Origin: Clostridia bacterium
Lineage (GTDB): Bacteria; Bacillota; Clostridia; TANB77; CAG-465
DNA: 64,000 nucleotides
Reading direction: 5' to 3'
Assembly: GCA_017626395.1 (NCBI GenBank)
Contig: JAGAIU010000015.1
Span: 3,746 to 67,745 of the forward strand
Shown: positions 1 through 64,000 of the stretch, piece by piece
Numbering within the stretch: position 1 is the first letter of the stretch
How the letters are laid out: the number at the start of each line of letters is the position of its first letter
The notes under the pieces: generated by a model
What the model saw: only the letters and a program-made list of their open reading frames with translations
What the model was told of the DNA's origin: nothing
Database searches by the model: none
Translations under genes and position numbers: made by a program

Positions 1-194
1 ATATAAAAGCACCAACACTTTTAATCTGGGGAGAGCTAGATCAAGATACACCACTAGCAGATGCACAAAAAATGGAGCAACTAATAGACAATGCAGGGCT
101 AGTAGTAATTAAAGGAGCAGGACATTTTAGTTTCTTAAACAACCTACCATATTTCTTAGTGGTAGTAAATAAATTTTTAGAAGGATGTGAGTAG
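1..194 (+). CDS. alpha/beta hydrolase fold protein, C-terminal fragment (5' end lies outside the window)
   Basis: Frame 3 translates as ...TLLIWGELDQDTPLADAQKMEQLIDNAGLVVIKGAGHFSF...GCE*, a typical alpha/beta-hydrolase C-terminus (acid-His region). Its stop at 192-194 abuts the ATG at 195. Confidence 0.45.
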   Translation, partial: IKAPTLLIWGELDQDTPLADAQKMEQLIDNAGLVVIKGAGHFSFLNNLPYFLVVVNKFLEGCE

Positions 195-1775
195 ATGAGT
201 TCAATATTAGTTATAGTAACCTTTATTATCTCAATCGTATTAATAGCTGTAAATATAAATAAGTTTATGCATATATTTCAACAGTCATTCTATCAGTTAG
301 ACGATTTTTTACCAGCTATTAAAACTACGAAAGTATATAAAATACAAGTATATGAGATTGTATTGTTAATACTTAGTATTTTATCTTTATGGAATATATA
401 CTCTCTAATACCATTTTCTTTTATAGCACTATATGCAGCATATAAAACTATAAATAATAGGCCAGTAGCTAAAAAGAAATTTGTATATACAACAAGAGTA
501 AAAATAACATATTGTGTAATAGCTGCACTAATTCTTGTAAGTTCAGCTTTAGTAATAGGATTTTCAAATGCTAAATATATAGCAGCAGTATTTTGTGCTA
601 TTTCGTTATACAAATTTGTAGCAATAGGACTTGTGTTACTTGGTAACCTAATTGCTAAGCCTTTACTTACTCTTTTAAATCAAAGGTATATTAAAGAGGC
701 AAAAGAGATTATAAATGCAAATAAAAATTTAAAGATAATAGGTATTACAGGAAGTTATGGGAAAACTTCTACTAAAAATATAGTTACAGCTTTGCTTGAA
801 GAAAAATATATAACTGTAATGACTCCTAAAAGTTATAACACAACACTTGGTGTTGTAAAGACAATTCGTGAACAAATTAAACCATATACAGAAGTATTTG
901 TTTGTGAAATGGGAGCATCGAGATTAAAAGATATAGAAGATATTTGTAAAGTAGTTAAACCAGATATATCTGTAATAACATCTATAGGTCCACAGCATTT
1001 AACTACATTTAAATCTATGGATAATATAGTAAAAGGAAAATATGAGATTATTACAGAAGCTAAAAAAGATGTTAAAGCTATTTTGAATGTAGATAATGAA
1101 TATATCAAAGAGGGCATAGAAAAATATGCTAAAGATATAGAAGTAATAGAGTATGCTATTAATGATAAAAATGTTAGATATACAGTAGAAAATATTACTA
1201 TGTCAGATAAAGGTAGCATTTTTGATATCGTAGATGGAGATAGCAAAATACAAGTTGAAACCAAGCTTCTTGGAAGACATAATATATATAATATTGTATG
1301 TGCTGTAGCAATAGCTAAAGAACTTGGAATGTCAAATGTAGAAATTAAAAAAGGTATAAAGAGAATTAAGCCGGTTGAACATAGATTAGAACTTAAGAAA
1401 ATGGGTGGAATACTTGCACTAGATGACTCGTTTAACTCAAATCCAGAAGGTTCAAAAATGGCAATAGAAACATTATGTATGTTCAAAGATAAGTATAAAG
1501 TGTTAGTAACGCCAGGTATGATAGAACTTGGGGAAAAGACAGATGAGTTAAATAAAAAACTTGGTGAATATGCAACAGCATTAGACTATGTTATCTTGGT
1601 TGGAAAAGTTACAACAGATAAGATAAAAGAAGGTATGGATGAAAAAAGGTTCAAAAACTATGTAGTTGTAGATGATTTATATGAAGCATTTAGAAAATTA
1701 GAAGAAATACAAATAAGTAATAAAAATCTACTTGCTTTATTTGAAAATGATTTACCAGATAGTTATATAAAATAA
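195..1775 (+). CDS. murF: Mur ligase family protein, MurF-like (UDP-MurNAc-tripeptide--D-Ala-D-Ala ligase), with an atypical ~170-aa polytopic membrane N-terminus
   Basis: GITGSYGKTSTKN P-loop at about residue 185. C-terminal LDDSFNSNPEGSKMAIETL and VLVTPGMIELGEKTDEL match MurF signature regions. The N-terminal 170 aa are hydrophobic helices in place of the usual soluble MurF domain 1. Start is translationally coupled to the upstream stop. Confidence 0.65.
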   Translation: MSSILVIVTFIISIVLIAVNINKFMHIFQQSFYQLDDFLPAIKTTKVYKIQVYEIVLLILSILSLWNIYSLIPFSFIALYAAYKTINNRPVAKKKFVYTTRVKITYCVIAALILVSSALVIGFSNAKYIAAVFCAISLYKFVAIGLVLLGNLIAKPLLTLLNQRYIKEAKEIINANKNLKIIGITGSYGKTSTKNIVTALLEEKYITVMTPKSYNTTLGVVKTIREQIKPYTEVFVCEMGASRLKDIEDICKVVKPDISVITSIGPQHLTTFKSMDNIVKGKYEIITEAKKDVKAILNVDNEYIKEGIEKYAKDIEVIEYAINDKNVRYTVENITMSDKGSIFDIVDGDSKIQVETKLLGRHNIYNIVCAVAIAKELGMSNVEIKKGIKRIKPVEHRLELKKMGGILALDDSFNSNPEGSKMAIETLCMFKDKYKVLVTPGMIELGEKTDELNKKLGEYATALDYVILVGKVTTDKIKEGMDEKRFKNYVVVDDLYEAFRKLEEIQISNKNLLALFENDLPDSYIK

Positions 1776-1792
1776 GAAAGGAAGTTTTTAAT

Positions 1793-2998
1793 ATGAAAAC
1801 AGTAATTGGAGTATTTTTTGGTGGGAAGAGTGTAGAACATGAAGTATCAATAATATCTGCACTACAAGTTATAGAAAATTTAGATTATGAAAAATATGAA
1901 GTAGTACCAGTATACATATCTAAAGATAATAGATTCTATACATCACAAATGTTAACAAAAATAGAAGAATTTAGAGATTTAGAAGAAGTAAAAAGATTAA
2001 GTAACGAAGTATATTTTACTCATGAAAATTCTAAATTATTAGTAAATTTAAAAAGAGGAATATTCAAGAAAACTATAGCTAAAATAGATATAGTATTTCC
2101 AGTAGTACACGGACTAAATGTAGAAGATGGTACATTAGAAGGATTTTTAGAAATGTATAATGTTCCATATGTAGGATGTGATGTTTGTGCATCTGCAGTT
2201 GGTATGAATAAAATAATATTTAAGAAAGTATTAGAAGCTTCTAAACTTCCAGTAGTTGAATATGAGACTTTAAATATTACAGAGTTTGAAGAAGATGCAG
2301 AAAAAGCATATGAAAAAATAACAAGAAAATTATCTTTACCAATAATAGTTAAACCTGCAAATCTTGGTTCTAGTGTTGGTATAGAAGTAGTAAAAGAAAA
2401 AGATGAGTTTGCAGAAAAACTACAAAATGTTTTCCAATTTTGCGATAGTGTTTTAATTGAAAGATGTGTTACAAATTTAAGAGAAATAAACTGTTCTGTA
2501 CTTGGTAACTATGCTGAACAAGAAGTTTCTGTTCTAGAAGAACCAATTAAAAATGATGAAATTTTAAGTTATAAAGATAAATATATGGGAGATGGTGCAA
2601 AAGGTGGAAAACTTGGAGCTAAAGGTGCAAAAACAGGTATGAAAATGGGAATGAAATCTTCAGGTATGGCATCACTTTCAAGAAAAATACCAGCAGATCT
2701 TACTAAATCTCAAGAAGATGAAATTTATACTTTAGCTAAAGAAACATTTAAAACATTAAACTGTGAAGGTATATCTAGAATAGACTTTATAATTGATGGA
2801 GATAATAACAAAATATATGTAAATGAAATTAATACAATACCAGGTTCTTTATCTTTCTATCTATGGCAACCTAAAAATGTAGCATTTAATGAGTTATTAG
2901 ATAAAGCTATTAGATATGCTATAAAAAGAAAAGAAAGAAGAGATAAAATAACTTACTCTACAGATGTTAATATTTTAAATATGACAGGTAAAAAGTAA
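1793..2998 (+). CDS. ddl: D-alanine--D-alanine ligase, with a ~35-aa Gly/Lys/Met-rich insertion in the omega-loop region
   Basis: N-terminus is VIGVFFGGKSVEHEVSIISA and the ATP-grasp core is recognisable. At 401 aa it is longer than the 300-360 aa typical of Ddl. RBS GGAAG lies upstream. Confidence 0.85.
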   Translation: MKTVIGVFFGGKSVEHEVSIISALQVIENLDYEKYEVVPVYISKDNRFYTSQMLTKIEEFRDLEEVKRLSNEVYFTHENSKLLVNLKRGIFKKTIAKIDIVFPVVHGLNVEDGTLEGFLEMYNVPYVGCDVCASAVGMNKIIFKKVLEASKLPVVEYETLNITEFEEDAEKAYEKITRKLSLPIIVKPANLGSSVGIEVVKEKDEFAEKLQNVFQFCDSVLIERCVTNLREINCSVLGNYAEQEVSVLEEPIKNDEILSYKDKYMGDGAKGGKLGAKGAKTGMKMGMKSSGMASLSRKIPADLTKSQEDEIYTLAKETFKTLNCEGISRIDFIIDGDNNKIYVNEINTIPGSLSFYLWQPKNVAFNELLDKAIRYAIKRKERRDKITYSTDVNILNMTGKK

Positions 2999-3083
2999 TA
3001 TTAAACTAAAAAGTAGCGAATAAAATTTGCTACTTTTTTATATTCAATATGATATAATTGTATTAGTTATAAGGAGAAATAAT

Positions 3084-3638
3084 ATGAAAAAAATAACATA
3101 CGTGACAGGTAACTGGGCTAAAATATTGAGTGCTAGACAAATATTAGAGCCTTTAGGATTCGAAGTAGAACAAATAAAAATGGATGTACCAGAATTACAA
3201 CATGATTCAATAGAAGAGGTTGCAAAATACTCTGCTAAATGGGCTAGTGATAATTTAAAATGTGCAGTATTAAAAAATGATAGTGGATTATGTATAGATG
3301 CGTTAAATGGATTTCCAGGACCATATACTCACTATGTAGACGATACATTAAAAGAAGATGGAATATTAAAATTAATGGCAGGGGTTGAAAATAGAAAAGC
3401 ACATTTTGTTGAAGTTTTGGCATATTGTGAATATGGGAAAGAACCTATAGTATTTACTTCAATAACTAACGGAACTATTGCATTAGAAAAATCTGGTACT
3501 TATGGATGGAGTTGGGATTTTATATTTATTCCAGAAGGTGAAACTAAAACACTAGGTAATTTTGATGACAATGTTAGATTTAAATATTGGAATATGGATG
3601 GATATAATAAATTAGCTAAATATTTAGAAAATAAGTAG
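3084..3638 (+). CDS. Ham1/RdgB-like non-canonical purine NTP pyrophosphatase (ITPase family)
   Basis: ITPase-like motifs KITYVTGNWAKI...SGLCIDALNGFPGPYT. Start chosen at ATG 3084, which follows the AAGGAGA RBS. The ORF track begins at 3027 but has no RBS there. Confidence 0.55.
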   Translation: MKKITYVTGNWAKILSARQILEPLGFEVEQIKMDVPELQHDSIEEVAKYSAKWASDNLKCAVLKNDSGLCIDALNGFPGPYTHYVDDTLKEDGILKLMAGVENRKAHFVEVLAYCEYGKEPIVFTSITNGTIALEKSGTYGWSWDFIFIPEGETKTLGNFDDNVRFKYWNMDGYNKLAKYLENK

Positions 3639-3935
3639 GTGAATTTTGTGGATAAAAAAGAACTTGAAAAATATGAAGTTTTTTATAAAGATACATTAAT
3701 TGGTATTTTAACAGTAGAAGTGATTAAAAATAAATATTGCTATGAACCTAATTTTGAAGGTGTAGAGAAAGTAAAGGATACAGCATGTCTAATCAGAGTA
3801 ATGATTGAAGGCTCAAATGGATTTATAGAACCAATACCTTTCTTTCAAAACAGATTAATGAATATGAAAAGAGCAGGACTACATCAAGTTAATTACCAAA
3901 CAGATTGGTTTTTAATAAGAGAAATAATGGAATAA
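3639..3935 (+). CDS. hypothetical protein (98 aa, GTG start)
   Basis: ORF abutting the upstream gene. An intrinsic terminator follows it. Confidence 0.35.
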   Translation: MNFVDKKELEKYEVFYKDTLIGILTVEVIKNKYCYEPNFEGVEKVKDTACLIRVMIEGSNGFIEPIPFFQNRLMNMKRAGLHQVNYQTDWFLIREIME

Positions 3936-3942
3936 AAAAATA

Positions 3943-3962
3943 GGCGGATTTCTCCGCCTTTA
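3943..3962 (+). terminator. rho-independent terminator
   Basis: Hairpin GGCGGA-TTTC-TCCGCC followed by TTTAT. Confidence 0.7.
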
Positions 3963-4120
3963 TGAAAAAATTTCCTTATATATAGGTCTATAAATCGCAA
4001 TTTCCTATATATACTTCTATTATAACATATGATATAATAAAAAGCAAAGCAAAATATATTTGCTTTGCTAAACATTAGCATAAATCTTGTGAAACAAGAG
4101 GGACATATAATAAAGCTGAG

Positions 4121-4321
4121 TTATGTATTAATATTTTCTTCTATACTTCTAATATGTTCATTTATAGCATCAATCATTAATCCTATTTTTCTAGAATCTT
4201 TAGAAATTTCAATTTTTAAAATTAAATGATTAATAATATCTAAATGATAAGAAATATTAGATAAATTTTCTGAACTAATGTATTGGGTAACATTAGTATC
4301 AGAAAATAAAAATCTGTTCAT
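4121..4321 (-). CDS. small protein (66 aa), weakly Spo0E-like (putative sporulation regulatory phosphatase family)
   Basis: Strong RBS GGAGGTGA 7 nt before the ATG on the minus strand. IDAINEH loosely resembles the Spo0E LDxLINEY motif. The assignment is weak. Confidence 0.3.
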   Translation of the reverse strand: MNRFLFSDTNVTQYISSENLSNISYHLDIINHLILKIEISKDSRKIGLMIDAINEHIRSIEENINT

Positions 4322-4387
4322 AATCTCACCTCCAATTTAGATGGAGATTTAATACTAATGTTACTTAATATATTATTTATACAAAAA

Positions 4388-4420
4388 TAAGGTATAATTA
4401 CGTTTTCAGTAATTATACCT
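4388..4420 (-). terminator. 13-bp perfect inverted repeat, candidate leader attenuator/terminator upstream of the 66-aa gene
   Basis: AAGGTATAATTAC-GTTTTCA-GTAATTATACCTT. On the minus strand it is followed by AUUUUUGU, about 65 nt upstream of the 4321 start. Confidence 0.4.
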
Positions 4421-4455
4421 TAAAATAAAGCTATATATTCATTAGGAGTTATATA

Positions 4456-4575
4456 TTGCTTTTTTGTAGTATTATGTGGTATAATATAAGTGTATATAGG
4501 GAATTGGGTTTTATAGACCTATATATAATAAAAATTTGTTCAGGGTGGAGTAATCCGCCTATTTTTTGTATATGA
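4456..4575 (+). ncRNA. candidate small RNA: promoter (TTGCTT-18-TGnTATAAT) followed about 60 nt later by an intrinsic terminator (GGUGGA-GUAA-UCCGCC+U7), with no ORF between them
   Basis: Extended -10 TGGTATAAT at 4474-4482. Terminator hairpin at 4546-4561 followed by TATTTTTTG. No RBS or start codon lies between them. Confidence 0.3.
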
Positions 4576-4681
4576 AAAATTTAAATACAAATACTAAATA
4601 TAAAAATAGTAAAAAATTGTAAACTTATTCACAAAAATTTCGTTTTATAGTATAATGGACGTATGTGATAGGGGTAATTTT

Positions 4682-6316
4682 ATGAAAGATAGAATAATTA
4701 GTATTATAAAATGCATTATACTACTTGTTGTAGTTGCAGCATTATTTATAACTACCAAAAATGGTATTGTAGGACAAGGTGTTACAAATAATAGCTCTAA
4801 ATTAGTAATATTTGGAGATAATATAGATAAAAAATATAGTCCTTTTGTTGAAGATGGAAAAGTATATATATCAGTAGATACAATTGAATGCTTTATTGAT
4901 GAAGATATTTTTTATGATGTACATAAACAAAAGATAATAATAACAAATGAAGAAGCAGTATATAAATTTAAAATTAATGATAATAAACCAACTAAAAATT
5001 TAGAATCTTACACAACAGAAACAACTGCTAAAGTTGTTAATGATGAACCATATATTGAAATGTCATTAATTAAAGATATATATAATATCAAAAGTGAATA
5101 TGATGAAGAAACAAATACAATTTCAATAGACAAGAAAGATTTTAGTGACTTACATTTAAATTATAACGATGTAAAAGTATATAGTGCTTTAAATACAAAT
5201 TCACAAGTACTTGAAACTTTAAATAAAAATAATACTGTAATTGTATATGTAGATAGTTTAAAACATAACAGATGGTATAAAATAAAAAGTGATAGTGGCA
5301 AAGTAGGATATATAGAAAAATCAGCTGTTACTTTAAGAAATGAAGTAGATAATGAAGAAGAAAATAACACTAATATTGCTCAAGAAAAACTAATAATGTT
5401 CTGGCAATATGGAAGTAACACAAATACACTTGGAGATAAAATTGAAGGTGTAAATGTAGTAATGCCAACATGGTTTTCTATTTCGGATTCACAAGGTGCA
5501 GTAGAGATAAATTACAACAGAGAATATTACCAAAAAGCTAAAGCAAATGGTTATGAACTTTGGCCAATTATAACTAATGGATTAGATAATCTAGAAATGG
5601 ATAAAAAAGCTGTAACTTCTGAAATTATGAATAATGAAGAAAGCAGAGAAAATCTAATTAGAAATATAGCTGGTCTTATTGAAGAATATAGATTAGATGG
5701 TATAAATATAGACTTTGAAGGAATGAAAGAAGAAGATAAATATTTATATACACAATTTTTAAGAGAATTATATCCAGTAGTAAAATCTAAAGGTGCTAAA
5801 TTATCTGTAGATATATATTTCACAAACTACATAGACAGAAAAGGTGTAGGTAAAGCTTGTGACTATGTAATGTTAATGGGATATGATCAAAGAGGTAACT
5901 GGTCAGACGAAGCGGGTTCGATAGCTGAAGTTTCTTGGGTAGAGAATAATATAAATTCTTTAATTGAAGATTCTAAAATAGATCCTTCAAAAATAATTCT
6001 TGGTGTACCTTTCTATACAAGACTATGGAATGTTAAATCTGATGGAACTTTTACAACAAATGTATATAGTATGAAAAATTCACAAGATTTTGTATCTAAA
6101 TATGGTTTAACACCAGTTCTAGATGAAATATCTGGTCAAAACTATGTAGAAATGACATCAGGAAACACAACATATAAATTATGGATTGAAGATGCAACTT
6201 CAATTTCTAATAGAGCGGATATAGTAACAAAATATAATCTTGCTGGAATAACAGCTTGGCAAAAAGGATTTGAAACAGAAGACATTTGGCAAGTTTTAAA
6301 AGAAAAATTAAAATAA
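4682..6316 (+). CDS. secreted/membrane-anchored glycoside hydrolase family 18 protein (YaaH/SleL-like, possible spore peptidoglycan hydrolase) with an SH3-like domain
   Basis: GH18 motifs DGINIDFEGM (DxxDxDxE region), MLMGYDQ and GVPFYTRLW. N-terminal signal/TM anchor and a central SH3b-like segment. Start set at ATG 4682 after the AGGGG RBS; the ORF track gives 4655. Confidence 0.75.
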   Translation: MKDRIISIIKCIILLVVVAALFITTKNGIVGQGVTNNSSKLVIFGDNIDKKYSPFVEDGKVYISVDTIECFIDEDIFYDVHKQKIIITNEEAVYKFKINDNKPTKNLESYTTETTAKVVNDEPYIEMSLIKDIYNIKSEYDEETNTISIDKKDFSDLHLNYNDVKVYSALNTNSQVLETLNKNNTVIVYVDSLKHNRWYKIKSDSGKVGYIEKSAVTLRNEVDNEEENNTNIAQEKLIMFWQYGSNTNTLGDKIEGVNVVMPTWFSISDSQGAVEINYNREYYQKAKANGYELWPIITNGLDNLEMDKKAVTSEIMNNEESRENLIRNIAGLIEEYRLDGINIDFEGMKEEDKYLYTQFLRELYPVVKSKGAKLSVDIYFTNYIDRKGVGKACDYVMLMGYDQRGNWSDEAGSIAEVSWVENNINSLIEDSKIDPSKIILGVPFYTRLWNVKSDGTFTTNVYSMKNSQDFVSKYGLTPVLDEISGQNYVEMTSGNTTYKLWIEDATSISNRADIVTKYNLAGITAWQKGFETEDIWQVLKEKLK

Positions 6317-6467
6317 TTGTAGAAAAATATAAAAATATCTCAAGAGTATAAATCTTGGGGTATTTTTTTTACATAAAAAACTTCACAAATTGGCAAAAGT
6401 ATAGTATAATATAATCTATGGATAATCGTATGGTTGGTACGAAAATTGAGAATTAGGAGATGTAAAA

Positions 6468-9400
6468 ATGTTAATTAATGCAAGTGAAATAAATAGTATC
6501 TTATCTGAAGCAGGTACTGAAGTTACTAATAGAGGCAAAAAGTATTTTGAACAGAATAGAGTAAAAGTTGCAGATTTTAATTTTGTGTCAGAAAATAACT
6601 ATGTAGCAAAAGCATATGTAGAAGGTACATATATTTATGAAACAGAAATTAGAAAAACAAATGGAGTATTATCATATAAATGTGAATGCCCATCTTCTTC
6701 TAAAAAAGATACACCTTGTAAACACGTGGTTGCAATGATTTTTGATATGTACATTAATGAATCATCATATATAAACTACGTTAAAAAGAGTGAATCGGCA
6801 GATATAGATGATGATGTAGTAGAGAATAAGTCATATAAAGATAAAATAAATGAGCAAAGAGAAAACAATGGACTTATGATTTATTATGAAAATCTTGAGT
6901 TAAATAGAAATATAGATAAAGAAAGTGTAAGAATAGAAGCTAATCTTCATCTAGTTAATGATATGAAAAAAGACTTAGAAGTATCTTTTAAAATGGGAAA
7001 AGATAGAATGTATATTTTAAGGGATGTATATAAGTTTAGTGAAGATATTCAAAAAGGTGCAGTAAACAAGTACGGTAAAGAATTAGAGTTTAAACATGCC
7101 ATAGAATCATTTGAAAAATCTTCACAACCACTTGCAAAACTTATTGTATCAAAAGCATTAGAATATAATGAATTCTCAAAACTTGGTACATACCATTTTA
7201 CATTAAATAAAAGATTTAAAACTAACTTTAAATTAAAATATTCAGTTTTAGATGAGTTATTTGATATTTTAAAAGGACAAAAATTAACAATAGAAGACTA
7301 TGATTATGAAAAGGCATATGGAGTAGTTACTTTAGAAGAAAGCGATCCTTCTTTTGATATTGAAATAGTTGACACGGAGGATAAAGGATTATATGTAATT
7401 AGCAATAGTGATAAATACTATGTATTTGAAGGACAAGATTACTCATATGTATTATATAAAGAAAAATTACATAGATGTAGTAACGATTTTAAAACAAAAG
7501 TATTACCATTACTTGAAAAATTATCTGAAGATCCAGAAGGTAGAATAACTATATCTAAAAATAGTGCAACAAGTTTTTGTGAATATGTAATTCCTGCTTT
7601 AAAAGATAGCACAAATATGATTATTGAAGAAGGAATTCTTGAAAAATATAGAGCAGAAAAACTAGGAACAAAAATATTCTTAGATATAGATGGAAAAGGA
7701 AATATAATAGCAGAAGTTAAATTCTGTTATGGTGACGATGAGTTCAATCCTTTCGATAAAGATTTAGAAATAACTTGCAACAGGAATATAATTGAAGAAG
7801 CAAGAGCTAAAGAGCTATTTAAAATGTATAACTTTGTTATTAACTTTAAAAAACATATAATTTATCTATCTAATGAGGACGATATTTATACTTTTTTAAC
7901 AGAAGGTATAGATAAGTTTATGGAGAAATTTGAAGTATTAGTAACAGATAAATTAAAAAATAGACAGATAATTAACCAAAAAACTTTCAATATGGGAGTA
8001 AGAATAGAAAATAATTTCTTAGAAATAGACTTTAACGAGCTAGGACTTGATGAAAGTGAGCTTAAAGATATCTTTAAAAGATATAAACTAAGAAAGAAAT
8101 ATTACAGATTAAAAAATGGAAGCTTTATCAATATAGATTCAGATGGAATTGGAACACTTGTAAATCTTGCTAAAACATTAAATATAACAGAAAAAGATAT
8201 AGTAGCAGGTAGTGTAGAAATTCCAAAATATAGAGCATTATATATAGATAATTTAGCTAAAAATACAAATTCAGATATAGCTATTAATTTAGATAATGAC
8301 TTTAAAGAAATTGTAAGAAGTATAAAAGATATAGAAGATGTAAAATTTGAAGAACCAGAAGAATTGAAAGGTGTTTTAAGAAGCTATCAAAAAACAGGAT
8401 TTAACTGGTTAAAGACTTTAGAAAAATATGGATTTGGTGGAATACTTGCCGATGATATGGGTCTTGGTAAAACAATTCAAATTATTGCATTATTATTAGA
8501 TGAGAAAAACAGAACTGGAAAAACATCAATTGTTGTATGTCCAAGTTCATTATATATCAACTGGGAAAAAGAAATAAAAAGATTCTCAAGTAATATTAAA
8601 ACATTAATAGTATCAGGTAATGCTGAGCAAAGAGAAAATCTAATAGAAACAATAGGAGATTATGATGTAGTTATAACTTCATATGATCTTTTAAAAAGAG
8701 ATATAGAAAAATATGAAGACTTTAAGTTTAAATATGTTATAGCAGATGAAGCACAATATATTAAAAACAATAACACTAAAAATGCTAAAGCTTTAAAAGA
8801 CTTAAAGAGTGAAGTAAGATTTGCACTTACAGGTACACCTATTGAAAATTCACTTGCAGAACTTTGGTCAATTTTTGATTTCATTATGCCAGGATATTTA
8901 TATACATATAAAAAGTTTAAAGATGAGTTTGAGACATTAATAATAAAAGAAAATGATAACTTAGTAATGGAAAAACTACAAAGATTAGTTGCACCATTTG
9001 TACTAAGACGTATCAAGAAAGATGTTCTAAAAGAACTTCCAGATAAAACTGAACAAATAATGTACAGTAAAATGGATGAAGAACAACAAAAATTGTATAA
9101 CTCATACTTAGCACTTGCTAAAGTTAAAATGAGACAAGAAATTGAGTCAAACGGATTTGAGAAAAGTAAATTTAAAATCTTATCTCTTATTACTAGACTT
9201 AGACAAATATGTTGTCATCCGCAACTATTCTTAGAAGACTATAGCGGAGAAAGTTCTAAATTAAATCAATGTTTAGAAATAATAGAAGGAGCTATAGCTG
9301 CTAAGCATAAAATACTATTATTCTCTGGATTTACTTCTATGTTTGATATATTAACACCAGAACTTGAAAAAAGAGGAATTGAATATTCAATTTTAACTGG

Positions 9401-9764
9401 TCAAACTAAAGTGGATACAAGAATAGAAATGGTAGATGAATTTAATAAAGATGACAATATAAAAGTATTCTTAATCTCACTTAAAGCTGGTGGTACAGGT
9501 CTTAACCTTACTGGAGCAGATATGGTTATTCACTATGATCCATGGTGGAATTTATCTGCACAAAACCAAGCAACAGATAGAGCCTATAGAATAGGACAAA
9601 GAAATAATGTTCAAGTATTTAAACTAATAAGTGAAAATAGTATTGAAGAAAAAATCCAAAAATTACAAGATAAGAAAATCGATTTAACAGAATCAGTAAT
9701 AAAAACAGGTGAGACTTTCATATCTCATATGACAAAAGAAGAATTATTAGGATTATTTGAATAA
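6468..9764 (+). CDS. SNF2-family DEAD/DEAH helicase with N-terminal SWIM zinc finger (RapA/YwqA-like)
   Basis: SWIM CxC...CxH motif (YKCECP...CKHVVAM). Walker A DDMGLGKT, DEAQ box (VIADEAQYIKN), LTGTPIEN, and a helicase-C region (QATDRAYRIGQ). Confidence 0.85.
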   Translation: MLINASEINSILSEAGTEVTNRGKKYFEQNRVKVADFNFVSENNYVAKAYVEGTYIYETEIRKTNGVLSYKCECPSSSKKDTPCKHVVAMIFDMYINESSYINYVKKSESADIDDDVVENKSYKDKINEQRENNGLMIYYENLELNRNIDKESVRIEANLHLVNDMKKDLEVSFKMGKDRMYILRDVYKFSEDIQKGAVNKYGKELEFKHAIESFEKSSQPLAKLIVSKALEYNEFSKLGTYHFTLNKRFKTNFKLKYSVLDELFDILKGQKLTIEDYDYEKAYGVVTLEESDPSFDIEIVDTEDKGLYVISNSDKYYVFEGQDYSYVLYKEKLHRCSNDFKTKVLPLLEKLSEDPEGRITISKNSATSFCEYVIPALKDSTNMIIEEGILEKYRAEKLGTKIFLDIDGKGNIIAEVKFCYGDDEFNPFDKDLEITCNRNIIEEARAKELFKMYNFVINFKKHIIYLSNEDDIYTFLTEGIDKFMEKFEVLVTDKLKNRQIINQKTFNMGVRIENNFLEIDFNELGLDESELKDIFKRYKLRKKYYRLKNGSFINIDSDGIGTLVNLAKTLNITEKDIVAGSVEIPKYRALYIDNLAKNTNSDIAINLDNDFKEIVRSIKDIEDVKFEEPEELKGVLRSYQKTGFNWLKTLEKYGFGGILADDMGLGKTIQIIALLLDEKNRTGKTSIVVCPSSLYINWEKEIKRFSSNIKTLIVSGNAEQRENLIETIGDYDVVITSYDLLKRDIEKYEDFKFKYVIADEAQYIKNNNTKNAKALKDLKSEVRFALTGTPIENSLAELWSIFDFIMPGYLYTYKKFKDEFETLIIKENDNLVMEKLQRLVAPFVLRRIKKDVLKELPDKTEQIMYSKMDEEQQKLYNSYLALAKVKMRQEIESNGFEKSKFKILSLITRLRQICCHPQLFLEDYSGESSKLNQCLEIIEGAIAAKHKILLFSGFTSMFDILTPELEKRGIEYSILTGQTKVDTRIEMVDEFNKDDNIKVFLISLKAGGTGLNLTGADMVIHYDPWWNLSAQNQATDRAYRIGQRNNVQVFKLISENSIEEKIQKLQDKKIDLTESVIKTGETFISHMTKEELLGLFE

Positions 9765-9773
9765 TAAATGCAT

Positions 9774-9799
9774 AAAGGTGCACATTTTAGTGCACCTTT
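9774..9799. terminator. bidirectional intrinsic terminator between convergent genes
   Basis: AAAGGTGCAC-ATTTTA-GTGCACCTTT flanked by A- and T-runs. Confidence 0.7.
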
Positions 9800-9816
9800 G
9801 ATTTTTATAATACAAA

Positions 9817-10677
9817 TTATTTATCTAATTTCTTTTTATTTATAAAGTCTATTGCATTTTCAGATGTAACAACAGGTCTTTTAATTTTTTTCTCTATATT
9901 TTTTCTAGTTACAGAGGCAATTCCGCCACCTTCTTTAGCATCATCTTTTAATTCTTTTACACCTTGCGAGTCATTTGTTTTATGAAGTTCGGTAGTAGTA
10001 GCTTCAGCAAGTGTTAGTAAAGCTAATTCTAAATTAGACATATTATCTCTTAAGTTCTGTTTATCTAATCCTTTTATATCTTTATGTTTTTGTGTAGTTA
10101 TTCCAAAAGTTCCTTTACTAATTTCGTCAGTAAGTATTGCATAGTCACTTGTTTTAGCACCTCTATTTTTCCACTCACCAGTTAATTCATTTCTAGTATC
10201 AATTGAACGTAGACGGCTATTTACCCATTCTGGAGAATACCCTTTTTTTAGATATGTTTTTTTAGCTCTTTCGATTGCAAGAGAAGGATTGTTTATCTCT
10301 TGTATTCTTTCTTCAGCTAATCTTGCAAACCATAATTTAAAGGGTTCAGCATTTGGAGATGGAATACTTTGTATAAGCCTAAAAATTGTTTCCCTATTTG
10401 CACAGTCTGTAAGTCTCATTTTCCCATCTTTAGCTAGCATTTTTAACTGGTGACAATTTGTCACCACTTCAGAATCTTCTTCTTTTATTAACCTTTCTTT
10501 TAATTTATTCCAATATTTTCTAGCTTTCTGGTAATCAAATTGTTCTGTTAAAATTGAAACAATATCTACTATAGAGTAATACCATTCACCATTATAAACT
10601 AGTTTTCTTATCTTTTTACTTTCAAAAAAGGTTAAATTATTTTCATTATTATTTGTTAGTTCGTTTTTATTATCCAT
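9817..10677 (-). CDS. Bro-N domain protein, DNA-damage-inducible protein D (DinD)-like
   Basis: N-terminal Bro-N-like segment (FESKKIRKLVYNGEWYYSIVDIVSIL...KARKYWNKLKERL) typical of DinD and phage antirepressor N-termini. The C-terminal half is charged. Confidence 0.5.
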   Translation of the reverse strand: MDNKNELTNNNENNLTFFESKKIRKLVYNGEWYYSIVDIVSILTEQFDYQKARKYWNKLKERLIKEEDSEVVTNCHQLKMLAKDGKMRLTDCANRETIFRLIQSIPSPNAEPFKLWFARLAEERIQEINNPSLAIERAKKTYLKKGYSPEWVNSRLRSIDTRNELTGEWKNRGAKTSDYAILTDEISKGTFGITTQKHKDIKGLDKQNLRDNMSNLELALLTLAEATTTELHKTNDSQGVKELKDDAKEGGGIASVTRKNIEKKIKRPVVTSENAIDFINKKKLDK

Positions 10678-10931
10678 TACAGCCTCCTTTGTTTAACACA
10701 AAATAGGTTATATATTTTGTATCTAATTACAATAAGTATTATAGCATTTTTTTACGTGCTTGTAAACAAATGTTCTTAAAAACATAATTAATAAAGTTGA
10801 TATATTTTGACAAGTAATATTTTTCAATACTTTGATTATTAGATTTTAAAATATAACCAATTATCTTAAAAAAATCAACTTTTTTCTTGCTAAATCGACA
10901 TTTGTGTATTATAATTCTTGATAACTATTTT

Positions 10932-10965
10932 ATAGTTTGAAACTATTAAATTTAATAGTTTGAAA
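10932..10965. promoter_or_regulatory. overlapping palindromes plus a direct repeat, candidate operator in the divergent intergenic region
   Basis: ATAGTTTGAAACTAT (10932-10946), perfect 18-nt palindrome ACTATTAAATTTAATAGT (10942-10959), and TAGTTTGAAA repeated at 10933 and 10956. Sits 15-45 nt upstream of the RBS of the 10992 gene. Confidence 0.35.
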
Positions 10966-10991
10966 AAAATAATAAATAAGGAGGAGATACT

Positions 10992-12668
10992 ATGACTAAT
11001 GAAAACAGAGTGTCTAATTTTACAACATTGGATTACTTTTATTATTATATTAAAGGGTATGCAATAGCAATCGAATACAAGTATACAATTATAGCACTAA
11101 GTTTAGCATTTAGATACTACGAAGTTTGTTCCTCTAGAGGAAGCTCACGTTTTACTTACGTATTAATAGATGCATACGACTTAATTACCCAAGGTAAAGC
11201 AAGTGATTATACTTGTGCTAATACAATTTTGCAAGATGTTATTGAAGAATACGAAAACAGTACTAATTTAGATGAGTTTGCTACTAAATTTTCTTTTTCA
11301 AGTAATAACTTAAATCAAATTGAAGTACTAAGTGGCGAGGAGAACTATCAAAATGCACTAAAAACAAATCCACTTAAAGGTGTAACAAGAAATAAAAAAA
11401 TGCCTAAAGTATTACCTTATAGTGGGCTTGAAGAAATATATAAGTTTATTGAAGAATATGCTACATTAAACGAGTATAAGAATACACTAATTGCACTAAA
11501 AGTTGCCACTAAACTTCATGCTGGACAAAAAAGAAAAGGTGGAAGTCCATATATCATACATCCGTTAGAGATTACATTAAGAATAATCTATTCTGAGACA
11601 GATGACGATATAACTTGTGCTGCATCACTTCTTCATGATGTTATAGAAGATAACGAAGAAATTTGTAACACAAATGGAGAAACACTTATTACCGAATATG
11701 GTATTGATCCTGAAGTTGTTAGAATAGTTAGACTTTTAACTAAGCCTAAAGATTATAAAATAACTGACCCAGGAGAAATAAACTATTATAAAGGTATTAA
11801 GTCAGATATCAGAGCAAGTAATATTAAGCTTCACGATAGAACAGATAACCTTAGTACAATAGAAGTATTTAAACTTGAAAAAATGATGTCATATGTAAAT
11901 GAAACAAAAGAACTAGTATACCCGTTACTTGTTCTTAAGAATTATTATCCTGAATATTCTAAAGCATTTACAAATGTCAAATATGTTTTACGTTCAAATT
12001 GTGAAGTTATCGAATCTATATTAAAAAGGAAACCAACAAATCTAGATTTTAATGGATATCAAAGAACATTGTTCTTCATCAAAGGGTTTGCCAAAGGTAA
12101 GAATATGGAAAACACAGTAAAAGCATTGTCTATTGCTTGTAAATTACATGAAGGACAATTAAGACCAGCAGGAGATCCATTTATTATTCATCCACTTCGT
12201 GTAGCTTTGTATTTAATAAATCTAAGACTAAATGACGACACTACCTGTGCAGCGGCATTGCTTCATGAAGTATTTAAGAAATGTAATGTTACTGATGGTG
12301 GAGCAAGAATTACAGAAAAGTATGGGTTATCTCCAGAAGTATTTGAACTTGTTAAGTTAGTATCAAAACCAAATGAAATGAGTAAAGACGAATACTATGA
12401 AAACCTTAGTAGAAATCCTAAAGCATTGTTAATAAAGTTATCTAACAGAGCAAATACTTGTACTACACTTAATACTTATGAACCTAGAGAGATAGATGAA
12501 TATATCGAAGAGTGTTATAAGTATATATATCCTCTTTGTGAGTATGGTGTTGAACATTATCCAGAGTTTTCTCATCACATTAATATAATGAGATCTCATA
12601 TATATCAAATATCGAATATTGTTTCATTCCTAACTCATTTGGAAGATAAATCTAAAACATCACTATGA
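10992..12668 (+). CDS. tandem HD-domain protein: two SpoT/RelA-type (p)ppGpp-hydrolase-like HD domains, the second with degenerate catalytic motifs
   Basis: Domain 1 has HAGQKRKGGSPYIIHPLEI, LLHDVIED and KLHDRTDNL. Domain 2 has HEGQLRPAGDPFIIHPLRV, LLHEVFKK (HD to HE, ED lost) and KLSNRANT. Strong RBS AAGGAGGAG. Confidence 0.65.
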   Translation: MTNENRVSNFTTLDYFYYYIKGYAIAIEYKYTIIALSLAFRYYEVCSSRGSSRFTYVLIDAYDLITQGKASDYTCANTILQDVIEEYENSTNLDEFATKFSFSSNNLNQIEVLSGEENYQNALKTNPLKGVTRNKKMPKVLPYSGLEEIYKFIEEYATLNEYKNTLIALKVATKLHAGQKRKGGSPYIIHPLEITLRIIYSETDDDITCAASLLHDVIEDNEEICNTNGETLITEYGIDPEVVRIVRLLTKPKDYKITDPGEINYYKGIKSDIRASNIKLHDRTDNLSTIEVFKLEKMMSYVNETKELVYPLLVLKNYYPEYSKAFTNVKYVLRSNCEVIESILKRKPTNLDFNGYQRTLFFIKGFAKGKNMENTVKALSIACKLHEGQLRPAGDPFIIHPLRVALYLINLRLNDDTTCAAALLHEVFKKCNVTDGGARITEKYGLSPEVFELVKLVSKPNEMSKDEYYENLSRNPKALLIKLSNRANTCTTLNTYEPREIDEYIEECYKYIYPLCEYGVEHYPEFSHHINIMRSHIYQISNIVSFLTHLEDKSKTSL

Positions 12669-12688
12669 AAATAGTGATGTTCTTTTTT
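12657..12688 (+). terminator. intrinsic terminator overlapping the stop codon
   Basis: ACATCACTAT-GAAA-ATAGTGATGT followed by TCTTTTTTC. Confidence 0.6.
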
Positions 12689-12785
12689 CGCTAATTTTAG
12701 CAATTCTTTTTATACTAAATTGTTATAATTCTACAAAATAATTTAAATCTTGGTAGTATAACTATAGTATCTAAGAGGTGGTTAT

Positions 12786-13694
12786 ATGATAGATGAAATT
12801 TTAAAGGTGTTACCTAAATATATCTCTAATGAGATAATTAGGTTAAATTGCAGTCAAAATATTACCGAAATTAGATTAAGAGCAAGAGCTAAGGTTATAT
12901 TAATTTGTACAAATAGAGAAATTATTCTAGATTGTCTTGTAACTACTAACGCAATTTTAGAAGTATTGCTTAATGTATCTAAAAACTCTATTTATGCTAT
13001 ACAAAATGATATAAATAATGGCTTTGTTATAATTAGAGGCGGTCATAGGATTGGTATAAGTGGAGAGGTTGTATATGTTGATGGAAAGATTAAAAATATT
13101 AAGAATATATGTAGTTTAAATATACGTGTGGCAAGACAAATTTTTGGTTGTGCAGATAAAGTATTACCTGAAATAATATCTGACGGAAAGATTAATAATA
13201 CTTTAATTGTATCTCCACCTGGATGTGGTAAAACAACTTTAATTAGAGATATTATTAGACAAATTAGTAATGGGATACCTAATATGAGATTTAAAGGTAG
13301 AAACGTATCGTTAATAGATGAAAGAGGAGAGATAGCTTCTGTATATGAAGGAGTAGCAAGTTTAGATGTGGGTGTTAGAACAGATATAATGAGTAACGTT
13401 ACTAAAGCTACTGGTATGAAAATGATGATACGTTCAATGGCACCAGATGTTATAGCTACAGATGAGATTGGAAAGCCAGAAGATATAGTTGCAATTAAAG
13501 AGGCAATTTTATCTGGTGTTAATGTTATCTTTACTATGCATGGTGATTCTATAACAAGTATTATTAAAAACAAAGATATAAAAGAGTTATTAGACTTAAA
13601 TATATTTTCAAAAATTATAATTTTATCTAGTGGTAAAACACCAGGAGTTGTAGAGAAGATATATGATACAAATAAGCTAGGAGGTGCAGCATGA
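12786..13694 (+). CDS. spoIIIAA: stage III sporulation protein AA (ATPase)
   Basis: Walker A SPPGCGKTTLIRD. Size and family match SpoIIIAA. First gene of an 8-gene operon with overlapping or abutting starts. Confidence 0.85.
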   Translation: MIDEILKVLPKYISNEIIRLNCSQNITEIRLRARAKVILICTNREIILDCLVTTNAILEVLLNVSKNSIYAIQNDINNGFVIIRGGHRIGISGEVVYVDGKIKNIKNICSLNIRVARQIFGCADKVLPEIISDGKINNTLIVSPPGCGKTTLIRDIIRQISNGIPNMRFKGRNVSLIDERGEIASVYEGVASLDVGVRTDIMSNVTKATGMKMMIRSMAPDVIATDEIGKPEDIVAIKEAILSGVNVIFTMHGDSITSIIKNKDIKELLDLNIFSKIIILSSGKTPGVVEKIYDTNKLGGAA

Positions 13695-14206
13695 TATTTA
13701 TAAAAATAATTATTTCAATAGCAATATTGTGTATAACCTCGTATATAGGAATAGAGATGGCAATAGCGCTTAAATCTCGTGAACAAATTCTAACTGATAT
13801 GATTACATTTTTGAAAATGGTACAAAATGAGATGGTATATATGCTAAATAATTTACCTGTATCATATGAGATGTCAAGACAAAGACTCAACTCTGAACTT
13901 AAAGATGTAATAGGTGCTATTGTAGTAGATATGTCTAAATATGGAGTAGATAAAATAGATATGAGTATAACAAACAATGTTAATACTTTAGTATCATTAA
14001 AAGAATACGATAAGGACATTATAATTTCTACTTTAAAGAATTTAGGAAGGAGTGATTTAGAATCACAAAATAATATAATTGAAAATGCAATAACAATAAT
14101 TGAAAAACAAATTAAAGAGGCAAATGAAGTAAAAGTAAAAAGCTCAAAAGTATATAAAACAGTTGGAATAATTTCAGGACTATTAATTGTCGTTATATTC
14201 ATATAA
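13691..14206 (+). CDS. spoIIIAB: stage III sporulation protein AB
   Basis: Position in operon, ATGA overlap with spoIIIAA, N-terminal TM helix, about 170 aa. Confidence 0.7.
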   Translation: MIFIKIIISIAILCITSYIGIEMAIALKSREQILTDMITFLKMVQNEMVYMLNNLPVSYEMSRQRLNSELKDVIGAIVVDMSKYGVDKIDMSITNNVNTLVSLKEYDKDIIISTLKNLGRSDLESQNNIIENAITIIEKQIKEANEVKVKSSKVYKTVGIISGLLIVVIFI

Positions 14207-14212
14207 GGGGGA

Positions 14213-14413
14213 ATGAATATGGATATAGATTTATTATTTAAAATAGCGGGAGTTGGAATATTGGTTGCTGTATTAAATCAAGTATTATCTAAAGCTGGAA
14301 GAGAAGATCAAGCAATGATGACTACACTTACAGGAGTAATAATAGTACTTATGATGGTTATATCTAAAATAAGTGAACTATTTAATACTGTACGTGATAC
14401 TTTTAATTTATAG
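14213..14413 (+). CDS. spoIIIAC: stage III sporulation protein AC
   Basis: 66-aa two-TM protein with LFKIAGVGILVAVLNQVL...GRED, characteristic of SpoIIIAC. Confidence 0.8.
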   Translation: MNMDIDLLFKIAGVGILVAVLNQVLSKAGREDQAMMTTLTGVIIVLMMVISKISELFNTVRDTFNL

Positions 14414-14421
14414 GAGGCAAT

Positions 14422-14805
14422 ATGACTATATTTAAAATTGTTGGATTTGGAATAATATCAGTTGCTTTAATAATAGTACTTAAAAATCAAAAACCAGAGA
14501 TGGCATTAATGTGCGTGCTTGCAGCTTCTATAATACTGCTAGTATTTATTTTTGATGAATTTAAACAAGTAATAAACTTGCTTAATACACTAATAGAGAA
14601 CTCTTCAATAGATAAAAACTTTCTTAAAATAATATTAAAAGTAGTAGGAATATCATACATAGTTGAGTTTGGTAGAAATATATGCAAAGATGCAGGTGAA
14701 AACTCTATTGCTAATAAAATAGAGATAGCAGGAAAAGTAATAATAGTATCATTATCTATTCCAGTTATTACATCTTTAGTAGAAATGGTATCAATGATAA
14801 CATGA
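14422..14805 (+). CDS. spoIIIAD: stage III sporulation protein AD
   Basis: 127-aa polytopic membrane protein in the conserved operon position. Confidence 0.75.
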   Translation: MTIFKIVGFGIISVALIIVLKNQKPEMALMCVLAASIILLVFIFDEFKQVINLLNTLIENSSIDKNFLKIILKVVGISYIVEFGRNICKDAGENSIANKIEIAGKVIIVSLSIPVITSLVEMVSMIT

Positions 14806-15938
14806 TAAAACGTATAGCTTTAATAGTTTTTGTAATGATACTTTCTACTAATATATATGCAACGGATAATATTACTGAAGATATAGCAGAGAGTTTTGAT
14901 ATAGATAATTACTTAAAAATATTTGAAGATTATAATACAGAAAATAACATAGAGGGCTTTAATGTAAAAGAACTATATAGTGAGCTTATAAATGGTCAAG
15001 GAATTAATTATAGTAACGTTTTGGATATTATTGCAAATAACATATTAAAACAGTTTAAAGATACCTTTTCGAGCGTTATAAGTATATTTATTGTTATAGT
15101 TATAACTGCAATTGTAAAAAGTTTAGAATTAGATAGTGGAAGTGATGTAGTAAAAATAACCAAATTAATAATTTTAATATCTGTGTGTACTATCCTTCTT
15201 AAAAACTATTTAGATATTATATCGATGTTTAAAGATATAGTTAATCTCTTAGGATATGCAATGCAGGTAGTATCTACATTTTTACTTGGAATTTTAATAG
15301 CAACTGGTAAGATTACTTCTACAGGAATAATAGAACCATTATTACTTTTTATATCTAATTTTATCTGTTTTATAACTGAATATATAATAATTCCATTCTT
15401 TACAGTTTCTATAGCAATCAATATAGTTTCTAGAATATCTGAAAATATAAAAATGGATACATTATCTTCTATGTTTAGGAAATCTTCGTTATATATTTTT
15501 ACTACGGCAATAGGGATATTTTTATTTGTATTATCTATGGAAACAACTATTACAAAATCTATAGACAATGTATATTTTCAAACAGCTCAAACTGCCGTAT
15601 CTAATATGGTACCTGTTGTTGGAAAATTTTTATCTGATAGTTTAGATACTGTTTTAGGTGCAACACAGTTAATAGGAAAAGTAGGTGGTATAGTAGCACT
15701 TATTTCTACAACTATATTAGTTAGTATACCTGTATTTAAATTATTATCTGTAGTTATACTATATAACCTTTTAATAGCTATAAGTGAGCCTATCAATGAA
15801 GACAAAGATATAGAGTCGTTATTAAAGGGTTTTGTTGGAATATATAAAGATATGCTTGGAATACTTATAGGAGTAATGGTACTTTTTGTAATGTCTGTGG
15901 GAATTATTCTAAATTTAGTAAGTAGTGTAACTGTATAG
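14802..15938 (+). CDS. spoIIIAE: stage III sporulation protein AE
   Basis: 378-aa protein with signal peptide plus a multi-TM permease-like domain. Operon position matches. Confidence 0.8.
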   Translation: MIKRIALIVFVMILSTNIYATDNITEDIAESFDIDNYLKIFEDYNTENNIEGFNVKELYSELINGQGINYSNVLDIIANNILKQFKDTFSSVISIFIVIVITAIVKSLELDSGSDVVKITKLIILISVCTILLKNYLDIISMFKDIVNLLGYAMQVVSTFLLGILIATGKITSTGIIEPLLLFISNFICFITEYIIIPFFTVSIAINIVSRISENIKMDTLSSMFRKSSLYIFTTAIGIFLFVLSMETTITKSIDNVYFQTAQTAVSNMVPVVGKFLSDSLDTVLGATQLIGKVGGIVALISTTILVSIPVFKLLSVVILYNLLIAISEPINEDKDIESLLKGFVGIYKDMLGILIGVMVLFVMSVGIILNLVSSVTV

Positions 15939-15949
15939 GAGGGGATGCT

Positions 15950-16453
15950 ATGTCAGAAGTTTTTAGAAGTTGGATTAGTACGATACTGGGTATTGGAATT
16001 ATTTTTACAATCATTAGAATAATTACCCCAAATACTAAACTAAAAAGCTATATTTATTCTTTAATGGGGATAGTTACTATCATTGTAATATTAAACCCAC
16101 TTGTGATTATTTTTAGAAGCGACAATATTGAAAGTAATGTTAAAGATATAATGGTGAATATGAATGCAGATGAAACATTTAATTTTGATTATCTGAATTT
16201 ATCTGGCTATGAGCTTGCAAGCCAGAATAATCTTAAAGAGGCATTTAGAAATAATATTGCAAATGATATAAAAAATAAGTTGGGTAAAAACATAGATAAT
16301 GAGGTTGAAGTGTCTATAGATATCACACAAGAATATGAAATAGATAATATTACTATAAATCTAAAAGGAGACACAAGTTTTGATGTAACATCATTTATCA
16401 GTATTGAATATGATGTAGAAAAGGAAAAAATACAAGTGATAAAAGGAGGATAA
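15950..16453 (+). CDS. spoIIIAF: stage III sporulation protein AF
   Basis: N-terminal TM helices followed by a soluble domain, in operon position. Confidence 0.65.
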   Translation: MSEVFRSWISTILGIGIIFTIIRIITPNTKLKSYIYSLMGIVTIIVILNPLVIIFRSDNIESNVKDIMVNMNADETFNFDYLNLSGYELASQNNLKEAFRNNIANDIKNKLGKNIDNEVEVSIDITQEYEIDNITINLKGDTSFDVTSFISIEYDVEKEKIQVIKGG

Positions 16454-16456
16454 TAA

Positions 16457-16984
16457 ATGAATTATTTAGAAACCTTAAAAAATATAACTAAAGATAATAA
16501 AAGAAAAAAAGAAAATTTGATACTTCTTTTAATATTATTAGTAATACTCTTAGTTAGTGTTAATTATATATTTAATAGTGATGAAAATGTAGAAGAAACC
16601 AATGTGGAAGAAAAAATAAAAGAACAAACTTCAAGCATAAGTATAGAAGATAAAATTAGTGAAATACTTTCACAAATTTCTGGAGTAAGTGAAGTATCTA
16701 TAGTAATCAATTATGCAAATGAAGGAAATACCAGTGTTGTATATGATACAAAAGAAACAATGAATGAGCAAGGTAGTGTTACTAGTGTTGAAAAGAATGT
16801 AGCATATAACGAAAAAAGTGGAGAAAAAACGGCAATAGTAGAAATGTTTTCAGCACCTAAAGTTGAGGGCGTAATAGTAGTAGCAAAAGGAGTTCAAAGT
16901 ACAGAACTTAAGCAAAAAATATCTACTGCACTTGGTAATTTGCTTGGAATAGCATCATATAAAGTACAAGTTTTTGAAAAATAG
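16457..16984 (+). CDS. spoIIIAG: stage III sporulation protein AG (YscJ/FliF-like ring domain)
   Basis: TM anchor, then a C-terminal KVEGVIVVAKGV...KVQVF ring-forming motif. Confidence 0.7.
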   Translation: MNYLETLKNITKDNKRKKENLILLLILLVILLVSVNYIFNSDENVEETNVEEKIKEQTSSISIEDKISEILSQISGVSEVSIVINYANEGNTSVVYDTKETMNEQGSVTSVEKNVAYNEKSGEKTAIVEMFSAPKVEGVIVVAKGVQSTELKQKISTALGNLLGIASYKVQVFEK

Positions 16985-16993
16985 GAGGTTGTT

Positions 16994-17542
16994 ATGAAAA
17001 ATAAGGAAAAATTTAAAAGATTTGCAATGGCAGGTGTGTCATTTTGTTTTATGCTAGTAATAGCTAGTTATATCAATTATAAATATAATCCAGAAAGAGA
17101 AAAAGATTTAGGGCAAACAGTGTATGTTAACTCTAATTCAGATGAAGTAAAAATTTATGAAGAAACCCAAAATGTTAGTAACCCAAAAGATGAAACGATA
17201 GCTAATTTTAGATATGATAGAGATAATATGTACTCTGAACTTTCAAATAATTATACAGATGTTATAAACAATAGCAATTCAAGTGCTGAAACAATTGCAG
17301 AGTATCAAGGAAAGCTAAGTGAACTTATAGAAGAAAAAAATCAAATTATAATGATTGAAAATATGATTAAATCCAAAAATATAGAAGATGTAGTATTAAT
17401 TCCTACAAATAGTGGAAAAGTAAATGTTATATTAAAGGTAGATGAGTTAAATGAAGAACTAGTAGCTCAGGTAATGCAAATTATAGTAGATCAATTAGAT
17501 GTTAATGCTAATGATATAAGTATAGAAAAGATTAATATGTGA
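16994..17542 (+). CDS. spoIIIAH: stage III sporulation protein AH
   Basis: TM anchor and a C-terminal YscJ-like domain. Last gene of the operon, followed by a terminator. Confidence 0.7.
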   Translation: MKNKEKFKRFAMAGVSFCFMLVIASYINYKYNPEREKDLGQTVYVNSNSDEVKIYEETQNVSNPKDETIANFRYDRDNMYSELSNNYTDVINNSNSSAETIAEYQGKLSELIEEKNQIIMIENMIKSKNIEDVVLIPTNSGKVNVILKVDELNEELVAQVMQIIVDQLDVNANDISIEKINM

Positions 17543-17553
17543 GCAAATTGTGA

Positions 17554-17580
17554 AAGATATCCAATGAGATATCTTTTTTT
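17554..17580 (+). terminator. intrinsic terminator at the end of the spoIIIA operon
   Basis: AAGATATC-CAATGA-GATATCTT followed by TTTTTTTT. Confidence 0.55.
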
Positions 17581-17685
17581 TGTATTTATGTTGAATAAGA
17601 AAAAAAGTAATGTTAAAATAAATTATGTTATTGAAAAAATATAGAGTTTATGATACTATAAACTTGATATTATGAAATTTAAGGA

Positions 17686-18180
17686 GTGAAATTAATGAAA
17701 AATAAAAAGTACATTTTAATAATTATATTATTACTTATACTATTAGGATTAGCGGGTGCTTATATCATTTTAGGACCATTAGGATATAAAACAACAGAAA
17801 AAAGTGCAGCATTTTTTGATGATGTTTTAGAGTTACAATCTACATTATCATACTATGTAGGTTCATCATATTCGGATTCTTTTGGAGTTTATTCTAAAGA
17901 AGAAATATTAGCTGGAAAAACAGTAGATGGCGAACAAATAAAAGATAATTTAGATAATTTATTACCAACATTAATAGAAGAAGGTACAGAATTACCATAT
18001 AAAGATGATGAAAAAGCATATAAATTAAATATGGATTATGTAGAGACAACATTAAGCATCAAAATTGATGATTATGAAGGTGTAAGTTTCTATGTTGTTG
18101 AAGGAGATATTATAAAAGTTAAATTAGATTCAACACCAGAATGGTGGAATAATAATTATAATGGATTAATACTTACATAA
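17686..18180 (+). CDS. hypothetical membrane-anchored or secreted protein
   Basis: N-terminal Leu/Ile-rich TM or signal sequence, RBS AAGGAG, no recognised motifs. Confidence 0.4.
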   Translation: MKLMKNKKYILIIILLLILLGLAGAYIILGPLGYKTTEKSAAFFDDVLELQSTLSYYVGSSYSDSFGVYSKEEILAGKTVDGEQIKDNLDNLLPTLIEEGTELPYKDDEKAYKLNMDYVETTLSIKIDDYEGVSFYVVEGDIIKVKLDSTPEWWNNNYNGLILT

Positions 18181-18191
18181 GGAGAGATTAT

Positions 18192-18671
18192 ATGAAGCAA
18201 GTTTTTACTAGTATATTGAAATTTATAAGTATAGTAGCAGTAATTGCTTTAGGTGTATTATTAGTTATAAAAATTAAAAACGATACTTTAATTGAAAAAA
18301 ATATATATGAAGAAAATGAGAATATACAACTAGAATCTGAATATATAGTAAAAAAAGCAAACGATAAATTAGCATCTATTATAGAAACAATAGAGGCAGA
18401 AATTGATGTTAATATCGAGCTTGCAGATTCTGGAAGTATCTCTGAGTTAGACATTTATTTTGTTACAAAAGTAGAAAATGATTATAGATATATCGTAAAA
18501 AAAGTACAAGAAAATGGAACAGAAAATTTTGCTATATCACAAGATAACAATGAAGATGGAAGATATATTGTTTCACTTGAAGCGATAGGGTTAGATGAAT
18601 GTATTTATACTGATTTAGCAGACTATAATATAGACAAACAAGGCGTTATAACATATTTAAATAATGATTAA
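18192..18671 (+). CDS. hypothetical membrane-anchored protein
   Basis: N-terminal TM helix, RBS GGAGAG. Confidence 0.4.
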   Translation: MKQVFTSILKFISIVAVIALGVLLVIKIKNDTLIEKNIYEENENIQLESEYIVKKANDKLASIIETIEAEIDVNIELADSGSISELDIYFVTKVENDYRYIVKKVQENGTENFAISQDNNEDGRYIVSLEAIGLDECIYTDLADYNIDKQGVITYLNND

Positions 18672-18689
18672 TTTATGGGGGAAAATATT

Positions 18690-19244
18690 ATGGATAACGA
18701 AGAAAGATTACCTATTGGTGAAGATTTTGTAAAAAGAAAAATTCTTACAAAAAAAGATGTAAAAATAGTACTTAACTATCAAGAAGAACATCCAGAACTT
18801 AAATTTGGTGAAATTGTTGATGTTTTAGACATGTGTGAAAAAGAAGATTTATTAGAAGTTTTATCTTCAAATTTAGGAGTTAAATCTGCTATCATTGAAA
18901 GAAAATTAGATATAAATCCAATTAACTTTTTACCATCAGATATAATAATAACATATAGAGCATTACCTTTTAAGAAAGTGAATAATACTATTTACGTAGC
19001 TTTTGCTAATCCACAAGATACAGAAACTGTTGAATATGTTAGAAAGTTAATTGCAAAAGAAGGGTATGAAATTGAAGTATATATTTCATTATATACTACA
19101 ATACTTGCACATATCGAAAAGATAAAAAATTCTAAGCAAGTAAGAATGTGTTTTAGTGATACTAATGAAGAACCAGAAATAAAAGAAGAAGATATTGGTG
19201 TTACTATTTTAGAAGAAATAAAAAATAAATTTAGAAGAAAATAA
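18690..19244 (+). CDS. standalone T2SSE_N/MshEN-like domain protein (GspE N-terminal domain-like)
   Basis: Two-lobed pattern resembling the GspE/PilB N-terminal domain: DVKIVLNYQEEHPELKFGEIVDVLDMCEKEDLLEVLS, then LPFKKVNNTIYVAFANPQDTETVEYVRKLI. Start at ATG 18690 after a GGGGGA RBS. Confidence 0.4.
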   Translation: MDNEERLPIGEDFVKRKILTKKDVKIVLNYQEEHPELKFGEIVDVLDMCEKEDLLEVLSSNLGVKSAIIERKLDINPINFLPSDIIITYRALPFKKVNNTIYVAFANPQDTETVEYVRKLIAKEGYEIEVYISLYTTILAHIEKIKNSKQVRMCFSDTNEEPEIKEEDIGVTILEEIKNKFRRK

Positions 19245-19272
19245 CAGGAGCAAAACGCTTCTGTTATTTTTC
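19245..19272. terminator. bidirectional terminator between convergent genes
   Basis: ACAGGAGC-AAAAC-GCTTCTGT (one G-U pair) followed by TATTTTTC. Confidence 0.5.
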
Positions 19273-19749
19273 TTTTACATACGTGTTAGCCGGTGCTACT
19301 ATTTTATTAATTTGATCTACTTTAATTACAGGGACACTACCGTTATAGTCACCTTTAATTATAGTACCACAAATTTCTATCCATTCATTTTCATTTAATT
19401 CCATGTCACCATTATAATTAAATAAATATCCTGCAACTTGTGTACTATCTTCTGTTTCTAGGTATCTTCCACATACAAAAAAATCTTCTTTAAAATCTGG
19501 TAATGTGTATACAAATCCCGATACTTTTATTGTTCTTCCTATATTTTCATCTATGTTTTCATGTATTAATTTTAAAGAAGAAACAAAGTTATCTTCTGTA
19601 ACATTATAATAAAAGTCATCTATGCTAGCATTTGTAAAAATAGATGTATCATTAAATCCGAATTCAATAATAGATGCTATTATTGTTGCACATATAATAC
19701 AGAAAAATAGTATTTTTTTATAATCCATTTTCAAATTTATAACAAACAT
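19264..19749 (-). CDS. hypothetical membrane-anchored protein
   Basis: N-terminal TM helix, Cys-containing extracytoplasmic domain, no assignable family. Confidence 0.4.
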   Translation of the reverse strand: MFVINLKMDYKKILFFCIICATIIASIIEFGFNDTSIFTNASIDDFYYNVTEDNFVSSLKLIHENIDENIGRTIKVSGFVYTLPDFKEDFFVCGRYLETEDSTQVAGYLFNYNGDMELNENEWIEICGTIIKGDYNGSVPVIKVDQINKIVAPANTYVKEK

Positions 19750-19892
19750 GCCAATCCTCCATATATTTATAGTATATATATATTAAATTTAACTGAATTT
19801 ATGAATAAATATAATATAAAATAAATTTATATATAATTGTTTCAATTTAGCACCTTTTATGATATAATGAGTCCTAGTTGGAGGCATGAAGT

Positions 19893-22652
19893 ATGAAACT
19901 ATTAGAAAAAATATTTGGAACTTATAGTGGGAGAGAAATAAAGAAAATAACTCCACTAGTAGATAAAATTGAATTAATTGAAGAAGACTTAAAAAAACTT
20001 AGCGATGAACAACTTAGAGGAAAGACTGCTGGGTTTAAAGAAAGACTAAAAAATGGTGAAACATTAGATGATATTTTACCAGAAGCTTATGCTACGGTTG
20101 CTGAAGCTTCGAGTAGAGTACTTGGAATGAGACACTTTAGAGTACAGCTTATAGGTGGTATTATTATTCACCAAGGAAGAATAGCAGAAATGAAAACAGG
20201 TGAAGGAAAAACTTTAGTTGCAACATTACCTGTATATTTAAATGCATTAAGTGGAAAAGGTGTACACGTAGTAACAGTTAACGATTATCTTGCAAAAAGA
20301 GATAGTGTTTGGATGGGAAAATTATATAATTTCTTAGGTTTAACTGTAGGACTAGTAGTACCTAATATGTCACCAGATGAAAAAAGAGCTGCATATAATG
20401 CAGATATAACTTATGGAACAAATAATGAATTTGGTTTTGATTATTTAAGAGATAATATGACTATGGATAAAGCATCAATGGTACAAAGAGATTTAAACTT
20501 TGCTATTGTCGATGAAATAGATAGTATCTTAATTGATGAAGCTAGAACTCCATTAATTATTTCTGGTAATGTAAATAAACAAAGTGACTTATATAAACAA
20601 GCAAATGCTTTTGCTAAAACATTAAAGCCAAGAAAAATTGTAGAAAATAATGATAAAGAATTTGATGAATCAGATGAGGATTATGATTACATAGTAGATT
20701 TAAAAGCACATACTGTTGCTTTAACTAATACTGGTACTAAAAAAGCTGAAAAATTCTTTGGAATCGAATCATTATCTGACGTATCTAACTTAACAGTATC
20801 TCATCACGTAAATCAAGCTTTAAGAGCATATGGGTTAATGCATAGAGATAAAGATTATATAGTTAGAGATGGAAAAGTACTTATTGTAGATGAATTTACA
20901 GGACGTATAATGGATGGAAGAAGATATAGCGACGGATTACACCAAGCAATAGAAGCTAAAGAAAATGTTACTATTGCTAACGAGTCTCAAACTCTTGCAA
21001 CTATTACATTCCAAAATTATTTTAGATTATATAATAAACTTGCTGGTATGACTGGTACAGCTAAAACAGAGGAAGAAGAATTTAAAGGTATATACAAATT
21101 AGATATAGTTGAAATACCAACTAATAGACCTGTAAAAAGAATAGACCATAATGATGTTGTATATAAAAATCAAAATGGAAAATTTAATGCTATAGTTAAA
21201 GAAGTAGCAGAAAGTTACGAAAAGGGACAACCAGTACTTGTTGGTACAGTATCAATTGATAAATCTGAATTAATAAGTAACCTATTAAAAAGAATGAAGA
21301 TACCACATCAAGTATTAAATGCAAAATTCCATGAAAAAGAAGCTGAAATTATAGCACAAGCTGGTAAATATAAAGCAGTTACTATCGCTACAAACATGGC
21401 AGGACGTGGTACAGATATTATGCTTGGAGGTAACTTAGAATTTATAGTTAAAAGTGAGTTAGCAAAAAAAGGATATACTCCAGAAGAAATAGAACTTGCT
21501 ATAACTCCAATTCCAAATGAAGATCCAAGAATTATTCAAGCAAAAAAAGATATGAAAGAAATAGAAGATAAATATAGACCAGAGATCATGAAAGAAAAAG
21601 AAAAAGTTATAGCTGCCGGTGGATTAAGAATAATAGGTAGTGAAAGACATGAATCTCGTCGTATAGATAATCAGTTAAGAGGACGTTCTGGACGTCAAGG
21701 AGATCCAGGTGAATCTCGTTTCTATATCGCTATGGATGATGACTTAATGAAACTATTTGGTTCAGATAAAATGACTGCCATTGTTGATGCTTTAGGTCTT
21801 CCAGAAGACATGCCAATTGAACAAAAAATGTTAACTAATACAATAGAATCTGCTCAAAAGAAAGTTGAAGGTAGAAACTATTCAATAAGAAAAAATGTAC
21901 TTGAATATGATGATGTAATGAATCAACAAAGAGAAATTATATATTCTCAAAGAAGAGATGTTATTGCAAGCGAAAATATTTTCGATATTGTTAAAAAATT
22001 ATATACAGGAATACTTAACCATATAGCAGATGAATATTTTGAGGATGCAGATAACATTGAAAGTGTAGATTATAATGCTGTAAATGCCGTTTTAAAGAAT
22101 TTATTTGGTGAAGATGAAATAGTATCTAAAGAAGATATAAAAAGCTTAGATGAAGAATATGTGACTGAATTATTAATATCTAAAGTTGATGCTATTTATG
22201 AAAAGAGAGTAGAAGAAGCTAAAAAGTTAAATATTGAAGCAGAATTTAATAGAATTGCTAAATATTTAGTGTTAAATACAGTTAATCACAAATGGATGGA
22301 TCATATAGATGCAATTACCGCATTAAAAGAAGGTATAGGCCTAAGAGCTTATGCTCAAACTAATCCACTTGAAGCATATAAAATGGAATCATATAATATG
22401 TTTGAAGATTTGGTTAGAAGTATAAGAGAAGAATCTGTAAAAGCAGTATTCTCATTAAAACCTAAGAAAAAAGAAGAAGTTGTAAATGTTAAAGTTCAAA
22501 ATCAAGTTACTAACATGTACACTAATGCAGGTGGAGAAGATACTCCAAAAAGAAAACCTGTAGTAAAAAAAGAACAAAAAGTTGGTAGAAATGACCCGTG
22601 TCCATGTGGAAGTGGGAAAAAGTATAAAAACTGTTGTGGCAAAAATTCTTAA
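19893..22652 (+). CDS. secA: preprotein translocase ATPase SecA
   Basis: Canonical SecA N-terminus (MKLLEKIFGTYSGREIKK), DEAD-motor motifs, and a C-terminal zinc finger CPCGSGKKYKNCCG. Confidence 0.95.
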   Translation: MKLLEKIFGTYSGREIKKITPLVDKIELIEEDLKKLSDEQLRGKTAGFKERLKNGETLDDILPEAYATVAEASSRVLGMRHFRVQLIGGIIIHQGRIAEMKTGEGKTLVATLPVYLNALSGKGVHVVTVNDYLAKRDSVWMGKLYNFLGLTVGLVVPNMSPDEKRAAYNADITYGTNNEFGFDYLRDNMTMDKASMVQRDLNFAIVDEIDSILIDEARTPLIISGNVNKQSDLYKQANAFAKTLKPRKIVENNDKEFDESDEDYDYIVDLKAHTVALTNTGTKKAEKFFGIESLSDVSNLTVSHHVNQALRAYGLMHRDKDYIVRDGKVLIVDEFTGRIMDGRRYSDGLHQAIEAKENVTIANESQTLATITFQNYFRLYNKLAGMTGTAKTEEEEFKGIYKLDIVEIPTNRPVKRIDHNDVVYKNQNGKFNAIVKEVAESYEKGQPVLVGTVSIDKSELISNLLKRMKIPHQVLNAKFHEKEAEIIAQAGKYKAVTIATNMAGRGTDIMLGGNLEFIVKSELAKKGYTPEEIELAITPIPNEDPRIIQAKKDMKEIEDKYRPEIMKEKEKVIAAGGLRIIGSERHESRRIDNQLRGRSGRQGDPGESRFYIAMDDDLMKLFGSDKMTAIVDALGLPEDMPIEQKMLTNTIESAQKKVEGRNYSIRKNVLEYDDVMNQQREIIYSQRRDVIASENIFDIVKKLYTGILNHIADEYFEDADNIESVDYNAVNAVLKNLFGEDEIVSKEDIKSLDEEYVTELLISKVDAIYEKRVEEAKKLNIEAEFNRIAKYLVLNTVNHKWMDHIDAITALKEGIGLRAYAQTNPLEAYKMESYNMFEDLVRSIREESVKAVFSLKPKKKEEVVNVKVQNQVTNMYTNAGGEDTPKRKPVVKKEQKVGRNDPCPCGSGKKYKNCCGKNS

Positions 22653-22659
22653 TAGGTAT

Positions 22660-22690
22660 AAAGCTCGTGTTTAACGAGCTTTATTTATAT
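22660..22690 (+). terminator. intrinsic terminator after secA
   Basis: AAAGCTCGT-GTTTA-ACGAGCTTT followed by ATTTAT. Confidence 0.6.
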
Positions 22691-22714
22691 TAGCTTTTAA
22701 AAGGGAGTGATAGT

Positions 22715-23590
22715 ATGGTAGATATGCATATGCATACAACTTATTCAGATGGAACTAGTACTTTAGAAGAAGTACTAAAAATTTGTGAAGAAAAGAAATT
22801 AGACTATATATCTTTAACAGATCATAATACTTGCAAAGAATATGACGATAAAGCTTTTTTAAATAATAAAACTTTTAGTGGTAAAATTATAAAAGGTGTA
22901 GAAATGAATGCTACGTTTAAAAATAAAAGCATTGAAGTTTTAGGATATAATATAAAAGAAACTCAATTAATAGAAGAGTGGTCACAAAAATTTTTTTCAG
23001 AAGAAGTATTAAGAAAACAGCAAGAAGAGTCAAAAAGAAAATTATTAGATATCTGTGATAGAAAAGGCCTAGTTTACGATGAAAGTAAAATAAGAAAAGA
23101 TATCCCTTTAACAGATTATATAACTATATATATTTACAAAGAATTAATTACTCATGAAGAAAATATACCTATTCTTGGTGAATTCGCAGAATCATTAAAT
23201 GTATTTATAAGAAAAGGATTAATGAATCCGGAAAGTGAATATTATGTGAGTAATTATAATCCAAAGCCAATGTATAAAGATGTTGTAGATATTATACACA
23301 AAGCTGGAGGTATAGCATTTTTAGCTCATCCTTTTGAATACAGATTTGAAGATACAATTAATTTTATAGATGAGTTAAGAAAAGAAAAAGAACTGGATGG
23401 AATAGAATGTTTTCATCCATCTGCAGAAACAGAAAATAGAATAGATATTCTTATAGATTATGCTAGAAAAAATAACTTATATATAAGTGGTGGAAGTGAT
23501 TATCACGGAAGCAAAAAACCAGATATTGATATAGGAAGTGGTAGAGGAACTTTAAATATACCAAGTGAATATATTAAAGAATGGATTTAA
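22715..23590 (+). CDS. PHP-domain metal-dependent phosphoesterase
   Basis: MVDMHMHTTYSDG...LTDHN, a PHP (polymerase/histidinol phosphatase) signature. Confidence 0.75.
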   Translation: MVDMHMHTTYSDGTSTLEEVLKICEEKKLDYISLTDHNTCKEYDDKAFLNNKTFSGKIIKGVEMNATFKNKSIEVLGYNIKETQLIEEWSQKFFSEEVLRKQQEESKRKLLDICDRKGLVYDESKIRKDIPLTDYITIYIYKELITHEENIPILGEFAESLNVFIRKGLMNPESEYYVSNYNPKPMYKDVVDIIHKAGGIAFLAHPFEYRFEDTINFIDELRKEKELDGIECFHPSAETENRIDILIDYARKNNLYISGGSDYHGSKKPDIDIGSGRGTLNIPSEYIKEWI

Positions 23591-23612
23591 GAATAGAAAA
23601 GAGGAGAGAAAT

Positions 23613-23858
23613 ATGCAAGAATTAAAGATAAATGGAATATATAAACATTTTAAAGGTGACTATTATTTAGTTGTAGATGTTGCAAATCATTCTGAAACTA
23701 AAGAAAAATATGTAGTTTATAGAAGATTATATGGAGATGGTGGTCTATGGATTAGACCTATGGATATGTTTTTAAGTGAAGTGGATCATGAAAAATATCC
23801 AGATGTAAAACAAAAATATAGATTTGAACTACAAGAAATAAAAAGTGTTGTAGAATAG
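23613..23858 (+). CDS. DUF1653-family protein
   Basis: YKHFKGDYYLV...YRRLYGDGGLW resembles the DUF1653 consensus. Start at ATG 23613 after an AGGAG RBS. Confidence 0.5.
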   Translation: MQELKINGIYKHFKGDYYLVVDVANHSETKEKYVVYRRLYGDGGLWIRPMDMFLSEVDHEKYPDVKQKYRFELQEIKSVVE

Positions 23859-23865
23859 AAAAAAG

Positions 23866-23893
23866 CGGGACATATTACTGTCCTGCTTTCATC
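23866..23893 (+). terminator. intrinsic terminator
   Basis: AGCGGGAC-ATATTACT-GTCCTGCT followed by TTCATC. The U-tract is weak. Confidence 0.45.
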
Positions 23894-24042
23894 ATTTTAT
23901 CTGAAATAAATATAGATATTACAATAGGTAGATAAAAAATATACCATAGATATAATTCTTAAAAATTAAAAAAGTAAAATTGAAGAATATTGTAGTATGA
24001 AATTTTCTAATTATATTGAATAATATTATATAGAATAAGATT

Positions 24043-24072
24043 TGACTTATTAAATTGTTTTTTGTTATAATA
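24043..24072 (+). promoter_or_regulatory. sigma-A-type promoter
   Basis: TTGACT-18 nt-TATAAT located about 25 nt upstream of the 24097 start. Confidence 0.5.
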
Positions 24073-24096
24073 GTTATACTTGGAGGTTAAATATTT

Positions 24097-25131
24097 ATGG
24101 ACACGCAGTACATAATTGCACAAATTTTAGGTGTTATTGGATGGACACTATATTTATTAAGTTTCCATGCAAAAAGGGAAAATAAGGTTATTTTTATGCA
24201 GATATTGGCATCTACATTTTATGGTTTAAACTACGGACTTTTAGGAGCATGGTCTGGACTATTTGTTAGTGCTTTAGAAACTATAAGGTCAATTGGATAT
24301 TATAAAACAGATAAAGATAAGTATATATTTAGATTATCTGTACCAGTATATATTTTAATTGGTATATTTTCAGAAGATAGTATAATAGGTATATTACCAA
24401 TAGCTGCTAGCTTATTAGAAAGTTATGCAACACTAAAAAGTAAAAAGTTTATGGTTGTTGGTGGAGCTATAGGGATGTGCTTATGGATTGTATATGGATT
24501 TTTCTATGCAGACTATGTAGGAATCCTAACAGATTTATTAATTCTTGTTTCAAACGTAAGTATATTACTAAATGGATATAGTAAATTTTTAAGAAGAGAT
24601 AGAGTATATACAGTAAGTGGAATGTATATTTCGGCAAATACTATGGAAGAACTACATCATTTAGATAGAGGATATTATGATACACAATATTTATGGGATG
24701 TAGATTCAATGAAAGAATTATATAAATCAGAAAAAAATAGCTATATATTAGTTAAAGATAATAATAAGATTATAGGATATGTAAACATTTTAAATTTAAG
24801 AAAAGAAGTATATCAAAAAATGATAGAATCAGAAGAATTATTTGATGAATTTGAAGCTAGAGATATATTAAACTTTGAATTAGGTAAAAATATATATTTA
24901 AATATAAATTCAATAGTTTTAAAAAGCGAATATCATAATAAAGATTCAATAGAGAAAATATCTCATGCAATAGATAAATTTATTAATATGAGAATTAAAA
25001 AAGGATACAAAATTAAAGAGATAAATTCAATTTCAGTAAACGAATTTGAAAGTGAAGTATTAGAAAATCTAGGATTTGAAAAAGCAAGAGATATTACTAA
25101 TGAAAGTTTTTTATATGTAAAGAAATATTAA
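24097..25131 (+). CDS. fusion of a YgjV-like inner-membrane domain and a GNAT-like acyltransferase domain (putative)
   Basis: The N-terminal 160 aa are polytopic and resemble YgjV. The C-terminus ends ...VLENLGFEKA, which is typical of a GNAT fold. Confidence 0.4.
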   Translation: MDTQYIIAQILGVIGWTLYLLSFHAKRENKVIFMQILASTFYGLNYGLLGAWSGLFVSALETIRSIGYYKTDKDKYIFRLSVPVYILIGIFSEDSIIGILPIAASLLESYATLKSKKFMVVGGAIGMCLWIVYGFFYADYVGILTDLLILVSNVSILLNGYSKFLRRDRVYTVSGMYISANTMEELHHLDRGYYDTQYLWDVDSMKELYKSEKNSYILVKDNNKIIGYVNILNLRKEVYQKMIESEELFDEFEARDILNFELGKNIYLNINSIVLKSEYHNKDSIEKISHAIDKFINMRIKKGYKIKEINSISVNEFESEVLENLGFEKARDITNESFLYVKKY

Positions 25132-25136
25132 AAAAG

Positions 25137-25165
25137 AGTTTACAAAAATGTGAACTCTTTTTTAT
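25137..25165. terminator. bidirectional terminator between convergent genes
   Basis: AAGAGTTTACA-AAAA-TGTGAACTCTT with one mismatch, flanked by A- and T-runs. Confidence 0.55.
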
Positions 25166-25168
25166 TTA

Positions 25169-27667
25169 TTATTTTTTATTTCTTTTTATAATAGGTGATT
25201 CGTAGTGTTCAGTAATTGCATTACCATTACCTTGTTTATCTAATGTAACGTTTGCATTATCAAACACAATTTCAAAATCATCATTTACAGAATTAGAAAT
25301 ATTTCTAGTATGTATGTAATTTTGATTATTATTTACATTTGATTCATGCATTTCTTTCTTTAATTCTTGTTTTAACCTTCCCGTTGTGTTAACTCCAAAT
25401 AGTTTATCATCATTTGTAGATGTATCGCTATCGTTCATTGTAATTGTTGGAGCATCTGGTTTAGACATCATATACTTTTCAAAGTTAAACATAAGAGTTT
25501 TTTGTTTCTCTTTGTATTTTCCATCTAAGAAAGTAGTTTTACCTTCACCAAATACAGTTTTTCCATTTGCAGATTTTGTTTTATAGAACATTGATCCAAA
25601 TCCAAGCTCTGCAAGTTTATGAATTTTAATTCTTTCTTTATCTTTAACATCAATTTTAGTTGTACCTTTAAGACCTGTAGTATTGTCAAGAGAGTATCCA
25701 GTAGATTTGTCTGCTTTTTTCTCTTTACCAAATGCTTCACTCCAGTATTTACTATCCTCATAAACTGTATCACCAAATACAATTTGTGTTTTAGTATTTG
25801 CAAGTACTGTTTGTCTATAGTATGTATGTCCAGATTTTTCTAGTTGAGATAAGTTTTGAATAGCTACTGTAACACCACATCTATATTTTCTGAATAATGT
25901 GAACATAACTTCCATATCTTTAGTGATGTATTCTGGGAATTCATCGATATATAAGAAGTGAGGTGTTCTTGATTCTTCATTTCCTTTTCTTCTAAGTACA
26001 GCATCTTGGAATTGTAATATAAAGAACATACCAAAAGCTTTAGCTTGGATTATACCAAGGTCACCTTTTCTTGAACATGCAGTTATTACACTACCATCTG
26101 CTAATGCTTTATCAAAATCTATTATGTTTTTCTTACCACATAGAGCAGCTTTAAGACCTGGGTGACGAACTAAGTTGTTAAGTTGTGTTATAGCACCATA
26201 TAAGAATTTTTCAGTATCTTTTCTACCACTACCACGTGTACCAGGAATTTCATATCCATTTATATTTAAACTTGGTTTGTAGAAGTTTTTCTCAAAATAT
26301 TTAATTAATAGTTTATATTTTTGTTCTAATTCTGGAATCTTTTTCATTTCTTCTGTCATTTCTTCAACAGCATCGAAATTATATAGTAATTCCAACATAT
26401 CTTCTAGAGAAGCGATTTCTCCATTGTGAAGTATAGGATACATTTCTTTAAGTAGTATAGATAAGTTTTGGAAAGCATCTATAGTTACTTGTGTAAAGAA
26501 TGGATCACTAGTTCCTTTAGATTCACTACCATACATAGCCATCAAAACGTCTGCTACAATTGAAGCTACTTTGGCAGGATCAGGTATAGCAAATGGGTTA
26601 ATACTTAATGTTGTCTCTGGGCTAGCAGGGTCGATAGACAATACATCTATATCAAAGTTTTTAGCTACTCCAATAAATTGTGAAATAAAGTTACCATCAT
26701 TTTCAACTATTGTAACACCTAAATTTCTGTATGTTGTAGCACCAGTAGCATTATCTTTGTATTGTACTAAAGGTCTAACTTCAGAATCAAATTGATCTTC
26801 CATACCATTTTTAGGTCTTAATAAACTTAATGAGAAATTTCTGTTTATATATCTATTATCATATGGACCATTCATATAAGCAATTCCTCTTTTTAACATA
26901 GAATAACCAATTTTTTTAGCATATTCTCTAAAGAAGAATTTTTTCTCAAGGTCAAGTGCACTCATAGGTAATAGAACTGTTGCAGTTTTACCTGTACCAG
27001 TAGCACCTTGTACAAGAGTTGCTTCATAACGTTTTTTCTCAGGTACAACTATTGGAACAGAAGTTCCTTTAGCTCTACCGATTACTGTATCACAATCAAA
27101 TCCTGTAGCTTTCTTACCACTAGAATTTACAGTCAAACCAACGTATCCAGCAATAGATTTTGTTAAATCTTCATCATTGTAAATAGATAAGAAATAGTCA
27201 ACTATGTAAGTTATAGATATAAAAGGTATAACTAAACATAAAGCTCTTACAGCTGCTATTACAAGTTCAGGATATGTAGTTGCTAAAGCATCAAAATTTG
27301 GTAACATATCCATAACTGTCCAAAACAACCAATTTATACCAGTTGCTACAGTATTCAATACAGCTAATGCTAATAAAGTACATGTGAACATAAACATCTT
27401 TATTTTATGATCATCATTTTTAGCAAGCCCTGAATTTACAAAAAATGAGAAAGCTAAGACAGGACAAATATAAAGTAATGCAACCCCATAAGGAATTAGC
27501 GAGTCTATGGTTATGCTATCACTTATATGAGTACTGCCAATTGCCAAACTAAGCAATCTTGTAAGACTAAAAAATGCAACAACAATGCTGATTGCATAAA
27601 ATATATATGTTAAGATTTTCTCTGGCTTAGTTTTAATGTTTAATTTTTTAAAAAACTTTTCTAACAA
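25169..27667 (-). CDS. VirD4/TraG/TraD-family type IV coupling protein-like ATPase with a ~180-aa polytopic N-terminus and an Asn/Thr-rich C-terminal tail
   Basis: Walker A LVQGATGTGKTATV, Walker B-like FLYIDEFPEY, about 6 predicted N-terminal TM helices, 832 aa. No T4SS genes flank it. Confidence 0.5.
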   Translation of the reverse strand: MLEKFFKKLNIKTKPEKILTYIFYAISIVVAFFSLTRLLSLAIGSTHISDSITIDSLIPYGVALLYICPVLAFSFFVNSGLAKNDDHKIKMFMFTCTLLALAVLNTVATGINWLFWTVMDMLPNFDALATTYPELVIAAVRALCLVIPFISITYIVDYFLSIYNDEDLTKSIAGYVGLTVNSSGKKATGFDCDTVIGRAKGTSVPIVVPEKKRYEATLVQGATGTGKTATVLLPMSALDLEKKFFFREYAKKIGYSMLKRGIAYMNGPYDNRYINRNFSLSLLRPKNGMEDQFDSEVRPLVQYKDNATGATTYRNLGVTIVENDGNFISQFIGVAKNFDIDVLSIDPASPETTLSINPFAIPDPAKVASIVADVLMAMYGSESKGTSDPFFTQVTIDAFQNLSILLKEMYPILHNGEIASLEDMLELLYNFDAVEEMTEEMKKIPELEQKYKLLIKYFEKNFYKPSLNINGYEIPGTRGSGRKDTEKFLYGAITQLNNLVRHPGLKAALCGKKNIIDFDKALADGSVITACSRKGDLGIIQAKAFGMFFILQFQDAVLRRKGNEESRTPHFLYIDEFPEYITKDMEVMFTLFRKYRCGVTVAIQNLSQLEKSGHTYYRQTVLANTKTQIVFGDTVYEDSKYWSEAFGKEKKADKSTGYSLDNTTGLKGTTKIDVKDKERIKIHKLAELGFGSMFYKTKSANGKTVFGEGKTTFLDGKYKEKQKTLMFNFEKYMMSKPDAPTITMNDSDTSTNDDKLFGVNTTGRLKQELKKEMHESNVNNNQNYIHTRNISNSVNDDFEIVFDNANVTLDKQGNGNAITEHYESPIIKRNKK

Positions 27668-27840
27668 ACGAAATCACCACTTTCAGTAATATAAATAGCT
27701 AATACGTGTCTAATTGACATATTAACTTAATTCATATATAATAATACTATAAATTAGGTAATTTTTCAAGACTTTTTAGCAAAGTAAAGCCAAAAAGAGG
27801 AGAGAAATTTTTATTTTTGAAAAAAGGAAAGTGAAAAATA

Positions 27841-28374
27841 ATGAAAATAATTGTTGGATTGGGAAATCCCGGGAAAGATTACGAACAAACTAGACATAAT
27901 ATTGGCTGGCTGTTTTTAGAGTATTTAGCAGAGAAATATGATACTAGTATATCAAAGAGTAACTGCGACTCTTTAATTGGTGAAACTAAGATAAATAACG
28001 AAAAAATTATTTTTGCTAAACCACTAACTTATATGAACTTAAGTGGCAATGCAGTTTCTAAATTAAAAAAATGGTATAAAGTTGAAAATGAAGATATTCT
28101 TATTATTTATGATGATATAGATATTCCATTTGGAAATATAAGATTTAGAGAAAAAGGTAGTGGTGGAACACATAACGGAATGAAAAATATTGTTCAAATG
28201 CTATCTACACAAGAAATATCAAGAATTAGAATTGGACTAGGTGGCCTTAAACATGAAAAGCAAAATATGGCCGATTTTGTACTTCAAAGATTTAAAAAAG
28301 AAGAACTAGAAAAACTTAATAATGAAATTTTTCCAGAAGCTGAAGTAAAATTTGAAGAATTTCTTGACAAATAA
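27841..28374 (+). CDS. pth: peptidyl-tRNA hydrolase
   Basis: MKIIVGLGNPGKDYEQTRHNIGW, a canonical Pth N-terminus. Confidence 0.9.
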   Translation: MKIIVGLGNPGKDYEQTRHNIGWLFLEYLAEKYDTSISKSNCDSLIGETKINNEKIIFAKPLTYMNLSGNAVSKLKKWYKVENEDILIIYDDIDIPFGNIRFREKGSGGTHNGMKNIVQMLSTQEISRIRIGLGGLKHEKQNMADFVLQRFKKEELEKLNNEIFPEAEVKFEEFLDK

Positions 28375-28475
28375 TATAACTTTTGTTATAATAATACACG
28401 TATTCCGCACAGAAGAGGTTTGAAAGTATAAAACACCTTAATGGCGAGAGAAAGTTAGATTTAAGGAGGAACATT
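28375..28475 (+). promoter_or_regulatory. rplU 5' leader, possibly the L21-leader autoregulatory element
   Basis: A ~100-nt GC-richer leader (CCGCACAGAAGAGG...GGCGAGAGAAAG) before the rplU RBS. Rfam describes an L21-leader motif at this position in Firmicutes. I have not verified its structure here. Confidence 0.25.
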
Positions 28476-28829
28476 ATGTACGCAATAGTTGAAATTAGTG
28501 GTAAACAGTACAAAGTTCAAGAAGGAGACATTGTTTTCGTAGACAGAATTGAAGAATTAGAAGAAGGTAAAACAACTACTTTTGATAAAGTTCTATTAGT
28601 TTCTGATGGAGACAAAGTTACTGTTGGAGCAGACACTGTTAAAGGTGCAAAAGTTAAAGCTACAGTTGTTGGACATGGTAAAGCAAAAAAAGTTGTTGTA
28701 TTCAAATACAAAGCTAAAAAGAATGAAAGAAAAACTAGAGGACACAGACAACCTTATACTAAAATCCAAATTGAAAAAATAACAACTGGAACAAGAGCTA
28801 AAAAAGCTACTGAAGAAGCAGCTGAATAA
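28476..28829 (+). CDS. rplU: 50S ribosomal protein L21
   Basis: MYAIVEISGKQYKVQEGD... Confidence 0.9.
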   Translation: MYAIVEISGKQYKVQEGDIVFVDRIEELEEGKTTTFDKVLLVSDGDKVTVGADTVKGAKVKATVVGHGKAKKVVVFKYKAKKNERKTRGHRQPYTKIQIEKITTGTRAKKATEEAAE

Positions 28830-28870
28830 TTTAAGAAAAAACGTAATGTGAATTAAAAGGAGTGAGATAA

Positions 28871-29131
28871 ATGGCACATAAAAAAGGCGGCGGTTCTACT
28901 AAGAACGGTAGAGATAGTGAAGCTAAAAGACTTGGAGCTAAAAGAGCTGATGGTCAATACGTATTAGCAGGAAATATTTTATACAGACAAAGAGGAACTA
29001 AAGTTCACCCAGGTACTAACGTTGGTATCGGAAGCGATGATACTTTATTTGCTATGGTTGACGGTGTCGTTAAATTTGAAAGAAAAGGAAAAAGCGACAA
29101 AAAAGTTAGCGTATATCCTGTAGAAGAATAG
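28871..29131 (+). CDS. rpmA: 50S ribosomal protein L27 (no N-terminal propeptide)
   Basis: [22 protein letters not shown]... There is no prp gene between rplU and rpmA. Confidence 0.9.
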
Positions 29132-29141
29132 TAAAAATTAG

Positions 29142-29168
29142 GCAACTACATTTGTAGTTGCTTTTTTT
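29142..29168 (+). terminator. intrinsic terminator after rpmA
   Basis: GCAACTACA-TTT-GTAGTTGC followed by TTTTTTT. Confidence 0.75.
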
Positions 29169-29302
29169 ATGTTTAAAATGTTAAATAAGCTTATATTAGT
29201 TGATTAATTAACATAATTATGGTATAATATATTTGTTAGTAAAAATTTATATTTGAAACTTAATAAGTTCAAAAATTTAATTATTAAAAAGGAGGAATGT
29301 AT

Positions 29303-29948
29303 ATGTTTAGAAAAGAATGTGTCGCTGCTACATATAATGAAAGAAGCAAGACATTAGTTCTATTTAATGACAAAGCATCAAAAATTGAGGAAAGGGAAAT
29401 CTCTCGGAAAAGTATTTGTTGATCACAAAAATAGGGTAGTAAGATTGTATAACTTTAGAAAAAAAGAACTTACTAATAAAGAAAAAGTAGAAATACTTTA
29501 TAGTCTATTAGAAGAAAGTGTTTTATTACCTGGTTCTATTAAAACTAATGAATACGAAAATATAGGCGAATATGTTTTATTATTAAATGGTTATTTGTTA
29601 GATGGAAGATTTAAAGAGCCAAGAGTTAAATACGATTCAATTATAACTGAATTGATAGACAATACCGAACATTATGTGGGAGAACCCAAAACTGTTACTA
29701 ATTTACGAAGCGAAGTAAGAACATATTATCAATTATACAAAGATACATTTGGTAAAGCAAAAATAATAATACCTTTAAGTAATCCTAATAGAATACAAGG
29801 GTATAAGGACATCGTTAATCTTGCTACAATGTTAAGAGTCTACTTAAAAGATAAAGGTCATAGTGTTCATGTATATGAAAAAAGAAATGGATTTAGAAAA
29901 AACAAAGAACTTCATATATCTCCACGTAATTGGCCGATAGACTATTAA
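29303..29948 (+). pseudogene. gene of unknown function with an apparent +1 frameshift: a 39-codon RBS-driven ORF (29303-29422) overlaps the out-of-frame body ORF (29367-29948)
   Basis: A strong RBS AGGAGG lies 6 nt before ATG 29303, and that frame stops at 29420. The 193-aa ORF at 29367 sits in the +1 frame and has no RBS. An A5 tract at 29380-29384 falls inside the overlap. Confidence 0.4.
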
Positions 29949-29954
29949 AAAGAG

Positions 29955-29978
29955 AGCTTGAATTTTCAAGCTTTTTTT
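29955..29978 (+). terminator. intrinsic terminator
   Basis: AGCTTGAA-TTT-TCAAGCT followed by TTTTTTT. Confidence 0.7.
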
Positions 29979-30030
29979 ATTTTTCCATCATAGAATATTA
30001 ACTTAAATAAAAATTTAAGGAGGTATTAAT

Positions 30031-30969
30031 ATGAATGTTATAGTAGCACTTTATACTTTAAGAGAGCAGAAACATGCTAATGTTTCTTATGGAGTTACTT
30101 TAGTAGCAAACATTAATAATGGAAAGTTAGAGTTTAATGTGGAAGTTACTAAAGTTTGTGGTGATGATATTTTGCATATTTTATTGCATGAGATTTTAGA
30201 AGAGGAAATAAAAGATAAAATTTCTCAAAGAATTGAACAGTTTAATAAAATAAAAAATGCAATTAATGATACTTATAAAAACTTTTTTAATTTAATTAGT
30301 GAATACCCTTTTATTTCTAAAAATAGCACACTTTTTAGTGATTGTTATAATGAGGCAAATAAAATTAATGTAGAAATTGGTAATAAAAAATATTCTGAAA
30401 TCTATATGCTTTTAAACTATGATTTAGTATGTAAAAAATTGAATTTAAATAATGGATATGTTACTAGAAAGAATATAGAAGAATATATAAAAGACTATAT
30501 TTTTAAAGAATGTAATGAAGTAGTTCCTAAATATGTATTTACTTTTATGAGAGAAAATGATAAGCGTGAACTTATCTTTAAAGGAAATTACGATCGATTT
30601 CATGATAAATGTTTAGCTGTAATATATGATTATAATGATTTTAAATTTCTTAATAAAAAATATAAAGGTGAACAGTTGTATGTGATACCTATTAGAGAAA
30701 GAATACTAGAATTTACAGGTACAAGTATATGGGATTATGGATACAACTATTTCAATTATACGTCTCAATATTCACGATTTTGCAGGGAATCTAGATCTAA
30801 AAAAGGAGCTTTGATAATAGTTAGAAAGAATGTGAAAAACATAAATAAAATAGATGAATTTGTATCTAAACTTGTTGATAGAAAAAGCTTTTGGCAGTAT
30901 TGTATATTGGATTTAGAAAAAGGATATGAAGATAGTAATATTGTTATATACGTTGTTAAAAAGATATAG
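30031..30969 (+). CDS. hypothetical protein (312 aa), no recognisable domain
   Basis: RBS AAGGAGG. Its own terminator follows. Very AT-rich. Confidence 0.45.
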   Translation: MNVIVALYTLREQKHANVSYGVTLVANINNGKLEFNVEVTKVCGDDILHILLHEILEEEIKDKISQRIEQFNKIKNAINDTYKNFFNLISEYPFISKNSTLFSDCYNEANKINVEIGNKKYSEIYMLLNYDLVCKKLNLNNGYVTRKNIEEYIKDYIFKECNEVVPKYVFTFMRENDKRELIFKGNYDRFHDKCLAVIYDYNDFKFLNKKYKGEQLYVIPIRERILEFTGTSIWDYGYNYFNYTSQYSRFCRESRSKKGALIIVRKNVKNINKIDEFVSKLVDRKSFWQYCILDLEKGYEDSNIVIYVVKKI

Positions 30970-30972
30970 AGA

Positions 30973-31004
30973 AAGAGTGGAAAATTTTTCCACTCTTCTT
31001 TTTT
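30973..31004. terminator. bidirectional terminator between convergent genes
   Basis: AGAGTGGAAAA-TTT-TTCCACTCT followed by TCTTTTTT. Confidence 0.7.
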
Positions 31005-32508
31005 AATCGGTTATATTAAAATTCAAATCGTTTACTGGATAAGACTTTAATATTCCATGAGCTCCAACACGAATGTAATTTTTATTACTTAGTATTGCAA
31101 CTCCTTTTGGTTTAATCTTGTCTATTACAGTTTTAGCAAATTGAACTTTAGTATTTTCTTCTCCGTGATTTATTAACACAGATTTTAAATTGAAGCCTTC
31201 AAGTAATTCAAGTAAATCTTCTTGCTTACCATGGCCGGAAAATTCATTTGTAGATAATACCTTTGCCTTTTTTGTAGTCATTATGCCGTTTAATTCAAAT
31301 ACTTCACCATCACCAACTTCTTTAATTTTGCTACCAAAAGTATTTGGTGTAGTGTATCCACAGAAGTGGATAGTACATTTTGGTCTAGAAATATAGTATG
31401 GTAGATAAAATTGAGCAGGTCCATAACTACCCATTCCAGATGTTGTAAGAATTATTTTGCTATTTCTATCAGGAAGCAAAGCTTGACGAGTTTCATATTC
31501 TGTTACCAAAGTTAAGTTTTCTGGTAAGAAAGATTGAACATCTTCATCTTGCTTTAAATAATCTAAATGATTTTGATAGAAACTAGTGTAGCTATGGGCT
31601 AACTTCCCATCAAAATAGATAGGAATAGATTTGCTAAGAAGACCATTTTTCTGCATCTTTTTAAGTTTTAATAACATTTCTTGACTTCTACCAAGGGAGA
31701 AGACTGGAATAATTAAAGTTTCTTTATGCTTCAAAGATTCTAAAATGTTATCTTCAAAAACATGCACAATGTCATTTCTAGATTTGGTACCATAGGTAGA
31801 TTCAGTAATAACATTTAAAGGTACTTCTTTAAGCATTTTAGGCATTTCTTCTACGTCAAAGAAGATATTGTCTTTGGCATAGTCACCACTAAAATACAAG
31901 TATATTGGATCTTGCCCTTTATAAGTGATTGTAACAAGAATAGAAGCGGCTCCAAGTAAATGTCCATTTTGAATGAATTTTACTGCAATATGTGGAGCAA
32001 CACTCACTGCTTTATTAAACTCTACACCTACAACATTTTCCATAGCTTTTGATACATCATCTACTTCAAAAAGTGGAGTATTCATAGCACTTGCTAAATG
32101 TGTTGGAATAGAAGAATCTTCTAAAACTTTTTTTTGTTTATTGCTATTCTTTTGTGTATTAGAAGATAAAATCTCAGCTGTATTATTTAATGCTAGTGGC
32201 ATCAACTCAGATGTTATCTTACTTGCGTAAGTTTTTCCTTTGAAACCATCCTTATATAATTTCGGTATCCTTCCTATGTGATCTATATGGTTGTGAGTTA
32301 CAAGCAAAAAGCTTATTTCATTTGGTTCAAATGGAAAATAATAGTTTTGCTTTTGGTATTTCTCCTCTTGGAATAGACCACAATCTACGATGAATTTGAC
32401 TTTTTGGGTGTCAGGGAATCTAACAGTACAAATATTACATGAACCAGTTACCTCGTTATGCAGGGATACGATATCAACATACATATTTGCTTTATTGTTT
32501 TTACCCAT
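31003..32508 (-). CDS. beta-CASP family metallo-beta-lactamase fold nuclease (CPSF73/RNase J-like)
   Basis: HxHxDH motif LLVTHNHIDHIG. beta-CASP-like motifs FSGDY, ESTYG, IIPVFSLGRSQE, FSGHG and LINHGE. It lacks the N-terminal signature that would make it a confident RNase J1/J2. Confidence 0.6.
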   Translation of the reverse strand: MGKNNKANMYVDIVSLHNEVTGSCNICTVRFPDTQKVKFIVDCGLFQEEKYQKQNYYFPFEPNEISFLLVTHNHIDHIGRIPKLYKDGFKGKTYASKITSELMPLALNNTAEILSSNTQKNSNKQKKVLEDSSIPTHLASAMNTPLFEVDDVSKAMENVVGVEFNKAVSVAPHIAVKFIQNGHLLGAASILVTITYKGQDPIYLYFSGDYAKDNIFFDVEEMPKMLKEVPLNVITESTYGTKSRNDIVHVFEDNILESLKHKETLIIPVFSLGRSQEMLLKLKKMQKNGLLSKSIPIYFDGKLAHSYTSFYQNHLDYLKQDEDVQSFLPENLTLVTEYETRQALLPDRNSKIILTTSGMGSYGPAQFYLPYYISRPKCTIHFCGYTTPNTFGSKIKEVGDGEVFELNGIMTTKKAKVLSTNEFSGHGKQEDLLELLEGFNLKSVLINHGEENTKVQFAKTVIDKIKPKGVAILSNKNYIRVGAHGILKSYPVNDLNFNITD

Positions 32509-32834
32509 AAAAATTCCTCCTTTTTAATAATTACAAACATAGAAAAATAATAATTTCCTAAACTGCTAAAATAATAATCATTATTTTACATATATTTGCT
32601 TACACCCTTATTATAACTTGCGATTGCCTATTAGTCAATTAAAATGAGAAAATTAATAAAAATTTAGTATAAAGAATACATAATAAATAGTAAATATTAC
32701 TAATTTCAAAAATTTAACTAAAAAGTGATAAATAACTAATAAAAGTAAACATAAAATTAAGAAAAATACATATTTTTAGTAGATTTTTTATATTATTTAT
32801 TGTATAATACTATGGTATGTGAGGTGAAATAATT

Positions 32835-33851
32835 ATGGGTGAGAAAAAAACAATATTAACCGGTATTAGACCTACTGGTAATTTACATTTAGGACATTAT
32901 TTTGGGGCGGTAGGTAACTGGGTAAAATCTCAAGATGCCTATAACGAATTTATTGAAATTGCAGATGTTCAAGCATTAACAGATAATTTCAATAATCCAG
33001 ATAAAGTTAGAAAAAATGTAAGAGAGTTAACTTTAGACTTACTTGCATGTGGAATAGATCCTAAAAAAGCAAATATTTTTATACAATCAATGATACCAGA
33101 GATTGCAGAACTTACAGTATATTATTCAAATTTAGTTACTGTAGCAAGACTTGAAAGAAATCCAACTATTAAAACAGAAATTGCACAAAAGAAAGAATTA
33201 TTTGGAAATTCTGGTGAAAGTGTAACTTATGGTTTCTTAGGATATCCTGTAAGCCAAGCAGCAGATATAACTGCACTTGGAGGAACACTAGTTCCAGTTG
33301 GTGATGACCAATTACCACTTCTTGAACAAGCAAGAGAAATAGTAAGAAAATTTAACTCAATATATGGTGAAACATTACAAGAACCAGAACATTTATTATC
33401 TAGTATTCCAAGACTTAAAGGTTTAGATGGCAATGAGAAAATGGGAAAAAGCTTAGGAAATGCTATTTTCTTAATAGATAGTGATGAAGTGGTTACTAAA
33501 AAAGTAATGGATGCTAAAACTGATACAACAAAAATACACAAAGATGATCCAGCTAACCCAGATGTTTGTATGGTATATTATTATCACAAATTAGTTAGTG
33601 GAGAAAATTTAGAAACAATATGTACTGAATGTAAAGAAGGAAAAAGAGGATGTATGCAATGTAAAAGAGAACTTGCTAAAAACCTTATTGACTTCTTAAA
33701 ACCAATTAAAGAAAGAAGAAAATATTACGAAGAAAATCCTCAAGAGGTAGATACTATATTAAAAGAAGGAACTAAAAAAGCTAGATTTAAAGCTAGCGAA
33801 ACAATGGCTAAGGTAAGAAAAGCAATTAAAATAGATTATTTTGAAGAATAG
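32835..33851 (+). CDS. trpS: tryptophan--tRNA ligase
   Basis: HIGH motif (TGNLHLGHY) and KMSKS motif (KMGKS). Confidence 0.9.
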   Translation: MGEKKTILTGIRPTGNLHLGHYFGAVGNWVKSQDAYNEFIEIADVQALTDNFNNPDKVRKNVRELTLDLLACGIDPKKANIFIQSMIPEIAELTVYYSNLVTVARLERNPTIKTEIAQKKELFGNSGESVTYGFLGYPVSQAADITALGGTLVPVGDDQLPLLEQAREIVRKFNSIYGETLQEPEHLLSSIPRLKGLDGNEKMGKSLGNAIFLIDSDEVVTKKVMDAKTDTTKIHKDDPANPDVCMVYYYHKLVSGENLETICTECKEGKRGCMQCKRELAKNLIDFLKPIKERRKYYEENPQEVDTILKEGTKKARFKASETMAKVRKAIKIDYFEE

Positions 33852-35150
<1,299 letters not shown>

Positions 35151-35166
35151 ATAAAAAAATAATAGA

Positions 35167-35197
35167 AAGCTATGATGTAAAAATCATAGCTTTTTTG
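35167..35197 (+). terminator. intrinsic terminator after obg
   Basis: AAGCTATGAT-GTAAAA-ATCATAGCTT followed by TTTTT. Confidence 0.7.
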
Positions 35198-35359
35198 CAC
35201 TTTACAGTGTTTTGTAACAAAATAGAAATATAAAAGATACGATAAATTGAATAAGAAAAATAAAGCTTAAAATATTCAATTAAACTAAAGTTAATACTAA
35301 AAATACAGCTATTTACAAATGAATTTTATAGTGCTATATTAAAGTCGAGGTGGAAACAT

Positions 35360-36046
35360 ATGAAAAGTAAAATAAGTTTAATTATTTTGGTAGTAATAAT
35401 TATATTTTTGGGAGCTGCTACAGCTTTTTTAGGATATTACTACGGAGAACAAAAAGAAGAACTAGAGGCATTAACAGCTAAAGTTAATGAATTAACACAA
35501 GTTCCAGAAGTAGATGGAGATGTTGTAGTAGATGAAACTCCAGACACAACTACACAAGAACCTACAGTAACAGAGGTAGAAAAATTAGTAATTGCTAAAT
35601 TCGATTCTTCAAAAGTAGATAATTCTGCTAGAACTAATATGACAAATGTCGAAGAGTCAGCAAGTACTGTTACTATGGGTGATATAACATATAGAAAAGG
35701 ACCTAAAAAAAGTATAACTTCTTCATCAATTTATGATGTGGAGTATCAAGTAAGATATAAAAATGCAACATATACATTAAGCGATACAGCTAATATTGTA
35801 GATGTAAGAATGCAAAATTCTGGAGTTAGTTCAATTAACTATATGATAGTATTATTAGACGATGGAACTATAAAATATAGTAAAGTAGAATATGAAGGTA
35901 CAACATTAGAATTTAAAGACTATACTGCTATAAAAGATGCGGTAGCTTTAGTTACTATTGGAAGTACTAATGGTAGAGCTCAAGTGGGTGTAGGTGCCAT
36001 AACTAGTGATGGAGTAACACATGTATTACCTTATGAGTTACCTTAA
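35360..36046 (+). CDS. hypothetical membrane-anchored protein with a Thr/Val-rich linker
   Basis: N-terminal TM helix, RBS GAGGTGGA. Confidence 0.4.
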   Translation: MKSKISLIILVVIIIFLGAATAFLGYYYGEQKEELEALTAKVNELTQVPEVDGDVVVDETPDTTTQEPTVTEVEKLVIAKFDSSKVDNSARTNMTNVEESASTVTMGDITYRKGPKKSITSSSIYDVEYQVRYKNATYTLSDTANIVDVRMQNSGVSSINYMIVLLDDGTIKYSKVEYEGTTLEFKDYTAIKDAVALVTIGSTNGRAQVGVGAITSDGVTHVLPYELP

Positions 36047-36092
36047 TTAAAAATTGCAAATTAATTTAAAAATTATCTCCTATTTCACAAAA

Positions 36093-36128
36093 AGCAGAAG
36101 GAAATAAAATTCCTTCTGCTTATTTTTT
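36093..36128. terminator. bidirectional terminator
   Basis: AGCAGAAGGA-AATAAAATT-CCTTCTGCT followed by TATTTTTT. Confidence 0.65.
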
Positions 36129-36875
36129 ATTTTGTGTATTTTCTGTTATTCTTTTTGCTCTTCTATAAGTCATTTTTTTAACTACAACTGGTTTTAGTTT
36201 TAGGAATATAATTACCCCCACAAAACAAACAACTGTTGTAATTACCGCAAATGGTAGCCAGTCATATCTGTTAAAGAAAAATATTATAGGGTATAGTGCA
36301 CATAAAGCACCCATTACCATACCACCATACACTTCATGTTTTAAGTGCCCAACTCGTTTAATAGCTTCATTATCTATAGATTGGAAAGTTGCATCGATAT
36401 GATCGATAACATTTCTTTCTACTCCACGTTCTTGTATGTAATCTTTTAAATTTTTTAAGTTTCTATTTGTGTTATCTTGTCTGTGTCTTTGTCCCATTGC
36501 ATCACGAATAACGATGGATGCAAGTGTAAACATAATTAAAAAATCTTTTGCACTATTGTATGAAGATATTACTCTATCATCAGTAAGACCTAATGTGAAT
36601 GCATTTAAGAATAATACTAAAACTACACCACAAGTTACTACTGCTGTGTGAGTTGACGGAAAATCCCCATCTGAGAAAAACATTTTGAATGAAAATTTTT
36701 TTCCAATCCAACACTTTAAAAATACTTTGAAAGTCTGAGTTGCTGCCCATGTAAATACGATGGATACTGCAATAAATAAAATTAAATTATAATACAAATT
36801 GTTCCCAAATATGAGATTCATACTATCATACCTCCAATCAGTAAAGATTATACTAAATTTTATTGATTTTGTCAA
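36120..36875 (-). CDS. divergent PAP2-family (acid phosphatase/vanadium haloperoxidase-related, DUF212) membrane protein with a C-terminal extension
   Basis: The DGDFPSTHTAVVT motif resembles divergent PAP2 proteins. Polytopic. Confidence 0.45.
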   Translation of the reverse strand: MTKSIKFSIIFTDWRYDSMNLIFGNNLYYNLILFIAVSIVFTWAATQTFKVFLKCWIGKKFSFKMFFSDGDFPSTHTAVVTCGVVLVLFLNAFTLGLTDDRVISSYNSAKDFLIMFTLASIVIRDAMGQRHRQDNTNRNLKNLKDYIQERGVERNVIDHIDATFQSIDNEAIKRVGHLKHEVYGGMVMGALCALYPIIFFFNRYDWLPFAVITTVVCFVGVIIFLKLKPVVVKKMTYRRAKRITENTQNKK

Positions 36876-36963
36876 AAAATAGAAGTATCTAATTCAACTT
36901 TTTTAGACAGTATAGATTAGCATTTTATATTATTTTTTTACTCATAATAGTAATGGTGGGGTT

Positions 36964-37470
36964 ATGAAGATAAAAATTAAAATATTAGAACAAAACGAAA
37001 GTGAAACACAAATAGAAAATAAAGGATATGTTGCAATATATATTTTAGGCATAAGAGTAAAGAAGATAATTATAGATAGAAAATTTCATTCAGGAAATAG
37101 CTCAAATAAAAATTTAGATACTATTTATATGCTAGTAAAACAAATAGTTAGGTCTCTAGAAAATAAAGAAATTTTAGAAATTATTAATACATTGCTAAAG
37201 AGTATTAAAATTCACAAACTTGATTTAAATTTAGGTATAAACTTAGAAGATCCTATAATTAATGCATATTCTATAGCATTAATTAATTCTATCTTACCAA
37301 TGATTATTATGTATAATGATAAAAAAGTTAATCTTAAAAATATATCATATAATACTTTTATATCAAATAAAGTTATATATTTAGATGTTAAATCAGTTGC
37401 TTATGTATCAATATTTAAGAATTTAAAATCAATTTTTAAATTAATATTTAAAGTTAAAACTAAAAAATAA
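36964..37470 (+). CDS. YtfI-like (DUF2953) sporulation-associated protein (putative)
   Basis: Sits immediately upstream of a ytfJ/GerW homologue, as in the B. subtilis ytfI-ytfJ operon. Assigned by context only. Confidence 0.35.
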   Translation: MKIKIKILEQNESETQIENKGYVAIYILGIRVKKIIIDRKFHSGNSSNKNLDTIYMLVKQIVRSLENKEILEIINTLLKSIKIHKLDLNLGINLEDPIINAYSIALINSILPMIIMYNDKKVNLKNISYNTFISNKVIYLDVKSVAYVSIFKNLKSIFKLIFKVKTKK

Positions 37471-37552
37471 ATAAAAAGTTAAATTAAAGTATAATTTATA
37501 CTTTTTATATTCAAAATATATTTAGATTATATTTTGAAAGGTGGTATATAAA

Positions 37553-38050
37553 ATGGAAAATAAACATCCAATAGAATCATTAATGATTACTTCAATGACT
37601 TCAATAGAAAGTATGGTAGATGTAAATACTATAATAGGAGATAGTATAGTAACAGCAGATAATACAACTATTATTCCTTTATCTAAAGTATGCTTTGGAT
37701 TTGCAGCAGGTGGTAGCGAATTTAACACTAATAAATTAAACAAATATACTGAAAATGGAAAACTTCCTTTTGGTGGTGGAGCAGGTGCTGGAGTTAAAAT
37801 CTCACCAGTAGCTTTTCTAGTTATTAAAGATGGAGTTCCTAAAGTTTTAAATGTAGATGATATAAATGTAGTAGATAGAGCAGTAGATATGATACCAGAT
37901 ATAATAAATAAAATAGATAAATTAATTAATAAAAAGTTAGATAGTTGTGAAAAGAAGTGTAAAGAAGATAAAAAAGCAATAAAAACTGAAAAAGTTAATA
38001 TAGACATTGATGAGGATGATATTAATGAAGAATTTTATGAAAAAGAATAA
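37553..38050 (+). CDS. ytfJ: sporulation protein YtfJ (GerW family)
   Basis: Gly-rich loop PFGGGAGAGVKISPVAFLVI is characteristic of GerW/YtfJ. Start at ATG 37553 after an AGGTGG RBS. Confidence 0.6.
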   Translation: MENKHPIESLMITSMTSIESMVDVNTIIGDSIVTADNTTIIPLSKVCFGFAAGGSEFNTNKLNKYTENGKLPFGGGAGAGVKISPVAFLVIKDGVPKVLNVDDINVVDRAVDMIPDIINKIDKLINKKLDSCEKKCKEDKKAIKTEKVNIDIDEDDINEEFYEKE

Positions 38051-38055
38051 AAGAA

Positions 38056-38084
38056 AAGAAGCAGCATATTAAGCTGCTTCTTCT
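38056..38084. terminator. bidirectional terminator
   Basis: GAAGCAGC-ATATTAA-GCTGCTTC. Confidence 0.55.
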
Positions 38085-38656
38085 TGCATGTGTTTAGAAG
38101 AAGGTTTTTCTGCTTTATCCTTTTTTTCAGGTCTTAAGCTATTGAATAAATATACAACAGCTTTTACTGGTGTAACAATTACTATATTTGCTAAAGCAAA
38201 TATAAAGTTAATTGGTGCTCCAATAAACATAACTGCTATAGCAACAAATGGAAGTACAATTGTAATAGCAATTAATAACTTAATAAATGTACTATGAATA
38301 GTAGCATATTTAGCTATTAAATCATTGCTATCTACTGTGTATCTATCCATTACAGAAGCAAATACTTTTTCAGCTTCTTCGGCTTTTGTAATTTGCTTTG
38401 CTCTTTCTTCTGAATCTACAGCATAATCATAGATTTCTCTAGATTCTTTTTGGAATGTAGATTCTGCAATATACATTTCCTTTGCAGGAGTATATAAATA
38501 GTATCCACATATTCCTGTAATGATACTTAAAAGTATCATTATAAATAGTAGTGTAGTTGCCTTCTCAGCTTCCTGAGACTTTCTTTTAAGAGTTCTTCCA
38601 ATTCTCTTAAAAAAACCTTCTTTTCTAATTTTTTCCCCTTTTTGATTCTTTGCCAT
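38069..38656 (-). CDS. hypothetical membrane protein
   Basis: Two TM clusters, RBS AAGGAG on the minus strand. Confidence 0.4.
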   Translation of the reverse strand: MAKNQKGEKIRKEGFFKRIGRTLKRKSQEAEKATTLLFIMILLSIITGICGYYLYTPAKEMYIAESTFQKESREIYDYAVDSEERAKQITKAEEAEKVFASVMDRYTVDSNDLIAKYATIHSTFIKLLIAITIVLPFVAIAVMFIGAPINFIFALANIVIVTPVKAVVYLFNSLRPEKKDKAEKPSSKHMQEEAA

Positions 38657-38751
38657 TATAAATCATCTCCTTTTTAATAATAAATTTTCGTATTTTTGTG
38701 CTGTGAAGCATTAATCTTTAGTGTAATCCGAACACATCATTTGCTTGATGG

Positions 38752-38856
38752 CAATTAAAAAGAGAAGTCAATAATGGCATGAGACCATTATTAAACTTCT
38801 CACAAACAAATTTTAATACATTTATATTATAACATAATTAACATAAAAAGTCAACA
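38752..38856 (-). ncRNA. candidate small RNA or leader attenuator: consensus sigma-A promoter (TTGACT-17-TATAAT) with an intrinsic terminator about 30 nt downstream
   Basis: Minus strand. -35 at 38851-38856 and -10 at 38826-38831. Hairpin GAGAAGUUUAAUAAUGG-UCUCAUG-CCAUUAUUGACUUCUC (38762-38801) followed by UUUUUAAUU. No ORF lies within it. Confidence 0.35.
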
Positions 38857-39192
38857 TATTATTAGATTTTAAAACGACAAAACTAGATAATAAAACAGTG
38901 TTAAAAAAATTTTGCCTTTAAAGTCTAACTCCTTATAATATTGGCAAGGAGGTGAGATTTTGTAAAAAAATAGATTGTATAAATTTGTTATGAAGTGAGT
39001 ATTGAAGAAAAGGTAGCTAACTTTTTATATTTAATAATAAAAAATCATGTATTTGTTGATGGAAATAAAGTAATAGATAATAACACATTAACGGCATTAA
39101 CTTTATTAATAGCAGAATCAAATCCAAAAGAAAAAGAAGCTATGATAGATTTAGTAATTAACTTTTTAAATAATTAAATATATATAATAAAA

Positions 39193-39222
39193 AAGCAGTT
39201 AGGTATTATCTAACTGCTTTTA
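39193..39222. terminator. bidirectional terminator
   Basis: AAGCAGTTAG-GTATTAT-CTAACTGCTT. Confidence 0.6.
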
Positions 39223-39649
39223 CTGAATTATTAGCTCTTCTTCTAAGTTGTGCTTGCTTTTTAGCAGCTTTCTTATCTGAAGCACTAATAATAAATGTTA
39301 TAATTATAAGGTACGGAGCTACAGCTGTTGCTAAAATTAGTAACTTTGTAGTCCCATTTTTTGAGAAGAAGAAACTTGTAACATCATCGTCTGAATTAAT
39401 CAGAGAATTGTTAAAGCTCAGTAATTCGTTGTATGCCTCATCACGAGATTCCCAATTACTTGGGTTTCCATATTGTTCTACATATGAACGGTTATCTTTT
39501 AAGATAAACTGATGTACTAAATCAGGTGTTACCTTAAAAAGGAACATTGTTCCAATTACAGTCCATATTAAGAACAGACAAAACAAGAATCCTTTCACTT
39601 CTCCTTTCAATTTTACTTTTTGCCCCTTTTTTGTTCTTTTGTTTTCCAT
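39206..39649 (-). CDS. hypothetical membrane protein
   Basis: Hydrophobic core, strong RBS on the minus strand. Confidence 0.4.
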   Translation of the reverse strand: MENKRTKKGQKVKLKGEVKGFLFCLFLIWTVIGTMFLFKVTPDLVHQFILKDNRSYVEQYGNPSNWESRDEAYNELLSFNNSLINSDDDVTSFFFSKNGTTKLLILATAVAPYLIIITFIISASDKKAAKKQAQLRRRANNSVKAVR

Positions 39650-39715
39650 AAAATCAACTCCTTTTTAATATTTTTTTCTTTTTTATTTTTTGGAAAAATA
39701 TAATATATATTAAAA

Positions 39716-39756
39716 AAGTAAGTTAATTAACGACAAGCTCGTTAATTAACTTACTT
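39716..39756. repeat. perfect 18-bp inverted repeat with a 5-nt loop
   Basis: AAGTAAGTTAATTAACGA-CAAGC-TCGTTAATTAACTTACTT. Confidence 0.6.
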
Positions 39757-40007
39757 TGAAACAAATATTATTATATATATTATACCACAAAAATGAAATA
39801 TAATACATATGTTATGTAATTATTGTACCACAAATTTACATAATTGTAAATAATTAAGAAGAAATTAAAGTCATTTGTCGAATGAGATATTAAATAAGTA
39901 GAAATTGTGTGTAGAATGTGAATATTTACGGCTTTTATTGACTTTTAAATTTTAAAAATATATAATTATATATGATAATTTTAGTATAAAAGATAGGAGG
40001 AGAAAAC

Positions 40008-41831
40008 ATGGAAGAATTAAAAAATCTCAATTCCTTAAAAGATATAATAAATGTAAGATTTGATCTTTTTAAAGATAAAGTCGCTTTTATTGAAAAAGAT
40101 GCGGATCATAAAGAGTTTGAACATATTAAATATAGTCAAATAAAGGAAAAAATTAATGGTTTGGGAACGTATATGCTAAAGGAACTTAACCTAAAAGGTG
40201 AGAAAGTAGCTGTAATAGGTGAAAATTCATACAGATGGTATGTGACATATATGGCTGTTGCATGTGGAGTAGGCATAATTGTACCACTAGATAAAGGGTT
40301 ACCAGAACATGAAATTTTAAATTTATTACAAAGATCAGGGGCTAAAGCGATAGTATATTCATCTAGAAAAAAAGATGAAATTAACTCTCTGAAAAAAGAT
40401 TTATCTAAAGATATGATATATATAGAAATGAACAAGAAAGAGTCAGATGAAGAATCCATTGCTTTTGATAGAATAATTGAAAAAGGCATAAAGATGGTAG
40501 ATTCTGGCGATAGAACATATATTGATGCTCAAATAGATAGAGAAGCTTTTAGTATATTGTTATTTACATCTGGTACATCAGCATCTGCTAAAGGTGTTAT
40601 GCTTAGTCATAAAAATCTATGTTCTAATATATATTCTTGTTCATGTGTAGTACCAACTTTTGGAGATTATACATGTTTATCTCTATTACCTATACATCAT
40701 ACATATGAGTTTACGTTAGATTATTTATTTATGACAGCTGTCGGTGCAACAATAGGTGTATGTCAAGGATTAAAATATATAACTAAAGACTTAAAAGAAA
40801 TAAAGCCAGATTTTATTCTTGCGGTTCCAGCAATTATTGAAAGATTTAACCAAGTAATTGAGAAAGGAATCAAAGAAACTGGAAAAGAAAGTACAATTAA
40901 AACTATAAAAACAATAGCAAATGGCTTTAGTAGATTGGGTCTGGATTTTAGAAGAAAAATATTTGCTAAAATACAAGAGAATTTTGGTGGCAACTTAAAA
41001 TATTTATTCTGTGGAGCGGCTCCACTAGATCCAGAGTTAATTACTAAAATGGAGGGATATGGATTTAAGTTCTTGCAGGGATATGGGCTAACAGAAACAT
41101 CTCCACTTGTCACTGGTACATCTTTAAAGTGTGATGCATCAGGAACAGTTGGAAAAGCTGTTGAAGGTGTAGAAGTTAGAATAGATTTAAGTAAAAATGA
41201 AGATGAGAACAGTAACATTGGTGAAATTATAGTAAAAGGTGACAATGTAATGCTAGGTTACTATGAAGATGAAGAAGCAACTAAAAAAGTTATGAAAAAA
41301 AGTTGGTTCTATACTGGGGACTTAGGCTATTTTGACCTAAGAGGTAACTTAGTTATTACAGGTAGAACAAAAAATGTTATAGTTACAGCTAATGGTAAAA
41401 ATATATATCCAGAGGAACTAGAAAATCTTTTAAATAAAATGCCTCTTATAGCTGAATCTATGGTATATGGTAAAAGAGTATCTAAAACATCTAAAGACGT
41501 AATTGTTGCTGCAAGAGTTACTTTAGATAATGCTGTTTTAGAAGGAGAATTTGGAGAAAATATACCATCAGATGATAAACTGTATAATATGATTTTTGAA
41601 GATATTAAAAAAATTAATAGAATGATGGTATCATATAAAGCTATAAAAGAACTTGAGATAAAAAAAGACGATTTTGAGAAAACTACAACTATGAAAATAA
41701 AAAGATATGCTGAATTAGAAAATTCTAATTACGATAATATGATAACAACTGAATCTGTTAATAAAATAAAAGCTTCACAAAAGAAAGAGAAAAGAAAAGT
41801 AGTTAATGTGGAAGCAAAAAAGAAAAAATAA
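40008..41831 (+). CDS. AMP-dependent synthetase/ligase (long-chain fatty acid--CoA ligase-like)
   Basis: AMP-binding motif LFTSGTSASAKGVMLSHKN, then YGLTETS and a ...GD...KIKRY...-like C-terminus. Confidence 0.8.
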   Translation: MEELKNLNSLKDIINVRFDLFKDKVAFIEKDADHKEFEHIKYSQIKEKINGLGTYMLKELNLKGEKVAVIGENSYRWYVTYMAVACGVGIIVPLDKGLPEHEILNLLQRSGAKAIVYSSRKKDEINSLKKDLSKDMIYIEMNKKESDEESIAFDRIIEKGIKMVDSGDRTYIDAQIDREAFSILLFTSGTSASAKGVMLSHKNLCSNIYSCSCVVPTFGDYTCLSLLPIHHTYEFTLDYLFMTAVGATIGVCQGLKYITKDLKEIKPDFILAVPAIIERFNQVIEKGIKETGKESTIKTIKTIANGFSRLGLDFRRKIFAKIQENFGGNLKYLFCGAAPLDPELITKMEGYGFKFLQGYGLTETSPLVTGTSLKCDASGTVGKAVEGVEVRIDLSKNEDENSNIGEIIVKGDNVMLGYYEDEEATKKVMKKSWFYTGDLGYFDLRGNLVITGRTKNVIVTANGKNIYPEELENLLNKMPLIAESMVYGKRVSKTSKDVIVAARVTLDNAVLEGEFGENIPSDDKLYNMIFEDIKKINRMMVSYKAIKELEIKKDDFEKTTTMKIKRYAELENSNYDNMITTESVNKIKASQKKEKRKVVNVEAKKKK

Positions 41832-41839
41832 TAAATAAA

Positions 41840-41873
41840 AAGCTCTGAATATTTAAGATTCAGAGCTTTTTTT
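41840..41873 (+). terminator. intrinsic terminator
   Basis: AGCTCTGAAT-ATTTAAGA-TTCAGAGCT followed by TTTTTT. Confidence 0.75.
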
Positions 41874-41925
41874 AAATAAGAGTCGCTTTAAAATATAATT
41901 ATTAAAAAATACAAATATAACTACT

Positions 41926-41953
41926 TGACAGATATTAGTTAATTCATATAATA
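41926..41953 (+). promoter_or_regulatory. consensus sigma-A promoter for the small-peptide mRNA
   Basis: TTGACA-16 nt-TATAAT. Confidence 0.5.
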
Positions 41954-42145
41954 GAATTATCTCGACATCTTGAATTTATCGAGACACTTATATTATAAAT
42001 TCTAAACACTTTAAAGTCAATGAAATTTACTTAAAAACTGGCACTTTTCATCGCAAAAAACAACATAAAAATAGATACAAAATTATTTTGAATTCAAAGA
42101 TTAAAATAGTATAGTTATTTCACTCCGAAAGGAGGTGAAATCTTA

Positions 42146-42214
42146 ATGGAGACACTAGTAATTGTGTTATTTCTTATGATAGTTCTTGTAGAAGAATTAA
42201 AAAGTATGAAGTAA
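42146..42214 (+). CDS. 22-aa hydrophobic peptide (METLVIVLFLMIVLVEELKSMK), candidate type I toxin-like membrane peptide
   Basis: Strong RBS GGAGGTGA 7 nt upstream. The SD is embedded in the hairpin AUUUCACUCC-GAAA-GGAGGUGAAAU (42117-42141). A ~190-nt 5' UTR and its own terminator. Confidence 0.4.
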   Translation: METLVIVLFLMIVLVEELKSMK

Positions 42215-42346
42215 ATAAAAAAGTAGTTAGAACTGGGATTCTAACTACTTTTTTATAAAATAAATTTAATTATTTTATATACTCCTTAGTGGAAACACTA
42301 ATACTAAGTAACTATATTATAACATTTTAATGCTTTAAAGTCAATT
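42212..42346 (-). ncRNA. candidate antisense/convergent small RNA (about 95 nt) driven by a consensus promoter and ending at the shared terminator
   Basis: Minus strand. TTGACT-17-TATAAT (-10 at 42316-42321). The transcript runs to the 42222-42255 hairpin plus U-tract. It contains no ORF. Confidence 0.35.
42222..42255. terminator. bidirectional intrinsic terminator shared by convergent transcripts
   Basis: AGTAGTTAGAA-CTGGGA-TTCTAACTACT flanked by A9 upstream and T6 downstream. Confidence 0.7.
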
Positions 42347-42477
42347 AAAAGCATTGATAAATCAATGCTTTTTAATCGCAAATAAAGCTATAAAATATAG
42401 TTGTGTATATTTTATGTATGTGTATAAATTATATTCAAAAATATAACAAAAAAACTAGCTAAAAAGCTAGTTTAATT

Positions 42478-42553
42478 TGGTGCCCCTTCGGGGGCTCGAA
42501 CCCCGGACAAACTGCTTAAGAGGCAGCTGCTCTACCGACTGAGCTAAAAGGAC
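42478..42553 (-). tRNA. tRNA-Lys (anticodon CTT), CCA encoded
   Basis: The reverse complement folds as a cloverleaf: UAGCUCAGUCGGUAGAGCA D-arm, anticodon loop CUCUUAA, T-arm GGGGUUCGAGCCCC. The acceptor stem GUCCUUU/AAGGGGC contains two G-U pairs. Confidence 0.7.
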
Positions 42554-42681
42554 ACGTTTTTGATACATTTAGTATTATAACAAAAAAATATTTAAAAGTA
42601 AATATTTTATGAAAAAAATTTAAAAATCTATAGTATTTTAAAAGTATATGATATACTATAAATGTGACAGGAGGAACTACT

Positions 42682-43239
42682 ATGCAAGATGAAATTTTTA
42701 AATATGGAATTGTAGTAGGGAGATTTCAACATATACATATTGGACATGAAAAATTAATAAATATAGGACTTAAAATATGTGAAAAATTATTAGTATATAT
42801 AACAGTATCGGATAAAGGTGAAAATGAAAAAAATCCATATACTTATGAGTATAGAAAATCACTACTAGAAATAATATATAAAGAAGAAGTAGAAAAAGGT
42901 AAATTAATTATTTCACCAATAAATGACTTGGCTGTCTTAGATACTAATTGGGGAAAAGAAGTACTAGAAAATGCTAAAACTATTTTGAGTGAATATCCAA
43001 ATTGTATTATTTATGGTAAAGATAAAAATATTTTAAAGTGTTTTCCAAAGGATATGGTAGATAATTTAACAGAAGTTTATGTAGATAGAAATTCTCTTGC
43101 AATTTCTGCAACAAAAATGAGAGAATATTTATTAGAAAATAATGAACAAGAATGGAAAAAATATACTAATCCTAAAATATATAATAAGTATAAAGAACTA
43201 AAAAATAAATTGGAGGAATTTTATTGTAAAAAATTTTGA
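42682..43239 (+). CDS. cytidylyltransferase-like nucleotidyltransferase (nicotinamide-nucleotide adenylyltransferase-like)
   Basis: (H/T)xGH motif GRFQHIHIGH. About 185 aa. Start at ATG 42682 after an AGGAGG RBS. Confidence 0.5.
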   Translation: MQDEIFKYGIVVGRFQHIHIGHEKLINIGLKICEKLLVYITVSDKGENEKNPYTYEYRKSLLEIIYKEEVEKGKLIISPINDLAVLDTNWGKEVLENAKTILSEYPNCIIYGKDKNILKCFPKDMVDNLTEVYVDRNSLAISATKMREYLLENNEQEWKKYTNPKIYNKYKELKNKLEEFYCKKF

Positions 43240-43292
43240 CTTGTGATATTATGAGCATATGAGGAAAAAAGATTTTGTAGGAGGTAGATATA

Positions 43293-44603
43293 ATGCAAGC
43301 AGTTTTTTTAGAAGATGAAGGTGTAAAACAGTTTATAACTGAAGATGAATATGCAAAAATGTGCAAAAAAATTGAAAAAGCACATGATATGTTGGAAAAG
43401 AAAAATGGAAAAGGTAAAGAAATGCTAGGATGGCTTGATTTACCTGCAAATAGAGATGAAGAAGAAATCGAAAGAATCAAAGTTTGTGCAGAAAGAATAA
43501 AAAAGCAAGCTGATGTTTTTATTGTAATTGGAATAGGTGGTTCATATTTAGGAGCTAAAGCAATTATTGATCTTTTTGATAATACATTTGCAAATTTACA
43601 ATCATATTCAGAAAGAAAACATCCACAAATTATATTTGCTGGAAATAATTTAAGTGGTAAATATTTAAGAAATCTAGTTGAATATCTTGAAGATAAAGAT
43701 TTTGCTATAAATGTAATATCTAAATCTGGTTCAACATTAGAACCTGCGGTTACATTTAGAACTTTAAAAGTTGTATTAGAACAAAAATATGGTAAAGTAT
43801 TAGCTGCTTCAAGAATATATGTAACAACAGATCCTGAAAAAGGAATTTTACATGACTATGCTGTAAAAAATGAATATGAAATGTTTAAAATACCTAGAAA
43901 TGTTGGTGGAAGATATTCTGTTTTAACTGCAGTAGGATTATTACCAATGGCAGTTGCAAATATTAATTTTGAAGATGTTTTAGATGGTGCACAATTTGCA
44001 TCTTTTGTATTTAATAATAGGGAAGTTTCAAATAATGATTGCTATAAATATGCAGCTTACAGAAATATACTGAGAGAAAAAGAAAAAGATATTGAAATAC
44101 TTGCAAGCTATGAGCCAAGTTTTCAATACTTTATTGAATGGTATAAACAGTTATTTGGAGAGAGTGAAGGAAAAGATGGAAAAGGAATTTTCCCTGCTGG
44201 TGTAAATCTTACAACAGATCTTCATTCAATGGGACAATTAATACAAGATGGTAAAAGAAATATATTTGAAACAGTATTAAATGTCCAAGTAGACAGAAGT
44301 TTAACATATTTACCAGAATTAGAAGAAAATTTTGATAATTTAAATTATTTAGCTGGTAAAGAAATAGATTATATAAACAAACAAGCATTCAAAGGAACTT
44401 TAAAAGCTCACATAGATGGTAATGTTCCAACTATGGTAATTAATTTAGAAGATTTAACTGAATATAATGTAGGGCAACTTATATATTTCTTTGAAAAGGC
44501 ATGTGCAATAAGTGGCTATGTATTAGGAGTTAATCCATTTGATCAACCTGGTGTTGAAGCATATAAAAAGAATATGTTAAGTCTTTTAAAAGAAGAGGAA
44601 TAA
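43293..44603 (+). CDS. pgi: glucose-6-phosphate isomerase
   Basis: Firmicute-type PGI of about 440 aa with motifs GIGGSYLG, SKSGSTLEP and GESEGK. Confidence 0.85.
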   Translation: MQAVFLEDEGVKQFITEDEYAKMCKKIEKAHDMLEKKNGKGKEMLGWLDLPANRDEEEIERIKVCAERIKKQADVFIVIGIGGSYLGAKAIIDLFDNTFANLQSYSERKHPQIIFAGNNLSGKYLRNLVEYLEDKDFAINVISKSGSTLEPAVTFRTLKVVLEQKYGKVLAASRIYVTTDPEKGILHDYAVKNEYEMFKIPRNVGGRYSVLTAVGLLPMAVANINFEDVLDGAQFASFVFNNREVSNNDCYKYAAYRNILREKEKDIEILASYEPSFQYFIEWYKQLFGESEGKDGKGIFPAGVNLTTDLHSMGQLIQDGKRNIFETVLNVQVDRSLTYLPELEENFDNLNYLAGKEIDYINKQAFKGTLKAHIDGNVPTMVINLEDLTEYNVGQLIYFFEKACAISGYVLGVNPFDQPGVEAYKKNMLSLLKEEE

Positions 44604-44607
44604 TAAC

Positions 44608-45354
44608 ATGAAAAATATAAGTGTATTGAATTCCTTTGATATTAAGATTATAGCTTTAATTACTATGATAATTGATCATATAGGATATTTTTTCTATTAT
44701 GCATTAAGTAGTGATGTATATAATGTATGTAGAATAATTGGAAGATTATCTATGCCATTATTTGCTTTTTTAATATATCAAGGATTTACACATACTAGTG
44801 ATTTTAAAAAATATTTAAAAAGATTAATGCTATTAGCTTTAATAACCCAGCTTATTGTTATAGGGATAGGAATATTTTCTAGTATTCTTGTGCCACAGTA
44901 TAATGTGATATTTTATAAAGAATTAAATATAGTTTTTTCTTTTTGCTTATCATTGGTATTATTAAAAGTAATAGATAAATATGTAAATATTGAAAAGAAA
45001 AGCTTTAAGAATACTATTGTATTTTCTTTAGTAATAATATCATTTGCTATTTTATATTTGATTTTGAATATAGATTATGGATTACTTGTTCCTGCTATAT
45101 TAGTTAGTATGTATATATATGACAAATATATAGGAAAGTGTAGTAGAATATTTAAGATGCTTTATGGAATAATAACTATAGCTATATTCTTATTTATATA
45201 TCATGAAAGTCTTATAAAATTTAGTATTTTAGCAATAATACCTATGATATTATATAATGGAAAAAAAGGTGATGGAAATAAATACTTTTTTTATTGTTGT
45301 TATGTTATACAATTCATAGTTCTATATTTGTTAGGAATAATAATGTATATATAA
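44608..45354 (+). CDS. TraX-family membrane protein (F-pilin acetylase-like)
   Basis: IKIIALITMIIDHIGYFF matches the start of the TraX family. Polytopic. A 4-nt gap separates it from pgi. Confidence 0.55.
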   Translation: MKNISVLNSFDIKIIALITMIIDHIGYFFYYALSSDVYNVCRIIGRLSMPLFAFLIYQGFTHTSDFKKYLKRLMLLALITQLIVIGIGIFSSILVPQYNVIFYKELNIVFSFCLSLVLLKVIDKYVNIEKKSFKNTIVFSLVIISFAILYLILNIDYGLLVPAILVSMYIYDKYIGKCSRIFKMLYGIITIAIFLFIYHESLIKFSILAIIPMILYNGKKGDGNKYFFYCCYVIQFIVLYLLGIIMYI

Positions 45355-45479
45355 TGAAACGTTTACATAAATGTTTACAAATTAAAATTATTGTGATATA
45401 ATGTCAATATCGCAGTAATTTTTTTTACGATTAAAACATAAGATTAAATATATAAAAGAACACAAGGAGGAACAAAATA

Positions 45480-46094
45480 GTGGAAAATTATATGGAGAAT
45501 AATAGTGTTATAATAGGTGGAGAAATTGTTGAAGGAATAGAGTTTAGTCATGAAATATATGACGAAAAATTTTATAAATTTTCAATATTGACTAAAAGAT
45601 TAAGCGAATATGAGGACGTATTACCTGTTATAGTTTCTGAAAGATTAATAAATTTAGATGAAATACAAGTAGGTAAAATTGTTAGAATTGAAGGTCAATT
45701 TAGATCATATAATATGCAAACAGAAACTAAAAACAAATTAGTTTTATCTATCTTTGTAAAAGAAATAGAATTTGCTGAGTCGGATGTTATGACTTTAAAT
45801 GATGCTAATTTTGTGGGATATATTTGTAAAGCACCTATTTATAGAAAGACTCCTTTAGGAAGAGAAATAGCAGATGTTTTAATTGCTGTAAATAGAACGT
45901 ATAAAAAATCAGATTACATTCCTTGTATATTATGGGGAAGAAATGCTAAATTTTGTGAAAATATAGAAGTAGGAACTCTAGTAAAAGTAAATGGAAGAAT
46001 TCAGTCTAGAGCATACGAGAAAAAACTTGAAAATGGTGAAATATTAAAAAAAGTTGCTTATGAAGTATCAGTATCAAAATTTGCGAAATCTTAA
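45480..46094 (+). CDS. SSB-like OB-fold protein (putative single-stranded DNA-binding protein)
   Basis: The C-terminal half (ILWGRNAKF...VNGRIQSRAYEKK) resembles an SSB OB-fold core. It lacks an acidic tail. Confidence 0.4.
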   Translation: MENYMENNSVIIGGEIVEGIEFSHEIYDEKFYKFSILTKRLSEYEDVLPVIVSERLINLDEIQVGKIVRIEGQFRSYNMQTETKNKLVLSIFVKEIEFAESDVMTLNDANFVGYICKAPIYRKTPLGREIADVLIAVNRTYKKSDYIPCILWGRNAKFCENIEVGTLVKVNGRIQSRAYEKKLENGEILKKVAYEVSVSKFAKS

Positions 46095-46126
46095 TAATTA
46101 CAACAGTCTAGAAATGGGCTGTTTTT

Positions 46127-46642
46127 TCATTGCAAAAATTCTAAAGGATTAATACTAATCTCACCTTTAAATATTGAAAAGTGTAAATGTGGACCAGTAG
46201 TATTTCCATTCATAATACCACTAGATAAATATTTGGGACCAACATACCCAATAACATCTCCTGTATTTACATATTGACCAGCTTCAACAATAAAATTTTC
46301 AGATAAATGACAATATAAACTTTTTAAATCATCGTTATGAGATATAATTATTGTATTACCATAACCATCTTCTAAAAATGCTGCATATTCTATATATCCA
46401 GAATTGGTAGCGAATACTTCGCTATTCATTGGTGCTAAAAAATCTATACCATTATGAAAATTAGAAGTGCCATACATTTCTCTATTTCCATAGTATGAAG
46501 AAATGGCTGTATATTCAGTAGGATATTGGAATTCTAAACTATTTGAAGTACTATTTAAATTGAGTAATATAAGCATAACATAAAGAAAAGATAATAATAA
46601 AATCATTAAATCACCCCTTGATATAATACATACTTTTAGCAA
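46127..46642 (-). CDS. M23-family peptidoglycan metalloendopeptidase
   Basis: HNGIDF...GNTIIISHND...TGPHLHFSI, a LytM/M23 signature. N-terminal signal anchor. Confidence 0.75.
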   Translation of the reverse strand: MLKVCIISRGDLMILLLSFLYVMLILLNLNSTSNSLEFQYPTEYTAISSYYGNREMYGTSNFHNGIDFLAPMNSEVFATNSGYIEYAAFLEDGYGNTIIISHNDDLKSLYCHLSENFIVEAGQYVNTGDVIGYVGPKYLSSGIMNGNTTGPHLHFSIFKGEISINPLEFLQ

Positions 46643-46794
46643 TGAAGTAAAGAAAAAATAGCTTCAAAAAAGTGGCAAAATTTGCAAAAATGTACATAAA
46701 AAAGTATGCTTAAAGCTTAAAAAGTACACAAAACTATTGATTATTGCTCCAAATTTTGGTATAATTATATTAGGAAAAAAGGAGGGAGTTTATA

Positions 46795-47142
46795 ATGAAA
46801 AAATTTATGTTAAGAGTTATGCCAATAATCATGGTTTTACTTGTTGTAGTAGCTACTCCAGTATTTGCTTTAGATTTAAATGAAACTTTTAATAATAATA
46901 ATGCTGGTGGTTCTAATACTGCTAACAGAATTATAAACAACGTTTGGGGTACTGTTTTATTAGTATTACAAATACTAGCAGTTGCTGCTATCGTATTTGC
47001 CGGTGTAAAATATATGTTCGCTGGTGCTGATGAAAAAGCTACTATTAAAAACGGTTTATTAGTTTTAGCAATAGGTGCTATATTGGTATTCGGTGCTTCT
47101 ACAGTTGTTAAATTATTAATGGATGTAGTAAGTGAAGTTTAA
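46795..47142 (+). CDS. TrbC/VirB2-like T4SS pilin candidate 1
   Basis: Signal peptide (cleavage near VFA-LD) followed by two hydrophobic helices that flank GVKYMFAGADEKA. 115 aa. Own RBS and terminator. Confidence 0.5.
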   Translation: MKKFMLRVMPIIMVLLVVVATPVFALDLNETFNNNNAGGSNTANRIINNVWGTVLLVLQILAVAAIVFAGVKYMFAGADEKATIKNGLLVLAIGAILVFGASTVVKLLMDVVSEV

Positions 47143-47160
47143 TCCGAAAAAAAATTAAAA

Positions 47161-47188
47161 AATCAGGTGTAAAAGCCTGATTTTTTTT
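47161..47188 (+). terminator. intrinsic terminator between pilin genes 1 and 2
   Basis: AATCAGG-TGTAAAAG-CCTGATT followed by TTTTTTTT. Confidence 0.7.
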
Positions 47189-47248
47189 CATATATATGAT
47201 ATAATATAATTAATATAGATATGTTCTATGGAAAGGGAGGAAAAAAGT

Positions 47249-47641
47249 ATGAAATTAAATAAAATAATTACAGCTTTAGTTTTTGTGATAGTAATTGGTA
47301 TAAGTTCTAAAATAGTATGTGCAACTGATGGATTTGATGCTAACATTCTAAACGAAATTAATGTTAATGTAAATTCAACTCCGAAATACAATGAATTGAA
47401 TAATCTTAGAAATAATGTTTTAGGAATTATTATAACAGTAATGCAAATGTTATCAGTATTTGGAATTGTTTTCTGTGGTATAAAATACATGTATGCTGGA
47501 GCGGATCAAAAAGCACAACTAAAAAAAGGTTTAGCAGGTTTAGCAATTGGATGTATTATTGTATTTAGTGGAGCAACTATATCTAAATATGTATTAGATA
47601 TATTCTCTGATTTTAATACGAATTACGTAAATACTCCATAA
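47249..47641 (+). CDS. TrbC/VirB2-like T4SS pilin candidate 2
   Basis: Signal peptide followed by helix-GIKYMYAGADQKA-helix. Start at ATG 47249 after a GGGAGG RBS. Confidence 0.5.
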   Translation: MKLNKIITALVFVIVIGISSKIVCATDGFDANILNEINVNVNSTPKYNELNNLRNNVLGIIITVMQMLSVFGIVFCGIKYMYAGADQKAQLKKGLAGLAIGCIIVFSGATISKYVLDIFSDFNTNYVNTP

Positions 47642-47750
47642 TCATTACAAAAATAATACTTGTTTGTTAAATTTTTGTTAAAGTTTTTATATGTATAGAA
47701 AAATATATAATAATAAATTATAATTTTAATATGGAAAGGTGTGAGAAAAA

Positions 47751-48365
47751 ATGAAAAAAGCAATAAAAACATTAAGAAATATAGTATGTTGCTTTATACT
47801 TTTGATGATAGTAAGTACAACTTTTTCTCCTGTATATGCTGGATTTTTTGAAGATGCGAGTAAATGGTGGGATAAAGGTGGTACAGATGCTGGAATGTCA
47901 AATGCAATGTCAAGCATTACAAGTGAGATAGGTGACTATGTAAGAATCGTTGGAACAGTAGTTATAGTTATTGCAACAATAGTACTAGGTGTAAGATATA
48001 TTTTCGCAAGTGCTGAAGGAAAGACAGCTGCAAAAGAAAATGCAATGAATTTACTGGTAGCATGTATATTATTCTTTGGATGGTCTAACATAAGTAAATT
48101 GTTGTACACTGGTACAGAGTTCGCTTTTCATGCTAATACATTTGAAAGTGCTGTAGGTACAGTATTTGCAGTATTTAAATTTTTAGCAGAAGCAATCGCT
48201 TTAGTGGGAATACTATATGTTGGTATAAAATATATTTTTGCAGGAGCAGAAGGAAAAGCAGATTTAAAAAGCAAATCATTTCCTTTCATCATTGGTATAA
48301 TTTTAACATTTGCTGCAGTTGAAGTTCTAAATATTATATCAAATATAATTACTGAAACTGTTTAA
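47751..48365 (+). CDS. tandem-duplicated TrbC/VirB2-like pilin candidate 3 (two pilin modules in one ORF)
   Basis: Two repeats of the helix-loop-helix module: GVRYIFASAEGKTA and GIKYIFAGAEGKAD. Confidence 0.45.
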   Translation: MKKAIKTLRNIVCCFILLMIVSTTFSPVYAGFFEDASKWWDKGGTDAGMSNAMSSITSEIGDYVRIVGTVVIVIATIVLGVRYIFASAEGKTAAKENAMNLLVACILFFGWSNISKLLYTGTEFAFHANTFESAVGTVFAVFKFLAEAIALVGILYVGIKYIFAGAEGKADLKSKSFPFIIGIILTFAAVEVLNIISNIITETV

Positions 48366-48388
48366 GTTTAATAGTATAGGAGGTTTAT

Positions 48389-48784
48389 ATGGGAAATTCA
48401 TATTTTGTCCCAAGAAATGTAAAAGGCGAAAGTAGAATACTATATATATTTACGATGAAGTCTTTTATATTCACATTGGCTGCGGGAGTTGTTGGTATTG
48501 GTGTTTGGTTTTTAATCTCTAGTCTATTTGCCATAGATAGTCTCGTAGCTATGTTGATTTGTGTGGCAATTTTCGCTGTTATTGGATATCTCTTGGGAGC
48601 GTTAAAAATTCCAGATTCACCGATAATGGGGATTTTTAGAAAAGCTGGTGGAGAATATTTAAGTGATATAATTCTTAGATTTATTACTTTTGGTGGAAAA
48701 AAGAAAATTTATTTGTATAATTACAACAGGGAAAAAAGTGTTACGGAAGAAATGCAAGCTGATAAAAAGGAGGCAAGAAAGTAG
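48389..48784 (+). CDS. PrgI/VirB3-like small membrane protein
   Basis: 131 aa with two central TM helices, immediately upstream of the VirB4-like ATPase region. Confidence 0.4.
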   Translation: MGNSYFVPRNVKGESRILYIFTMKSFIFTLAAGVVGIGVWFLISSLFAIDSLVAMLICVAIFAVIGYLLGALKIPDSPIMGIFRKAGGEYLSDIILRFITFGGKKKIYLYNYNREKSVTEEMQADKKEARK

Positions 48785-50167
48785 ATGGAATATATTATGA
48801 TTGGTGTAATTGTAGTAATCATGATTATATGTGTAATTATGTTTGTTTCAATTGGAAAGAAAGATAAAAAAGAGTCAACTAAAAGTAATACTCAAGCAAC
48901 AACTAACAATACAACTAGTGCTCCAAAAGATAAAGTAAAAAAAGAAGATGTTTTTAAATTTATGGAGTTTGATAGAATATCTGACAACATGATTATTCAA
49001 AATGGCGGTAAAAGATATACTATGGCAATAAAGTGTAAAGGTATAAATTACGATTTGATGTCAGAAGTCGAACAAATGGCCGTAGAGCAAGGATTTATAA
49101 CTTTTTTGAATACATTAAAATATCCAATTCAACTTTATGTACAAGCTCAAAACATAGATTTAAAACATGTTGTTAATGGATACAAAAAAAATATTGCAGG
49201 TTTAAGAGAAGAATATAATAAATATAATAAACTTTCAGAAGAAAAAAGTGGAATATTTGATATCAACAAAGATGAAGTTGAGGAAATATTAAATGAAAAA
49301 ACTAAAATAATGAATGTTTATGAATATGCTAACGATATTATATCTTATGTCGAAAAAATGAGTGTTAATAAAAATTTATTACAAAGAAATTTCTATGTTT
49401 TAGTATCATATTCTAAAGGCGATATAGTAGCTGCAGATAAATTTACTAAAGAAGAAATAAATGAAATGTGCTATACAGAATTGTTAACAAGATGTAATTC
49501 TATAATAAGTGCTCTTGCTTCTTCATCAGTAAGTGGTAGAGTATTAAACTCTAATGAATTGGCAGATTTATTATATATTGCATATAACAGAGATGATAAG
49601 AGCTTAATGGGAGTTAGAGATGCACTAGAATCTGGATTCTATAGATTATACTCTACTTCTGTAGATGCCTTCCAAAGAAAAGATGAAATGCTAAATGAAG
49701 CTATATCTGCTGAAGCTAGATTAAAAGCTATAATGAGTTTAGAAAAACTTATAGAGGAAGATAATTATCAAACAGATTCAATGCTTGAACTTGAAACAGA
49801 AGAACAAATTGCTAAAGAAGCAACAGAACTTATAAAATCAGATAATAATATTGCTCCAGATATTAAACAAAGAGCGACTGATGACATAATTGAAGAATAT
49901 AGAGAAATAAAGAAAGAATATTTACCTAAAATAGAAGAAGAAAAAGCAGAAAAGGCAAAGGAAGTTCAAGAGGAAAAAGAAATTTTAAAAGAAAAATATG
50001 AAAATAGTGATTTGCATAGATTAAATAACCATAAAAAAGAAGTTATTAATTTATATAATGAAGAAATAAAACAAGAAAAAGAAGAATTAAAAAAAGTTAT
50101 AGATGCTAATTCAGAAGGTACTTCTTATGAAGAAGAAGATTCTGGTGAAAATGACTCTATATTATAA
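48785..50167 (+). CDS. T4SS-associated membrane-anchored protein of unknown function (E/K-rich coiled-coil C-terminus)
   Basis: N-terminal TM helix. Operon position between the VirB3-like and VirB4-like genes. Confidence 0.3.
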   Translation: MEYIMIGVIVVIMIICVIMFVSIGKKDKKESTKSNTQATTNNTTSAPKDKVKKEDVFKFMEFDRISDNMIIQNGGKRYTMAIKCKGINYDLMSEVEQMAVEQGFITFLNTLKYPIQLYVQAQNIDLKHVVNGYKKNIAGLREEYNKYNKLSEEKSGIFDINKDEVEEILNEKTKIMNVYEYANDIISYVEKMSVNKNLLQRNFYVLVSYSKGDIVAADKFTKEEINEMCYTELLTRCNSIISALASSSVSGRVLNSNELADLLYIAYNRDDKSLMGVRDALESGFYRLYSTSVDAFQRKDEMLNEAISAEARLKAIMSLEKLIEEDNYQTDSMLELETEEQIAKEATELIKSDNNIAPDIKQRATDDIIEEYREIKKEYLPKIEEEKAEKAKEVQEEKEILKEKYENSDLHRLNNHKKEVINLYNEEIKQEKEELKKVIDANSEGTSYEEEDSGENDSIL

Positions 50168-50186
50168 TTAAGGAAGGAGAGAAAAA

Positions 50187-52196
50187 ATGTCTAAAAAAGT
50201 TAAAGAAAAAAAAGTTTCTAGAAAAGAACTAAGAAGAATGCAAGCTAGACTTGATGAATTAAATAAACTTGGAGAATTAGACGGTAGCGATAGTGTAGAA
50301 TATAATGGAATGAACTTAAATAAATCAACTCTACATGATCTTTTAGCTCCTTCAGGGATAGATGCAACACACTATGATTATTTAGAAATATTTTCAAAGA
50401 TATCTAGATTTGCTAGAACATTTTATGTTACAACTATTCCAAGACAAGCTACATTCCCATATTTCTTATCAGGAATATATGAATTTGGAGATGTAAACAC
50501 CTCTGTATATATTACTCCTGTGCCAGAAAGTGTTTCACAAAATGATTTAAATAAAACAATTGTAGAATTACAGTCTGAAAGATTTGTTGCACAAGATAGA
50601 GGAGATATTAACAGAGAAGCTACTTTATCTACAAAACAAGCAGAAGCAGAAGCTTTGAGAGATCAGATTGCTGCAGGATATAATAAATTATTTGAAGCAA
50701 CCATTATATGTACAGTTTTTGCATATAGCAAATTAGAATTAGATAAATTGTCTGAAATATTATCAATGGAAGCATCTAAAAATCAAATTGGATTGAAAAC
50801 TGCATGGGCTTTGCAAGAAGAAGGATTTAAATCGAATCTTCCATTAAATAATAATAGAATAACAAGAAAACATACTTTCGATAGAGGTTCAATGGCTACA
50901 GTATTCCCATTCGTTAATGCTGAAGCAGGAATGGATACTGGTATTCCTATAGGAATAAATGTTCAAACAGGATTACCGCTTCTATTCGATAACTTCAACC
51001 ACACATTAACAAACTATAACATGATTATATTTGGTAAATCAGGTTCTGGTAAATCTGTTACAATTAAAACTATAATGGCTCGTTCAGCTATATTAACAGG
51101 TGTTGAAAACTTAGTACTTGATGCTGAAGGAGAATATGTTGTAGTTGCTGAAGCACTTAGAGGAATTAACATAGATGTTAGTCCAAAGAGTGATACAATA
51201 ATAAATATCTTTGATCTTGAATCTGAATTAGTAAAAGACGAGATTACAGGTAAAGAAAGATATGAATTAAATATCGAAAATAAAGTAGAAGACGTTACAC
51301 AAGCTCTAGTAACAATGGCTAGAGGTGCTACAAAATCTACAGAAGTTACAGAGTTAACAAAACAAATAATAGCAGAAATTGTTTTAGAATGTTATAAAGC
51401 TAAAGGTATTACAAATGAAGTTGAATCATTATTTTCAGATACTGATGGCGGGTTAGGAAGAGCTAAAAAGCCGATGCCTACAATCAGTGAATGGTATGAC
51501 AGACTTGTAAGAAAAAGAGAAGAAAATGAAAATGATACATACAGATATCATTACGATTATCTAGTAAAAGTTATGAAACAATTCTGTAGAAAATATAATG
51601 GACAAATGGCTTACTTTGATGGTCAATCTACATTCGAACTATTAGAAGAATGTCCGTTTATAAATATTAACATATCGCAACTTGAAGAAAGATTTGCAAG
51701 ACCACTTGCACAACAAATATTACTTTCTTGGATTTGGGAAAAATATGTTAAGAAAAATAGTGAAGATAAATCGAAAGCAAGAAAGAAAAGAGTTCTTGTA
51801 GATGAGGCATGGATGTTATTAGCATATCCAGAAGCCGTAGATTTCTTAAATACAATGGCTAGACGTGCAAGAAAAAGAAATGTATCTCTAACAGTTGTAT
51901 CTCAAAAATTCCAAGATTTCTATGAGAATAAAGCCTGTCAGGCAGTATTAACATCTGCTGAAACAAAATTATTCTTAGCTCAAGATAAATCTGAAATTGA
52001 ATATTTAAAAGAAGTATTTAAGTTGAGTGATGGTGAAGCTCAATTCTTAATAACATGTTCTAGAGGTGAAGGATTAATAAAAATTGGATACACTTCAGCT
52101 GTTATTGCAATTAAGCCTACAGAAAGAGAATTTAAATTCGTAGAAACAAACTTAAATAAATTAAGAGAAGCAGAAAATAATAAAGGAAGGGAGTAG
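50187..52196 (+). CDS. VirB4/TrbE/CagE-family T4SS ATPase
   Basis: Walker A FGKSGSGKSVT at about residue 285 and Walker B RVLVDEAWMLL (the DEAW motif is typical of VirB4). Confidence 0.7.
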   Translation: MSKKVKEKKVSRKELRRMQARLDELNKLGELDGSDSVEYNGMNLNKSTLHDLLAPSGIDATHYDYLEIFSKISRFARTFYVTTIPRQATFPYFLSGIYEFGDVNTSVYITPVPESVSQNDLNKTIVELQSERFVAQDRGDINREATLSTKQAEAEALRDQIAAGYNKLFEATIICTVFAYSKLELDKLSEILSMEASKNQIGLKTAWALQEEGFKSNLPLNNNRITRKHTFDRGSMATVFPFVNAEAGMDTGIPIGINVQTGLPLLFDNFNHTLTNYNMIIFGKSGSGKSVTIKTIMARSAILTGVENLVLDAEGEYVVVAEALRGINIDVSPKSDTIINIFDLESELVKDEITGKERYELNIENKVEDVTQALVTMARGATKSTEVTELTKQIIAEIVLECYKAKGITNEVESLFSDTDGGLGRAKKPMPTISEWYDRLVRKREENENDTYRYHYDYLVKVMKQFCRKYNGQMAYFDGQSTFELLEECPFININISQLEERFARPLAQQILLSWIWEKYVKKNSEDKSKARKKRVLVDEAWMLLAYPEAVDFLNTMARRARKRNVSLTVVSQKFQDFYENKACQAVLTSAETKLFLAQDKSEIEYLKEVFKLSDGEAQFLITCSRGEGLIKIGYTSAVIAIKPTEREFKFVETNLNKLREAENNKGRE

Positions 52197-53675
52197 GTGA
52201 AAAAAATGAAGAAATTTTTAAAATATTTTCTTATAGTATTCTTAGCAATATTTTTGATAGAATATGCTCAAACCAATGTTTTTGCAGCTGTTAATAGTGG
52301 ATATTATTCACCACCAATAGTAGAGGAAAGTACTCTAACTGATGATGGGACAAACGATGATGTTAAATCAAAAACAGTTGGAGATACAATAATGCAATAT
52401 ATAGGAAGATTTATATATTCTGTTGCTAGTATTGTTGAAATTTTGATAACAAATTTCTCTAAATGGTTATTCAAGGTAGATTGCTTTCCATGGGAAGATT
52501 ATATTGTATATAATTCTTTACCATATCTAGATATAAACTTTTTTAATTATGGCCAAGGATCGATATTTGATGTGGGCAGTGTAAGTAAAGTAGGAGATAT
52601 GATTAGAACAGTATACTTTTCTTTACTAACAATGGCAATTTCTATTATAGGTATAGGTGTTGCAATTACAGCTATTAGATTAGCAATTTCTAGTATTGCT
52701 GCTGAAAAAGCAAAATATAAAGAGGCAATAACTAAATGCTTATATACCGTTGTAATGCTATTTTGTGTACACTTTTTAATTTCATTTATTTTTTACTTAA
52801 ATGAAACGATTGTTTCAGCATCTTCTACAATGCTAAAAAATCTTATAAACAAAGAAGAGCAAGAGATGTTGGAAGCAGCAGCTAAAAATGTTGACACTAG
52901 CGCAGTAGACAAATTTATTAGAGAAAACTCAATGGCCCACCCAGAAGATATGGGTGATTCGGTTGCGACTTTATTACACCCATCATATGTAGCTACATGG
53001 GATGCTTTAAGCTTACACGAGGATTTTGATGATTGGGTAGCTGCTTATCAAAATAGATATAATACGCAAATAAGTTCATTAAATAATTTTGTAGAATATG
53101 GCTGTGATACTTCTATGCCAAAGAAATTTTATGCATATCTTTTAAAGAAAGATAGTTATAAAAATAGTAGTCGTATAGATTTATTATTTGTTGGCGGTGA
53201 GTTGATAGGAGCAAGTTTTGGATCTGTAGAGAGTCCAGATAGAGTTTGGTCATCATTATTAAATGTTCAAAATGATGTAGGTAATTTGATAAGTGCATAT
53301 AGAACATATAAAATTAATACATATTTTGGACAAGAAGATACTTCTCTTGAAACATTAAGAGCTTCTTATTCAGAATCTCAACGTAATACTGGATGGTATA
53401 AAGTAATAGAAAATTGTTATTCAACTTTAATTAAAGCAGATGAACAAGCTATACCTAATGTTATATCAAGTTTAGCAGAGCTATTTAAAGATAATGCAAC
53501 AGGTGGTATTGCTAGCAATGATATAGATTATGTTTCAGTATTACTATATGCTATTCTTTTAATTCAATCTTTAATGTTGCTTATAAATTACATAAAGAGA
53601 TTATTCTATGTTACATTATTATCTTTATTAGCACCAATTGTAATAATATATGATTTCTTTATTAGTGCAATATAA
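52197..53675 (+). CDS. VirB6/TrbL-like polytopic membrane protein (putative)
   Basis: Signal peptide and at least 5 TM helices. Hydrophobic C-terminus LLYAILLIQSLMLLINY... Confidence 0.4.
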   Translation: MKKMKKFLKYFLIVFLAIFLIEYAQTNVFAAVNSGYYSPPIVEESTLTDDGTNDDVKSKTVGDTIMQYIGRFIYSVASIVEILITNFSKWLFKVDCFPWEDYIVYNSLPYLDINFFNYGQGSIFDVGSVSKVGDMIRTVYFSLLTMAISIIGIGVAITAIRLAISSIAAEKAKYKEAITKCLYTVVMLFCVHFLISFIFYLNETIVSASSTMLKNLINKEEQEMLEAAAKNVDTSAVDKFIRENSMAHPEDMGDSVATLLHPSYVATWDALSLHEDFDDWVAAYQNRYNTQISSLNNFVEYGCDTSMPKKFYAYLLKKDSYKNSSRIDLLFVGGELIGASFGSVESPDRVWSSLLNVQNDVGNLISAYRTYKINTYFGQEDTSLETLRASYSESQRNTGWYKVIENCYSTLIKADEQAIPNVISSLAELFKDNATGGIASNDIDYVSVLLYAILLIQSLMLLINYIKRLFYVTLLSLLAPIVIIYDFFISAI

Positions 53676-53694
53676 TGGGAAATGAGGTGAAGAA

Positions 53695-55062
53695 ATGAAA
53701 AATAAAGTATTTGGTGTATGGTTAAGAGAACTTTGCTCATTAGTTTTTGTACAAAGTATACAAGCATTACTTTTTACTATAATGCTTACATTGGTAGTAA
53801 GATTGTACATTGATAAAAACGATAGTGCTGCGGCTCAACAATCTATGGGAGTATATGCTATTTTAGTTATGACAATTATTCCAAAAGTAGAATTACTTGT
53901 AAAAAGGATTTTTGGATTAGGCTCTGGTGTAATGGACGATAGCATGATGGGTGGAAAAAATTCGTTATTAAAAACAGGTTTAGCTATTAGAGGAGCTGCC
54001 AGTTTGTTAAATAACGGAAGAAAAGTTGCAGGAGGCTTGGTTGGATTAGGCTCTGTTGCATTTGGAACAACTAGTAAGAGAACGAGAATTGCAGAAAATA
54101 ATGCAAAAGCTGCAGGAGAATTGAGTAGTGGAAATCCAACTTCTACATCAGCTAGTAGCTCTAGTACACAAACTCGTAGAATTTCAGGTAGTACATCTGG
54201 TGGTGCAAGAGGAAATTTAAGTCTTGGCGATTTAACTACTGCTATAAAAAATGCTAATTCAGAAGATCCACAAGAAGCATTACAAAAAGCTAAACATGAA
54301 GCTAGACAAAAATCATTAGAAAGCTTAAAAGCTATAACATCTGGTGTTACTGAAACAGTAGGTGCGATAGGAGGTGCCTCACTTGGTGCTGTTGTAGGAT
54401 TAGGAATGGGTGGAGATGATATATTAACAAATGCTGCTATTGGTGCTGGTATAGGAGATAAGGCTGGGAAATTAGCTGTAGATGCTACTATTGGCAATGC
54501 TGCTAAATTTGAAAATTGGCAATATGACTATAGTACAGTTTCTCAAAAATTAAAATCATCTGAAGCTAAATTAAAGAAAGCAGAAGAAGAAAAAGAAGCT
54601 CAAAAAGCATATGAAGCAACTGTGGCGAAAACACAAAATGTAAAAGGAGCAAGAGGCACAGTTTCATCGGTTGGAGCAACTAGAGTAACAAATTCTTCAC
54701 CAGCAACTGCTACTAAAAAGAATGTTTCAAAAAATTTAAGTGCACCAGCAAAACAATATTATGAAAAAGCCAAAGCGGCTAAAGCTCAAGGTAATATGGA
54801 AGAATATAAGAAAAATAGAGAACTAGCTGCTGCTGTTATAAAAGGGGAAAAAACTATGAAGAACCCAACAAGACCAGTCCAAACATCAGCATCTTCAAAT
54901 TCTAGTGGACCAATAACAACACCATCTTCTAGAGATAAATCTGTTGTAAAAAGTATAGCTAGACATAAAAAGACTAATATACAATCAGATAGAAAAATAC
55001 ATGGTCCTGCAAATAATGCACCAACTATTAATAATAATATAAATAGTATTGATGGAATGTAA
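53695..55062 (+). CDS. membrane protein with a long Gly/Ala/Ser-rich low-complexity region
   Basis: 2-3 N-terminal TM helices followed by G/A/S/T-rich repeats. Confidence 0.3.
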   Translation: MKNKVFGVWLRELCSLVFVQSIQALLFTIMLTLVVRLYIDKNDSAAAQQSMGVYAILVMTIIPKVELLVKRIFGLGSGVMDDSMMGGKNSLLKTGLAIRGAASLLNNGRKVAGGLVGLGSVAFGTTSKRTRIAENNAKAAGELSSGNPTSTSASSSSTQTRRISGSTSGGARGNLSLGDLTTAIKNANSEDPQEALQKAKHEARQKSLESLKAITSGVTETVGAIGGASLGAVVGLGMGGDDILTNAAIGAGIGDKAGKLAVDATIGNAAKFENWQYDYSTVSQKLKSSEAKLKKAEEEKEAQKAYEATVAKTQNVKGARGTVSSVGATRVTNSSPATATKKNVSKNLSAPAKQYYEKAKAAKAQGNMEEYKKNRELAAAVIKGEKTMKNPTRPVQTSASSNSSGPITTPSSRDKSVVKSIARHKKTNIQSDRKIHGPANNAPTINNNINSIDGM

Positions 55063-55079
55063 TTTAAAGAGGTGATTTA

Positions 55080-55619
55080 GTGAATAAAATTATTAATTTT
55101 TTTGAAGAAATGAGTATAAGAGATAAAATAATTACTTTAGTTGTTATCTTAATTTTATTAATAATAGTTACAACTCAATATGAAAAATATAAAGAAAATG
55201 TTAATAATATATATACCTCTAAATTAGATTATAAGTCACTTACATCAGAATCACTATTAGAAAATTATTCTGAAAATTATAGTAATAGAGATGTTTATTA
55301 TACAATTAATCAAATAATAGAAAATATGAACAATGAGTATGATAAAAAGAAAAATAATTATAAAATGTACTATGAGACTGTTGATTATAATTATAGTAAA
55401 AAAATATCAAAAAAAACTTTTTCAAATAAGCTATATAGCTTATTTGAAAAAGTAAATAATTCTGATGGTGAATATGGAATACGTATGTATTGTGAAAATA
55501 TAATTTCTAATACTTTTGTAGTACAAGTGTATGTTGATGATACTATAATAGGTTATATAGGAATAATTTTTAATACTGATAACAGTACATATTCTATTTT
55601 CTATGTTGAAACATTATAG
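55080..55619 (+). CDS. hypothetical membrane-anchored protein (GTG start)
   Basis: RBS AGAGGTGA, one TM helix. Confidence 0.3.
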   Translation: MNKIINFFEEMSIRDKIITLVVILILLIIVTTQYEKYKENVNNIYTSKLDYKSLTSESLLENYSENYSNRDVYYTINQIIENMNNEYDKKKNNYKMYYETVDYNYSKKISKKTFSNKLYSLFEKVNNSDGEYGIRMYCENIISNTFVVQVYVDDTIIGYIGIIFNTDNSTYSIFYVETL

Positions 55620-55639
55620 TATAATTTTGGAGGTAATAT

Positions 55640-56479
55640 ATGATTAAACAATTTTTAAAAGATAATGAAGAAAATGTTATATCTTTTGTTACTATATTTA
55701 TTATAATAGTTGGTGTAATAATTATTATTTCAATGTGGATATCCAATGTTTTCAGTAAAAAAGAAGAAGAACCACGTATTAATTCGTATACGAATATAAG
55801 TTATTCTGAAATTATGAAAGAGGAATACGAAAATGTTCTATATAGACTATTAAAAGTTAATAACTATGAACAATTATATGAGAAAATAGATAAAAATTAT
55901 TTATTAAAAAATAATTTAGAATCAATTGATGCTAAAAATTTTTTGATAAAAAATAATTATATAGGAAATGAAATAGAAATAATATCTTGTAATGTTATAA
56001 AATCTGATGAAATATACATATTTAGGTTTTATTATAAGAATTATTCAGCTTATAAACATGTAAATGTAGTAGAATATAAGCCAAACGAATATTATATTTC
56101 TTTTGAAGAAGAAGTAAATTCATTGTTAGATAAAAAATCTATAGTTAAAGGCGAAGAAAATGGAATAAGTTATGAGTTAGAATTATTAGATATTAAAACT
56201 GATTCAGTTAAATTTAAAATTAATATAACTAATAATAATTCTTTACCGATAAATATAGATTTTAATGATATTAATTCTTTTACTATTTTAGGTAATGAAT
56301 ATAGCATACCACTTGCTAGTGTAGTAGCACAAGATAAAAATGAAATAACTCAATATTCATCAGTAAATAAAGAATTATATTTTTTAATTTCAAATAATGA
56401 TTACGAAGTTTGTGATGGTATACAAATAAATAACATAGAAATGAACGGAGAATATTTTGATATTTTAATTGAATTATAA
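55640..56479 (+). CDS. hypothetical membrane-anchored protein
   Basis: RBS GGAGGT, one TM helix. Confidence 0.3.
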   Translation: MIKQFLKDNEENVISFVTIFIIIVGVIIIISMWISNVFSKKEEEPRINSYTNISYSEIMKEEYENVLYRLLKVNNYEQLYEKIDKNYLLKNNLESIDAKNFLIKNNYIGNEIEIISCNVIKSDEIYIFRFYYKNYSAYKHVNVVEYKPNEYYISFEEEVNSLLDKKSIVKGEENGISYELELLDIKTDSVKFKINITNNNSLPINIDFNDINSFTILGNEYSIPLASVVAQDKNEITQYSSVNKELYFLISNNDYEVCDGIQINNIEMNGEYFDILIEL

Positions 56480-56490
56480 GGAGGTAAAAT

Positions 56491-59400
56491 ATGAACGAGT
56501 ATCCAAACGAGCCAAATCAGCTTGGAAATCAAGAAAATAATCAACTCGAAAATCAACAACAAGTAAGCAAAAGTTATACTCCTTCTAATATATCTAAAGC
56601 TACTAATTTAGGAAATAATATTTATAGAGCTACAAAAAAAGCTGCAAATTTGGTTAAATCTGCTGTAAAAGTTATGGCTAAAGTTGCAGGAAATATAATG
56701 AAATTTATTATCACTAATCCCTATCTTTTAGTAGCAATCGTAATAATATTTTTTATCTTAGTAATAGTAGTTGCGATAGCAAATAATTGGAAAAATCTAT
56801 TTACTTTTGAAAATGTAGATAATAGTTCTAAATCAGTTATTGAGTCGTGGGATGAAAGTAATATGACTGAGCAGCAAGAGTTAGCTAAAAGTTCTTATGA
56901 AAAAACAGGCTCATTAATGGATTTTACTGTCAATGATTTAAATAAATTTAAGGGAGATGTCGAGAAAAAAAGTGAAGGATTAAAATTTAATCAATCTCAA
57001 TTAGAGATTTATAAAGGATTACTAAAAGAATTTGGAACTAGCAACGTTCTTAGCTCTCAAAGAATTGTAAGTCCCGATGACAAAGTGTCGCTTTATGAAC
57101 ATATGTTATCTATTTCTAAATATGATTTTAATGCTGTTAAATGGAAAAGATATGGACATGGCATAGATGGCGAAGACTCTCCTTTGAAGGAAGATTTAGA
57201 GTTAGGAGTAAGATATCCAACTGATCAAAACGAAACAGAGTATGAAACTTTTTCTAGTTTGTTAAAGCCATATTTATTGTCTTATGAAGTACCTTTATCG
57301 TTCTTTTCTGGATTGATTTCAGATTCTAATTCTACAATTGATGCTTCAACTGCTATGACATATATGATAACTAAATATGCTTTGAGCGATATTACTGTAA
57401 ATCGATATGATGTTCAAAAATATAATTTAGCAACTTATTATAGAGATTATGACTATAATGTTTATTATTCTTCATTTAATGTAACATTTACTCCACAATC
57501 TGATGGAACTTATTCTATAAGTTACTCAGGTTTAAATCAAAATCATGTTTCTACAGGCCATGTGAATACAGCTCAAAATTCTAACGGAGAGCTAGATGTT
57601 ATGTTAGAAACTGCTATACCTGATAAATCTTATGTTTCATATGATAATAGATATTATATAGCAGAAGCTAATATATTTGATTTAAAAATAAATAACACAT
57701 ATAAATATACACCTTATTCACAATCAGATGTAGATAATAGAGTGTATGCAGATTCAACTGATGTTACAGAAGAATACTATGCAGAAGATATAAATGGACA
57801 AAATAAAGTGGAATTTATAAATATGCCTTTAGGAGCTTGTTCAAATGTTAGTGATGCCTTAACTAGTATATCTTTAGCAAACCATTCAGGACATGGTGAA
57901 GGTACTACCTCAGAAAGTGGTGCTATTACGTATACTTTTTCTAGTGGAAACTATGAAGTTAGAGAGGGAAAGACATTTAATGTAAACAGAACATGGGAAG
58001 ATAAATTATCTCAAACTGAAAAAAAAGAAGAATTTTACAAGTTAAGTGATCTTATACAATATAATCAAAATTGTTCTGTTGGTACTTTTTCTGAAGAAGA
58101 TTTGAGGAGTGATGATAAGAGCTTTAATTATTATACTTTATTAGAAGAACAAGAAAGATTGAATAGAATAGATTTCTTTAATGCAAATCCTAATATTTAT
58201 TATAAATATTTATTAGATGTTCCCTATGCTAAATATGTTGGAAGACATAGAGATGCATTAGAACAATTATGTTATTATAACTTAACGGAAAATTGGCAAA
58301 ATTTAGTTGATGAGTATAAGAATTTTCCATATGCTTATGGTAAAACATATGATTTTCATAAATCAGGTTCTGGAACAACTTATGTTTCAGGTATAGCATT
58401 GTTAAAACAATATATACACACTTTTGAAGGAGACGGAAGCTATTCAGGTGGTGGAAGGTTTGATGAAAATTATAATAAAGTAAGTAATGATGCAGATGCT
58501 AAATATTATAAAGTATATAGTGCAAATGATGGTGTGCATACTGTTGGATATGGTGTAAACATGGAAGCAAATGCACCTGCCTTTTTAGAACATGGTATAG
58601 ATGTTTCTACAGTTAATTTTGGAGATTATATTGACAAAGCTATTGTAGATCAGATAGAAGATAAAATAATACAAGGTAGAATAGATACAATAAAAGGTTT
58701 AACAAATGGAATTGAACTAACAGAATATCAATTACATGCATTGGTATCGCATTCATATGTTGCAGGTAATATAAATTATTTTGTAGATGCATACACACAA
58801 TATTGGAATCAAGAAAATGATGATAAGTATGAAGAACTATATGAGAAATATAAAGATAGCCCAGAATCAGCTTCAACTATAATGAGTGAAATTGATTTCA
58901 GCAATGGAATATTTGACGCATTTTTCTCTTTCTATAATAATAGAGCTCTAAATGAAAAATATGCTGGATATGCAACAAGACAAAAATCTGAATATACATT
59001 ATTTTCAAGTGGATATTATAGTACATTAAAAAGATTTTGGACTAGTAGTGCAGGTACTCCAAATGGACTTCAATTAACAAATGGTGATACGATAGATGAT
59101 AATGCTTGTCTAGAATTAGAACTTTGGTATGAACAAAATGTATTTGGTGGAAAATTCTCTGCTGGTACAGATTTATATGGATATAAAGCTGAAAAGGCAA
59201 CAGATTCACAAAATAACGATTCTAAAAATGCTGTTAATCCTGAATATGATGCTTTAGCTACAGGATCATACTATTATCAATGTCCATGGTGGTCTAGACT
59301 TAGAGCTAATATGTATTTAAGAGATATGGGGTCAGATAAAGTTTTAACTGGTGCTACTGGTGATGGTAGAGATGCAGCTAGAAAAGCTGCTTCACAGTTA

Positions 59401-59646
59401 GGATTAGAGCTTAATACTTCTATAGATGGAATAAGACCATTCTCTATTATTTCTTTTGATAAACCAGGAAGTGGACATGGACATACTGCTTTTGTTGAAG
59501 CTGTTACTAGCGAATATATAATTCTTAGCGAGTGTTCATCAGGATGGTATTGGAATGGAATAAGTATAGTTCCAAGATCAAGATTAACAAGCACAAGCTC
59601 ATCTTATTATTTTACAAGTTCTGTTTGTTTAACAGATGCTTTATAG
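56491..59646 (+). CDS. VirB1-like bifunctional cell-wall hydrolase: membrane anchor, lysozyme-like domain and C-terminal CHAP peptidase domain
   Basis: TM helix at about aa 70-95. Central lysozyme-like region (GVHTVGYGVNMEAN...ELTEYQLHALVSHSYVAGN). C-terminal CHAP with Cys (YYQCPWWSR) and His (GHGHTAFVEAV). Confidence 0.6.
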   Translation: MNEYPNEPNQLGNQENNQLENQQQVSKSYTPSNISKATNLGNNIYRATKKAANLVKSAVKVMAKVAGNIMKFIITNPYLLVAIVIIFFILVIVVAIANNWKNLFTFENVDNSSKSVIESWDESNMTEQQELAKSSYEKTGSLMDFTVNDLNKFKGDVEKKSEGLKFNQSQLEIYKGLLKEFGTSNVLSSQRIVSPDDKVSLYEHMLSISKYDFNAVKWKRYGHGIDGEDSPLKEDLELGVRYPTDQNETEYETFSSLLKPYLLSYEVPLSFFSGLISDSNSTIDASTAMTYMITKYALSDITVNRYDVQKYNLATYYRDYDYNVYYSSFNVTFTPQSDGTYSISYSGLNQNHVSTGHVNTAQNSNGELDVMLETAIPDKSYVSYDNRYYIAEANIFDLKINNTYKYTPYSQSDVDNRVYADSTDVTEEYYAEDINGQNKVEFINMPLGACSNVSDALTSISLANHSGHGEGTTSESGAITYTFSSGNYEVREGKTFNVNRTWEDKLSQTEKKEEFYKLSDLIQYNQNCSVGTFSEEDLRSDDKSFNYYTLLEEQERLNRIDFFNANPNIYYKYLLDVPYAKYVGRHRDALEQLCYYNLTENWQNLVDEYKNFPYAYGKTYDFHKSGSGTTYVSGIALLKQYIHTFEGDGSYSGGGRFDENYNKVSNDADAKYYKVYSANDGVHTVGYGVNMEANAPAFLEHGIDVSTVNFGDYIDKAIVDQIEDKIIQGRIDTIKGLTNGIELTEYQLHALVSHSYVAGNINYFVDAYTQYWNQENDDKYEELYEKYKDSPESASTIMSEIDFSNGIFDAFFSFYNNRALNEKYAGYATRQKSEYTLFSSGYYSTLKRFWTSSAGTPNGLQLTNGDTIDDNACLELELWYEQNVFGGKFSAGTDLYGYKAEKATDSQNNDSKNAVNPEYDALATGSYYYQCPWWSRLRANMYLRDMGSDKVLTGATGDGRDAARKAASQLGLELNTSIDGIRPFSIISFDKPGSGHGHTAFVEAVTSEYIILSECSSGWYWNGISIVPRSRLTSTSSSYYFTSSVCLTDAL

Positions 59647-59655
59647 GGGGTAATT

Positions 59656-60648
59656 ATGAACGATAATAAAAGAAAAATAGTTAGTATTTTTAGTATAATT
59701 GTAGTTTTATTAATTGTAGTAATTATAATTGCTGGCATCATAATTATTTCAAACTTATTTAAAGATGATTCTTATGAAAGAGATGACACAGATAGAGAAT
59801 TAAGACAAGAAGCTATTGATTTATTTGAAGAAAAAAGTGGAAAAATTGTAACAGTATCAAGCATGGTAGATTTTAATACAGTAAAAGCATGTATTCAAAA
59901 GTTTTACTCATATTATCCTTCAATGTATGATGAAAAAGTAATAAATGGAGAATATGGTGAAAATATCAATCTTGATTATTATAAACAAAGAACTTATTAT
60001 TTCTTAAGTTCAGGATATTGTACTAGAAATGATGTGACATTAGATAATATAAATTCAAAATTGCCAGAATTAAAAGGAACTTTCTTACCAGAAATATATT
60101 CAATGTATTACATTACATATGATCAAAATGTTAAACTATATTTTGTAACTGGTATGTTAAGGGATGAAAGTAATAAAGGAATACCTTTTTCAATAAATGT
60201 ATACATGGATACTGTTAATAATTATTTTGAAATAGATTTAGATAATTTATTGCAAAAAAAATACGATGAGTTAAAAGTCGGAGAAGAAATTACAGTTTCA
60301 ATTCCTGAAAATGTATTAGGAAGAACATATAATAAATTTGGTCCAGCTGCAACAACGTATGGTGACTTTTCAAAAATGTTATTTGATAATATAGTTAATT
60401 TATTATTATACAACCCAGATAAAGCATATGAGCTGCTAAGTGAAGCTGGAAAAGCAAGATTTTCTACAGTTGAAGATTTAAGAAATTTTGTTACTACTAA
60501 TAAAAAAGAAATATTACTTTTAAGTTTTAAAATGTATGAAAATAATTATGTAGATGGGAAGTTAAACGTTAACTTATATGATAAAAATTCAGAATATATT
60601 TTTAACGTCATATTGGAAGACTTTTCTTCTTTCAAATTTTCTTTTTAA
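59656..60648 (+). CDS. hypothetical membrane-anchored protein, last gene of the cluster
   Basis: RBS GGGGGGT, N-terminal TM helix, followed by a terminator. Confidence 0.35.
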   Translation: MNDNKRKIVSIFSIIVVLLIVVIIIAGIIIISNLFKDDSYERDDTDRELRQEAIDLFEEKSGKIVTVSSMVDFNTVKACIQKFYSYYPSMYDEKVINGEYGENINLDYYKQRTYYFLSSGYCTRNDVTLDNINSKLPELKGTFLPEIYSMYYITYDQNVKLYFVTGMLRDESNKGIPFSINVYMDTVNNYFEIDLDNLLQKKYDELKVGEEITVSIPENVLGRTYNKFGPAATTYGDFSKMLFDNIVNLLLYNPDKAYELLSEAGKARFSTVEDLRNFVTTNKKEILLLSFKMYENNYVDGKLNVNLYDKNSEYIFNVILEDFSSFKFSF

Positions 60649-60673
60649 AAATATAAAATAATAACTATAATAA

Positions 60674-60704
60674 AAGAAGGATTCAGAAATGAATCCTTCT
60701 TTTC
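60674..60704 (+). terminator. intrinsic terminator ending the T4SS-like operon
   Basis: AAGAAGGATTC-AGAAAT-GAATCCTTCTT followed by TTCT. Confidence 0.65.
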
Positions 60705-60820
60705 TATAAAGTGCTAAAGTAATTTTACATAAATTTGATTTTCTGCTTTAAATATGATAAAATATAAGTATAGAATATATTTTTTTATTCGAAATTTAAT
60801 AATTGAGAGGAGAGATTGCG

Positions 60821-61003
60821 ATGTTTGAATTAATCGTAGCTGCATTTTTTATTTTCGTCTTTGTAATGACTATTAAAAATATGTTTGGAGGATTATGGTC
60901 TAGAAATAAAAAAACAAAAGGTAAGATGCCTAAATTTATTTCTTTTTTATTATGGATTATAGTTATCTTCATGTTAGTATTAGTTATTAGATTTATATTT
61001 TAA
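60821..61003 (+). CDS. small two-TM membrane protein (60 aa)
   Basis: Start at ATG 60821 after an AGGAGAG RBS. A terminator follows. Confidence 0.4.
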   Translation: MFELIVAAFFIFVFVMTIKNMFGGLWSRNKKTKGKMPKFISFLLWIIVIFMLVLVIRFIF

Positions 61004-61033
61004 TAATTAATTAAGATATTTAATGAAAATAAT

Positions 61034-61066
61034 AAAAAGGAGGATTTAAAAAAATCCTTCTTTTTT
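61034..61066 (+). terminator. intrinsic terminator
   Basis: AAGGAGGATTT-AAAAAA-ATCCTTCTT followed by TTTTAT. Confidence 0.55.
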
Positions 61067-61174
61067 ATGGCATATAATATAGCTAATTTTTTACAATTAT
61101 ATTCTTTTGTATATATTGCATAAAATTCTCAAATATTATATAATAGTTACATAATATAAAAATTAATTTTTAGA

Positions 61175-62017
61175 ATGGGGGGATTAATAAGTAATAATTT
61201 ACTTAACAATATGGAAAAAGGAAATAAAAATATGAAAAATAAAAGAAATGTTAAACCAAAACTTAATATTGAGAATTTAGAAAATATTAAAGAGACTCAA
61301 CAAGTATTAGATATGTATATCGAAGAAGTAGATGAAAATTTAAATATGATAGGTAAAGTTGGAAAAGATATAAAAGCTATAATACCTAGAGATGAAGCAT
61401 CTTCTGTTGTTGGAGATGATGGACTTGTTGAAGAAAAATATATTGTAAATAAAAAAGGTAAAGTGTTACCAGTATGTATAAAAGAAATAGTGAAAAACGA
61501 TAGTCAAGTTGAACTTATAATGTCTAAAAAAATACTTGAGTTAAAAGTTAGAAAATGGATGTACATGCATTTAAAACCAGGAGTTAAATTAAGAGGTATA
61601 GTAGTAGGATTAAAAGACTATGCTGCTTTTGTTGACGTTGGTGGTGGTGTAACAGGAATACTAAAATTACAAGATATGTCTGATTCTATACTTACTAATT
61701 CGGCAGATATGTTTAAACTTGGTCAAAGAATAGAAGTTATAGTGAAAAAATATGACAGAGATACAGGAAGAATAGAATTATCATATAAAGAATTACTTGG
61801 AACTTTTGAAGATAATGTTAAAAAGTTTAAAGAAGGCGACATAGTAGATGGTATTGTAAGAAATAGAATAAAAACTGGTGTTTTTGTTGAATTAATGCCA
61901 AATATTATTGGTATTGCTGAACATGTTAATGGAATTGAATATGGTCAAAAAGTTTTAGTAAGCATAAAGAAAATAAATTTAGAGAAAAAGAAGATAAAAT
62001 TAATAATAATTGGTTAA
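61175..62017 (+). CDS. S1 RNA-binding domain protein (two S1-like modules). The exact start is uncertain (61211 or 61232 are possible).
   Basis: GVKLRGIVVGLKDYAAFVDVGGGVTGI and GDIVDGIVRNRIKTGVFVEL are S1 folds. Confidence 0.5.
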   Translation: MGGLISNNLLNNMEKGNKNMKNKRNVKPKLNIENLENIKETQQVLDMYIEEVDENLNMIGKVGKDIKAIIPRDEASSVVGDDGLVEEKYIVNKKGKVLPVCIKEIVKNDSQVELIMSKKILELKVRKWMYMHLKPGVKLRGIVVGLKDYAAFVDVGGGVTGILKLQDMSDSILTNSADMFKLGQRIEVIVKKYDRDTGRIELSYKELLGTFEDNVKKFKEGDIVDGIVRNRIKTGVFVELMPNIIGIAEHVNGIEYGQKVLVSIKKINLEKKKIKLIIIG

Positions 62018-62024
62018 AAAGTTA

Positions 62025-62060
62025 AATTGTATACAAGTTACTTGTATACAATTTTTTTAT
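62025..62060 (+). terminator. intrinsic terminator
   Basis: AATTGTATACAAG-TTA-CTTGTATACAATT followed by TTTTTATTTT. It lies inside the 5' end of the ORF-track ORF 62027, so that gene's start was moved downstream. Confidence 0.7.
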
Positions 62061-62098
62061 TTTATGATAGTATATATGTATTAAATGGAGGGATTAAA

Positions 62099-63739
62099 TT
62101 GGATAAAAAGGTAATAATTAAATTTAATATAATTGCTATAATTTCAATTATTATAATAGCTATTTGTGTTACTCCCATTAGTTTTCAAAATGACACATTT
62201 TATACTATCAAGATAGGTGAGCAAATAGCAGAAAATGGAATAGATATGCAAGAGCATTTTTCGTGGCATGAAGGATTAGAGTATACATATCCGCATTGGT
62301 TGTATGATCTTATAACGTATCATGTATATAATTTTTTAGGATTTAAGGGAATATATATACTCACTTGTATATTATCTTGCATATTAGGATTAAGTTTATA
62401 TTTTGTAAATGTAAAAAAAGGGAAAAATCATGTAGTTGCACTTGTTTTTTCATCGATTGTTTTGTTATTAATGCAACAATTTTTAGCTGCTAGAGCTCAG
62501 TTAGTAACATTTGTTTTATTTTTATTTACGTATTATTTTATAGAACAATTTATAGAGACAAAGAAAAAAAGATATGCAATAGGACTTATTATAATTCCTA
62601 TATTAATAGCTAATTTTCATTTAGCTGTATTTCCTTTTTATTTTATTTTATATTTACCATATTTAGCAGAATATTTTATAGCTTGTAGATTAGAAGAAAA
62701 TATTTACAAGAAAAAATATATAGCTAAATTAGAGAAGAAGATTAAAAAGTTAGAAGCTAAAAATAAAACTACAAAAAAAGTACAATTAGAGGAAAGAGTG
62801 AAAAAGTTAAAAGAAAGAGATGTTGAAAAAGAAAAAGCAAGAGTAGATAATATATTAAATAAATTTAATATTAAAAAACACGATTCGGTTAAAATTTTAA
62901 TAGTAATTATGATAATATGCTTATTTACTGGCTTTTTAACACCACTTGGTACAACACCATATACATATTTAATAAAAACTTTACAAGGAAATACAACACA
63001 ATATATATCTGAACATCAACCAATAATTTTAGCAATTGAATTAGGAGCTTTTCCAGTTTTATTATTAGCTATAGTTGTAATAGCATTTACTAATATTAAA
63101 ATAACAATAAGTGATTTATTTATGTTTGGTGGTTTAGGAATCTTAACAATAATGTCTAGAAGACAAGCTTCTATGCTACTTTTGATAGGTTGTATAATAT
63201 TAGGCAAATGGATTATAGAATTTATTAAAAACTATTCATATGGTGAATATAATTCTTATTCATTAATAAAAAAAATAACAAGTAAACTAGGAATATGTAT
63301 TATGTTTCTATTAGTAATAAACATTGGAGTTGTTGAATTAGAAAATAAAATAAGAGATAAATTCGTAGATGAAAAAGAATATCCTGTTCAAGCTTGTGAT
63401 TACATATTAGAAAATTTAAATGTTGATGAAATGAAACTATATAATGAATATAATTATGGTAGTTATATATTATATAGAGATATACCAGTATTTATAGATT
63501 CAAGAGCAGACTTATACTCTCCTGAATTTAATCCAGGGATAAATATTTTCACAGAAGCAGTAGATGTTTTACTTGGAAATGAATTTTATGGTCCAGTTTT
63601 TGAAAAATATGGAATAACACATTTATTATTAAAAAATGATTCATATACTAATCGTATTGTATCTAATGTTGATACTGAAAATTATACAGCTATTTATTCA
63701 GATGAATATTTTACTTTATACGAAAAAAATAATATATAA
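62099..63739 (+). CDS. polytopic membrane protein, possible GT-C-type glycosyltransferase with a coiled-coil cytoplasmic loop (TTG start)
   Basis: More than 10 TM helices and a K/E-rich loop. TTG 62099 is preceded by a GGAGGGA RBS. Family assignment is tentative. Confidence 0.4.
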   Translation: MDKKVIIKFNIIAIISIIIIAICVTPISFQNDTFYTIKIGEQIAENGIDMQEHFSWHEGLEYTYPHWLYDLITYHVYNFLGFKGIYILTCILSCILGLSLYFVNVKKGKNHVVALVFSSIVLLLMQQFLAARAQLVTFVLFLFTYYFIEQFIETKKKRYAIGLIIIPILIANFHLAVFPFYFILYLPYLAEYFIACRLEENIYKKKYIAKLEKKIKKLEAKNKTTKKVQLEERVKKLKERDVEKEKARVDNILNKFNIKKHDSVKILIVIMIICLFTGFLTPLGTTPYTYLIKTLQGNTTQYISEHQPIILAIELGAFPVLLLAIVVIAFTNIKITISDLFMFGGLGILTIMSRRQASMLLLIGCIILGKWIIEFIKNYSYGEYNSYSLIKKITSKLGICIMFLLVINIGVVELENKIRDKFVDEKEYPVQACDYILENLNVDEMKLYNEYNYGSYILYRDIPVFIDSRADLYSPEFNPGINIFTEAVDVLLGNEFYGPVFEKYGITHLLLKNDSYTNRIVSNVDTENYTAIYSDEYFTLYEKNNI

Positions 63740-63746
63740 TAAAGAA

Positions 63747-63778
63747 AGCTAGCATTTATTTTAATGCTAGCTCTTATA
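63747..63778 (+). terminator. intrinsic terminator
   Basis: AGCTAGCATT-TATTTTAA-TGCTAGCT followed by CTTATATTTT. Confidence 0.6.
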
Positions 63779-63879
63779 TTTTAAAGTTAAATTATGTTGA
63801 CATAAAACATAAATTGTGATATAATAGGCACACTTGAGAAAATGTGAACTTGAAAATAATTATTAAGGAGGGGTGCCTT

Positions 63880-64000
63880 ATGGCAAATATTTATGGTCCA
63901 GGAATTAATTATTCCTCATATCATTGTAAAACATGTCCATTTCTAAATATGGGAGACAGAAAAAACTCAAAATGTTATTGTGAAAAAAATAGGTATTACG
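63880..64000 (+). CDS. Cys-rich protein, N-terminal fragment (continues beyond the window)
   Basis: RBS AAGGAGGGG. The fragment reads MANIYGPGINYSSYHCKTCPFLNMGDRKNSKCYCEKNRYY with CxxC pairs. Confidence 0.3.
   Translation, partial: MANIYGPGINYSSYHCKTCPFLNMGDRKNSKCYCEKNRYY

Follow-up and report, generated by a model that had tools for sequence, protein, structure and literature searches.

A candidate par-like type I toxin-antitoxin module with a 22-residue hydrophobic peptide, adjacent to tRNA-Lys in the genome of an uncultured gut Clostridia

Introduction

Does the 646-nt intergenic region beside a tRNA-Lys(CTT) gene in the low-GC (27%) genome of an uncultured gut Clostridia encode a type I toxin-antitoxin module, and which of the established RNA designs would such a module follow? 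Known Gram-positive examples come nearly all from cultured Bacilli and Clostridioides difficile, and the type I toxins of Bacillus and Clostridioides are 28-60 aa long. A sequence-only reading of the window, by which we mean the whole 64-kb stretch of DNA analysed here, had proposed a type I-like module in which the mRNA of a short hydrophobic peptide faces a convergent antisense RNA, and had likened its architecture to the txpA/RatA and bsrG/SR4 systems of Bacillus. Here we re-examine this sequence and compare it with the same site in related genomes.

Results

Layout of the element

All features listed in the sequence-only reading were found at their coordinates (Table 1): the plus-strand consensus promoter (P1), the minus-strand consensus promoter with its TG extension, the hairpin that locks the Shine-Dalgarno (SD) sequence, the 22-codon hydrophobic ORF with a charged tail, the bidirectional terminator, and a minus-strand RNA of ~95 nt in which no SD-preceded ORF was found. 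The overlap between the predicted 3' ends of the two RNAs, put at about 45 nt in that reading, amounts to about 40-45 nt and is limited to the terminator, the sole cis overlap of the peptide mRNA and the small RNA (sRNA). Because the perfect 18-bp inverted repeat lies between an A-run and a T-run, it can end transcripts of both strands. Unlisted in that reading were a proximal plus-strand promoter (P2), a minus-strand promoter directed towards P1 (P3), a direct repeat through which the sRNA 5' end becomes complementary to the start-codon region of the peptide mRNA, and a 324-nt partial tandem repeat.

Near-consensus promoters (at least 11 of 12 positions) number three in the intergenic region, against a mean of 0.075 in dinucleotide shuffles of these 646 nt, of which 0 of 1000 reached three. 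The locus belongs to the core chromosome, where it is flanked by housekeeping genes, and is neither prophage nor plasmid. Neither an integrase nor a repeated tRNA 3' end was found at the locus, which rules out a mobile element integrated at the tRNA. A leader peptide or attenuator was also ruled out, since no plus-strand gene follows the terminator. Searches of the window and eight related loci against Rfam 15, at gathering and permissive thresholds, returned only tRNA; matches to ohsC (E ~1-1.6) fell on the terminator of the neighbouring gene (41802-41876) and are due to chance.

Table 1 Features of the element and its surroundings, in window coordinates (strand "." where neither strand is assigned)
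Feature	Position	Strand	Details
Distal consensus promoter P1	41925..41952	+	TTGACA-16-TATAAT, 12/12
Palindromic hairpin between face-to-face P1 and P3	41960..41984	.	TCTCGA-N13-TCGAGA
Promoter P3, directed towards P1	41992..42020	-	TTGACT-17-TATAAT, 11/12
Proximal promoter P2 of peptide mRNA	42088..42115	+	TTGAAT-16-TATAGT, 9/12
SD-sequestering hairpin	42117..42141	+	AUUUCACUCC-GAAA-GGAGGUGAAAU
Second short mRNA target	42122..42126	+	ACUCC
mRNA target, direct-repeat copy 1	42143..42161	+	UUAAUGGAGACACUAGUAA; start codon and 5 codons
22-codon ORF	42146..42214	+	METLVIVLFLMIVLVEELKSMK; hydrophobic core at residues 3-15, charged tail; stop 42212-14
Bidirectional intrinsic terminator	42215..42256	both	perfect 18-bp arms, 42215-42232 / 42239-42256
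Antisense sRNA, ~95 nt, candidate antitoxin	42215..42309	-	5' hairpin, AU-rich hairpin and terminator
sRNA recognition region, direct-repeat copy 2	42281..42304	-	5'-GUAUUAGUGUUUCCACUAAGGAGU-3'
Partial second copy of the unit's left edge	42313..42395	+	324-325 nt period
sRNA promoter	42316..42344	-	TTGACT-17-TATAAT, TG extension, 11/12
Hairpin/terminator upstream of sRNA promoter	42347..42372	.	AAAAGCATTGAT-AA-ATCAATGCTTTT, 12-nt arms, 100%
tRNA-Lys(CTT)	42478..42553	-	3' end faces the element; context only

A conserved peptide gene with its own promoter

The ORF keeps its frame and nearly its length in the five copies compared (22, 22, 22, 22 and 20 aa), with a pN/pS of 0.26-0.57 and a synonymous divergence of 12-24% among full-length copies and 43-46% against the copy in locus L016. 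Peptide substitutions are confined to V, I, L, A, M, T and S, and codon position 2 is the least variable (9, 3 and 6 variable columns at positions 1, 2 and 3, respectively). Across copies, the core has a Kyte-Doolittle hydropathy of 3.3-3.6 and the tail reads EELKSMK or KELKK. Type I toxins are characterized as small proteins (<70 aa) whose sequence includes a hydrophobic or predicted transmembrane region and ends in a C-terminus that is polar or charged (PMC2887945), and the peptide has the size, the hydrophobic region and the C-terminus so described. Its hydrophobic stretch, at ~13 residues, is short for a membrane span. No other ORF of this kind occurs in the 64-kb window. Four peptide variants compared with Pfam and NCBIfam had no match at E <= 10, and W, G and P are absent from all five peptides; membership of the Fst/Ldr superfamily was rejected on the lack of W, of a PXXXG motif and of any such database match.

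The SD (GGAGGUGA, 42131-42138) is enclosed in a hairpin with a predicted energy of -10.3 kcal/mol (z = -4.5), and none of 200 shuffles folded as well. This hairpin is nearly invariant in the five copies: its sole stem change, C to U in L016, retains a G.U pair, and the stem therefore offers no compensatory change. Unit b of L025, one of two tandem units at that locus, has two changes in the anti-SD arm.

The sequence-only reading placed the start of the peptide mRNA at the distal promoter, which would give a 5' UTR of ~190 nt. This promoter is present as described, but the long UTR is not a conserved feature, because P1 is not recognisable in L019 and L025 (nor in L020 and L023), and because L024, which shares P1 with L016 and L017, has the P1/P3 pair and no toxin unit. 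Each unit instead has its own proximal promoter, TTGAAT-16-TATAAT or TTGAAT-16-TATAGT, directly before the hairpin. In our alignment (A1), the -10 box of P2 is TATAAT in the other four copies, its -35 box is TTGAAT, TTGAAC or TTGGAT, and the spacer varies; in unit b of L019, P2 is the sole plus-strand promoter available. The conserved toxin promoter thus appears to be the proximal P2, the distal P1 being no conserved part of the unit. The start predicted for P2 transcription, around A42122, falls within the SD hairpin, in its 5' arm, so that this transcript would open partway through that structure; a P1 transcript would have the 41960-84 hairpin at its 5' end. In an RNA begun at the proximal start, the SD hairpin is predicted to keep 4 bp (CUCC/GGAG) closed by a GAAA loop, or else ACUCC would pair with AUGGAG.

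P1 may still read into the peptide gene in this genome, but belongs to a separate conserved module, a palindromic promoter pair. The arms of an inverted repeat (I9, 41947-65 / 41979-97) include the -10 boxes of both P1 and P3, the minus-strand version of the palindrome folds at -9.6 kcal/mol (z = -3.9), and its stem differs in sequence yet pairs in L016, L019 and L024. P3 is kept in all relatives and corresponds by homology to the sRNA promoter, as part of a decayed "unit 0", and a similar ACTTGACA promoter occurs in L002-L004. RNA from P3 was considered as a second cognate antitoxin, but the 8 nt by which it matches GAGACACU in the window are not preserved in L017, and a conserved interaction was rejected on this ground.

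A putative structured antisense RNA that co-varies with the start-codon region

The candidate antitoxin gene adjoins the peptide gene, and its predicted RNA is complementary to the peptide mRNA, as expected of type I systems. Both hexamers of its promoter are invariant in the five copies, with a spacer that varies (A1), and the same promoter precedes the sRNA in both L019 units. The sRNA has a predicted fold of -27.7 kcal/mol (z = -5.9), opening with a 5' hairpin of 6 bp and a 12-nt loop, in which the consensus fold has two covarying pairs (UA/CG and GC/AU/UA). Similarly, the terminator has a compensatory A-U to G-C change in L016, and its loops vary between loci. The loop of the toxin RNA terminator can present a YUNR U-turn motif, found in some homologues and lacking in others (PMC7472228); here, the loop in the window (CUGGGA) contains CUGG, and those of L016 (CCCCCG) and L017 (CUAUAGGGG) are without YUNR. 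The hairpin upstream of the sRNA promoter probably insulates the unit, and the L019 units each have a related hairpin at their left edge.

In the peptide mRNA, the anti-SD arm, the start codon and the codons directly after it form the complement of the first 30 nt of the sRNA, a match that derives from a DNA direct repeat co-varying between loci (plus-strand copies at 42143-42161 and 42286-42304, plus ACTCC at 42122-26 and 42281-85). The predicted duplex adopts the same register in all five units, with cognate energies of -24 to -28 kcal/mol and z-scores that are modest for single sequences (-2.7 to -4.1). Across the alignment, 92.5% of the intermolecular cells are paired, against 35-61% in slid controls, and seven pairs have double changes; none of 500 shuffles reached the covariation score, which rests on five related units of one narrow clade. 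Over the central 13 columns, every difference between the repeat copies is of a kind that G.U pairing tolerates. Gene conversion between the DNA direct repeats could mimic part of this covariation. Within L019, cognate duplexes of the tandem units (-27.9 and -24.4 kcal/mol) are more stable than crossed ones (-15.6 and -18.1 kcal/mol), and the two units are accordingly predicted to be mutually orthogonal.

Copy number among relatives

The closer relatives, obtained via the neighbour protein (neighbouring gene 88-91% identical), have the same element at the same site in 0, 1 or 2 tandem copies, with two full units in both L019 and L025 and none in L024. Among GTDB species-level relatives, whose neighbour protein is 62-83% identical, blastn did not find the element. 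The window itself retains a partial second copy of the left edge of the unit (D1, 41989-42025 / 42313-42349, 81%; D3, 42045-42070 / 42370-42395, 77%), the trace of a tandem duplication, an event typical of type I loci (PMC2887945). The sequence-only reading had proposed a search of related genomes for paralogous peptides: these exist as the tandem copies of L019 and L025, and with an nhmmer profile of the unit, neither the 64-kb window nor any of the retrieved loci showed an additional copy.

Scans of viral sequences with the SD-hairpin DNA pattern and with the terminator pattern gave 0 matches each, and the 16 viral matches to an 18-mer from the ORF centre were all attributed to chance by nhmmer; the SD-hairpin pattern also had one unrelated match in JGI metagenomes, in a higher-GC sequence at a contig end. 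In L005 and L012, this site is occupied by a small Arc/RHH-like gene; the element was considered as a remnant of that gene, and this was ruled out, as there is no sequence similarity beyond the style of the SD hairpin.

Discussion

We conclude that the locus is probably a par-like type I toxin-antitoxin module. The core of the original proposal holds, since the ORF, both RNA genes and their promoters are conserved in relatives and the pairing co-varies, while the 190-nt UTR is not a conserved feature and txpA/RatA is not the closest architecture. From these signals we infer that both RNAs are transcribed, that the peptide is translated and toxic, and that the sRNA represses it. A short mRNA, probably of ~140 nt from P2 and possibly also in a longer P1 form in this genome, would encode the 22-aa hydrophobic peptide, a candidate membrane toxin. 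Its 5' hairpin would keep it translationally silent by pairing the SD with the anti-SD arm. The convergent sRNA, ending at the common terminator, would pair through its 5' hairpin loop and the sequence that follows with the ACUCC arm as well as the start codon and the 5-6 codons that open the ORF, which should block binding of the 30S ribosomal subunit; the complementary terminator loops could provide a first kissing contact, as in par. Once the sRNA decays or drops, the peptide would be made, leading to membrane damage or depolarisation.

An sRNA-repressed small membrane protein that is no toxin, such as a transporter modulator or a sporulation or membrane-stress micro-protein whose overexpression is harmless, would show the same RNA anatomy and agrees with the purifying constraint on the ORF and the conserved EELKSMK tail. 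The lack of homology to known toxin families fits this view too, as do the core-chromosome site between housekeeping genes and the viral scans, which gave nothing related. We nonetheless regard it as unlikely: variation in presence and tandem copy number would be unusual for a needed protein and is typical of type I modules (PMC2887945), an SD hairpin combined with an antisense RNA over the start codon is a hallmark of toxin control (PMC7472228), and the peptide gene has no operon partner.

The architecture assigned by the sequence-only reading can be judged on where the RNAs are complementary. In txpA/RatA and bsrG/SR4, a long 3' overlap yields a complete duplex and decay by RNase III (PMC3834814), and if the antisense RNA acted here in this way alone, the 5' complementarity would be irrelevant. 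The ~40-45 nt of perfect complementarity at the terminator would suit such a model, and bsrG also sequesters its SD (PMC3834814). However, the duplexes of SR4 and RatA are long and complete over the toxin 3' region (PMC3834814), whereas the overlap here is confined to a very stable terminator with 18-bp arms (42215-42256, ~42 nt), lies outside an ORF whose stop codon is at 42212-14, and does not extend into the body of the toxin transcript. A 3'-only mechanism also leaves unexplained why complementarity between the sRNA 5' region and the start codon is conserved and co-varies, as well as cognate specificity between tandem units whose terminators are nearly identical. We therefore consider it improbable and do not retain the txpA/RatA- or bsrG/SR4-like assignment, the complementarity predicted to be functional being located at the 5' ends. 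About as improbable, or marginally more so, is that the region is decaying repeat DNA, in which the signals are fortuitous, the ORF is untranslated, the minus-strand promoter is unused and similarity reflects a homogenised duplication remnant. Three near-consensus promoters where 0.075 are expected, with invariant hexamers and variable spacers, argue against this explanation, even though promoter- and hairpin-like sequences are common at 27% GC (27 weak promoter matches against 16.5 expected). The region is indeed a partial tandem repeat (D1, D3, D6), a 17/22 repeat match is by our own estimate non-significant in one sequence, and the two anti-SD-arm changes in unit b of L025 could be signs of decay. 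Yet the frame and the hydrophobic codon pattern persist across the synonymous divergence given above, the compensatory changes in the sRNA hairpin are independent of the repeat, and the repeat differences fall only into the G/A and T/C classes that preserve RNA pairing, which homogenisation of DNA does not predict.

If the par-like reading is correct, the par-type regulatory design would extend to uncultured gut Clostridia with a peptide that has no detectable relation to Fst, which argues for an RNA architecture that is wider in distribution than the toxin family, or has been reinvented more often. A bolder version, to which we give slightly less than even credence, is that the peptides form a new toxin family and the shortest type I toxins in Gram-positives (20-22 aa), that the antitoxin grips the anti-SD arm and the start codon with the SD held in a 16-nt bulge, and that the module diversifies into orthogonal pairs by tandem duplication at a hypervariable tRNA-Lys site. 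Loci with 0, 1 or 2 copies, together with tandem copies predicted to be orthogonal, would offer a compact natural experiment on the evolution of cognate specificity, accessible through co-variation between the start-codon region and its antisense partner. The 22-residue peptide would likewise serve as a minimal model of membrane-active toxins and might find use in counter-selection. The locus does not overturn current understanding; it appears to be a credible additional sequence family within a well-known class of toxin-antitoxin systems.

Comparison with known systems

The likeness to txpA/RatA and bsrG/SR4 of Bacillus subtilis consists of convergent genes, an antisense RNA complementary to the 3' end of the toxin mRNA, a partly sequestered SD and a hydrophobic toxin. 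Those antitoxins are about 180-220 nt long (PMC3834814), against ~95 nt here, and those toxins have 38-59 aa instead of 20-22. In size, the peptide is closer to the very short hydrophobic Ibs toxins of Escherichia coli, of which IbsC has 19 aa and is still toxic when shortened to 15 aa (PMC8309996). The ibs/sib loci also occur in tandem within one intergenic region, vary in copy number and discriminate between cognate antitoxins (PMC8309996, PMC2887945). That system is Gram-negative, however, with Sib RNAs encoded directly opposite ibs and fully antisense to it, no shared-terminator or direct-repeat design, and Ibs peptides without a charged tail.

The closest architecture instead appears to be that of Enterococcus par (Fst, RNA I/RNA II) or SprA1/SprA1AS, as suggested by a 3' overlap limited to the terminator and by direct-repeat complementarity at the 5' ends over the translation initiation region (PMC7472228, PMC8309996). 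Like the sRNA described here, SprA1AS of Staphylococcus aureus is encoded in cis, with an overlap confined to the 3' end of the toxin mRNA. It represses translation in a trans-like manner, the ribosome-binding region being paired by a 5' domain that lies outside the overlap (PMC8309996). Its target PepA1 is a 30-aa member of the Fst family, to which our peptide is unrelated in sequence, and the region covered by the sRNA here would be the start codon with the codons that follow, not the SD.

Compared with par of Enterococcus faecalis pAD1 and the chromosomal par-like loci of Firmicutes, the peptide is shorter, with 20-22 aa against the 33 aa of Fst. The Fst/Ldr signature comprises a tryptophan between helix and tail and a P/D/S/T-XXX-G(C) motif in the helix (PMC7472228), and the peptide has no conserved tryptophan, no P/D/S/T-XXX-G motif and no Pfam match. 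The host belongs to an uncultured low-GC gut Clostridia lineage, and where the par repeats DRa and DRb cover the SD and the start codon, a single repeat is here split around the SD hairpin. The RNA design is otherwise alike: convergent promoters with a common bidirectional terminator, sequestration of the toxin SD by an intramolecular stem-loop at the mRNA 5' end, a small peptide that combines a hydrophobic helix and a charged C-terminal tail, oppositely transcribed direct repeats by which the antitoxin 5' region would pair with the toxin initiation region (PMC7472228), and interaction sequences that diverge between paralogues to give specificity (PMC7472228).

Anatomy of the module and its peptide

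Every element that a sequence-only reading had proposed beside a tRNA-Lys gene was located in the window: a plus-strand consensus promoter, an SD within a near-perfect hairpin, a 22-codon hydrophobic ORF, a terminator for both directions, and a minus-strand promoter preceding a short RNA (sRNA) that lacks any SD-preceded ORF. The inverted repeat I5 can terminate both strands since it has an A-run on one side and a T-run on the other. Across the 646-nt intergenic region, three promoters matched the consensus at ≥11/12 positions, compared to a mean of 0.075 in shuffled sequences, with 0/1000 shuffles reaching three. In a whole-window scan for ORFs of 15-50 aa outside long ORFs, only the peptide ORF was both preceded by an SD and strongly hydrophobic.

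Features of the module and neighboring elements in the window
Feature	Position	Strand	Characteristics
P1, distal promoter, TTGACA-16-TATAAT	41925-41952	+	12/12 consensus matches
Palindrome	41947-41997		Arms contain -10 boxes of P1 and P3; hairpin within, 41960-84
P3, third promoter	42020..41992	-	11/12 matches
P2, proximal promoter, TTGAAT-16-TATAGT	42088-42115	+	Directly 5' of SD hairpin
SD-containing hairpin, AUUUCACUCC-GAAA-GGAGGUGAAAU	42117-42141	+	-10.3 kcal/mol, z = -4.5 vs shuffles
Peptide ORF, METLVIVLFLMIVLVEELKSMK	42146-42214	+	22 codons
Bidirectional terminator (I5)	42215-42256	both	Perfect 18-bp inverted repeat; A-run on one flank, T-run on the other
sRNA, ~95 nt	42309 to about 42215	-	Fold -27.7 kcal/mol, z = -5.9
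sRNA promoter, TTGACT-17-TATAAT	42344..42316	-	11/12 matches, TG extension
tRNA-Lys(CTT)	42478-42553	-	

Comparison of five distinct units, i.e., peptide ORF, SD hairpin, shared terminator, and convergent sRNA, each with its promoter, revealed that ORF frame and length are preserved (L017, MELLIIALFLMIVLLEELKSMK; first and second tandem units of L019, MESLIVALFLMIILIEELKSMK and METLIVVLFLMIVLIEELKSMK; L016, with a TTG start, MEMVVIALFLMIILLKELKK). Core substitutions were confined to V, I, L, A, M, T, and S, and pN/pS was 0.26-0.57. Variable columns were distributed 9/3/6 across codon positions 1/2/3, as expected if selection acts on the middle T of hydrophobic codons; given these small counts, the pattern is supportive rather than conclusive of coding. 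The peptides include no W or PXXXG motif and had no Pfam or NCBIfam match, hence membership in the Fst/Ldr family is not supported by their sequences. Reported Gram-positive toxins span 28-60 aa (PMC6563280), while IbsC is 19 aa and still toxic at 15 aa (PMC8309996), so that a size of 20-22 aa would be unusual among Gram-positive bacteria, yet a candidate toxin role is plausible. A conserved, invariant hairpin also lies within the ORF (42178-42200, codons 13-18, GUUCUU-NUAG-AAGAAU), inside a longer stem extending to the stop codon, and may contribute to translational control or to the stability of the mRNA.

Distribution across relatives

The flanking acyl-CoA synthetase matched uncultured gut Clostridia MAGs, with the best species-level relatives 75-83% identical and Clostridium sp. 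CAG:465 62% identical. GC content is ~27%. In these species-level relatives, the spacer between synthetase and tRNA-Lys showed no homology and was either empty or occupied by different small elements. Closer relatives, found via homologues of the neighboring protein (88-91% identical), carry the same element in the same place, either as one unit (L016, L017, L018, L042, and L043) or as two tandem units (L019, 4821-5998; L025, 2955-4132), while L024 (2416-2640) has no unit and L022 (4366-4480), an 84% relative, has an empty site. The five distinct units, all within one narrow clade, are 85% identical across ~400 nt (alignment A1). An nhmmer profile identified no further copies in the window or any fetched locus, and searching viral and JGI metagenome collections for DNA patterns of the module gave no related sequence among the matches listed.

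The spacer that separates the synthetase gene from the 3' end of tRNA-Lys is thus hypervariable (0 units in L022/L024, 1 in the window, 2 in L019/L025); no integrase was found, nor any repeated tRNA end. Two short-read contigs, L020 (to 4111) and L023 (to 2333), stop inside the element, and L017 has a scaffold N gap (5468-5567) with duplicated tRNA-proximal sequence on its flanks; both observations fit assembly breaks from tandem copies. In the second unit of L025, the anti-SD arm is changed from CACTCC to CAATCA (3566-3571), a change that makes the SD hairpin weaker, as well as the short ACUCC:GGAGU contact, and could reflect one copy decaying or an assembly error.

More distant relatives L005 (6199-6366) and L012 (6018-6191) have at this site an ORF of 55-57 aa that matches Arc/ribbon-helix-helix proteins weakly (Pfam Arc E = 0.02, below cut-off) and shows no similarity to the 22-aa peptide. 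The SD of this ORF is likewise sequestered in a hairpin of comparable style (aatcacttcc-tgga-ggtgatt). In L002 (5876-6040; also L003, L004) and L007 (5900-6050; also L006, L008), the site has a strong P1-like promoter (ACTTGACA...), then ~110-130 nt that are rich in hairpins and lack an ORF, and finally a terminator; such loci are candidate sRNA genes without an Rfam match. Just 5' of the synthetase gene, L016-L019 (about 1230-2190) have genes for a Fic/RhuM-domain protein and for a protein of 141-146 aa without a Pfam match.

Predicted pairing between sRNA and peptide mRNA

The alignment shows the candidate sRNA gene to be conserved and its product to be structured. In all copies, the -10 and -35 hexamers of its promoter are identical around a variable spacer (A1), the same promoter being detected in both L019 units, and its consensus fold comprises three hairpins, of which the 5' one (6 bp, 12-nt loop) includes two covarying pairs (UA/CG and GC/AU/UA). 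Neither RNA of the module matched an Rfam family.

Just 3' of the terminator, the plus strand carries ACTCC (42281-85) followed by TTAGTGGAAACACTAATAC (42286-42304), the reverse complement of the sRNA 5' end. This block is a direct repeat of the peptide initiation region, ACTCC (42122-26) then TTAATGGAGACACTAGTAA (42143-61), where a 16-nt loop-plus-SD segment absent from the downstream copy separates the two parts. This repeat would allow nt 1-30 of the sRNA to pair with the anti-SD arm, the start codon, and 5-6 codons. RNAduplex predicted the same register in 5/5 units (-24 to -28 kcal/mol, z = -2.7 to -4.1), and the repeats co-vary between loci (e.g., GAGACACTAG/GAAACACTAA, GAGTTATTGA/GAATTATTGA, GAGTCATTAA/GAATCATTAA). 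Overall, 92.5% of cells in intermolecular pairs were standard, compared to 35-61% pairing in slid registers, both sides had changed in 7/24 pairs, and the covariation score was reached by 0/500 shuffles.

Repeats of this kind could also be kept alike by homogenisation at the DNA level. In the central 13 columns, however, all nine differing cells (six distinct events) were mRNA-G/repeat-A or mRNA-T/repeat-C, differences that preserve pairing since they still form G.U. Such a G.U-only bias is predicted by selection on RNA pairing and not by DNA repeat homogenisation. For the L019 tandem units, cognate pairs (-27.9 and -24.4 kcal/mol) were more stable than crossed ones (-15.6 and -18.1 kcal/mol), and the two units are predicted from these energies to be mutually specific.

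Candidate promoters of the peptide mRNA

A proximal promoter lies directly 5' of the hairpin in every unit, with a -10 of TATAGT in the window and TATAAT in the other four copies. From P2, transcription is predicted to begin near A42122 and to yield a ~140-nt mRNA with a strong fold (-41 kcal/mol, z = -5.6), in which ACUCC has either the SD or AUGGAG as partner. The distal promoter P1, to which the peptide had been attributed, is present, and a long-leader isoform is possible in the window because the stretch from P1 to the ORF has no strong terminator. Such an isoform would depart from the conserved design. P1 could not be recognised in L019, L020, L023, or L025, and L024 keeps it though it lacks the toxin unit. 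P1, the palindrome, and P3 form a separate face-to-face promoter pair, kept in all close relatives including L024, with predicted starts ~27 nt apart, which may act by transcriptional interference or yield two 5'-overlapping sRNAs. P3 and the sRNA promoter represent two copies of a repeat whose period is 324 nt (D1, D3); the window therefore holds one full unit and the edge of another.

Proposed mechanism and comparison with known systems

From the observed anatomy, conservation, and co-variation, we infer the following scheme of transcription, translation, repression, and toxicity. The 5' hairpin would hold the peptide mRNA silent. The convergent sRNA may first dock via complementary terminator loops, after which the loop of its 5' hairpin, together with the adjoining 3' sequence, would pair with the start-codon region and block initiation. 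If the sRNA were lost, a membrane-active peptide would be synthesised.

With good confidence in its in-silico anatomy, we consider the module a real, conserved, par-like candidate type I toxin-antitoxin system whose peptide of 20-22 aa is unrecognised. Type I loci are typically duplicated in tandem and polymorphic for presence or absence (PMC2887945). The architecture had been likened to Bacillus txpA/RatA and bsrG/SR4, but for SR4 and RatA the 3' duplex is complete and leads to decay by RNase III (PMC3834814, Brantl and co-workers), whereas the overlap here consists of the terminator only and ends at the stop codon, so that this analogy fits less well. Par-like loci are defined jointly by convergent promoters, a bidirectional terminator, direct repeats DRa and DRb, an SD-sequestering 5' stem-loop, and an upstream helix (Weaver's review, PMC7472228); judgement on the helix depends on the mRNA 5' end, and the window module has the other four. 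The par RNA II acts by its 3' end and 5' direct repeats and blocks translation only (PMC3834814), and in SprA1/SprA1AS a cis-encoded antisense RNA works via a non-overlapping 5' domain (PMC8309996). By analogy, par or SprA1/SprA1AS thus appears to be the better fit.

What the first reader, a model, noticed from the sequence alone, without database searches (positions are those of the whole stretch)
44608..60704. Chromosomal conjugative-type T4SS/pilus gene cluster lacking relaxase, integrase and coupling protein
This looks like an incomplete conjugative T4SS, or a T4SS-like apparatus retained for another role. A co-oriented, RBS-linked block follows the sequence TraX-like, SSB-like and M23 peptidase, then three VirB2/TrbC-like pilins, a VirB3/PrgI-like protein, a 460-aa unknown, a VirB4 ATPase (DEAW Walker B), a VirB6-like protein, a G/S-rich membrane protein, two small membrane proteins, a 1051-aa lysozyme+CHAP hydrolase (the VirB1 functional analogue) and a 330-aa unknown, ending at a terminator. 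Nothing in the block resembles a relaxase, integrase/recombinase, T4CP or oriT, and there are no obvious flanking direct repeats. The TraX gene sits 4 nt after pgi, suggesting read-through from a core-genome operon. Candidate roles other than transfer include adhesion pili, DNA uptake or contact-dependent delivery.
Basis: partly seen in the sequence, partly recalled or inferred. Interest (0 to 1): 0.7.

Follow-up and report, generated by a model that had tools for sequence, protein, structure and literature searches.

The report
Inherited pilus-type secretion machine in Clostridia
An uncultured group of gut Clostridia carries, as a fixed part of its chromosome, a complete-looking type IV secretion machine with several pilus-subunit genes and a separately located coupling ATPase, a set-up so far reported among single-membrane bacteria only in Patescibacteria.

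Summary
There are three VirB2/TrbC pilins (one a tandem double), PrgI/VirB3, a VirB4 ATPase and a 1051-aa CHAP hydrolase.

Three corrections:
- The M23 peptidase is on the minus strand, divergent from the pilin operon.
- The "460-aa unknown" is the VirB4 N-terminal domain encoded separately (TrsD-like; hhalign 99.5%).
- A VirD4-type coupling protein is present in the same window (25169-27667, minus strand), 17 kb upstream, between pth-rplU-rpmA and other housekeeping genes.

This is not an ICE. Both flanks are core genes: pgi upstream, and S1 then gap-pgk-tpi-eno downstream. The pgi...S1 synteny holds across the 44 closer of the 80 related species-level genomes fetched. VirB4 identity tracks pgi identity (Mantel r=0.75) and VirB4 is more conserved than pgi. 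At least 539 species-representative genomes carry a close relative. The nearest mobile relatives, on Clostridium plasmids, share only about 40% VirB4 identity.

Cytoplasmic parts are strongly conserved, while pilins and surface parts diverge fast.

Best reading: a domesticated, working, pilus-forming T4SS used for contact-dependent export. The closest analogue is the chromosomal Patescibacteria T4SS. The substrate is unknown.

The parts
25169..27667 (-). VirD4/TraG-type coupling protein (T4CP), 832 aa, with four N-terminal TM segments. It is unlinked from the T4SS block and embedded among housekeeping genes (pth, rplU, rpmA).
   Evidence: Pfam matches: T4SS-DNA_transf 44.8 bits, TraG-D_C 43.4 bits, TrwB_AAD_bind 26.5 bits. 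Walker A is GATGTGKT at residue 221 and Walker B is FLYIDE at 571. It is 64-89% identical among the 120 best database matches. It shows the same pth-rplU-rpmA neighbourhood in its own contigs and in two relatives. It is 33-35% identical to the T4CPs beside the homologous plasmid T4SS.
44608..45354 (+). TraX-family membrane protein, a neighbour whose membership in the system is doubtful.
   Evidence: Pfam TraX 88.5 bits. It starts 4 nt after pgi. It was found in only 20 of 44 close loci, at a median 36% identity, and in none of the second family.
45480..46094 (+). Two-OB-fold SSB (PRK05813 type), a neighbour whose membership in the system is doubtful.
   Evidence: Pfam SSB. NCBIfam PRK05813 290 bits against a cut-off of 171. 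A terminator-like hairpin at 46102-46123 follows it. It is absent from second-family loci.
46127..46642 (-). Membrane-anchored M23 (LytM-type) endopeptidase, transcribed divergently from the pilin operon.
   Evidence: Pfam Peptidase_M23 90.6 bits. HNGID and HLH motifs and one N-terminal TM segment. Found in the same position and orientation in 39 of 44 close loci.
46737..46765 (+). Promoter-like site (TTGATT, 17 nt spacer, TATAAT, with a TG extension) in the divergent intergenic region ahead of the first pilin gene.
   Evidence: Consensus scan only. This is not evidence of function.
46795..47142 (+). VirB2/TrbC-type pilin 1 (115 aa): a signal peptide followed by a two-helix hydrophobic hairpin. 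It is the best conserved of the pilins.
   Evidence: Pfam TrbC 34.5 bits (cut-off 27.9) and T4SS_pilin 30.5 bits (cut-off 26.6). Topology. Median 48% identity in close loci.
47157..47186 (.). Hairpin directly after pilin 1. It may act as a partial terminator or stabiliser that sets the pilin excess.
   Evidence: Terminator-like hit, scored on the minus strand by the scan. The role is inferred.
47228..47641 (+). VirB2-type pilin 2 (137 aa).
   Evidence: Pfam T4SS_pilin 29.4 bits (cut-off 26.6) and TrbC 25.5 bits. It shares the motif K-Y-M-x-A-G-A-D-x-K-A with pilins 1 and 3 (repeat family D1).
47751..48365 (+). Tandem double pilin (204 aa, two VirB2 hairpins).
   Evidence: Pfam TrbC 38.5 bits in two stretches. 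Two domains at residues 51-120 and 129-199 in the HMM census. A double pilin was found in nearly all close loci.
48389..48784 (+). VirB3 analogue (PrgI family), 131 aa, two TM segments. Its stop codon abuts the start of the next gene.
   Evidence: Pfam PrgI 35.1 bits (cut-off 27). Found in 80 of 80 related loci.
48785..50167 (+). TrsD-like protein: the VirB4 N-terminal domain encoded on its own (one TM segment, the domain at residues ~53-282, and a charged C-terminal tail).
   Evidence: NCBIfam VirB4_plasma profile positions 80-264, E=5e-5. hhalign of its family (A1) against full-length VirB4s (A2): probability 99.5%, E=2.5e-22, matching positions 18-228 of the long VirB4s. The equivalent gene in an outgroup carries Pfam TraC-like.
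50187..52196 (+). VirB4 ATPase lacking its N-terminal domain (669 aa).
   Evidence: Pfam matches. NCBIfam conju_CD1110 225 bits starting at profile position 144, and VirB4_plasma profile positions 270-877. PDB 4ag5 at E=2e-25. Walker motifs.
52197..53675 (+). Membrane protein with an embedded VirB2-like hairpin (residues 131-201) and about five TM segments. It is the N-terminal half of a VirB6-position protein.
   Evidence: hhalign of the pilin family against this family: probability 94.7%, E=5.7e-8. Pfam T4SS_pilin 17.5 bits, below cut-off. NCBIfam MMCAP2_0566 E=1.8e-4. It is fused with the next gene in L025 (841 aa) and corresponds to the 853-aa plasmid protein.
53695..55062 (+). G/S-rich membrane protein. 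It is the C-terminal half of the VirB6-position protein.
   Evidence: Two TM segments. Its N-terminus matches the interior of the single 853-aa plasmid protein that follows VirB4. It forms one ORF with the previous gene in L025.
55080..55619 (+). Bitopic membrane protein, 179 aa, fast-evolving, role unresolved.
   Evidence: One TM segment. The single-sequence model was poor (pLDDT 55) and gave no fold match.
55640..56479 (+). VirB8-like candidate: a TM anchor, an NTF2-like domain (residues 55-155) and an Ig-like beta-sandwich (residues 165-279).
56491..59646 (+). Membrane-anchored cell-wall hydrolase (VirB1 analogue), 1051 aa, with a ~550-aa unknown region, a lysozyme-like region and a CHAP domain.
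   Evidence: Pfam CHAP 30.8 bits (cut-off 26) and Phage_lysozyme 19.8 bits (below the 22.3 cut-off). One TM segment at residues 79-97. Relatives carry other hydrolase domains at this position: GDSL plus tail lysozyme in L063, C39 plus 3D in plasmids, and NlpC/P60 in an outgroup.
59656..60648 (+). Bitopic membrane protein, 330 aa, the last gene of the operon, fast-evolving, role unknown.
   Evidence: One TM segment. No family match. Recognisable in only 7 of 44 close loci.
60672..60703 (.). 14-bp-stem hairpin closing the operon.
   Evidence: Terminator-like hit.

Best explanation
This is a domesticated, vertically inherited type IV secretion system of the single-membrane (Gram-positive) kind. 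It is fixed in the chromosome of a large lineage of uncultured gut Clostridia.

**Shown**
- The operon at 46795-60648 encodes several VirB2-type pilins, a VirB3 analogue, and a VirB4 ATPase split into a membrane-anchored N-terminal domain protein (TrsD-like) and the ATPase body.
- It also encodes a polytopic membrane protein in the VirB6 position that carries a pilin-like hairpin, a VirB8-like bitopic protein and a large wall hydrolase.
- A divergent M23 peptidase lies upstream.
- The cognate VirD4-type coupling ATPase sits 17 kb away among housekeeping genes.

**Inferred mechanism**
- The hydrolases open the cell's own peptidoglycan.
- VirB3, TrsD, VirB4 and the VirB6/VirB8-like proteins form the membrane translocon.
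- VirB4 extracts pilins from the membrane to build a surface pilus or channel.
- The fast-evolving subunits and pilin-domain surface proteins of that pilus contact a variable partner surface.
- The coupling protein feeds a cytoplasmic substrate into the channel for contact-dependent export. The substrate is a protein, or DNA handled by an unrecognised processing enzyme.

The system is not part of a mobile element and serves the cell itself, much as proposed for the chromosomal T4SS of Patescibacteria.
For: **Component assignments:**

**Chromosomal and not mobile**
- The flanks are pgi on one side and S1 followed by gap-pgk-tpi-gpmI-eno on the other.
- No integrase, relaxase or att repeats were found.
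- The order pgi-TraX-SSB-M23-pilins-PrgI-TrsD-VirB4-...-S1 recurs in loci L002-L045.

**Vertical inheritance under strong constraint**
- Pairwise VirB4 identity tracks pgi identity in 24 genomes (Mantel r=0.75; 0 of 2000 permutations reached it).
- Mean VirB4 identity is 79.6% against 68.7% for pgi.
- At least 539 species-representative genomes carry a close relative.
- In a library clustered at 50% identity, only one full-length representative scored above 41% identity. The next full-length hits are at 40%.
- All ORFs and catalytic motifs are intact.

**T4CP**
- It is conserved at 64-89% identity among the 120 best matches, and lies next to pth-rplU-rpmA in the source organism's own contigs and in the two relatives looked up.
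- It is homologous to the T4CP linked to the same T4SS type on Clostridium plasmids and on an outgroup contig.

**Surface-exposed parts diverge fast**
- Median identities in close loci are pilins 37-48%, the u492 protein 34% and the hydrolase 29%, against VirB4 79%.
- Pilin gene number varies from 1 to 7 among the loci (3 or more in most); some counts are cut by contig ends.

**Published analogue:** Patescibacteria have VirB2 arrays, VirB3, TrsD, VirB4 and VirB6, a distant T4CP and no relaxase. The system is essential in S. epibionticum (PMC12102498; PMC12857230).
Against: - No expression, pilus or substrate data exist. The organism is known only from metagenomes.
- The rest of the genome could not be searched for a relaxase. 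An atypical relaxase (MOBT/Rep_trans-like or TcpM-like) elsewhere would make ordinary DNA transfer possible.
- The VirB6 assignment is weak.
- In S. epibionticum the distant T4CP was reported as not essential (PMC12102498). A conserved T4CP therefore need not work with this apparatus.
- How many genomes of the lineage lack the system was not measured.
Confidence: 0.6

Rival explanations
1. It is a chromosomal conjugation apparatus that still moves DNA. The lineage would use the inherited T4SS and T4CP to transfer chromosomal DNA between conspecific cells, with a relaxase or other DNA-processing enzyme that current profiles do not recognise or that is encoded elsewhere.
For: - The T4CP is conserved and intact.
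- The nearest relatives sit on large Clostridium plasmids. One set was described as carrying conjugation genes (PMC4824171), yet they are typed "non-mobilizable" because no known relaxase is detected. The family may therefore use an unrecognised DNA-processing enzyme.
- An SSB gene lies next to the cluster in the close family.
Against: - No relaxase-like gene was found among the ORFs tested in the 64-kb window, or in the called genes 10 kb past the downstream edge and about 2.6 kb past the upstream edge.
- Plasmid-specific accessory proteins next to the plasmid T4SS (the 535-aa protein, the HTH protein and the ParM-like protein) have no homologue in the window or in any chromosomal locus.
- The SSB is in a separate transcription unit and is absent from second-family loci.
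Confidence: 0.2
2. It is a DNA-uptake (competence) machine of the ComB type, or a purely adhesive pilus, with no export function.
For: - No relaxase lies nearby.
- Pilin genes are multiple and fast-evolving.
- A ComEA-like gene sits just upstream of the cluster in L063 and three other loci.
Against: - By established knowledge, ComB-type uptake systems work without a VirD4 coupling protein. Here the T4CP is conserved as strongly as a housekeeping gene.
- ComEA adjacency is sporadic, in 4 of 36 second-family loci and none of the close family.
- A pilus used only for adhesion would not explain retention of the T4CP.
Confidence: 0.12
3. It is an ordinary ICE, or a decaying remnant of one, whose relaxase, integrase and ends lie outside the window.
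For: The gene content resembles conjugative modules of Firmicutes. The best NCBIfam matches are the conjugal VirB4 of C. difficile CTn elements and of Mycoplasma ICEs.
Against: - Housekeeping genes flank the block directly and continue for 10 kb past the downstream window edge and about 2.6 kb past the upstream edge.
- Identical synteny holds across many species, and the genes co-diverge with pgi.
- No att repeats were found.
- GC content matches the flanks.
- All genes are intact, and VirB4 is more conserved than pgi.
Confidence: 0.04

Closest known systems
Chromosomal T4SS of Patescibacteria (CPR), e.g. Ca. Southlakia epibionticum and TM7x (PMC12102498; PMC12857230)
   Same: - Chromosomal location with no relaxase nearby.
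- Arrays of divergent VirB2-like pilins upstream of VirB3 (PrgI), TrsD and VirB4.
- A VirB6-position protein and peptidase or lysozyme genes downstream.
- A T4CP encoded far from virB4.
- Vertical inheritance within lineages.
   Different: - The host here is a bona fide Firmicute with sporulation genes (spoIIIA operon in the window), glycolysis genes and a related genome of about 1.8 Mb. It is not an ultrasmall epibiont.
- Whether its VirB4 falls inside, beside or far from the Patescibacteria clade was not tested.
- Essentiality and lifestyle are unknown.
- The published view is that VirB2 pilins in single-membrane T4SSs are unique to Patescibacteria.
Uncharacterised T4SS of large Clostridium plasmids (C. 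botulinum type E plasmid pINGR16-02E1; C. beijerinckii p1; a related outgroup contig)
   Same: - The same gene order: pilin-like small protein, PrgI-like, TrsD/TraC-like, VirB4, a large membrane protein with a pilin-like hairpin, a hydrolase and small bitopic proteins.
- A T4CP of the same family.
   Different: - These are on plasmids or mobile contigs, with an integrase and the T4CP within about 10 kb.
- VirB4 identity is only about 40% and T4CP identity 33-35%.
- They have one weak pilin-like gene rather than an array.
- The VirB6-position protein is unsplit.
MPF-FATA conjugation systems, pGO1 subclass (TrsC/TrsD/TrsE) and pCF10 (PrgI/PrgJ/PrgH/PrgK/PrgL)
   Same: - A VirB3-like PrgI.
- A separate protein homologous to the VirB4 N-terminus (TrsD).
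- A VirB4 ATPase, a multidomain wall hydrolase with CHAP, an NTF2-like bitopic protein and a VirD4-type T4CP.
   Different: - Those systems lack VirB2 pilins (PMC12102498; PMC12857230), are plasmid- or ICE-borne, and have relaxases.
- NCBIfam scores here are far below the equivalog cut-offs (225 against 325 for CD1110).
Exapted chromosomal T4SSs of Gram-negative bacteria (Rickettsiales vir homologues, Bartonella VirB with pilin paralogues, Xanthomonas killing T4SS, H. pylori ComB)
   Same: - Chromosomal location without a relaxase.
- Components sometimes scattered.
- Duplicated VirB2 genes.
- Used for effector delivery, killing or DNA uptake.
   Different: - Those are double-membrane machines with a VirB7/9/10 core complex, which is absent here.
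- They belong to an unrelated VirB4 class.

Membership tests
Type IV secretion system (VirB4-based), monoderm MPF-FATA-like | VirB4-family ATPase with Walker A and B motifs | tested here: met
   Pfam P-loop_TraG 56.5 bits, AAA_10 and DUF87. NCBIfam VirB4 families, best match CD1110 at 225 bits. PDB 4ag5 at E=2e-25. Motifs.
Type IV secretion system (VirB4-based), monoderm MPF-FATA-like | VirB3-like (PrgI/TrsC) small membrane protein next to virB4 | tested here: met
   Pfam PrgI 35.1 bits against a cut-off of 27. Present in all 80 related loci.
Type IV secretion system (VirB4-based), monoderm MPF-FATA-like | TrsD-type protein homologous to the VirB4 N-terminus (pGO1 subclass) | tested here: met
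   hhalign probability 99.5%, E=2.5e-22, to the N-terminal 18-228 positions of long VirB4s. NCBIfam VirB4_plasma profile positions 80-264. It was not compared directly with TrsD of pGO1.
Type IV secretion system (VirB4-based), monoderm MPF-FATA-like | VirB6-like polytopic membrane protein | tested here: inconclusive
   Only position after virB4, about 7 TM segments over the two halves, a weak NCBIfam match to a Mycoplasma ICE protein (E=1.8e-4), and fusion of the halves in L025 and correspondence to a single protein on the plasmids. No VirB6, TrbL or PrgH profile matched.
Type IV secretion system (VirB4-based), monoderm MPF-FATA-like | VirB8-like bitopic protein with an NTF2-like fold | tested here: inconclusive
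Type IV secretion system (VirB4-based), monoderm MPF-FATA-like | Cell-wall hydrolase (VirB1 analogue) | tested here: met
   CHAP 30.8 bits against a cut-off of 26 in the 1051-aa protein. M23 90.6 bits in the divergent gene.
Type IV secretion system (VirB4-based), monoderm MPF-FATA-like | VirD4-type coupling protein | tested here: met
   Pfam T4SS-DNA_transf, TraG-D_C and TrwB_AAD_bind, all above cut-off. It is unlinked, at 25169-27667.
Type IV secretion system (VirB4-based), monoderm MPF-FATA-like | VirB4 placed in the MPF-FATA clade by phylogeny | not tested
   No reference set of classified VirB4 sequences was available. Only best-profile hints exist.
Integrative conjugative element / conjugative plasmid | Relaxase (and oriT) linked to the T4SS or T4CP | tested here: not met
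   No relaxase family was found in the larger ORFs of the window (about 48 ORFs tested). Called genes were also checked 10 kb downstream and about 2.6 kb upstream of the window and around the T4CP in two relatives; none carried a relaxase family. Several small ORFs and the rest of the genome were not searched.
Integrative conjugative element / conjugative plasmid | Integrase or recombinase and att direct repeats at the borders | tested here: not met
   No integrase was found in the window. Only short, imperfect, chance-like repeats were found. The tRNA-Lys at 42478-42553 is separated from the block by two housekeeping genes and points away from it.
Integrative conjugative element / conjugative plasmid | Variable presence and position among related genomes | tested here: not met
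   The position between pgi and S1 is the same across the close family, and the genes co-diverge with pgi.
Patescibacteria-type chromosomal T4SS | Array of divergent VirB2-like pilin genes beside virB3-trsD-virB4 | tested here: met
   Three pilin genes (four domains) in the window pass Pfam cut-offs. Most related loci have 2-7, and a few have one or are cut by a contig end.
Patescibacteria-type chromosomal T4SS | Chromosomal, no relaxase, T4CP encoded far away | tested here: met
   The absence of a relaxase was shown only locally.
Patescibacteria-type chromosomal T4SS | VirB4 belongs to the monophyletic Patescibacteria clade | not testable with these tools
   No Patescibacteria sequences could be fetched. 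The named nearest relatives are Firmicutes: Clostridium plasmids, Heliorestis and Peptostreptococcaceae.
Patescibacteria-type chromosomal T4SS | Required for growth on a host cell | not testable with these tools
   The organism is uncultured.
ComB-type DNA-uptake T4SS | Works without a VirD4 coupling protein | tested here: not met
   A conserved T4CP of the cognate family is present.

The most novel reading that the evidence does not exclude
A major uncultured lineage of gut Clostridia depends on a vertically inherited, pilus-forming T4SS of the same design as the Patescibacteria system. In this reading, VirB2 pili on single-membrane cells are not a Patescibacteria peculiarity. The Clostridia/plasmid family is a sister or source of that system. 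The pilin-hairpin-bearing large surface proteins act as exchangeable pilus adhesins for contact with partner cells. This would point to an obligate cell-contact (epibiotic or syntrophic) lifestyle, which could explain why the lineage resists culture.
Probability: 0.2. Interest if true: 0.85.

Novelty: new variant of a known kind. Interest (0 to 1): 0.72.

Why it matters
**Current view.** Reviews state that VirB2 pilins do not occur in T4SSs of Gram-positive-type cells, with Patescibacteria as the one exception. They describe that system as unique in possibly making a conjugative-type pilus (PMC12857230).

**What this finding adds.**
- The same design is fixed in the chromosome of hundreds of species of ordinary, spore-forming gut Clostridia.
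- Its motor proteins are conserved more tightly than a glycolytic enzyme.
- Plasmid-borne cousins exist in cultivable Clostridium.

**What it opens up.**
- The origin of the Patescibacteria system becomes testable with a VirB4/TrsD phylogeny.
- Genetically tractable relatives (C. beijerinckii, C. botulinum plasmids) are available for asking whether a pilus can be built through a thick wall.
- It flags a conserved surface organelle in an abundant but uncultured group of animal-gut bacteria.

Tried and rejected
- **179-aa protein.** Single-sequence AlphaFold2 gave pLDDT 55 and no meaningful Foldseek match. The VirB8 question for that protein stays open.
- **PDB sequence searches.** Searches with the 460-aa protein, the 279-aa family profile, the T4CP and the hydrolase found nothing useful.
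- **PHROGs.** A scan of the unknown proteins found nothing.
- **ComEA link to DNA uptake.** ComEA sits next to the cluster in L063, but only 4 of 36 second-family loci share this, so it was rejected as a consistent link.
- **TraX and SSB as system parts.** Rejected as core parts because of separate transcription units, patchy conservation and absence from the second family.
- **Naming distant VirB4 relatives.** Two cluster look-ups returned almost no organism names. The relationship to Patescibacteria could not be tested.
- **GTDB order of the lineage.** I recall that CAG-465 belongs to TANB77. Two literature searches found nothing to confirm this, so the name is not used as a finding.
- **Plasmid accessory proteins.** Proteins next to the plasmid T4SS were searched against the window and all loci as possible unrecognised relaxases. 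No homologue was found.

Full report
**What is in the sequence**

The window has about 27% G+C with no compositional break at the block.

| Coordinates | Gene |
|---|---|
| 44608-45354 | TraX |
| 45480-46094 | Two-OB SSB |
| 46127-46642 | M23 peptidase |
| 46795-47142, 47228-47641, 47751-48365 | Three VirB2/TrbC-type pilins |
| 48389-48784 | PrgI/VirB3 |
| 48785-50167 | 460-aa protein |
| 50187-52196 | VirB4 |
| 52197-53675 | 492-aa membrane protein |
| 53695-55062 | G/S-rich membrane protein |
| 55080-55619, 55640-56479 | Two bitopic proteins |
| 56491-59646 | 1051-aa CHAP hydrolase |
| 59656-60648 | 330-aa bitopic protein |

- Each pilin passes a Pfam gathering score, and the third pilin has two pilin domains.
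- The block closes with a hairpin at 60672-60703.
- Walker motifs of VirB4 and the catalytic motifs of M23 are intact.

**Corrections to the description**

- M23 is on the minus strand. It is convergent with SSB and divergent from the first pilin.
- A terminator-like hairpin follows SSB, and a promoter-like site precedes pilin 1.
- The secretion operon proper is therefore 46795-60648, plus the divergent M23 gene. TraX and SSB are separate units.

**The 460-aa "unknown" is solved**

- It matches positions 80-264 of an NCBIfam full-length VirB4 model, while the 669-aa VirB4 matches positions 270-877 of the same model.
- A profile of its family aligns to the N-terminal 18-228 positions of full-length VirB4 proteins. 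The probability is 99.5% and E=2.5e-22.
- VirB4 is therefore split. This is the arrangement described for TrsD/TrsE of pGO1 and for Patescibacteria (PMC12102498).

**The protein after VirB4**

- It carries a VirB2-like hairpin (hhalign 94.7%, E=5.7e-8).
- It is fused with the following G/S-rich protein in one relative and corresponds to a single 853-aa protein on the plasmids.
- Its VirB6 identity rests on position and topology only.

**The 279-aa protein**

- It models well (pLDDT 83.5) as a membrane anchor, an NTF2-like domain and an Ig-like sandwich.
- The result is consistent with VirB8 but does not prove it.

**A coupling protein is present**

- An 832-aa VirD4/TraG-type T4CP lies at 25169-27667 on the minus strand.
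- It has intact Walker A and B motifs and four TM segments.
- It sits between a YgjV-like gene and pth-rplU-rpmA.
- It is 64-89% identical among the 120 best database matches, which lie on contigs up to 570 kb.
- It keeps the pth-rplU-rpmA neighbourhood in its own contigs and in relatives at 64-67% identity.
- It is 33-35% identical to the T4CPs beside the homologous T4SS on Clostridium plasmids, so it is the cognate type.

**Chromosomal, vertical and constrained**

- Downstream of the window come a membrane protein and then gap-pgk-tpi-gpmI-eno. Upstream come alr and cell-wall genes.
- The window also holds secA, the spoIIIA operon, trpS and obg.
- No integrase, relaxase or att-like repeats were found.
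- At least 539 species-representative genomes encode a close VirB4 relative. All named records are uncultured gut Clostridia, including Clostridium sp. CAG:465 and a complete 1.8-Mb MAG.
- In 44 loci the order pgi-...-VirB4-...-S1 recurs.
- In 24 genomes, pairwise VirB4 identity tracks pgi identity (Mantel r=0.75; 0 of 2000 permutations reached it). Mean VirB4 identity is 79.6% against 68.7% for pgi.
- In a library clustered at 50% identity, only one full-length representative scored above 41% identity, and the next full-length hits are at 40%.
- A second, more distant family (VirB4 64-69% identical) keeps the architecture. In L063, the one locus whose flanks were annotated, the flanks are a different set of housekeeping genes.

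**Pattern of divergence**

| Component | Median identity in the close family |
|---|---|
| VirB4 | 79% |
| PrgI | 57% |
| TrsD-like protein | 49% |
| Pilins | 37-48% |
| Pilin-hairpin protein | 34% |
| Hydrolase | 29% |

- Small pilin genes number from 1 to 7 per locus, three or more in most; some counts are cut by contig ends. Some loci have two to four large paralogues with the pilin hairpin.
- The hydrolase swaps catalytic domains between lineages.
- Conserved motor parts combined with fast-changing exposed parts suggest a working surface organelle that meets a variable partner, phage or host immunity. This is an inference.

**Origin**

- The nearest mobile relatives are a C. beijerinckii plasmid (41.5% VirB4 identity) and C. 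botulinum type E plasmids (40%). An outgroup contig has its T4CP and an integrase close by.
- They share the gene order.
- Their accessory genes have no homologue in the chromosomal loci.
- The simplest history is capture of such a module, loss of the mobility genes and separation of the T4CP.

**Comparison with known systems**

- The closest described system is the chromosomal T4SS of Patescibacteria. It has VirB2 arrays, VirB3, TrsD, VirB4 and VirB6, a distant T4CP, almost no relaxases, and essential genes in S. epibionticum (PMC12102498).
- A December 2025 review states that VirB2 is not found in Gram-positive T4SSs apart from that case (PMC12857230).
- I found no report of the Clostridia system in the held library.
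- Whether the two systems are related by descent was not testable here.

**Verdict**

The reading "incomplete or repurposed T4SS" is right in spirit. The claim of a missing coupling protein is wrong.
- The best explanation is a domesticated, functional, pilus-forming T4SS that exports an unknown substrate in a contact-dependent way. Overall confidence is 0.6, and about 0.9 for the part "chromosomal, vertically inherited, not an ICE".

Noticed in passing
L087:7038-9322 (another strain's contig, corresponding to the gap between window 19893-22652 secA and 22715-23590 PHP): A strain with an identical T4CP carries a small insert with a tyrosine integrase, an HTH_17 excisionase-like gene and a PemK toxin next to the PHP gene. 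The insert is absent from the window, so this site is strain-variable.
   Followed up: no
window 29367-30969: Two orphan genes (193 aa and 312 aa) lie between rpmA and the beta-CASP ribonuclease gene. The 312-aa protein matched nothing in Pfam or PHROGs, and the 193-aa protein, tested in PHROGs only, also matched nothing. They are missing from the same position in relatives L089 and L091.
   Followed up: partly
window 12786-19244: A spoIIIA sporulation operon is present (SpoIIIAA 284 bits, SpoIIIAE 157 bits). The organism is therefore probably a spore-former, unlike the ultrasmall epibionts that carry the analogous T4SS.
   Followed up: no
window 9817-10677 (-): A lone BRO-N domain protein strongly matches a phage protein family of unknown function (phrog_15286, 300 bits). 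No other phage genes were seen around it.
   Followed up: no
L006:11967-18427; L047-L053 downstream of VirB4: Some relatives have two to four consecutive large paralogues (450-1100 aa), each with the pilin-like hairpin. They look like a family of exchangeable surface proteins. The HMM was iterated, so some of these calls may be generic TM hairpins.
   Followed up: partly
L063:5635-6282: A ComEA-like gene (SLBB plus HHH_3 domains) sits just upstream of the T4SS cluster in the complete 1.8-Mb MAG and in three other loci (L067, L077, L081), but not elsewhere.
   Followed up: yes
window 41989-42349: Two copies of a 37-nt sequence (81% identical), 324 nt apart, lie in the intergenic region between the AMP-ligase gene and tRNA-Lys. 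No explanation was found.
   Followed up: no

Follow-up and report, generated by a model that had tools for sequence, protein, structure and literature searches.

Why should a Gram-positive bacterium carry three adjacent genes for VirB2/TrbC-like pilins, with two pilin modules joined in the third? The T4SSs of Gram-positive bacteria are stated to lack VirB2 pilins, with Patescibacteria as the sole exception (2025 review, PMC12857230; PMC12102498), and they are generally thought to be without pili (PMC12857230). The three genes, g1, g2, and g3, lie in a stretch of 64,000 nucleotides from a Clostridia bacterium, the whole of which is called the window below. The host belongs to a clade of uncultured, low-GC, spore-forming gut Clostridia that includes Clostridium sp. 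CAG:465, CAG:921, and CAG:1219. The genes spoIIIAA, AB, AE, and AF are present in the host, and its records are labelled Clostridia.

A check of the ORFs confirmed the preliminary description of three adjacent genes on the + strand that carry four related modules (Table 1). The motif G[VI][KR]Y[MI][FY]A[GS]A[DE][EGQ]K has exactly four regular-expression matches, at residue 70 of g1, residue 77 of g2, and residues 80 and 158 of g3. The RBSs described for g1 and g2 are present, and there is one before all three genes; g2 starts at the ATG at 47249, with AGGGAGG 8 nt upstream, while an alternative ATG at 47228 has no RBS. The kinship among the modules far exceeds chance. The g1 and g2 hairpins are 50% identical, and BLASTP gives E = 1e-13 (45.8 bits) for g1 against module 2 of g3 and E = 9e-08 (30.8 bits) for module 1 against module 2 of g3. 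By hydropathy, g1 and g2 each consist of a signal-like N-terminal segment and two hydrophobic helices, and g3 of a similar segment and four hydrophobic helices. All of the pilin modules are very hydrophobic. Putative SPase I sites, read from the -3/-1 rule, are VFA↓L in g1, VCA↓T in g2, and VYA↓G in g3, and the predicted mature N-terminus of g2 is TDGFDAN. Thus, the four helix-loop-helix modules proposed earlier are there, but the signal peptides number three rather than four, because module 2 of g3 has none.

Each of the three proteins passes a curated Pfam gathering score (GA), in agreement with the VirB2/TrbC-like identity first suggested for them. The scores are 34.5 bits with PF04956 (GA 27.9) and 30.5 bits with PF18895 (GA 26.6) for g1, 29.5 bits with PF18895 (T4SS_pilin; GA 26.6) for g2, and 38.5 bits with PF04956 (TrbC; GA 27.9), over two stretches, for g3. 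The assignment had been made to depend on profile matches and on a two-helix hairpin topology, and both were obtained, the former from Pfam and the latter from hydropathy and AF2. The AF2 model of mature g1 (pLDDT 82.4) is a two-helix hairpin with helices at 14-50 and 53-89, and that of g3, which has moderate confidence (pLDDT 70.5), has helices at 47-85, 88-118, 131-163, and 166-203. The other features of the family are a predicted signal peptide, two hydrophobic helices, and a short charged loop, as seen by hydropathy, AF2, and the -3/-1 rule, and the encoding of the pilins together with VirB3-like (PrgI) and VirB4 genes. Fold searches of the PDB with the AF2 models of g1 and g3 gave no significant match; helical hairpins are a generic shape. 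When the family profiles of g1 and g3 were searched against PDB sequences, no solved pilin was found, and the best match was to a phage coat protein (E = 0.019, 30 residues).

Table 1. Features of the pilin locus, its spacers, and the T4SS genes, with positions in the window.
Feature	Position	Strand	Evidence or remarks
VirD4-like coupling protein (T4CP), 832 aa	25169..27667	-	Pfam T4SS-DNA_transf, TraG-D_C; Walker A GATGTGKT
M23 peptidoglycan peptidase	46127..46642	-	Pfam M23, 90.6 bits; divergently transcribed, always adjoins pilin genes
Promoter-like site before g1	46737..46765	+	TTGATT, 17-nt spacer, extended TG, TATAAT; 10/12 consensus
g1, single-hairpin VirB2/TrbC-family pilin, candidate major subunit	46795..47142	+	115 aa
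Intrinsic-terminator-like hairpin and U tract, g1-g2 spacer	47157..47188	+	MFE -14.1 kcal/mol
g2, single-hairpin pilin, GxGF[DN] class	47249..47641	+	130 aa
Promoter-like site before g3	47696..47724	+	TAGAAA, 17-nt spacer, TATAAT; 10/12 consensus
g3, double-hairpin VirB2-family protein	47751..48365	+	204 aa
g3 layout			aa 1-30 signal peptide; FFxxAxxW N-terminal motif; module 1 ~52-119; linker; module 2 ~130-204
PrgI-family (VirB3-like) membrane protein	48389..48784	+	Pfam PrgI, 35.1 bits; 23 nt after g3
Conserved 460-aa protein, one N-terminal TM segment	48785..50167	+	Synteny, TM prediction
VirB4-like ATPase	50187..52196	+	Pfam TraG P-loop, AAA_10, DUF87; NCBIfam CD1110-family VirB4-like, 225 bits
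Four conserved, fast-evolving membrane/surface proteins (492, 455, 179, 279 aa)	52197..56479	+	Synteny, TM segments
Cell-wall hydrolase, 1051 aa, C-terminal CHAP	56491..59646	+	Pfam CHAP, 30.8 bits; predicted VirB1-like role

The genes of a T4SS follow g3. The nearest NCBIfam models of VirB4 and the T4CP are the CD1110 and CD1115 families, which are of conjugation type, and the 460-aa protein between PrgI and VirB4 is weakly similar to the N-terminal part of the VirB4 of mycoplasma ICEs. The four membrane/surface proteins gave only a weak NCBIfam match, MMCAP2_0566; relatives carry one to four copies of the 492-aa type. In the relatives, M23, SLT, or glucosaminidase versions occupy the position of the CHAP hydrolase. 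The T4CP gene is located ~20 kb from the pilin locus, among housekeeping genes, and it adjoins pth, rplU, and rpmA in both of the relatives that were inspected for context. Its homologues, with 64-89% identity, form >120 clusters. A TraX-family gene (88.5 bits) lies three genes upstream of the pilins and is found in about 60% of loci; we take this adjacency as a lead only, to possible N-acetylation of the pilins. The adjacent SSB matches the general clostridial two-OB SSB equivalog NF004476 (290 bits) and is therefore not counted as part of the T4SS.

The promoter-like sites in Table 1 are consensus matches only, in a genome of 27% GC, where 25 were found and 15 are expected by chance. The preliminary description placed a strong terminator between g1 and g2, at 47161-47188. 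The hairpin is real, with a 12-bp stem and a 6-nt loop at 47157-47186, a U tract, and z = -4.6 relative to shuffles. However, 'strong' is somewhat generous, because the stem counts A-U pairs from the flanking A and U tracts. A terminator-like hairpin occurs in 60% of the pilin-pilin spacers of at least 60 nt in relatives, compared with 0.14% of shuffles, and about 40% of the relatives' pilin-pilin spacers have no detectable terminator. The position of the terminator after g1 is kept in related loci, but its sequence is not. The g2-g3 spacer showed no significant RNA structure, and Rfam gave no family, hence no known riboswitch or leader, in positions 44000-50000.

Comparison with the relatives separates the pilins into three classes. 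The first, to which g1 belongs, is a short, strongly conserved single hairpin with a good promoter-like site and RBS and usually a terminator after it; the nearest homologues of g1 are 77-80% identical. The second, that of g2, is a single hairpin with a conserved GxGF[D/N] mature N-terminus and sits just before the double pilin. The third, that of g3, is a double hairpin and is always the first gene of the PrgI-VirB4 machine operon. Within-class identity peaks at 0.59, for the first pilin; each g3 module has 0.47 and the GF class 0.39. The order S-GF-D is exact in 17 of the 29 complete loci, and the remaining loci add extra copies. Relatives have two to four single pilins and sometimes two double pilins. 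On this comparative evidence, g1, g2, and g3 are three old, non-redundant classes of the VirB2 family. The closest plasmid VirB4s, on Clostridium plasmids, have 40-41% identity and are preceded by a single candidate pilin, which makes the three-class set an elaboration of this lineage.

What is the function of three classes of pilin in one system? The preliminary description offered two ideas, a heteropolymeric pilus and pilin variation, of which the first is the better, and we infer a form of it here. On balance, we think it probable that the three-class pilin set of this vertically fixed T4SS forms a heteromeric pilus or a wall-spanning conduit. In this model, g1 would be produced in excess and, as a polymer, would form the bulk of a VirB2-type filament or wall-spanning conduit, with g2 as a minor subunit. 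The ratio of g1 to the products of the downstream genes would be set by the terminator that follows g1. The double-hairpin protein g3 would be a pseudo-dimeric subunit, produced in step with the machine and filling two neighbouring protomer positions; it may act as nucleator, tip, or adaptor, with its N-terminal region displayed outside the cell. The assignment of major and minor subunits is based on conservation and on the logic of promoters and terminator.

A somewhat unlikely alternative is that the VirB2-like proteins form no extracellular pilus, but a short channel or stalk through the membrane and the thick wall, or are membrane-embedded assembly factors, with the three classes as fixed parts of the channel. 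The Gram-positive T4SSs studied so far have no pili (PMC12857230), and a channel would be consistent with the several wall hydrolases at the locus (M23 and the 1051-aa CHAP protein) and with the strong hydrophobicity of all modules. It would also fit the co-transcription of g3 with the machine genes expected from the short gap and the lack of a terminator; across the lineage, the spacing between g3 and PrgI is mostly 10-45 nt, the extremes being an overlap of 8 nt and a gap of 112 nt, and a terminator is absent. However, the separate promoter-like site and terminator of g1 are what a bulk subunit would be expected to have. Furthermore, many members of the g3 family have 300-764 aa, with large variable extensions in which there is no Pfam domain. 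These extensions, which are N-terminal, rarely C-terminal, and called extracellular, reach about 450 aa and suggest surface display. The pilins and the 492-, 455-, and 279-aa proteins (o492, o455, and o279) also evolve much faster than VirB4, like exposed parts.

The second idea, variation, would mean antigenic or host-range variation by interchangeable pilins that are expressed alternately, as has been suggested for Bartonella TrwL, Anaplasma VirB2, and the Patescibacteria arrays. This we regard as improbable. The hallmark of antigenic variation is interchangeable paralogues without fixed classes, and the pilins are instead orthologous classes over about 40 species, each with its own signatures and in an order kept in most of the 29 complete loci. 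The DNA repeats among the pilin genes are confined to the loop motif, at 65-77% identity, and there is no extended DNA identity to permit recombination or gene conversion. The strong conservation of the g1 class also speaks against variation, whereas the copy number that differs among relatives, the fast evolution of the pilins, and the separate promoter-like sites on some pilin genes speak for it.

Could the pilins form the ordinary mating pilus of an integrated conjugative element or plasmid, made for its own transfer? The conjugation-type families of VirB4 and the T4CP, and the location of the closest plasmid VirB4s on Clostridium plasmids, would fit such an element, but this explanation is largely refuted and very improbable. 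The order PGI / (TraX) / SSB / M23 / single pilins / one double pilin / PrgI / VirB4 / wall hydrolase is seen in about 40 species, and the flanking PGI, NadD-like, and AMP-binding genes keep their place in about 40 species representatives. VirB4 is conserved beyond PGI, with a median identity across the lineage of 78.8% vs 71.4%, and it co-varies with it (Spearman 0.59 for pairwise identities, 153 pairs). The T4CP gene is fixed at another housekeeping site. The GC content is uniform, and the window has no compositional island. Neither a relaxase nor an integrase was found among the scanned ORFs of the window; the scan covered all ORFs from about 300 aa upwards and nearly all that have 100 aa or more. 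One distant relative (L049) has a Replic_Relax protein (26.2 bits) next to the cluster, with no homologue in the window or in the other loci. The 7.6-kb region had no DNA match in plasmids, and a scan of viral contigs found no relatives of g3. A tblastn search of plasmids with g1 also gave no match, the probable cause being low-complexity masking and divergence. No matches to the T4CP, o330 (a 330-aa ORF at 59656-60648), the S1-domain protein, Pth, or YgjV were obtained by tblastn against the relatives' loci, the flanks of which are too short. Of the hallmarks of a conjugative element, the coupling protein is present, but a relaxase or integrase among the scanned ORFs, a patchy distribution, and a compositional island are not. 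As judged from gene order and conservation, the T4SS locus is chromosomal and vertically inherited and is not a conjugative element. The vertical, chromosomal nature of the locus had been missed by the earlier reader.

The preliminary description attributed g3 to an internal tandem duplication. The two-module architecture is common to 190 homologues of g3, with coverage >84%, and the family forms 105 clusters at 50% identity (E <= 1e-30), with both modules covered in nearly all. Family alignments give separate conserved signatures for module 1 and module 2. The mean identity is 20% between the two modules, which are the most divergent pair, and 30% between module 2 and the g1-type pilins. Such a duplication as the event in g3 is contradicted by the age of the two-module family and by the closer similarity of module 2 to g1 than to module 1. 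From these alignments, the double form is an old family and not the result of a recent internal duplication. That g3 is an artefact, an assembly or frameshift fusion of adjacent pilin genes, or a very recent private duplication, has nothing in its favour beyond a repeated motif inside one ORF and is refuted, with practically no chance of being correct, by the 190 homologues, the 105 clusters, the module-specific signatures, and the lack of a signal peptide in module 2.

A conserved pilin of Tad/Flp type has been reported from a clade that is possibly the host clade or a neighbour of it. This TANB77 'conserved pilin' (PMC11680825) resembles the present case in that a pilus locus is conserved in the chromosome of uncultured gut Clostridia with small genomes. 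Unlike our locus, however, that cluster encodes a CpaF/TadA ATPase, TadB/C, and type IV-filament pilins, and T4SS, VirB2, and TrbC are unmentioned in PMC11680825. We considered whether the published pilin might be this locus and rejected it, since the published machine is of the Tad type.

The proteins are most like the VirB2/TrbC pilins (Agrobacterium VirB2 and RP4 TrbC; PF04956 and PF18895) in having a signal peptide, two helices, a short basic loop, and VirB3-like and VirB4 neighbours. They differ from these in their monoderm, spore-forming host, in three classes instead of one gene, in the covalent double hairpin, and in being chromosomal and vertically inherited, not on a plasmid or ICE. 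The locus is also similar to the T4SS of Patescibacteria such as Southlakia epibionticum (PMC10633639, PMC12102498), which is chromosomal, lineage-wide, monoderm MPF_FATA-like, and PrgI-containing, with tandem divergent VirB2-like pilins and no relaxase nearby, in organisms of small genome size that are either uncultured or dependent on a host. The characteristics of that type given in PMC12102498, that is, a chromosomal and lineage-wide locus, monoderm parts, and a tandem VirB2 array, are all found here. That type is further characterised by a Patescibacterial host and by being indispensable to epibiotic growth; the present host, by contrast, is a genuine Firmicute and carries a spoIIIA operon. 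Furthermore, our locus has a strongly conserved T4CP, while none was recognisable to Wang et al. in Southlakia, and it has three fixed classes, with a double-hairpin member that is absent from PMC10633639 and PMC12102498. In the reduced genomes of Bartonella (Trw, TrwL) and Anaplasma/Ehrlichia, too, a chromosomal T4SS has multiple virB2-family genes in tandem (PMC12102498). Those organisms are diderm pathogens in which the copies are thought to serve antigenic or host-range variation, in contrast to the orthologous classes and fused double module seen here.

The same architecture occurs in the pilin-like proteins of the Mbov_0395 family from mycoplasma ICEs and in plasmid proteins of C. botulinum and C. 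beijerinckii. Both precede a PrgI-sized gene and VirB4, as in our locus, and the plasmid proteins have 136-138 aa. The similarity is sub-threshold, at 25.5 bits against a cut-off of 40 for Mbov_0395 and 19.2 bits against 26.6 for PF18895, and those systems, in contrast to ours, are single-gene, without a double hairpin, and on mobile replicons. The top Foldseek matches of the g3 model are V-type ATPase c-subunit chains, which are non-significant (E = 0.45). In the 16-kDa proteolipid (c subunit) of that enzyme, which forms a homo-oligomeric membrane assembly, a duplicated, fused hairpin gives a four-helix subunit. We draw this only as an analogy, with no evidence of homology, to show how one fused double subunit can fill two places in an assembly.

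The machine most likely exports a DNA or protein substrate to neighbouring cells rather than importing DNA. Export is favoured by the presence of the highly conserved coupling protein; DNA is a putative substrate only, since no relaxase was found among the scanned ORFs of the window. The locus provides a counter-example to the statement that monoderm T4SSs lack VirB2 pilins, and it is a candidate for the evolutionary source of the Patescibacteria system or for a parallel to it. We came across no description of such a pilin architecture, a double-hairpin VirB2 protein, in the literature that could be searched. The host clade, which is uncultured, is abundant in the guts of humans and animals; a conserved surface machine such as this one bears on its ecology and its interaction with the host. 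Our most far-reaching proposal is tentative: a T4SS that is part of the core genome and is subject, throughout the clade, to purifying selection equal in strength to that on central metabolism might combine with a heteromeric VirB2-type filament, in which a covalent pseudo-dimer displays variable extracellular domains, to serve an obligatory cell-to-cell interaction. If so, this would be the first heteromeric VirB2-type filament in a true Gram-positive bacterium. It would also imply a Patescibacteria-like exchange of DNA, proteins, or nutrients with neighbours, with no transfer of a mobile element, and the dependence on neighbours could help to explain the resistance of the clade to cultivation.

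Four copies of one hydrophobic helix-loop-helix module had been described in three adjacent pilin-like genes (g1, g2, and g3), and the loop motif G[VI][KR]Y[MI][FY]A[GS]A[DE][EGQ]K does have four exact matches, at residue 70 of g1, residue 77 of g2, and residues 80 and 158 of g3. The hydropathy profiles of g1 and g2 each show a signal-like N-terminal segment and then two hydrophobic helices, and that of g3 a signal-like N-terminal segment and four hydrophobic helices. Thus, only three signal peptides accompany the four hairpin modules, and not one for each module as had been proposed. The g2 start at 47249 is an ATG preceded by AGGGAGG; no RBS precedes another ATG farther upstream, at 47228. 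The g1 and g2 proteins are 50% identical, g1 matches module 2 of g3 with E = 1e-13, and the two g3 modules match each other with E = 9e-08; by sequence comparison, the hairpin modules are clearly homologous. All three proteins score above the Pfam gathering thresholds for TrbC/VirB2 (PF04956) or T4SS_pilin (PF18895), bearing out the assignment to pilin families. The existing NCBI names are 'TrbC/VirB2 family protein' for g1 and 'hypothetical' for g3.

Coordinates and properties of the features discussed
Feature	Position	Strand	Details
BRO-N domain gene	9817-10677	-	alone between SNF2 helicase and HD-domain genes
spoIIIAA-AF operon	12786-17542		AA, AB, AE, AF detected
VirD4-like coupling protein (T4CP)	25169-27667	-	832 aa, intact Walker A; 20 kb from remaining T4SS genes, between ygjV-like and pth genes
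PGI	43293-44603		compared with VirB4
TraX-family gene	44608-45354		88.5 bits
SSB gene	45480-46094		two OB folds, no acidic C-terminal tip
g1	46795-47142	+	ORF, 115 aa
Terminator hairpin	47157-47186		12-bp stem, 6-nt loop, U tract
g2	47249-47641	+	ORF, 130 aa
g3	47751-48365	+	ORF, 204 aa
VirB4 ATPase	50187-52196		compared with PGI
492-aa multi-TM protein	52197-53675		3' of VirB4

The AF2 model of mature g1 is a confident two-helix hairpin (pLDDT 82.4), and that of g3 has two hairpins in succession, with moderate confidence (pLDDT 70.5). Since PDB fold and sequence searches with the pilin proteins were uninformative, the structural evidence is consistent with a pilin fold, not diagnostic of one. 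The top fold match of the g3 model, non-significant, is the V-ATPase c subunit, a duplicated hairpin that offers an analogy for the g3 double hairpin.

The terminator noted earlier between g1 and g2 is well supported (MFE -14.1 kcal/mol, z = -4.6 relative to shuffles). Promoter-like sites lie upstream of g1, where the -10 is extended, and upstream of g3; the g2-g3 spacer has no significant RNA structure, and an Rfam scan of the pilin region matched no family. Most loci of relatives have a terminator-like hairpin, variable in sequence, after the first pilin gene or first single-pilin block. Of the pilin-pilin spacers 60 nt or longer, 60% contain a hairpin with dG <= -8 kcal/mol, compared with 0.14% of shuffled spacers. 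The gene for PrgI (VirB3-like) is always close 3' of g3, from an 8-nt overlap to a 112-nt gap (mostly 10-45 nt), with no terminator between them in the loci compared. This short gap without a terminator indicates that g3 is the first gene of the operon encoding the machine.

What are the functions of the three pilins? Most likely, a VirB2-type polymer would have g1 as its abundant bulk subunit and g2 as a minor one, and g3, produced coordinately with the machine, would be a pseudo-dimeric subunit occupying two protomer positions. We suggest a role for g3 in nucleating, capping, or anchoring the polymer and in displaying its own N-terminal region, a part that is much larger in relatives. The topology predicted after signal cleavage, with the N-terminus and the inter-module linker outside and both basic loops of g3 cytoplasmic or lumenal, supports this pseudo-dimer and display role. 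The chief alternative is that no pilus is formed and that the polymer is just a short conduit through the wall or a membrane assembly.

In 29 complete loci, the pilin ORFs fall into classes S, GF, and D, of g1, g2, and g3 type, respectively, and the order S - GF - D is found in 17 of these loci, the remaining ones having extra copies. The S class is first in order and the most conserved (mean within-class identity 0.59), with the nearest g1 homologues 77-80% identical. GF pilins have GxGF[D/N] in the mature N-terminus, which reads TDGFDAN in the window. This motif sits 2-4 residues past the predicted signal cleavage (g2; loci L003, L011, L028, and others) and may serve in processing or recognition. 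The D class has the signatures GTxVIxIATIxLGxKYMFGSxxxKxxxKExLxxLLVACxFFFGW in module 1 and YVGxxYIFxGAxGKxxLKxKS in module 2, and a conserved DFWxxAxxW motif in the mature N-terminus. Cys-105 of g3, located in helix 2 of module 1 (LLVACxFFFGW) beside the invariant FFGW, is invariant in 22 aligned family members and conserved in at least 90% of 93 in a wider alignment, which is unusual for a transmembrane helix. A pilin array could serve antigenic variation, and pilin variation had been one suggestion for this locus, but three conserved classes in a shared order, with DNA-level likeness among the modules limited to the loop codons (65-77%), make this reading disfavoured.

The double form of g3, earlier seen as an internal tandem duplication, is not a recent duplication. 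Its two modules are the most divergent pair, with a mean identity of 0.20, compared with 0.30 for module 2 and g1-type pilins; within the window, module 2 is matched by g1 at 45.8 bits and by module 1 at 30.8 bits. Because module 2 is closer to g1 than to module 1 and the DNA likeness is only in loop codons, the fused protein is ancient, either a fusion of two already diverged paralogues or a very old duplication. The observation in the preliminary description is confirmed, and its interpretation is partly supported.

Downstream of the pilins are the PrgI-family protein, a conserved 460-aa protein, and the VirB4 ATPase, followed by four unannotated membrane/surface proteins and a wall hydrolase of 1051 aa with a CHAP domain; upstream, in divergent orientation, is a gene for an M23 peptidase. 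The 492-aa protein, present in 1-4 tandem copies in relatives (L018, L021, L026, L030, L031), has a weak NCBIfam match to MMCAP2_0566 and may be a VirB6-like component. In Rickettsiales, VirB6 is amplified together with VirB2, a parallel to the amplification in this clade. In about 60% of loci, the TraX-family gene separates PGI from SSB. The F-plasmid TraX acetylates pilin, and the product here may be a pilin maturation enzyme or a mere neighbour. The SSB gene is beside the locus in all relatives, but its link to the T4SS is uncertain, since its match is to a general NCBIfam equivalog (NF004476, 290 bits). Homologues of the coupling protein are 64-89% identical across >120 clusters, and its gene adjoins pth, rplU, and rpmA in both divergent relatives whose context was examined. 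With this conserved T4CP, the system is more likely to export DNA or protein to neighbouring cells than to take up DNA. Elsewhere in the window is a gene with a BRO-N domain, a phage-associated family.

The window has a uniform composition (27% GC) and contains housekeeping genes for Mur ligase, Ddl, SecA, Pth, TrpRS, Obg, and PGI, which together with the spoIIIA operon indicate that the host is a genuine spore-forming Firmicute, uncultured and with a small genome. Through g3 homologues, the locus was traced to uncultured Clostridia of the gut (human, rabbit, mouse, chicken), in about 40 species-level genomes that include Clostridium sp. CAG:465, CAG:921, and CAG:1219. All share the order AMP-binding / NadD-like / PGI / (TraX) / SSB / M23(-), then 2-4 single pilins and one (rarely two) double pilins, then PrgI / 460-aa protein / VirB4 / 492-aa type (1-4 copies) / 455 / 179 / 279 / large hydrolase. 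Across these species, the median identity to the window is 78.8% for VirB4 and 71.4% for the housekeeping neighbour PGI, and only 26-30% for the putative surface parts (492-, 455-, and 279-aa proteins). PGI and VirB4 also co-vary in pairwise identity (Spearman 0.59, 153 pairs). An origin as an ICE is disfavoured by the same gene order in about 40 species and by the lack of relaxase or integrase families among the scanned window ORFs; plasmid DNA and viral-contig searches were also negative. By the shared order, VirB4 conservation, fixed T4CP site, and negative mobile-element searches, the T4SS belongs to the core genome of the clade and is under strong purifying selection.

A g3-family profile matched 105 clusters (50% identity) with E <= 1e-30, rising to 574 when matches with E <= 1e-10 are counted, and nearly all of the best 150 clusters cover both modules, so that an assembly artefact is ruled out for this ancient double-module protein. 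Many members reach 300-764 aa owing to long extracellular extensions, in which no Pfam domains were found. The extensions (P0418, P0423, P0374, P0361, P0470) are 150-560 aa, mostly placed after the signal peptide and before the DFWxxAxxW motif; a single one, at the C-terminus, has repetitive sequence of Ig-like appearance. Such extensions may be domains for adhesion or display. One distant relative (L049, JGI metagenome 3300032167) has a 630-aa double pilin detached from the T4SS cluster, and a Replic_Relax match (PF13814, 26.2 bits; L049:6515-7534) just after the hydrolase and an S1-domain gene; this putative relaxase has no homologue in the window or the other loci.

The closest plasmid-borne VirB4s (40-41% identity) are on C. 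beijerinckii and C. botulinum plasmids, each preceded by a single 136-138 aa protein with a signal peptide, two helices, and a weak PF18895 match. With one pilin candidate there, the multi-class set is thus an elaboration within the present lineage. Several virB2 copies are known in Bartonella Trw, Anaplasma, Ehrlichia, and Patescibacteria, and in the last, chromosomal monoderm-type T4SSs with arrays of 2-11 pilins are widespread, and essential in Southlakia (PMC12102498, PMC10633639). A 2025 review considers VirB2 absent from Gram-positive T4SSs, Patescibacteria excepted (PMC12857230). Monoderm pilin-like models are already in databases (PF18895, NCBIfam NF045849), and the published 'conserved pilin of TANB77' belongs to a Tad-type system unrelated to this locus. 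No description of a double-hairpin VirB2 protein was found in the searchable literature. In true Firmicutes, this locus is a T4SS of the core genome, in which the heterotypic pilin set is fixed and the fused double pilin conserved.
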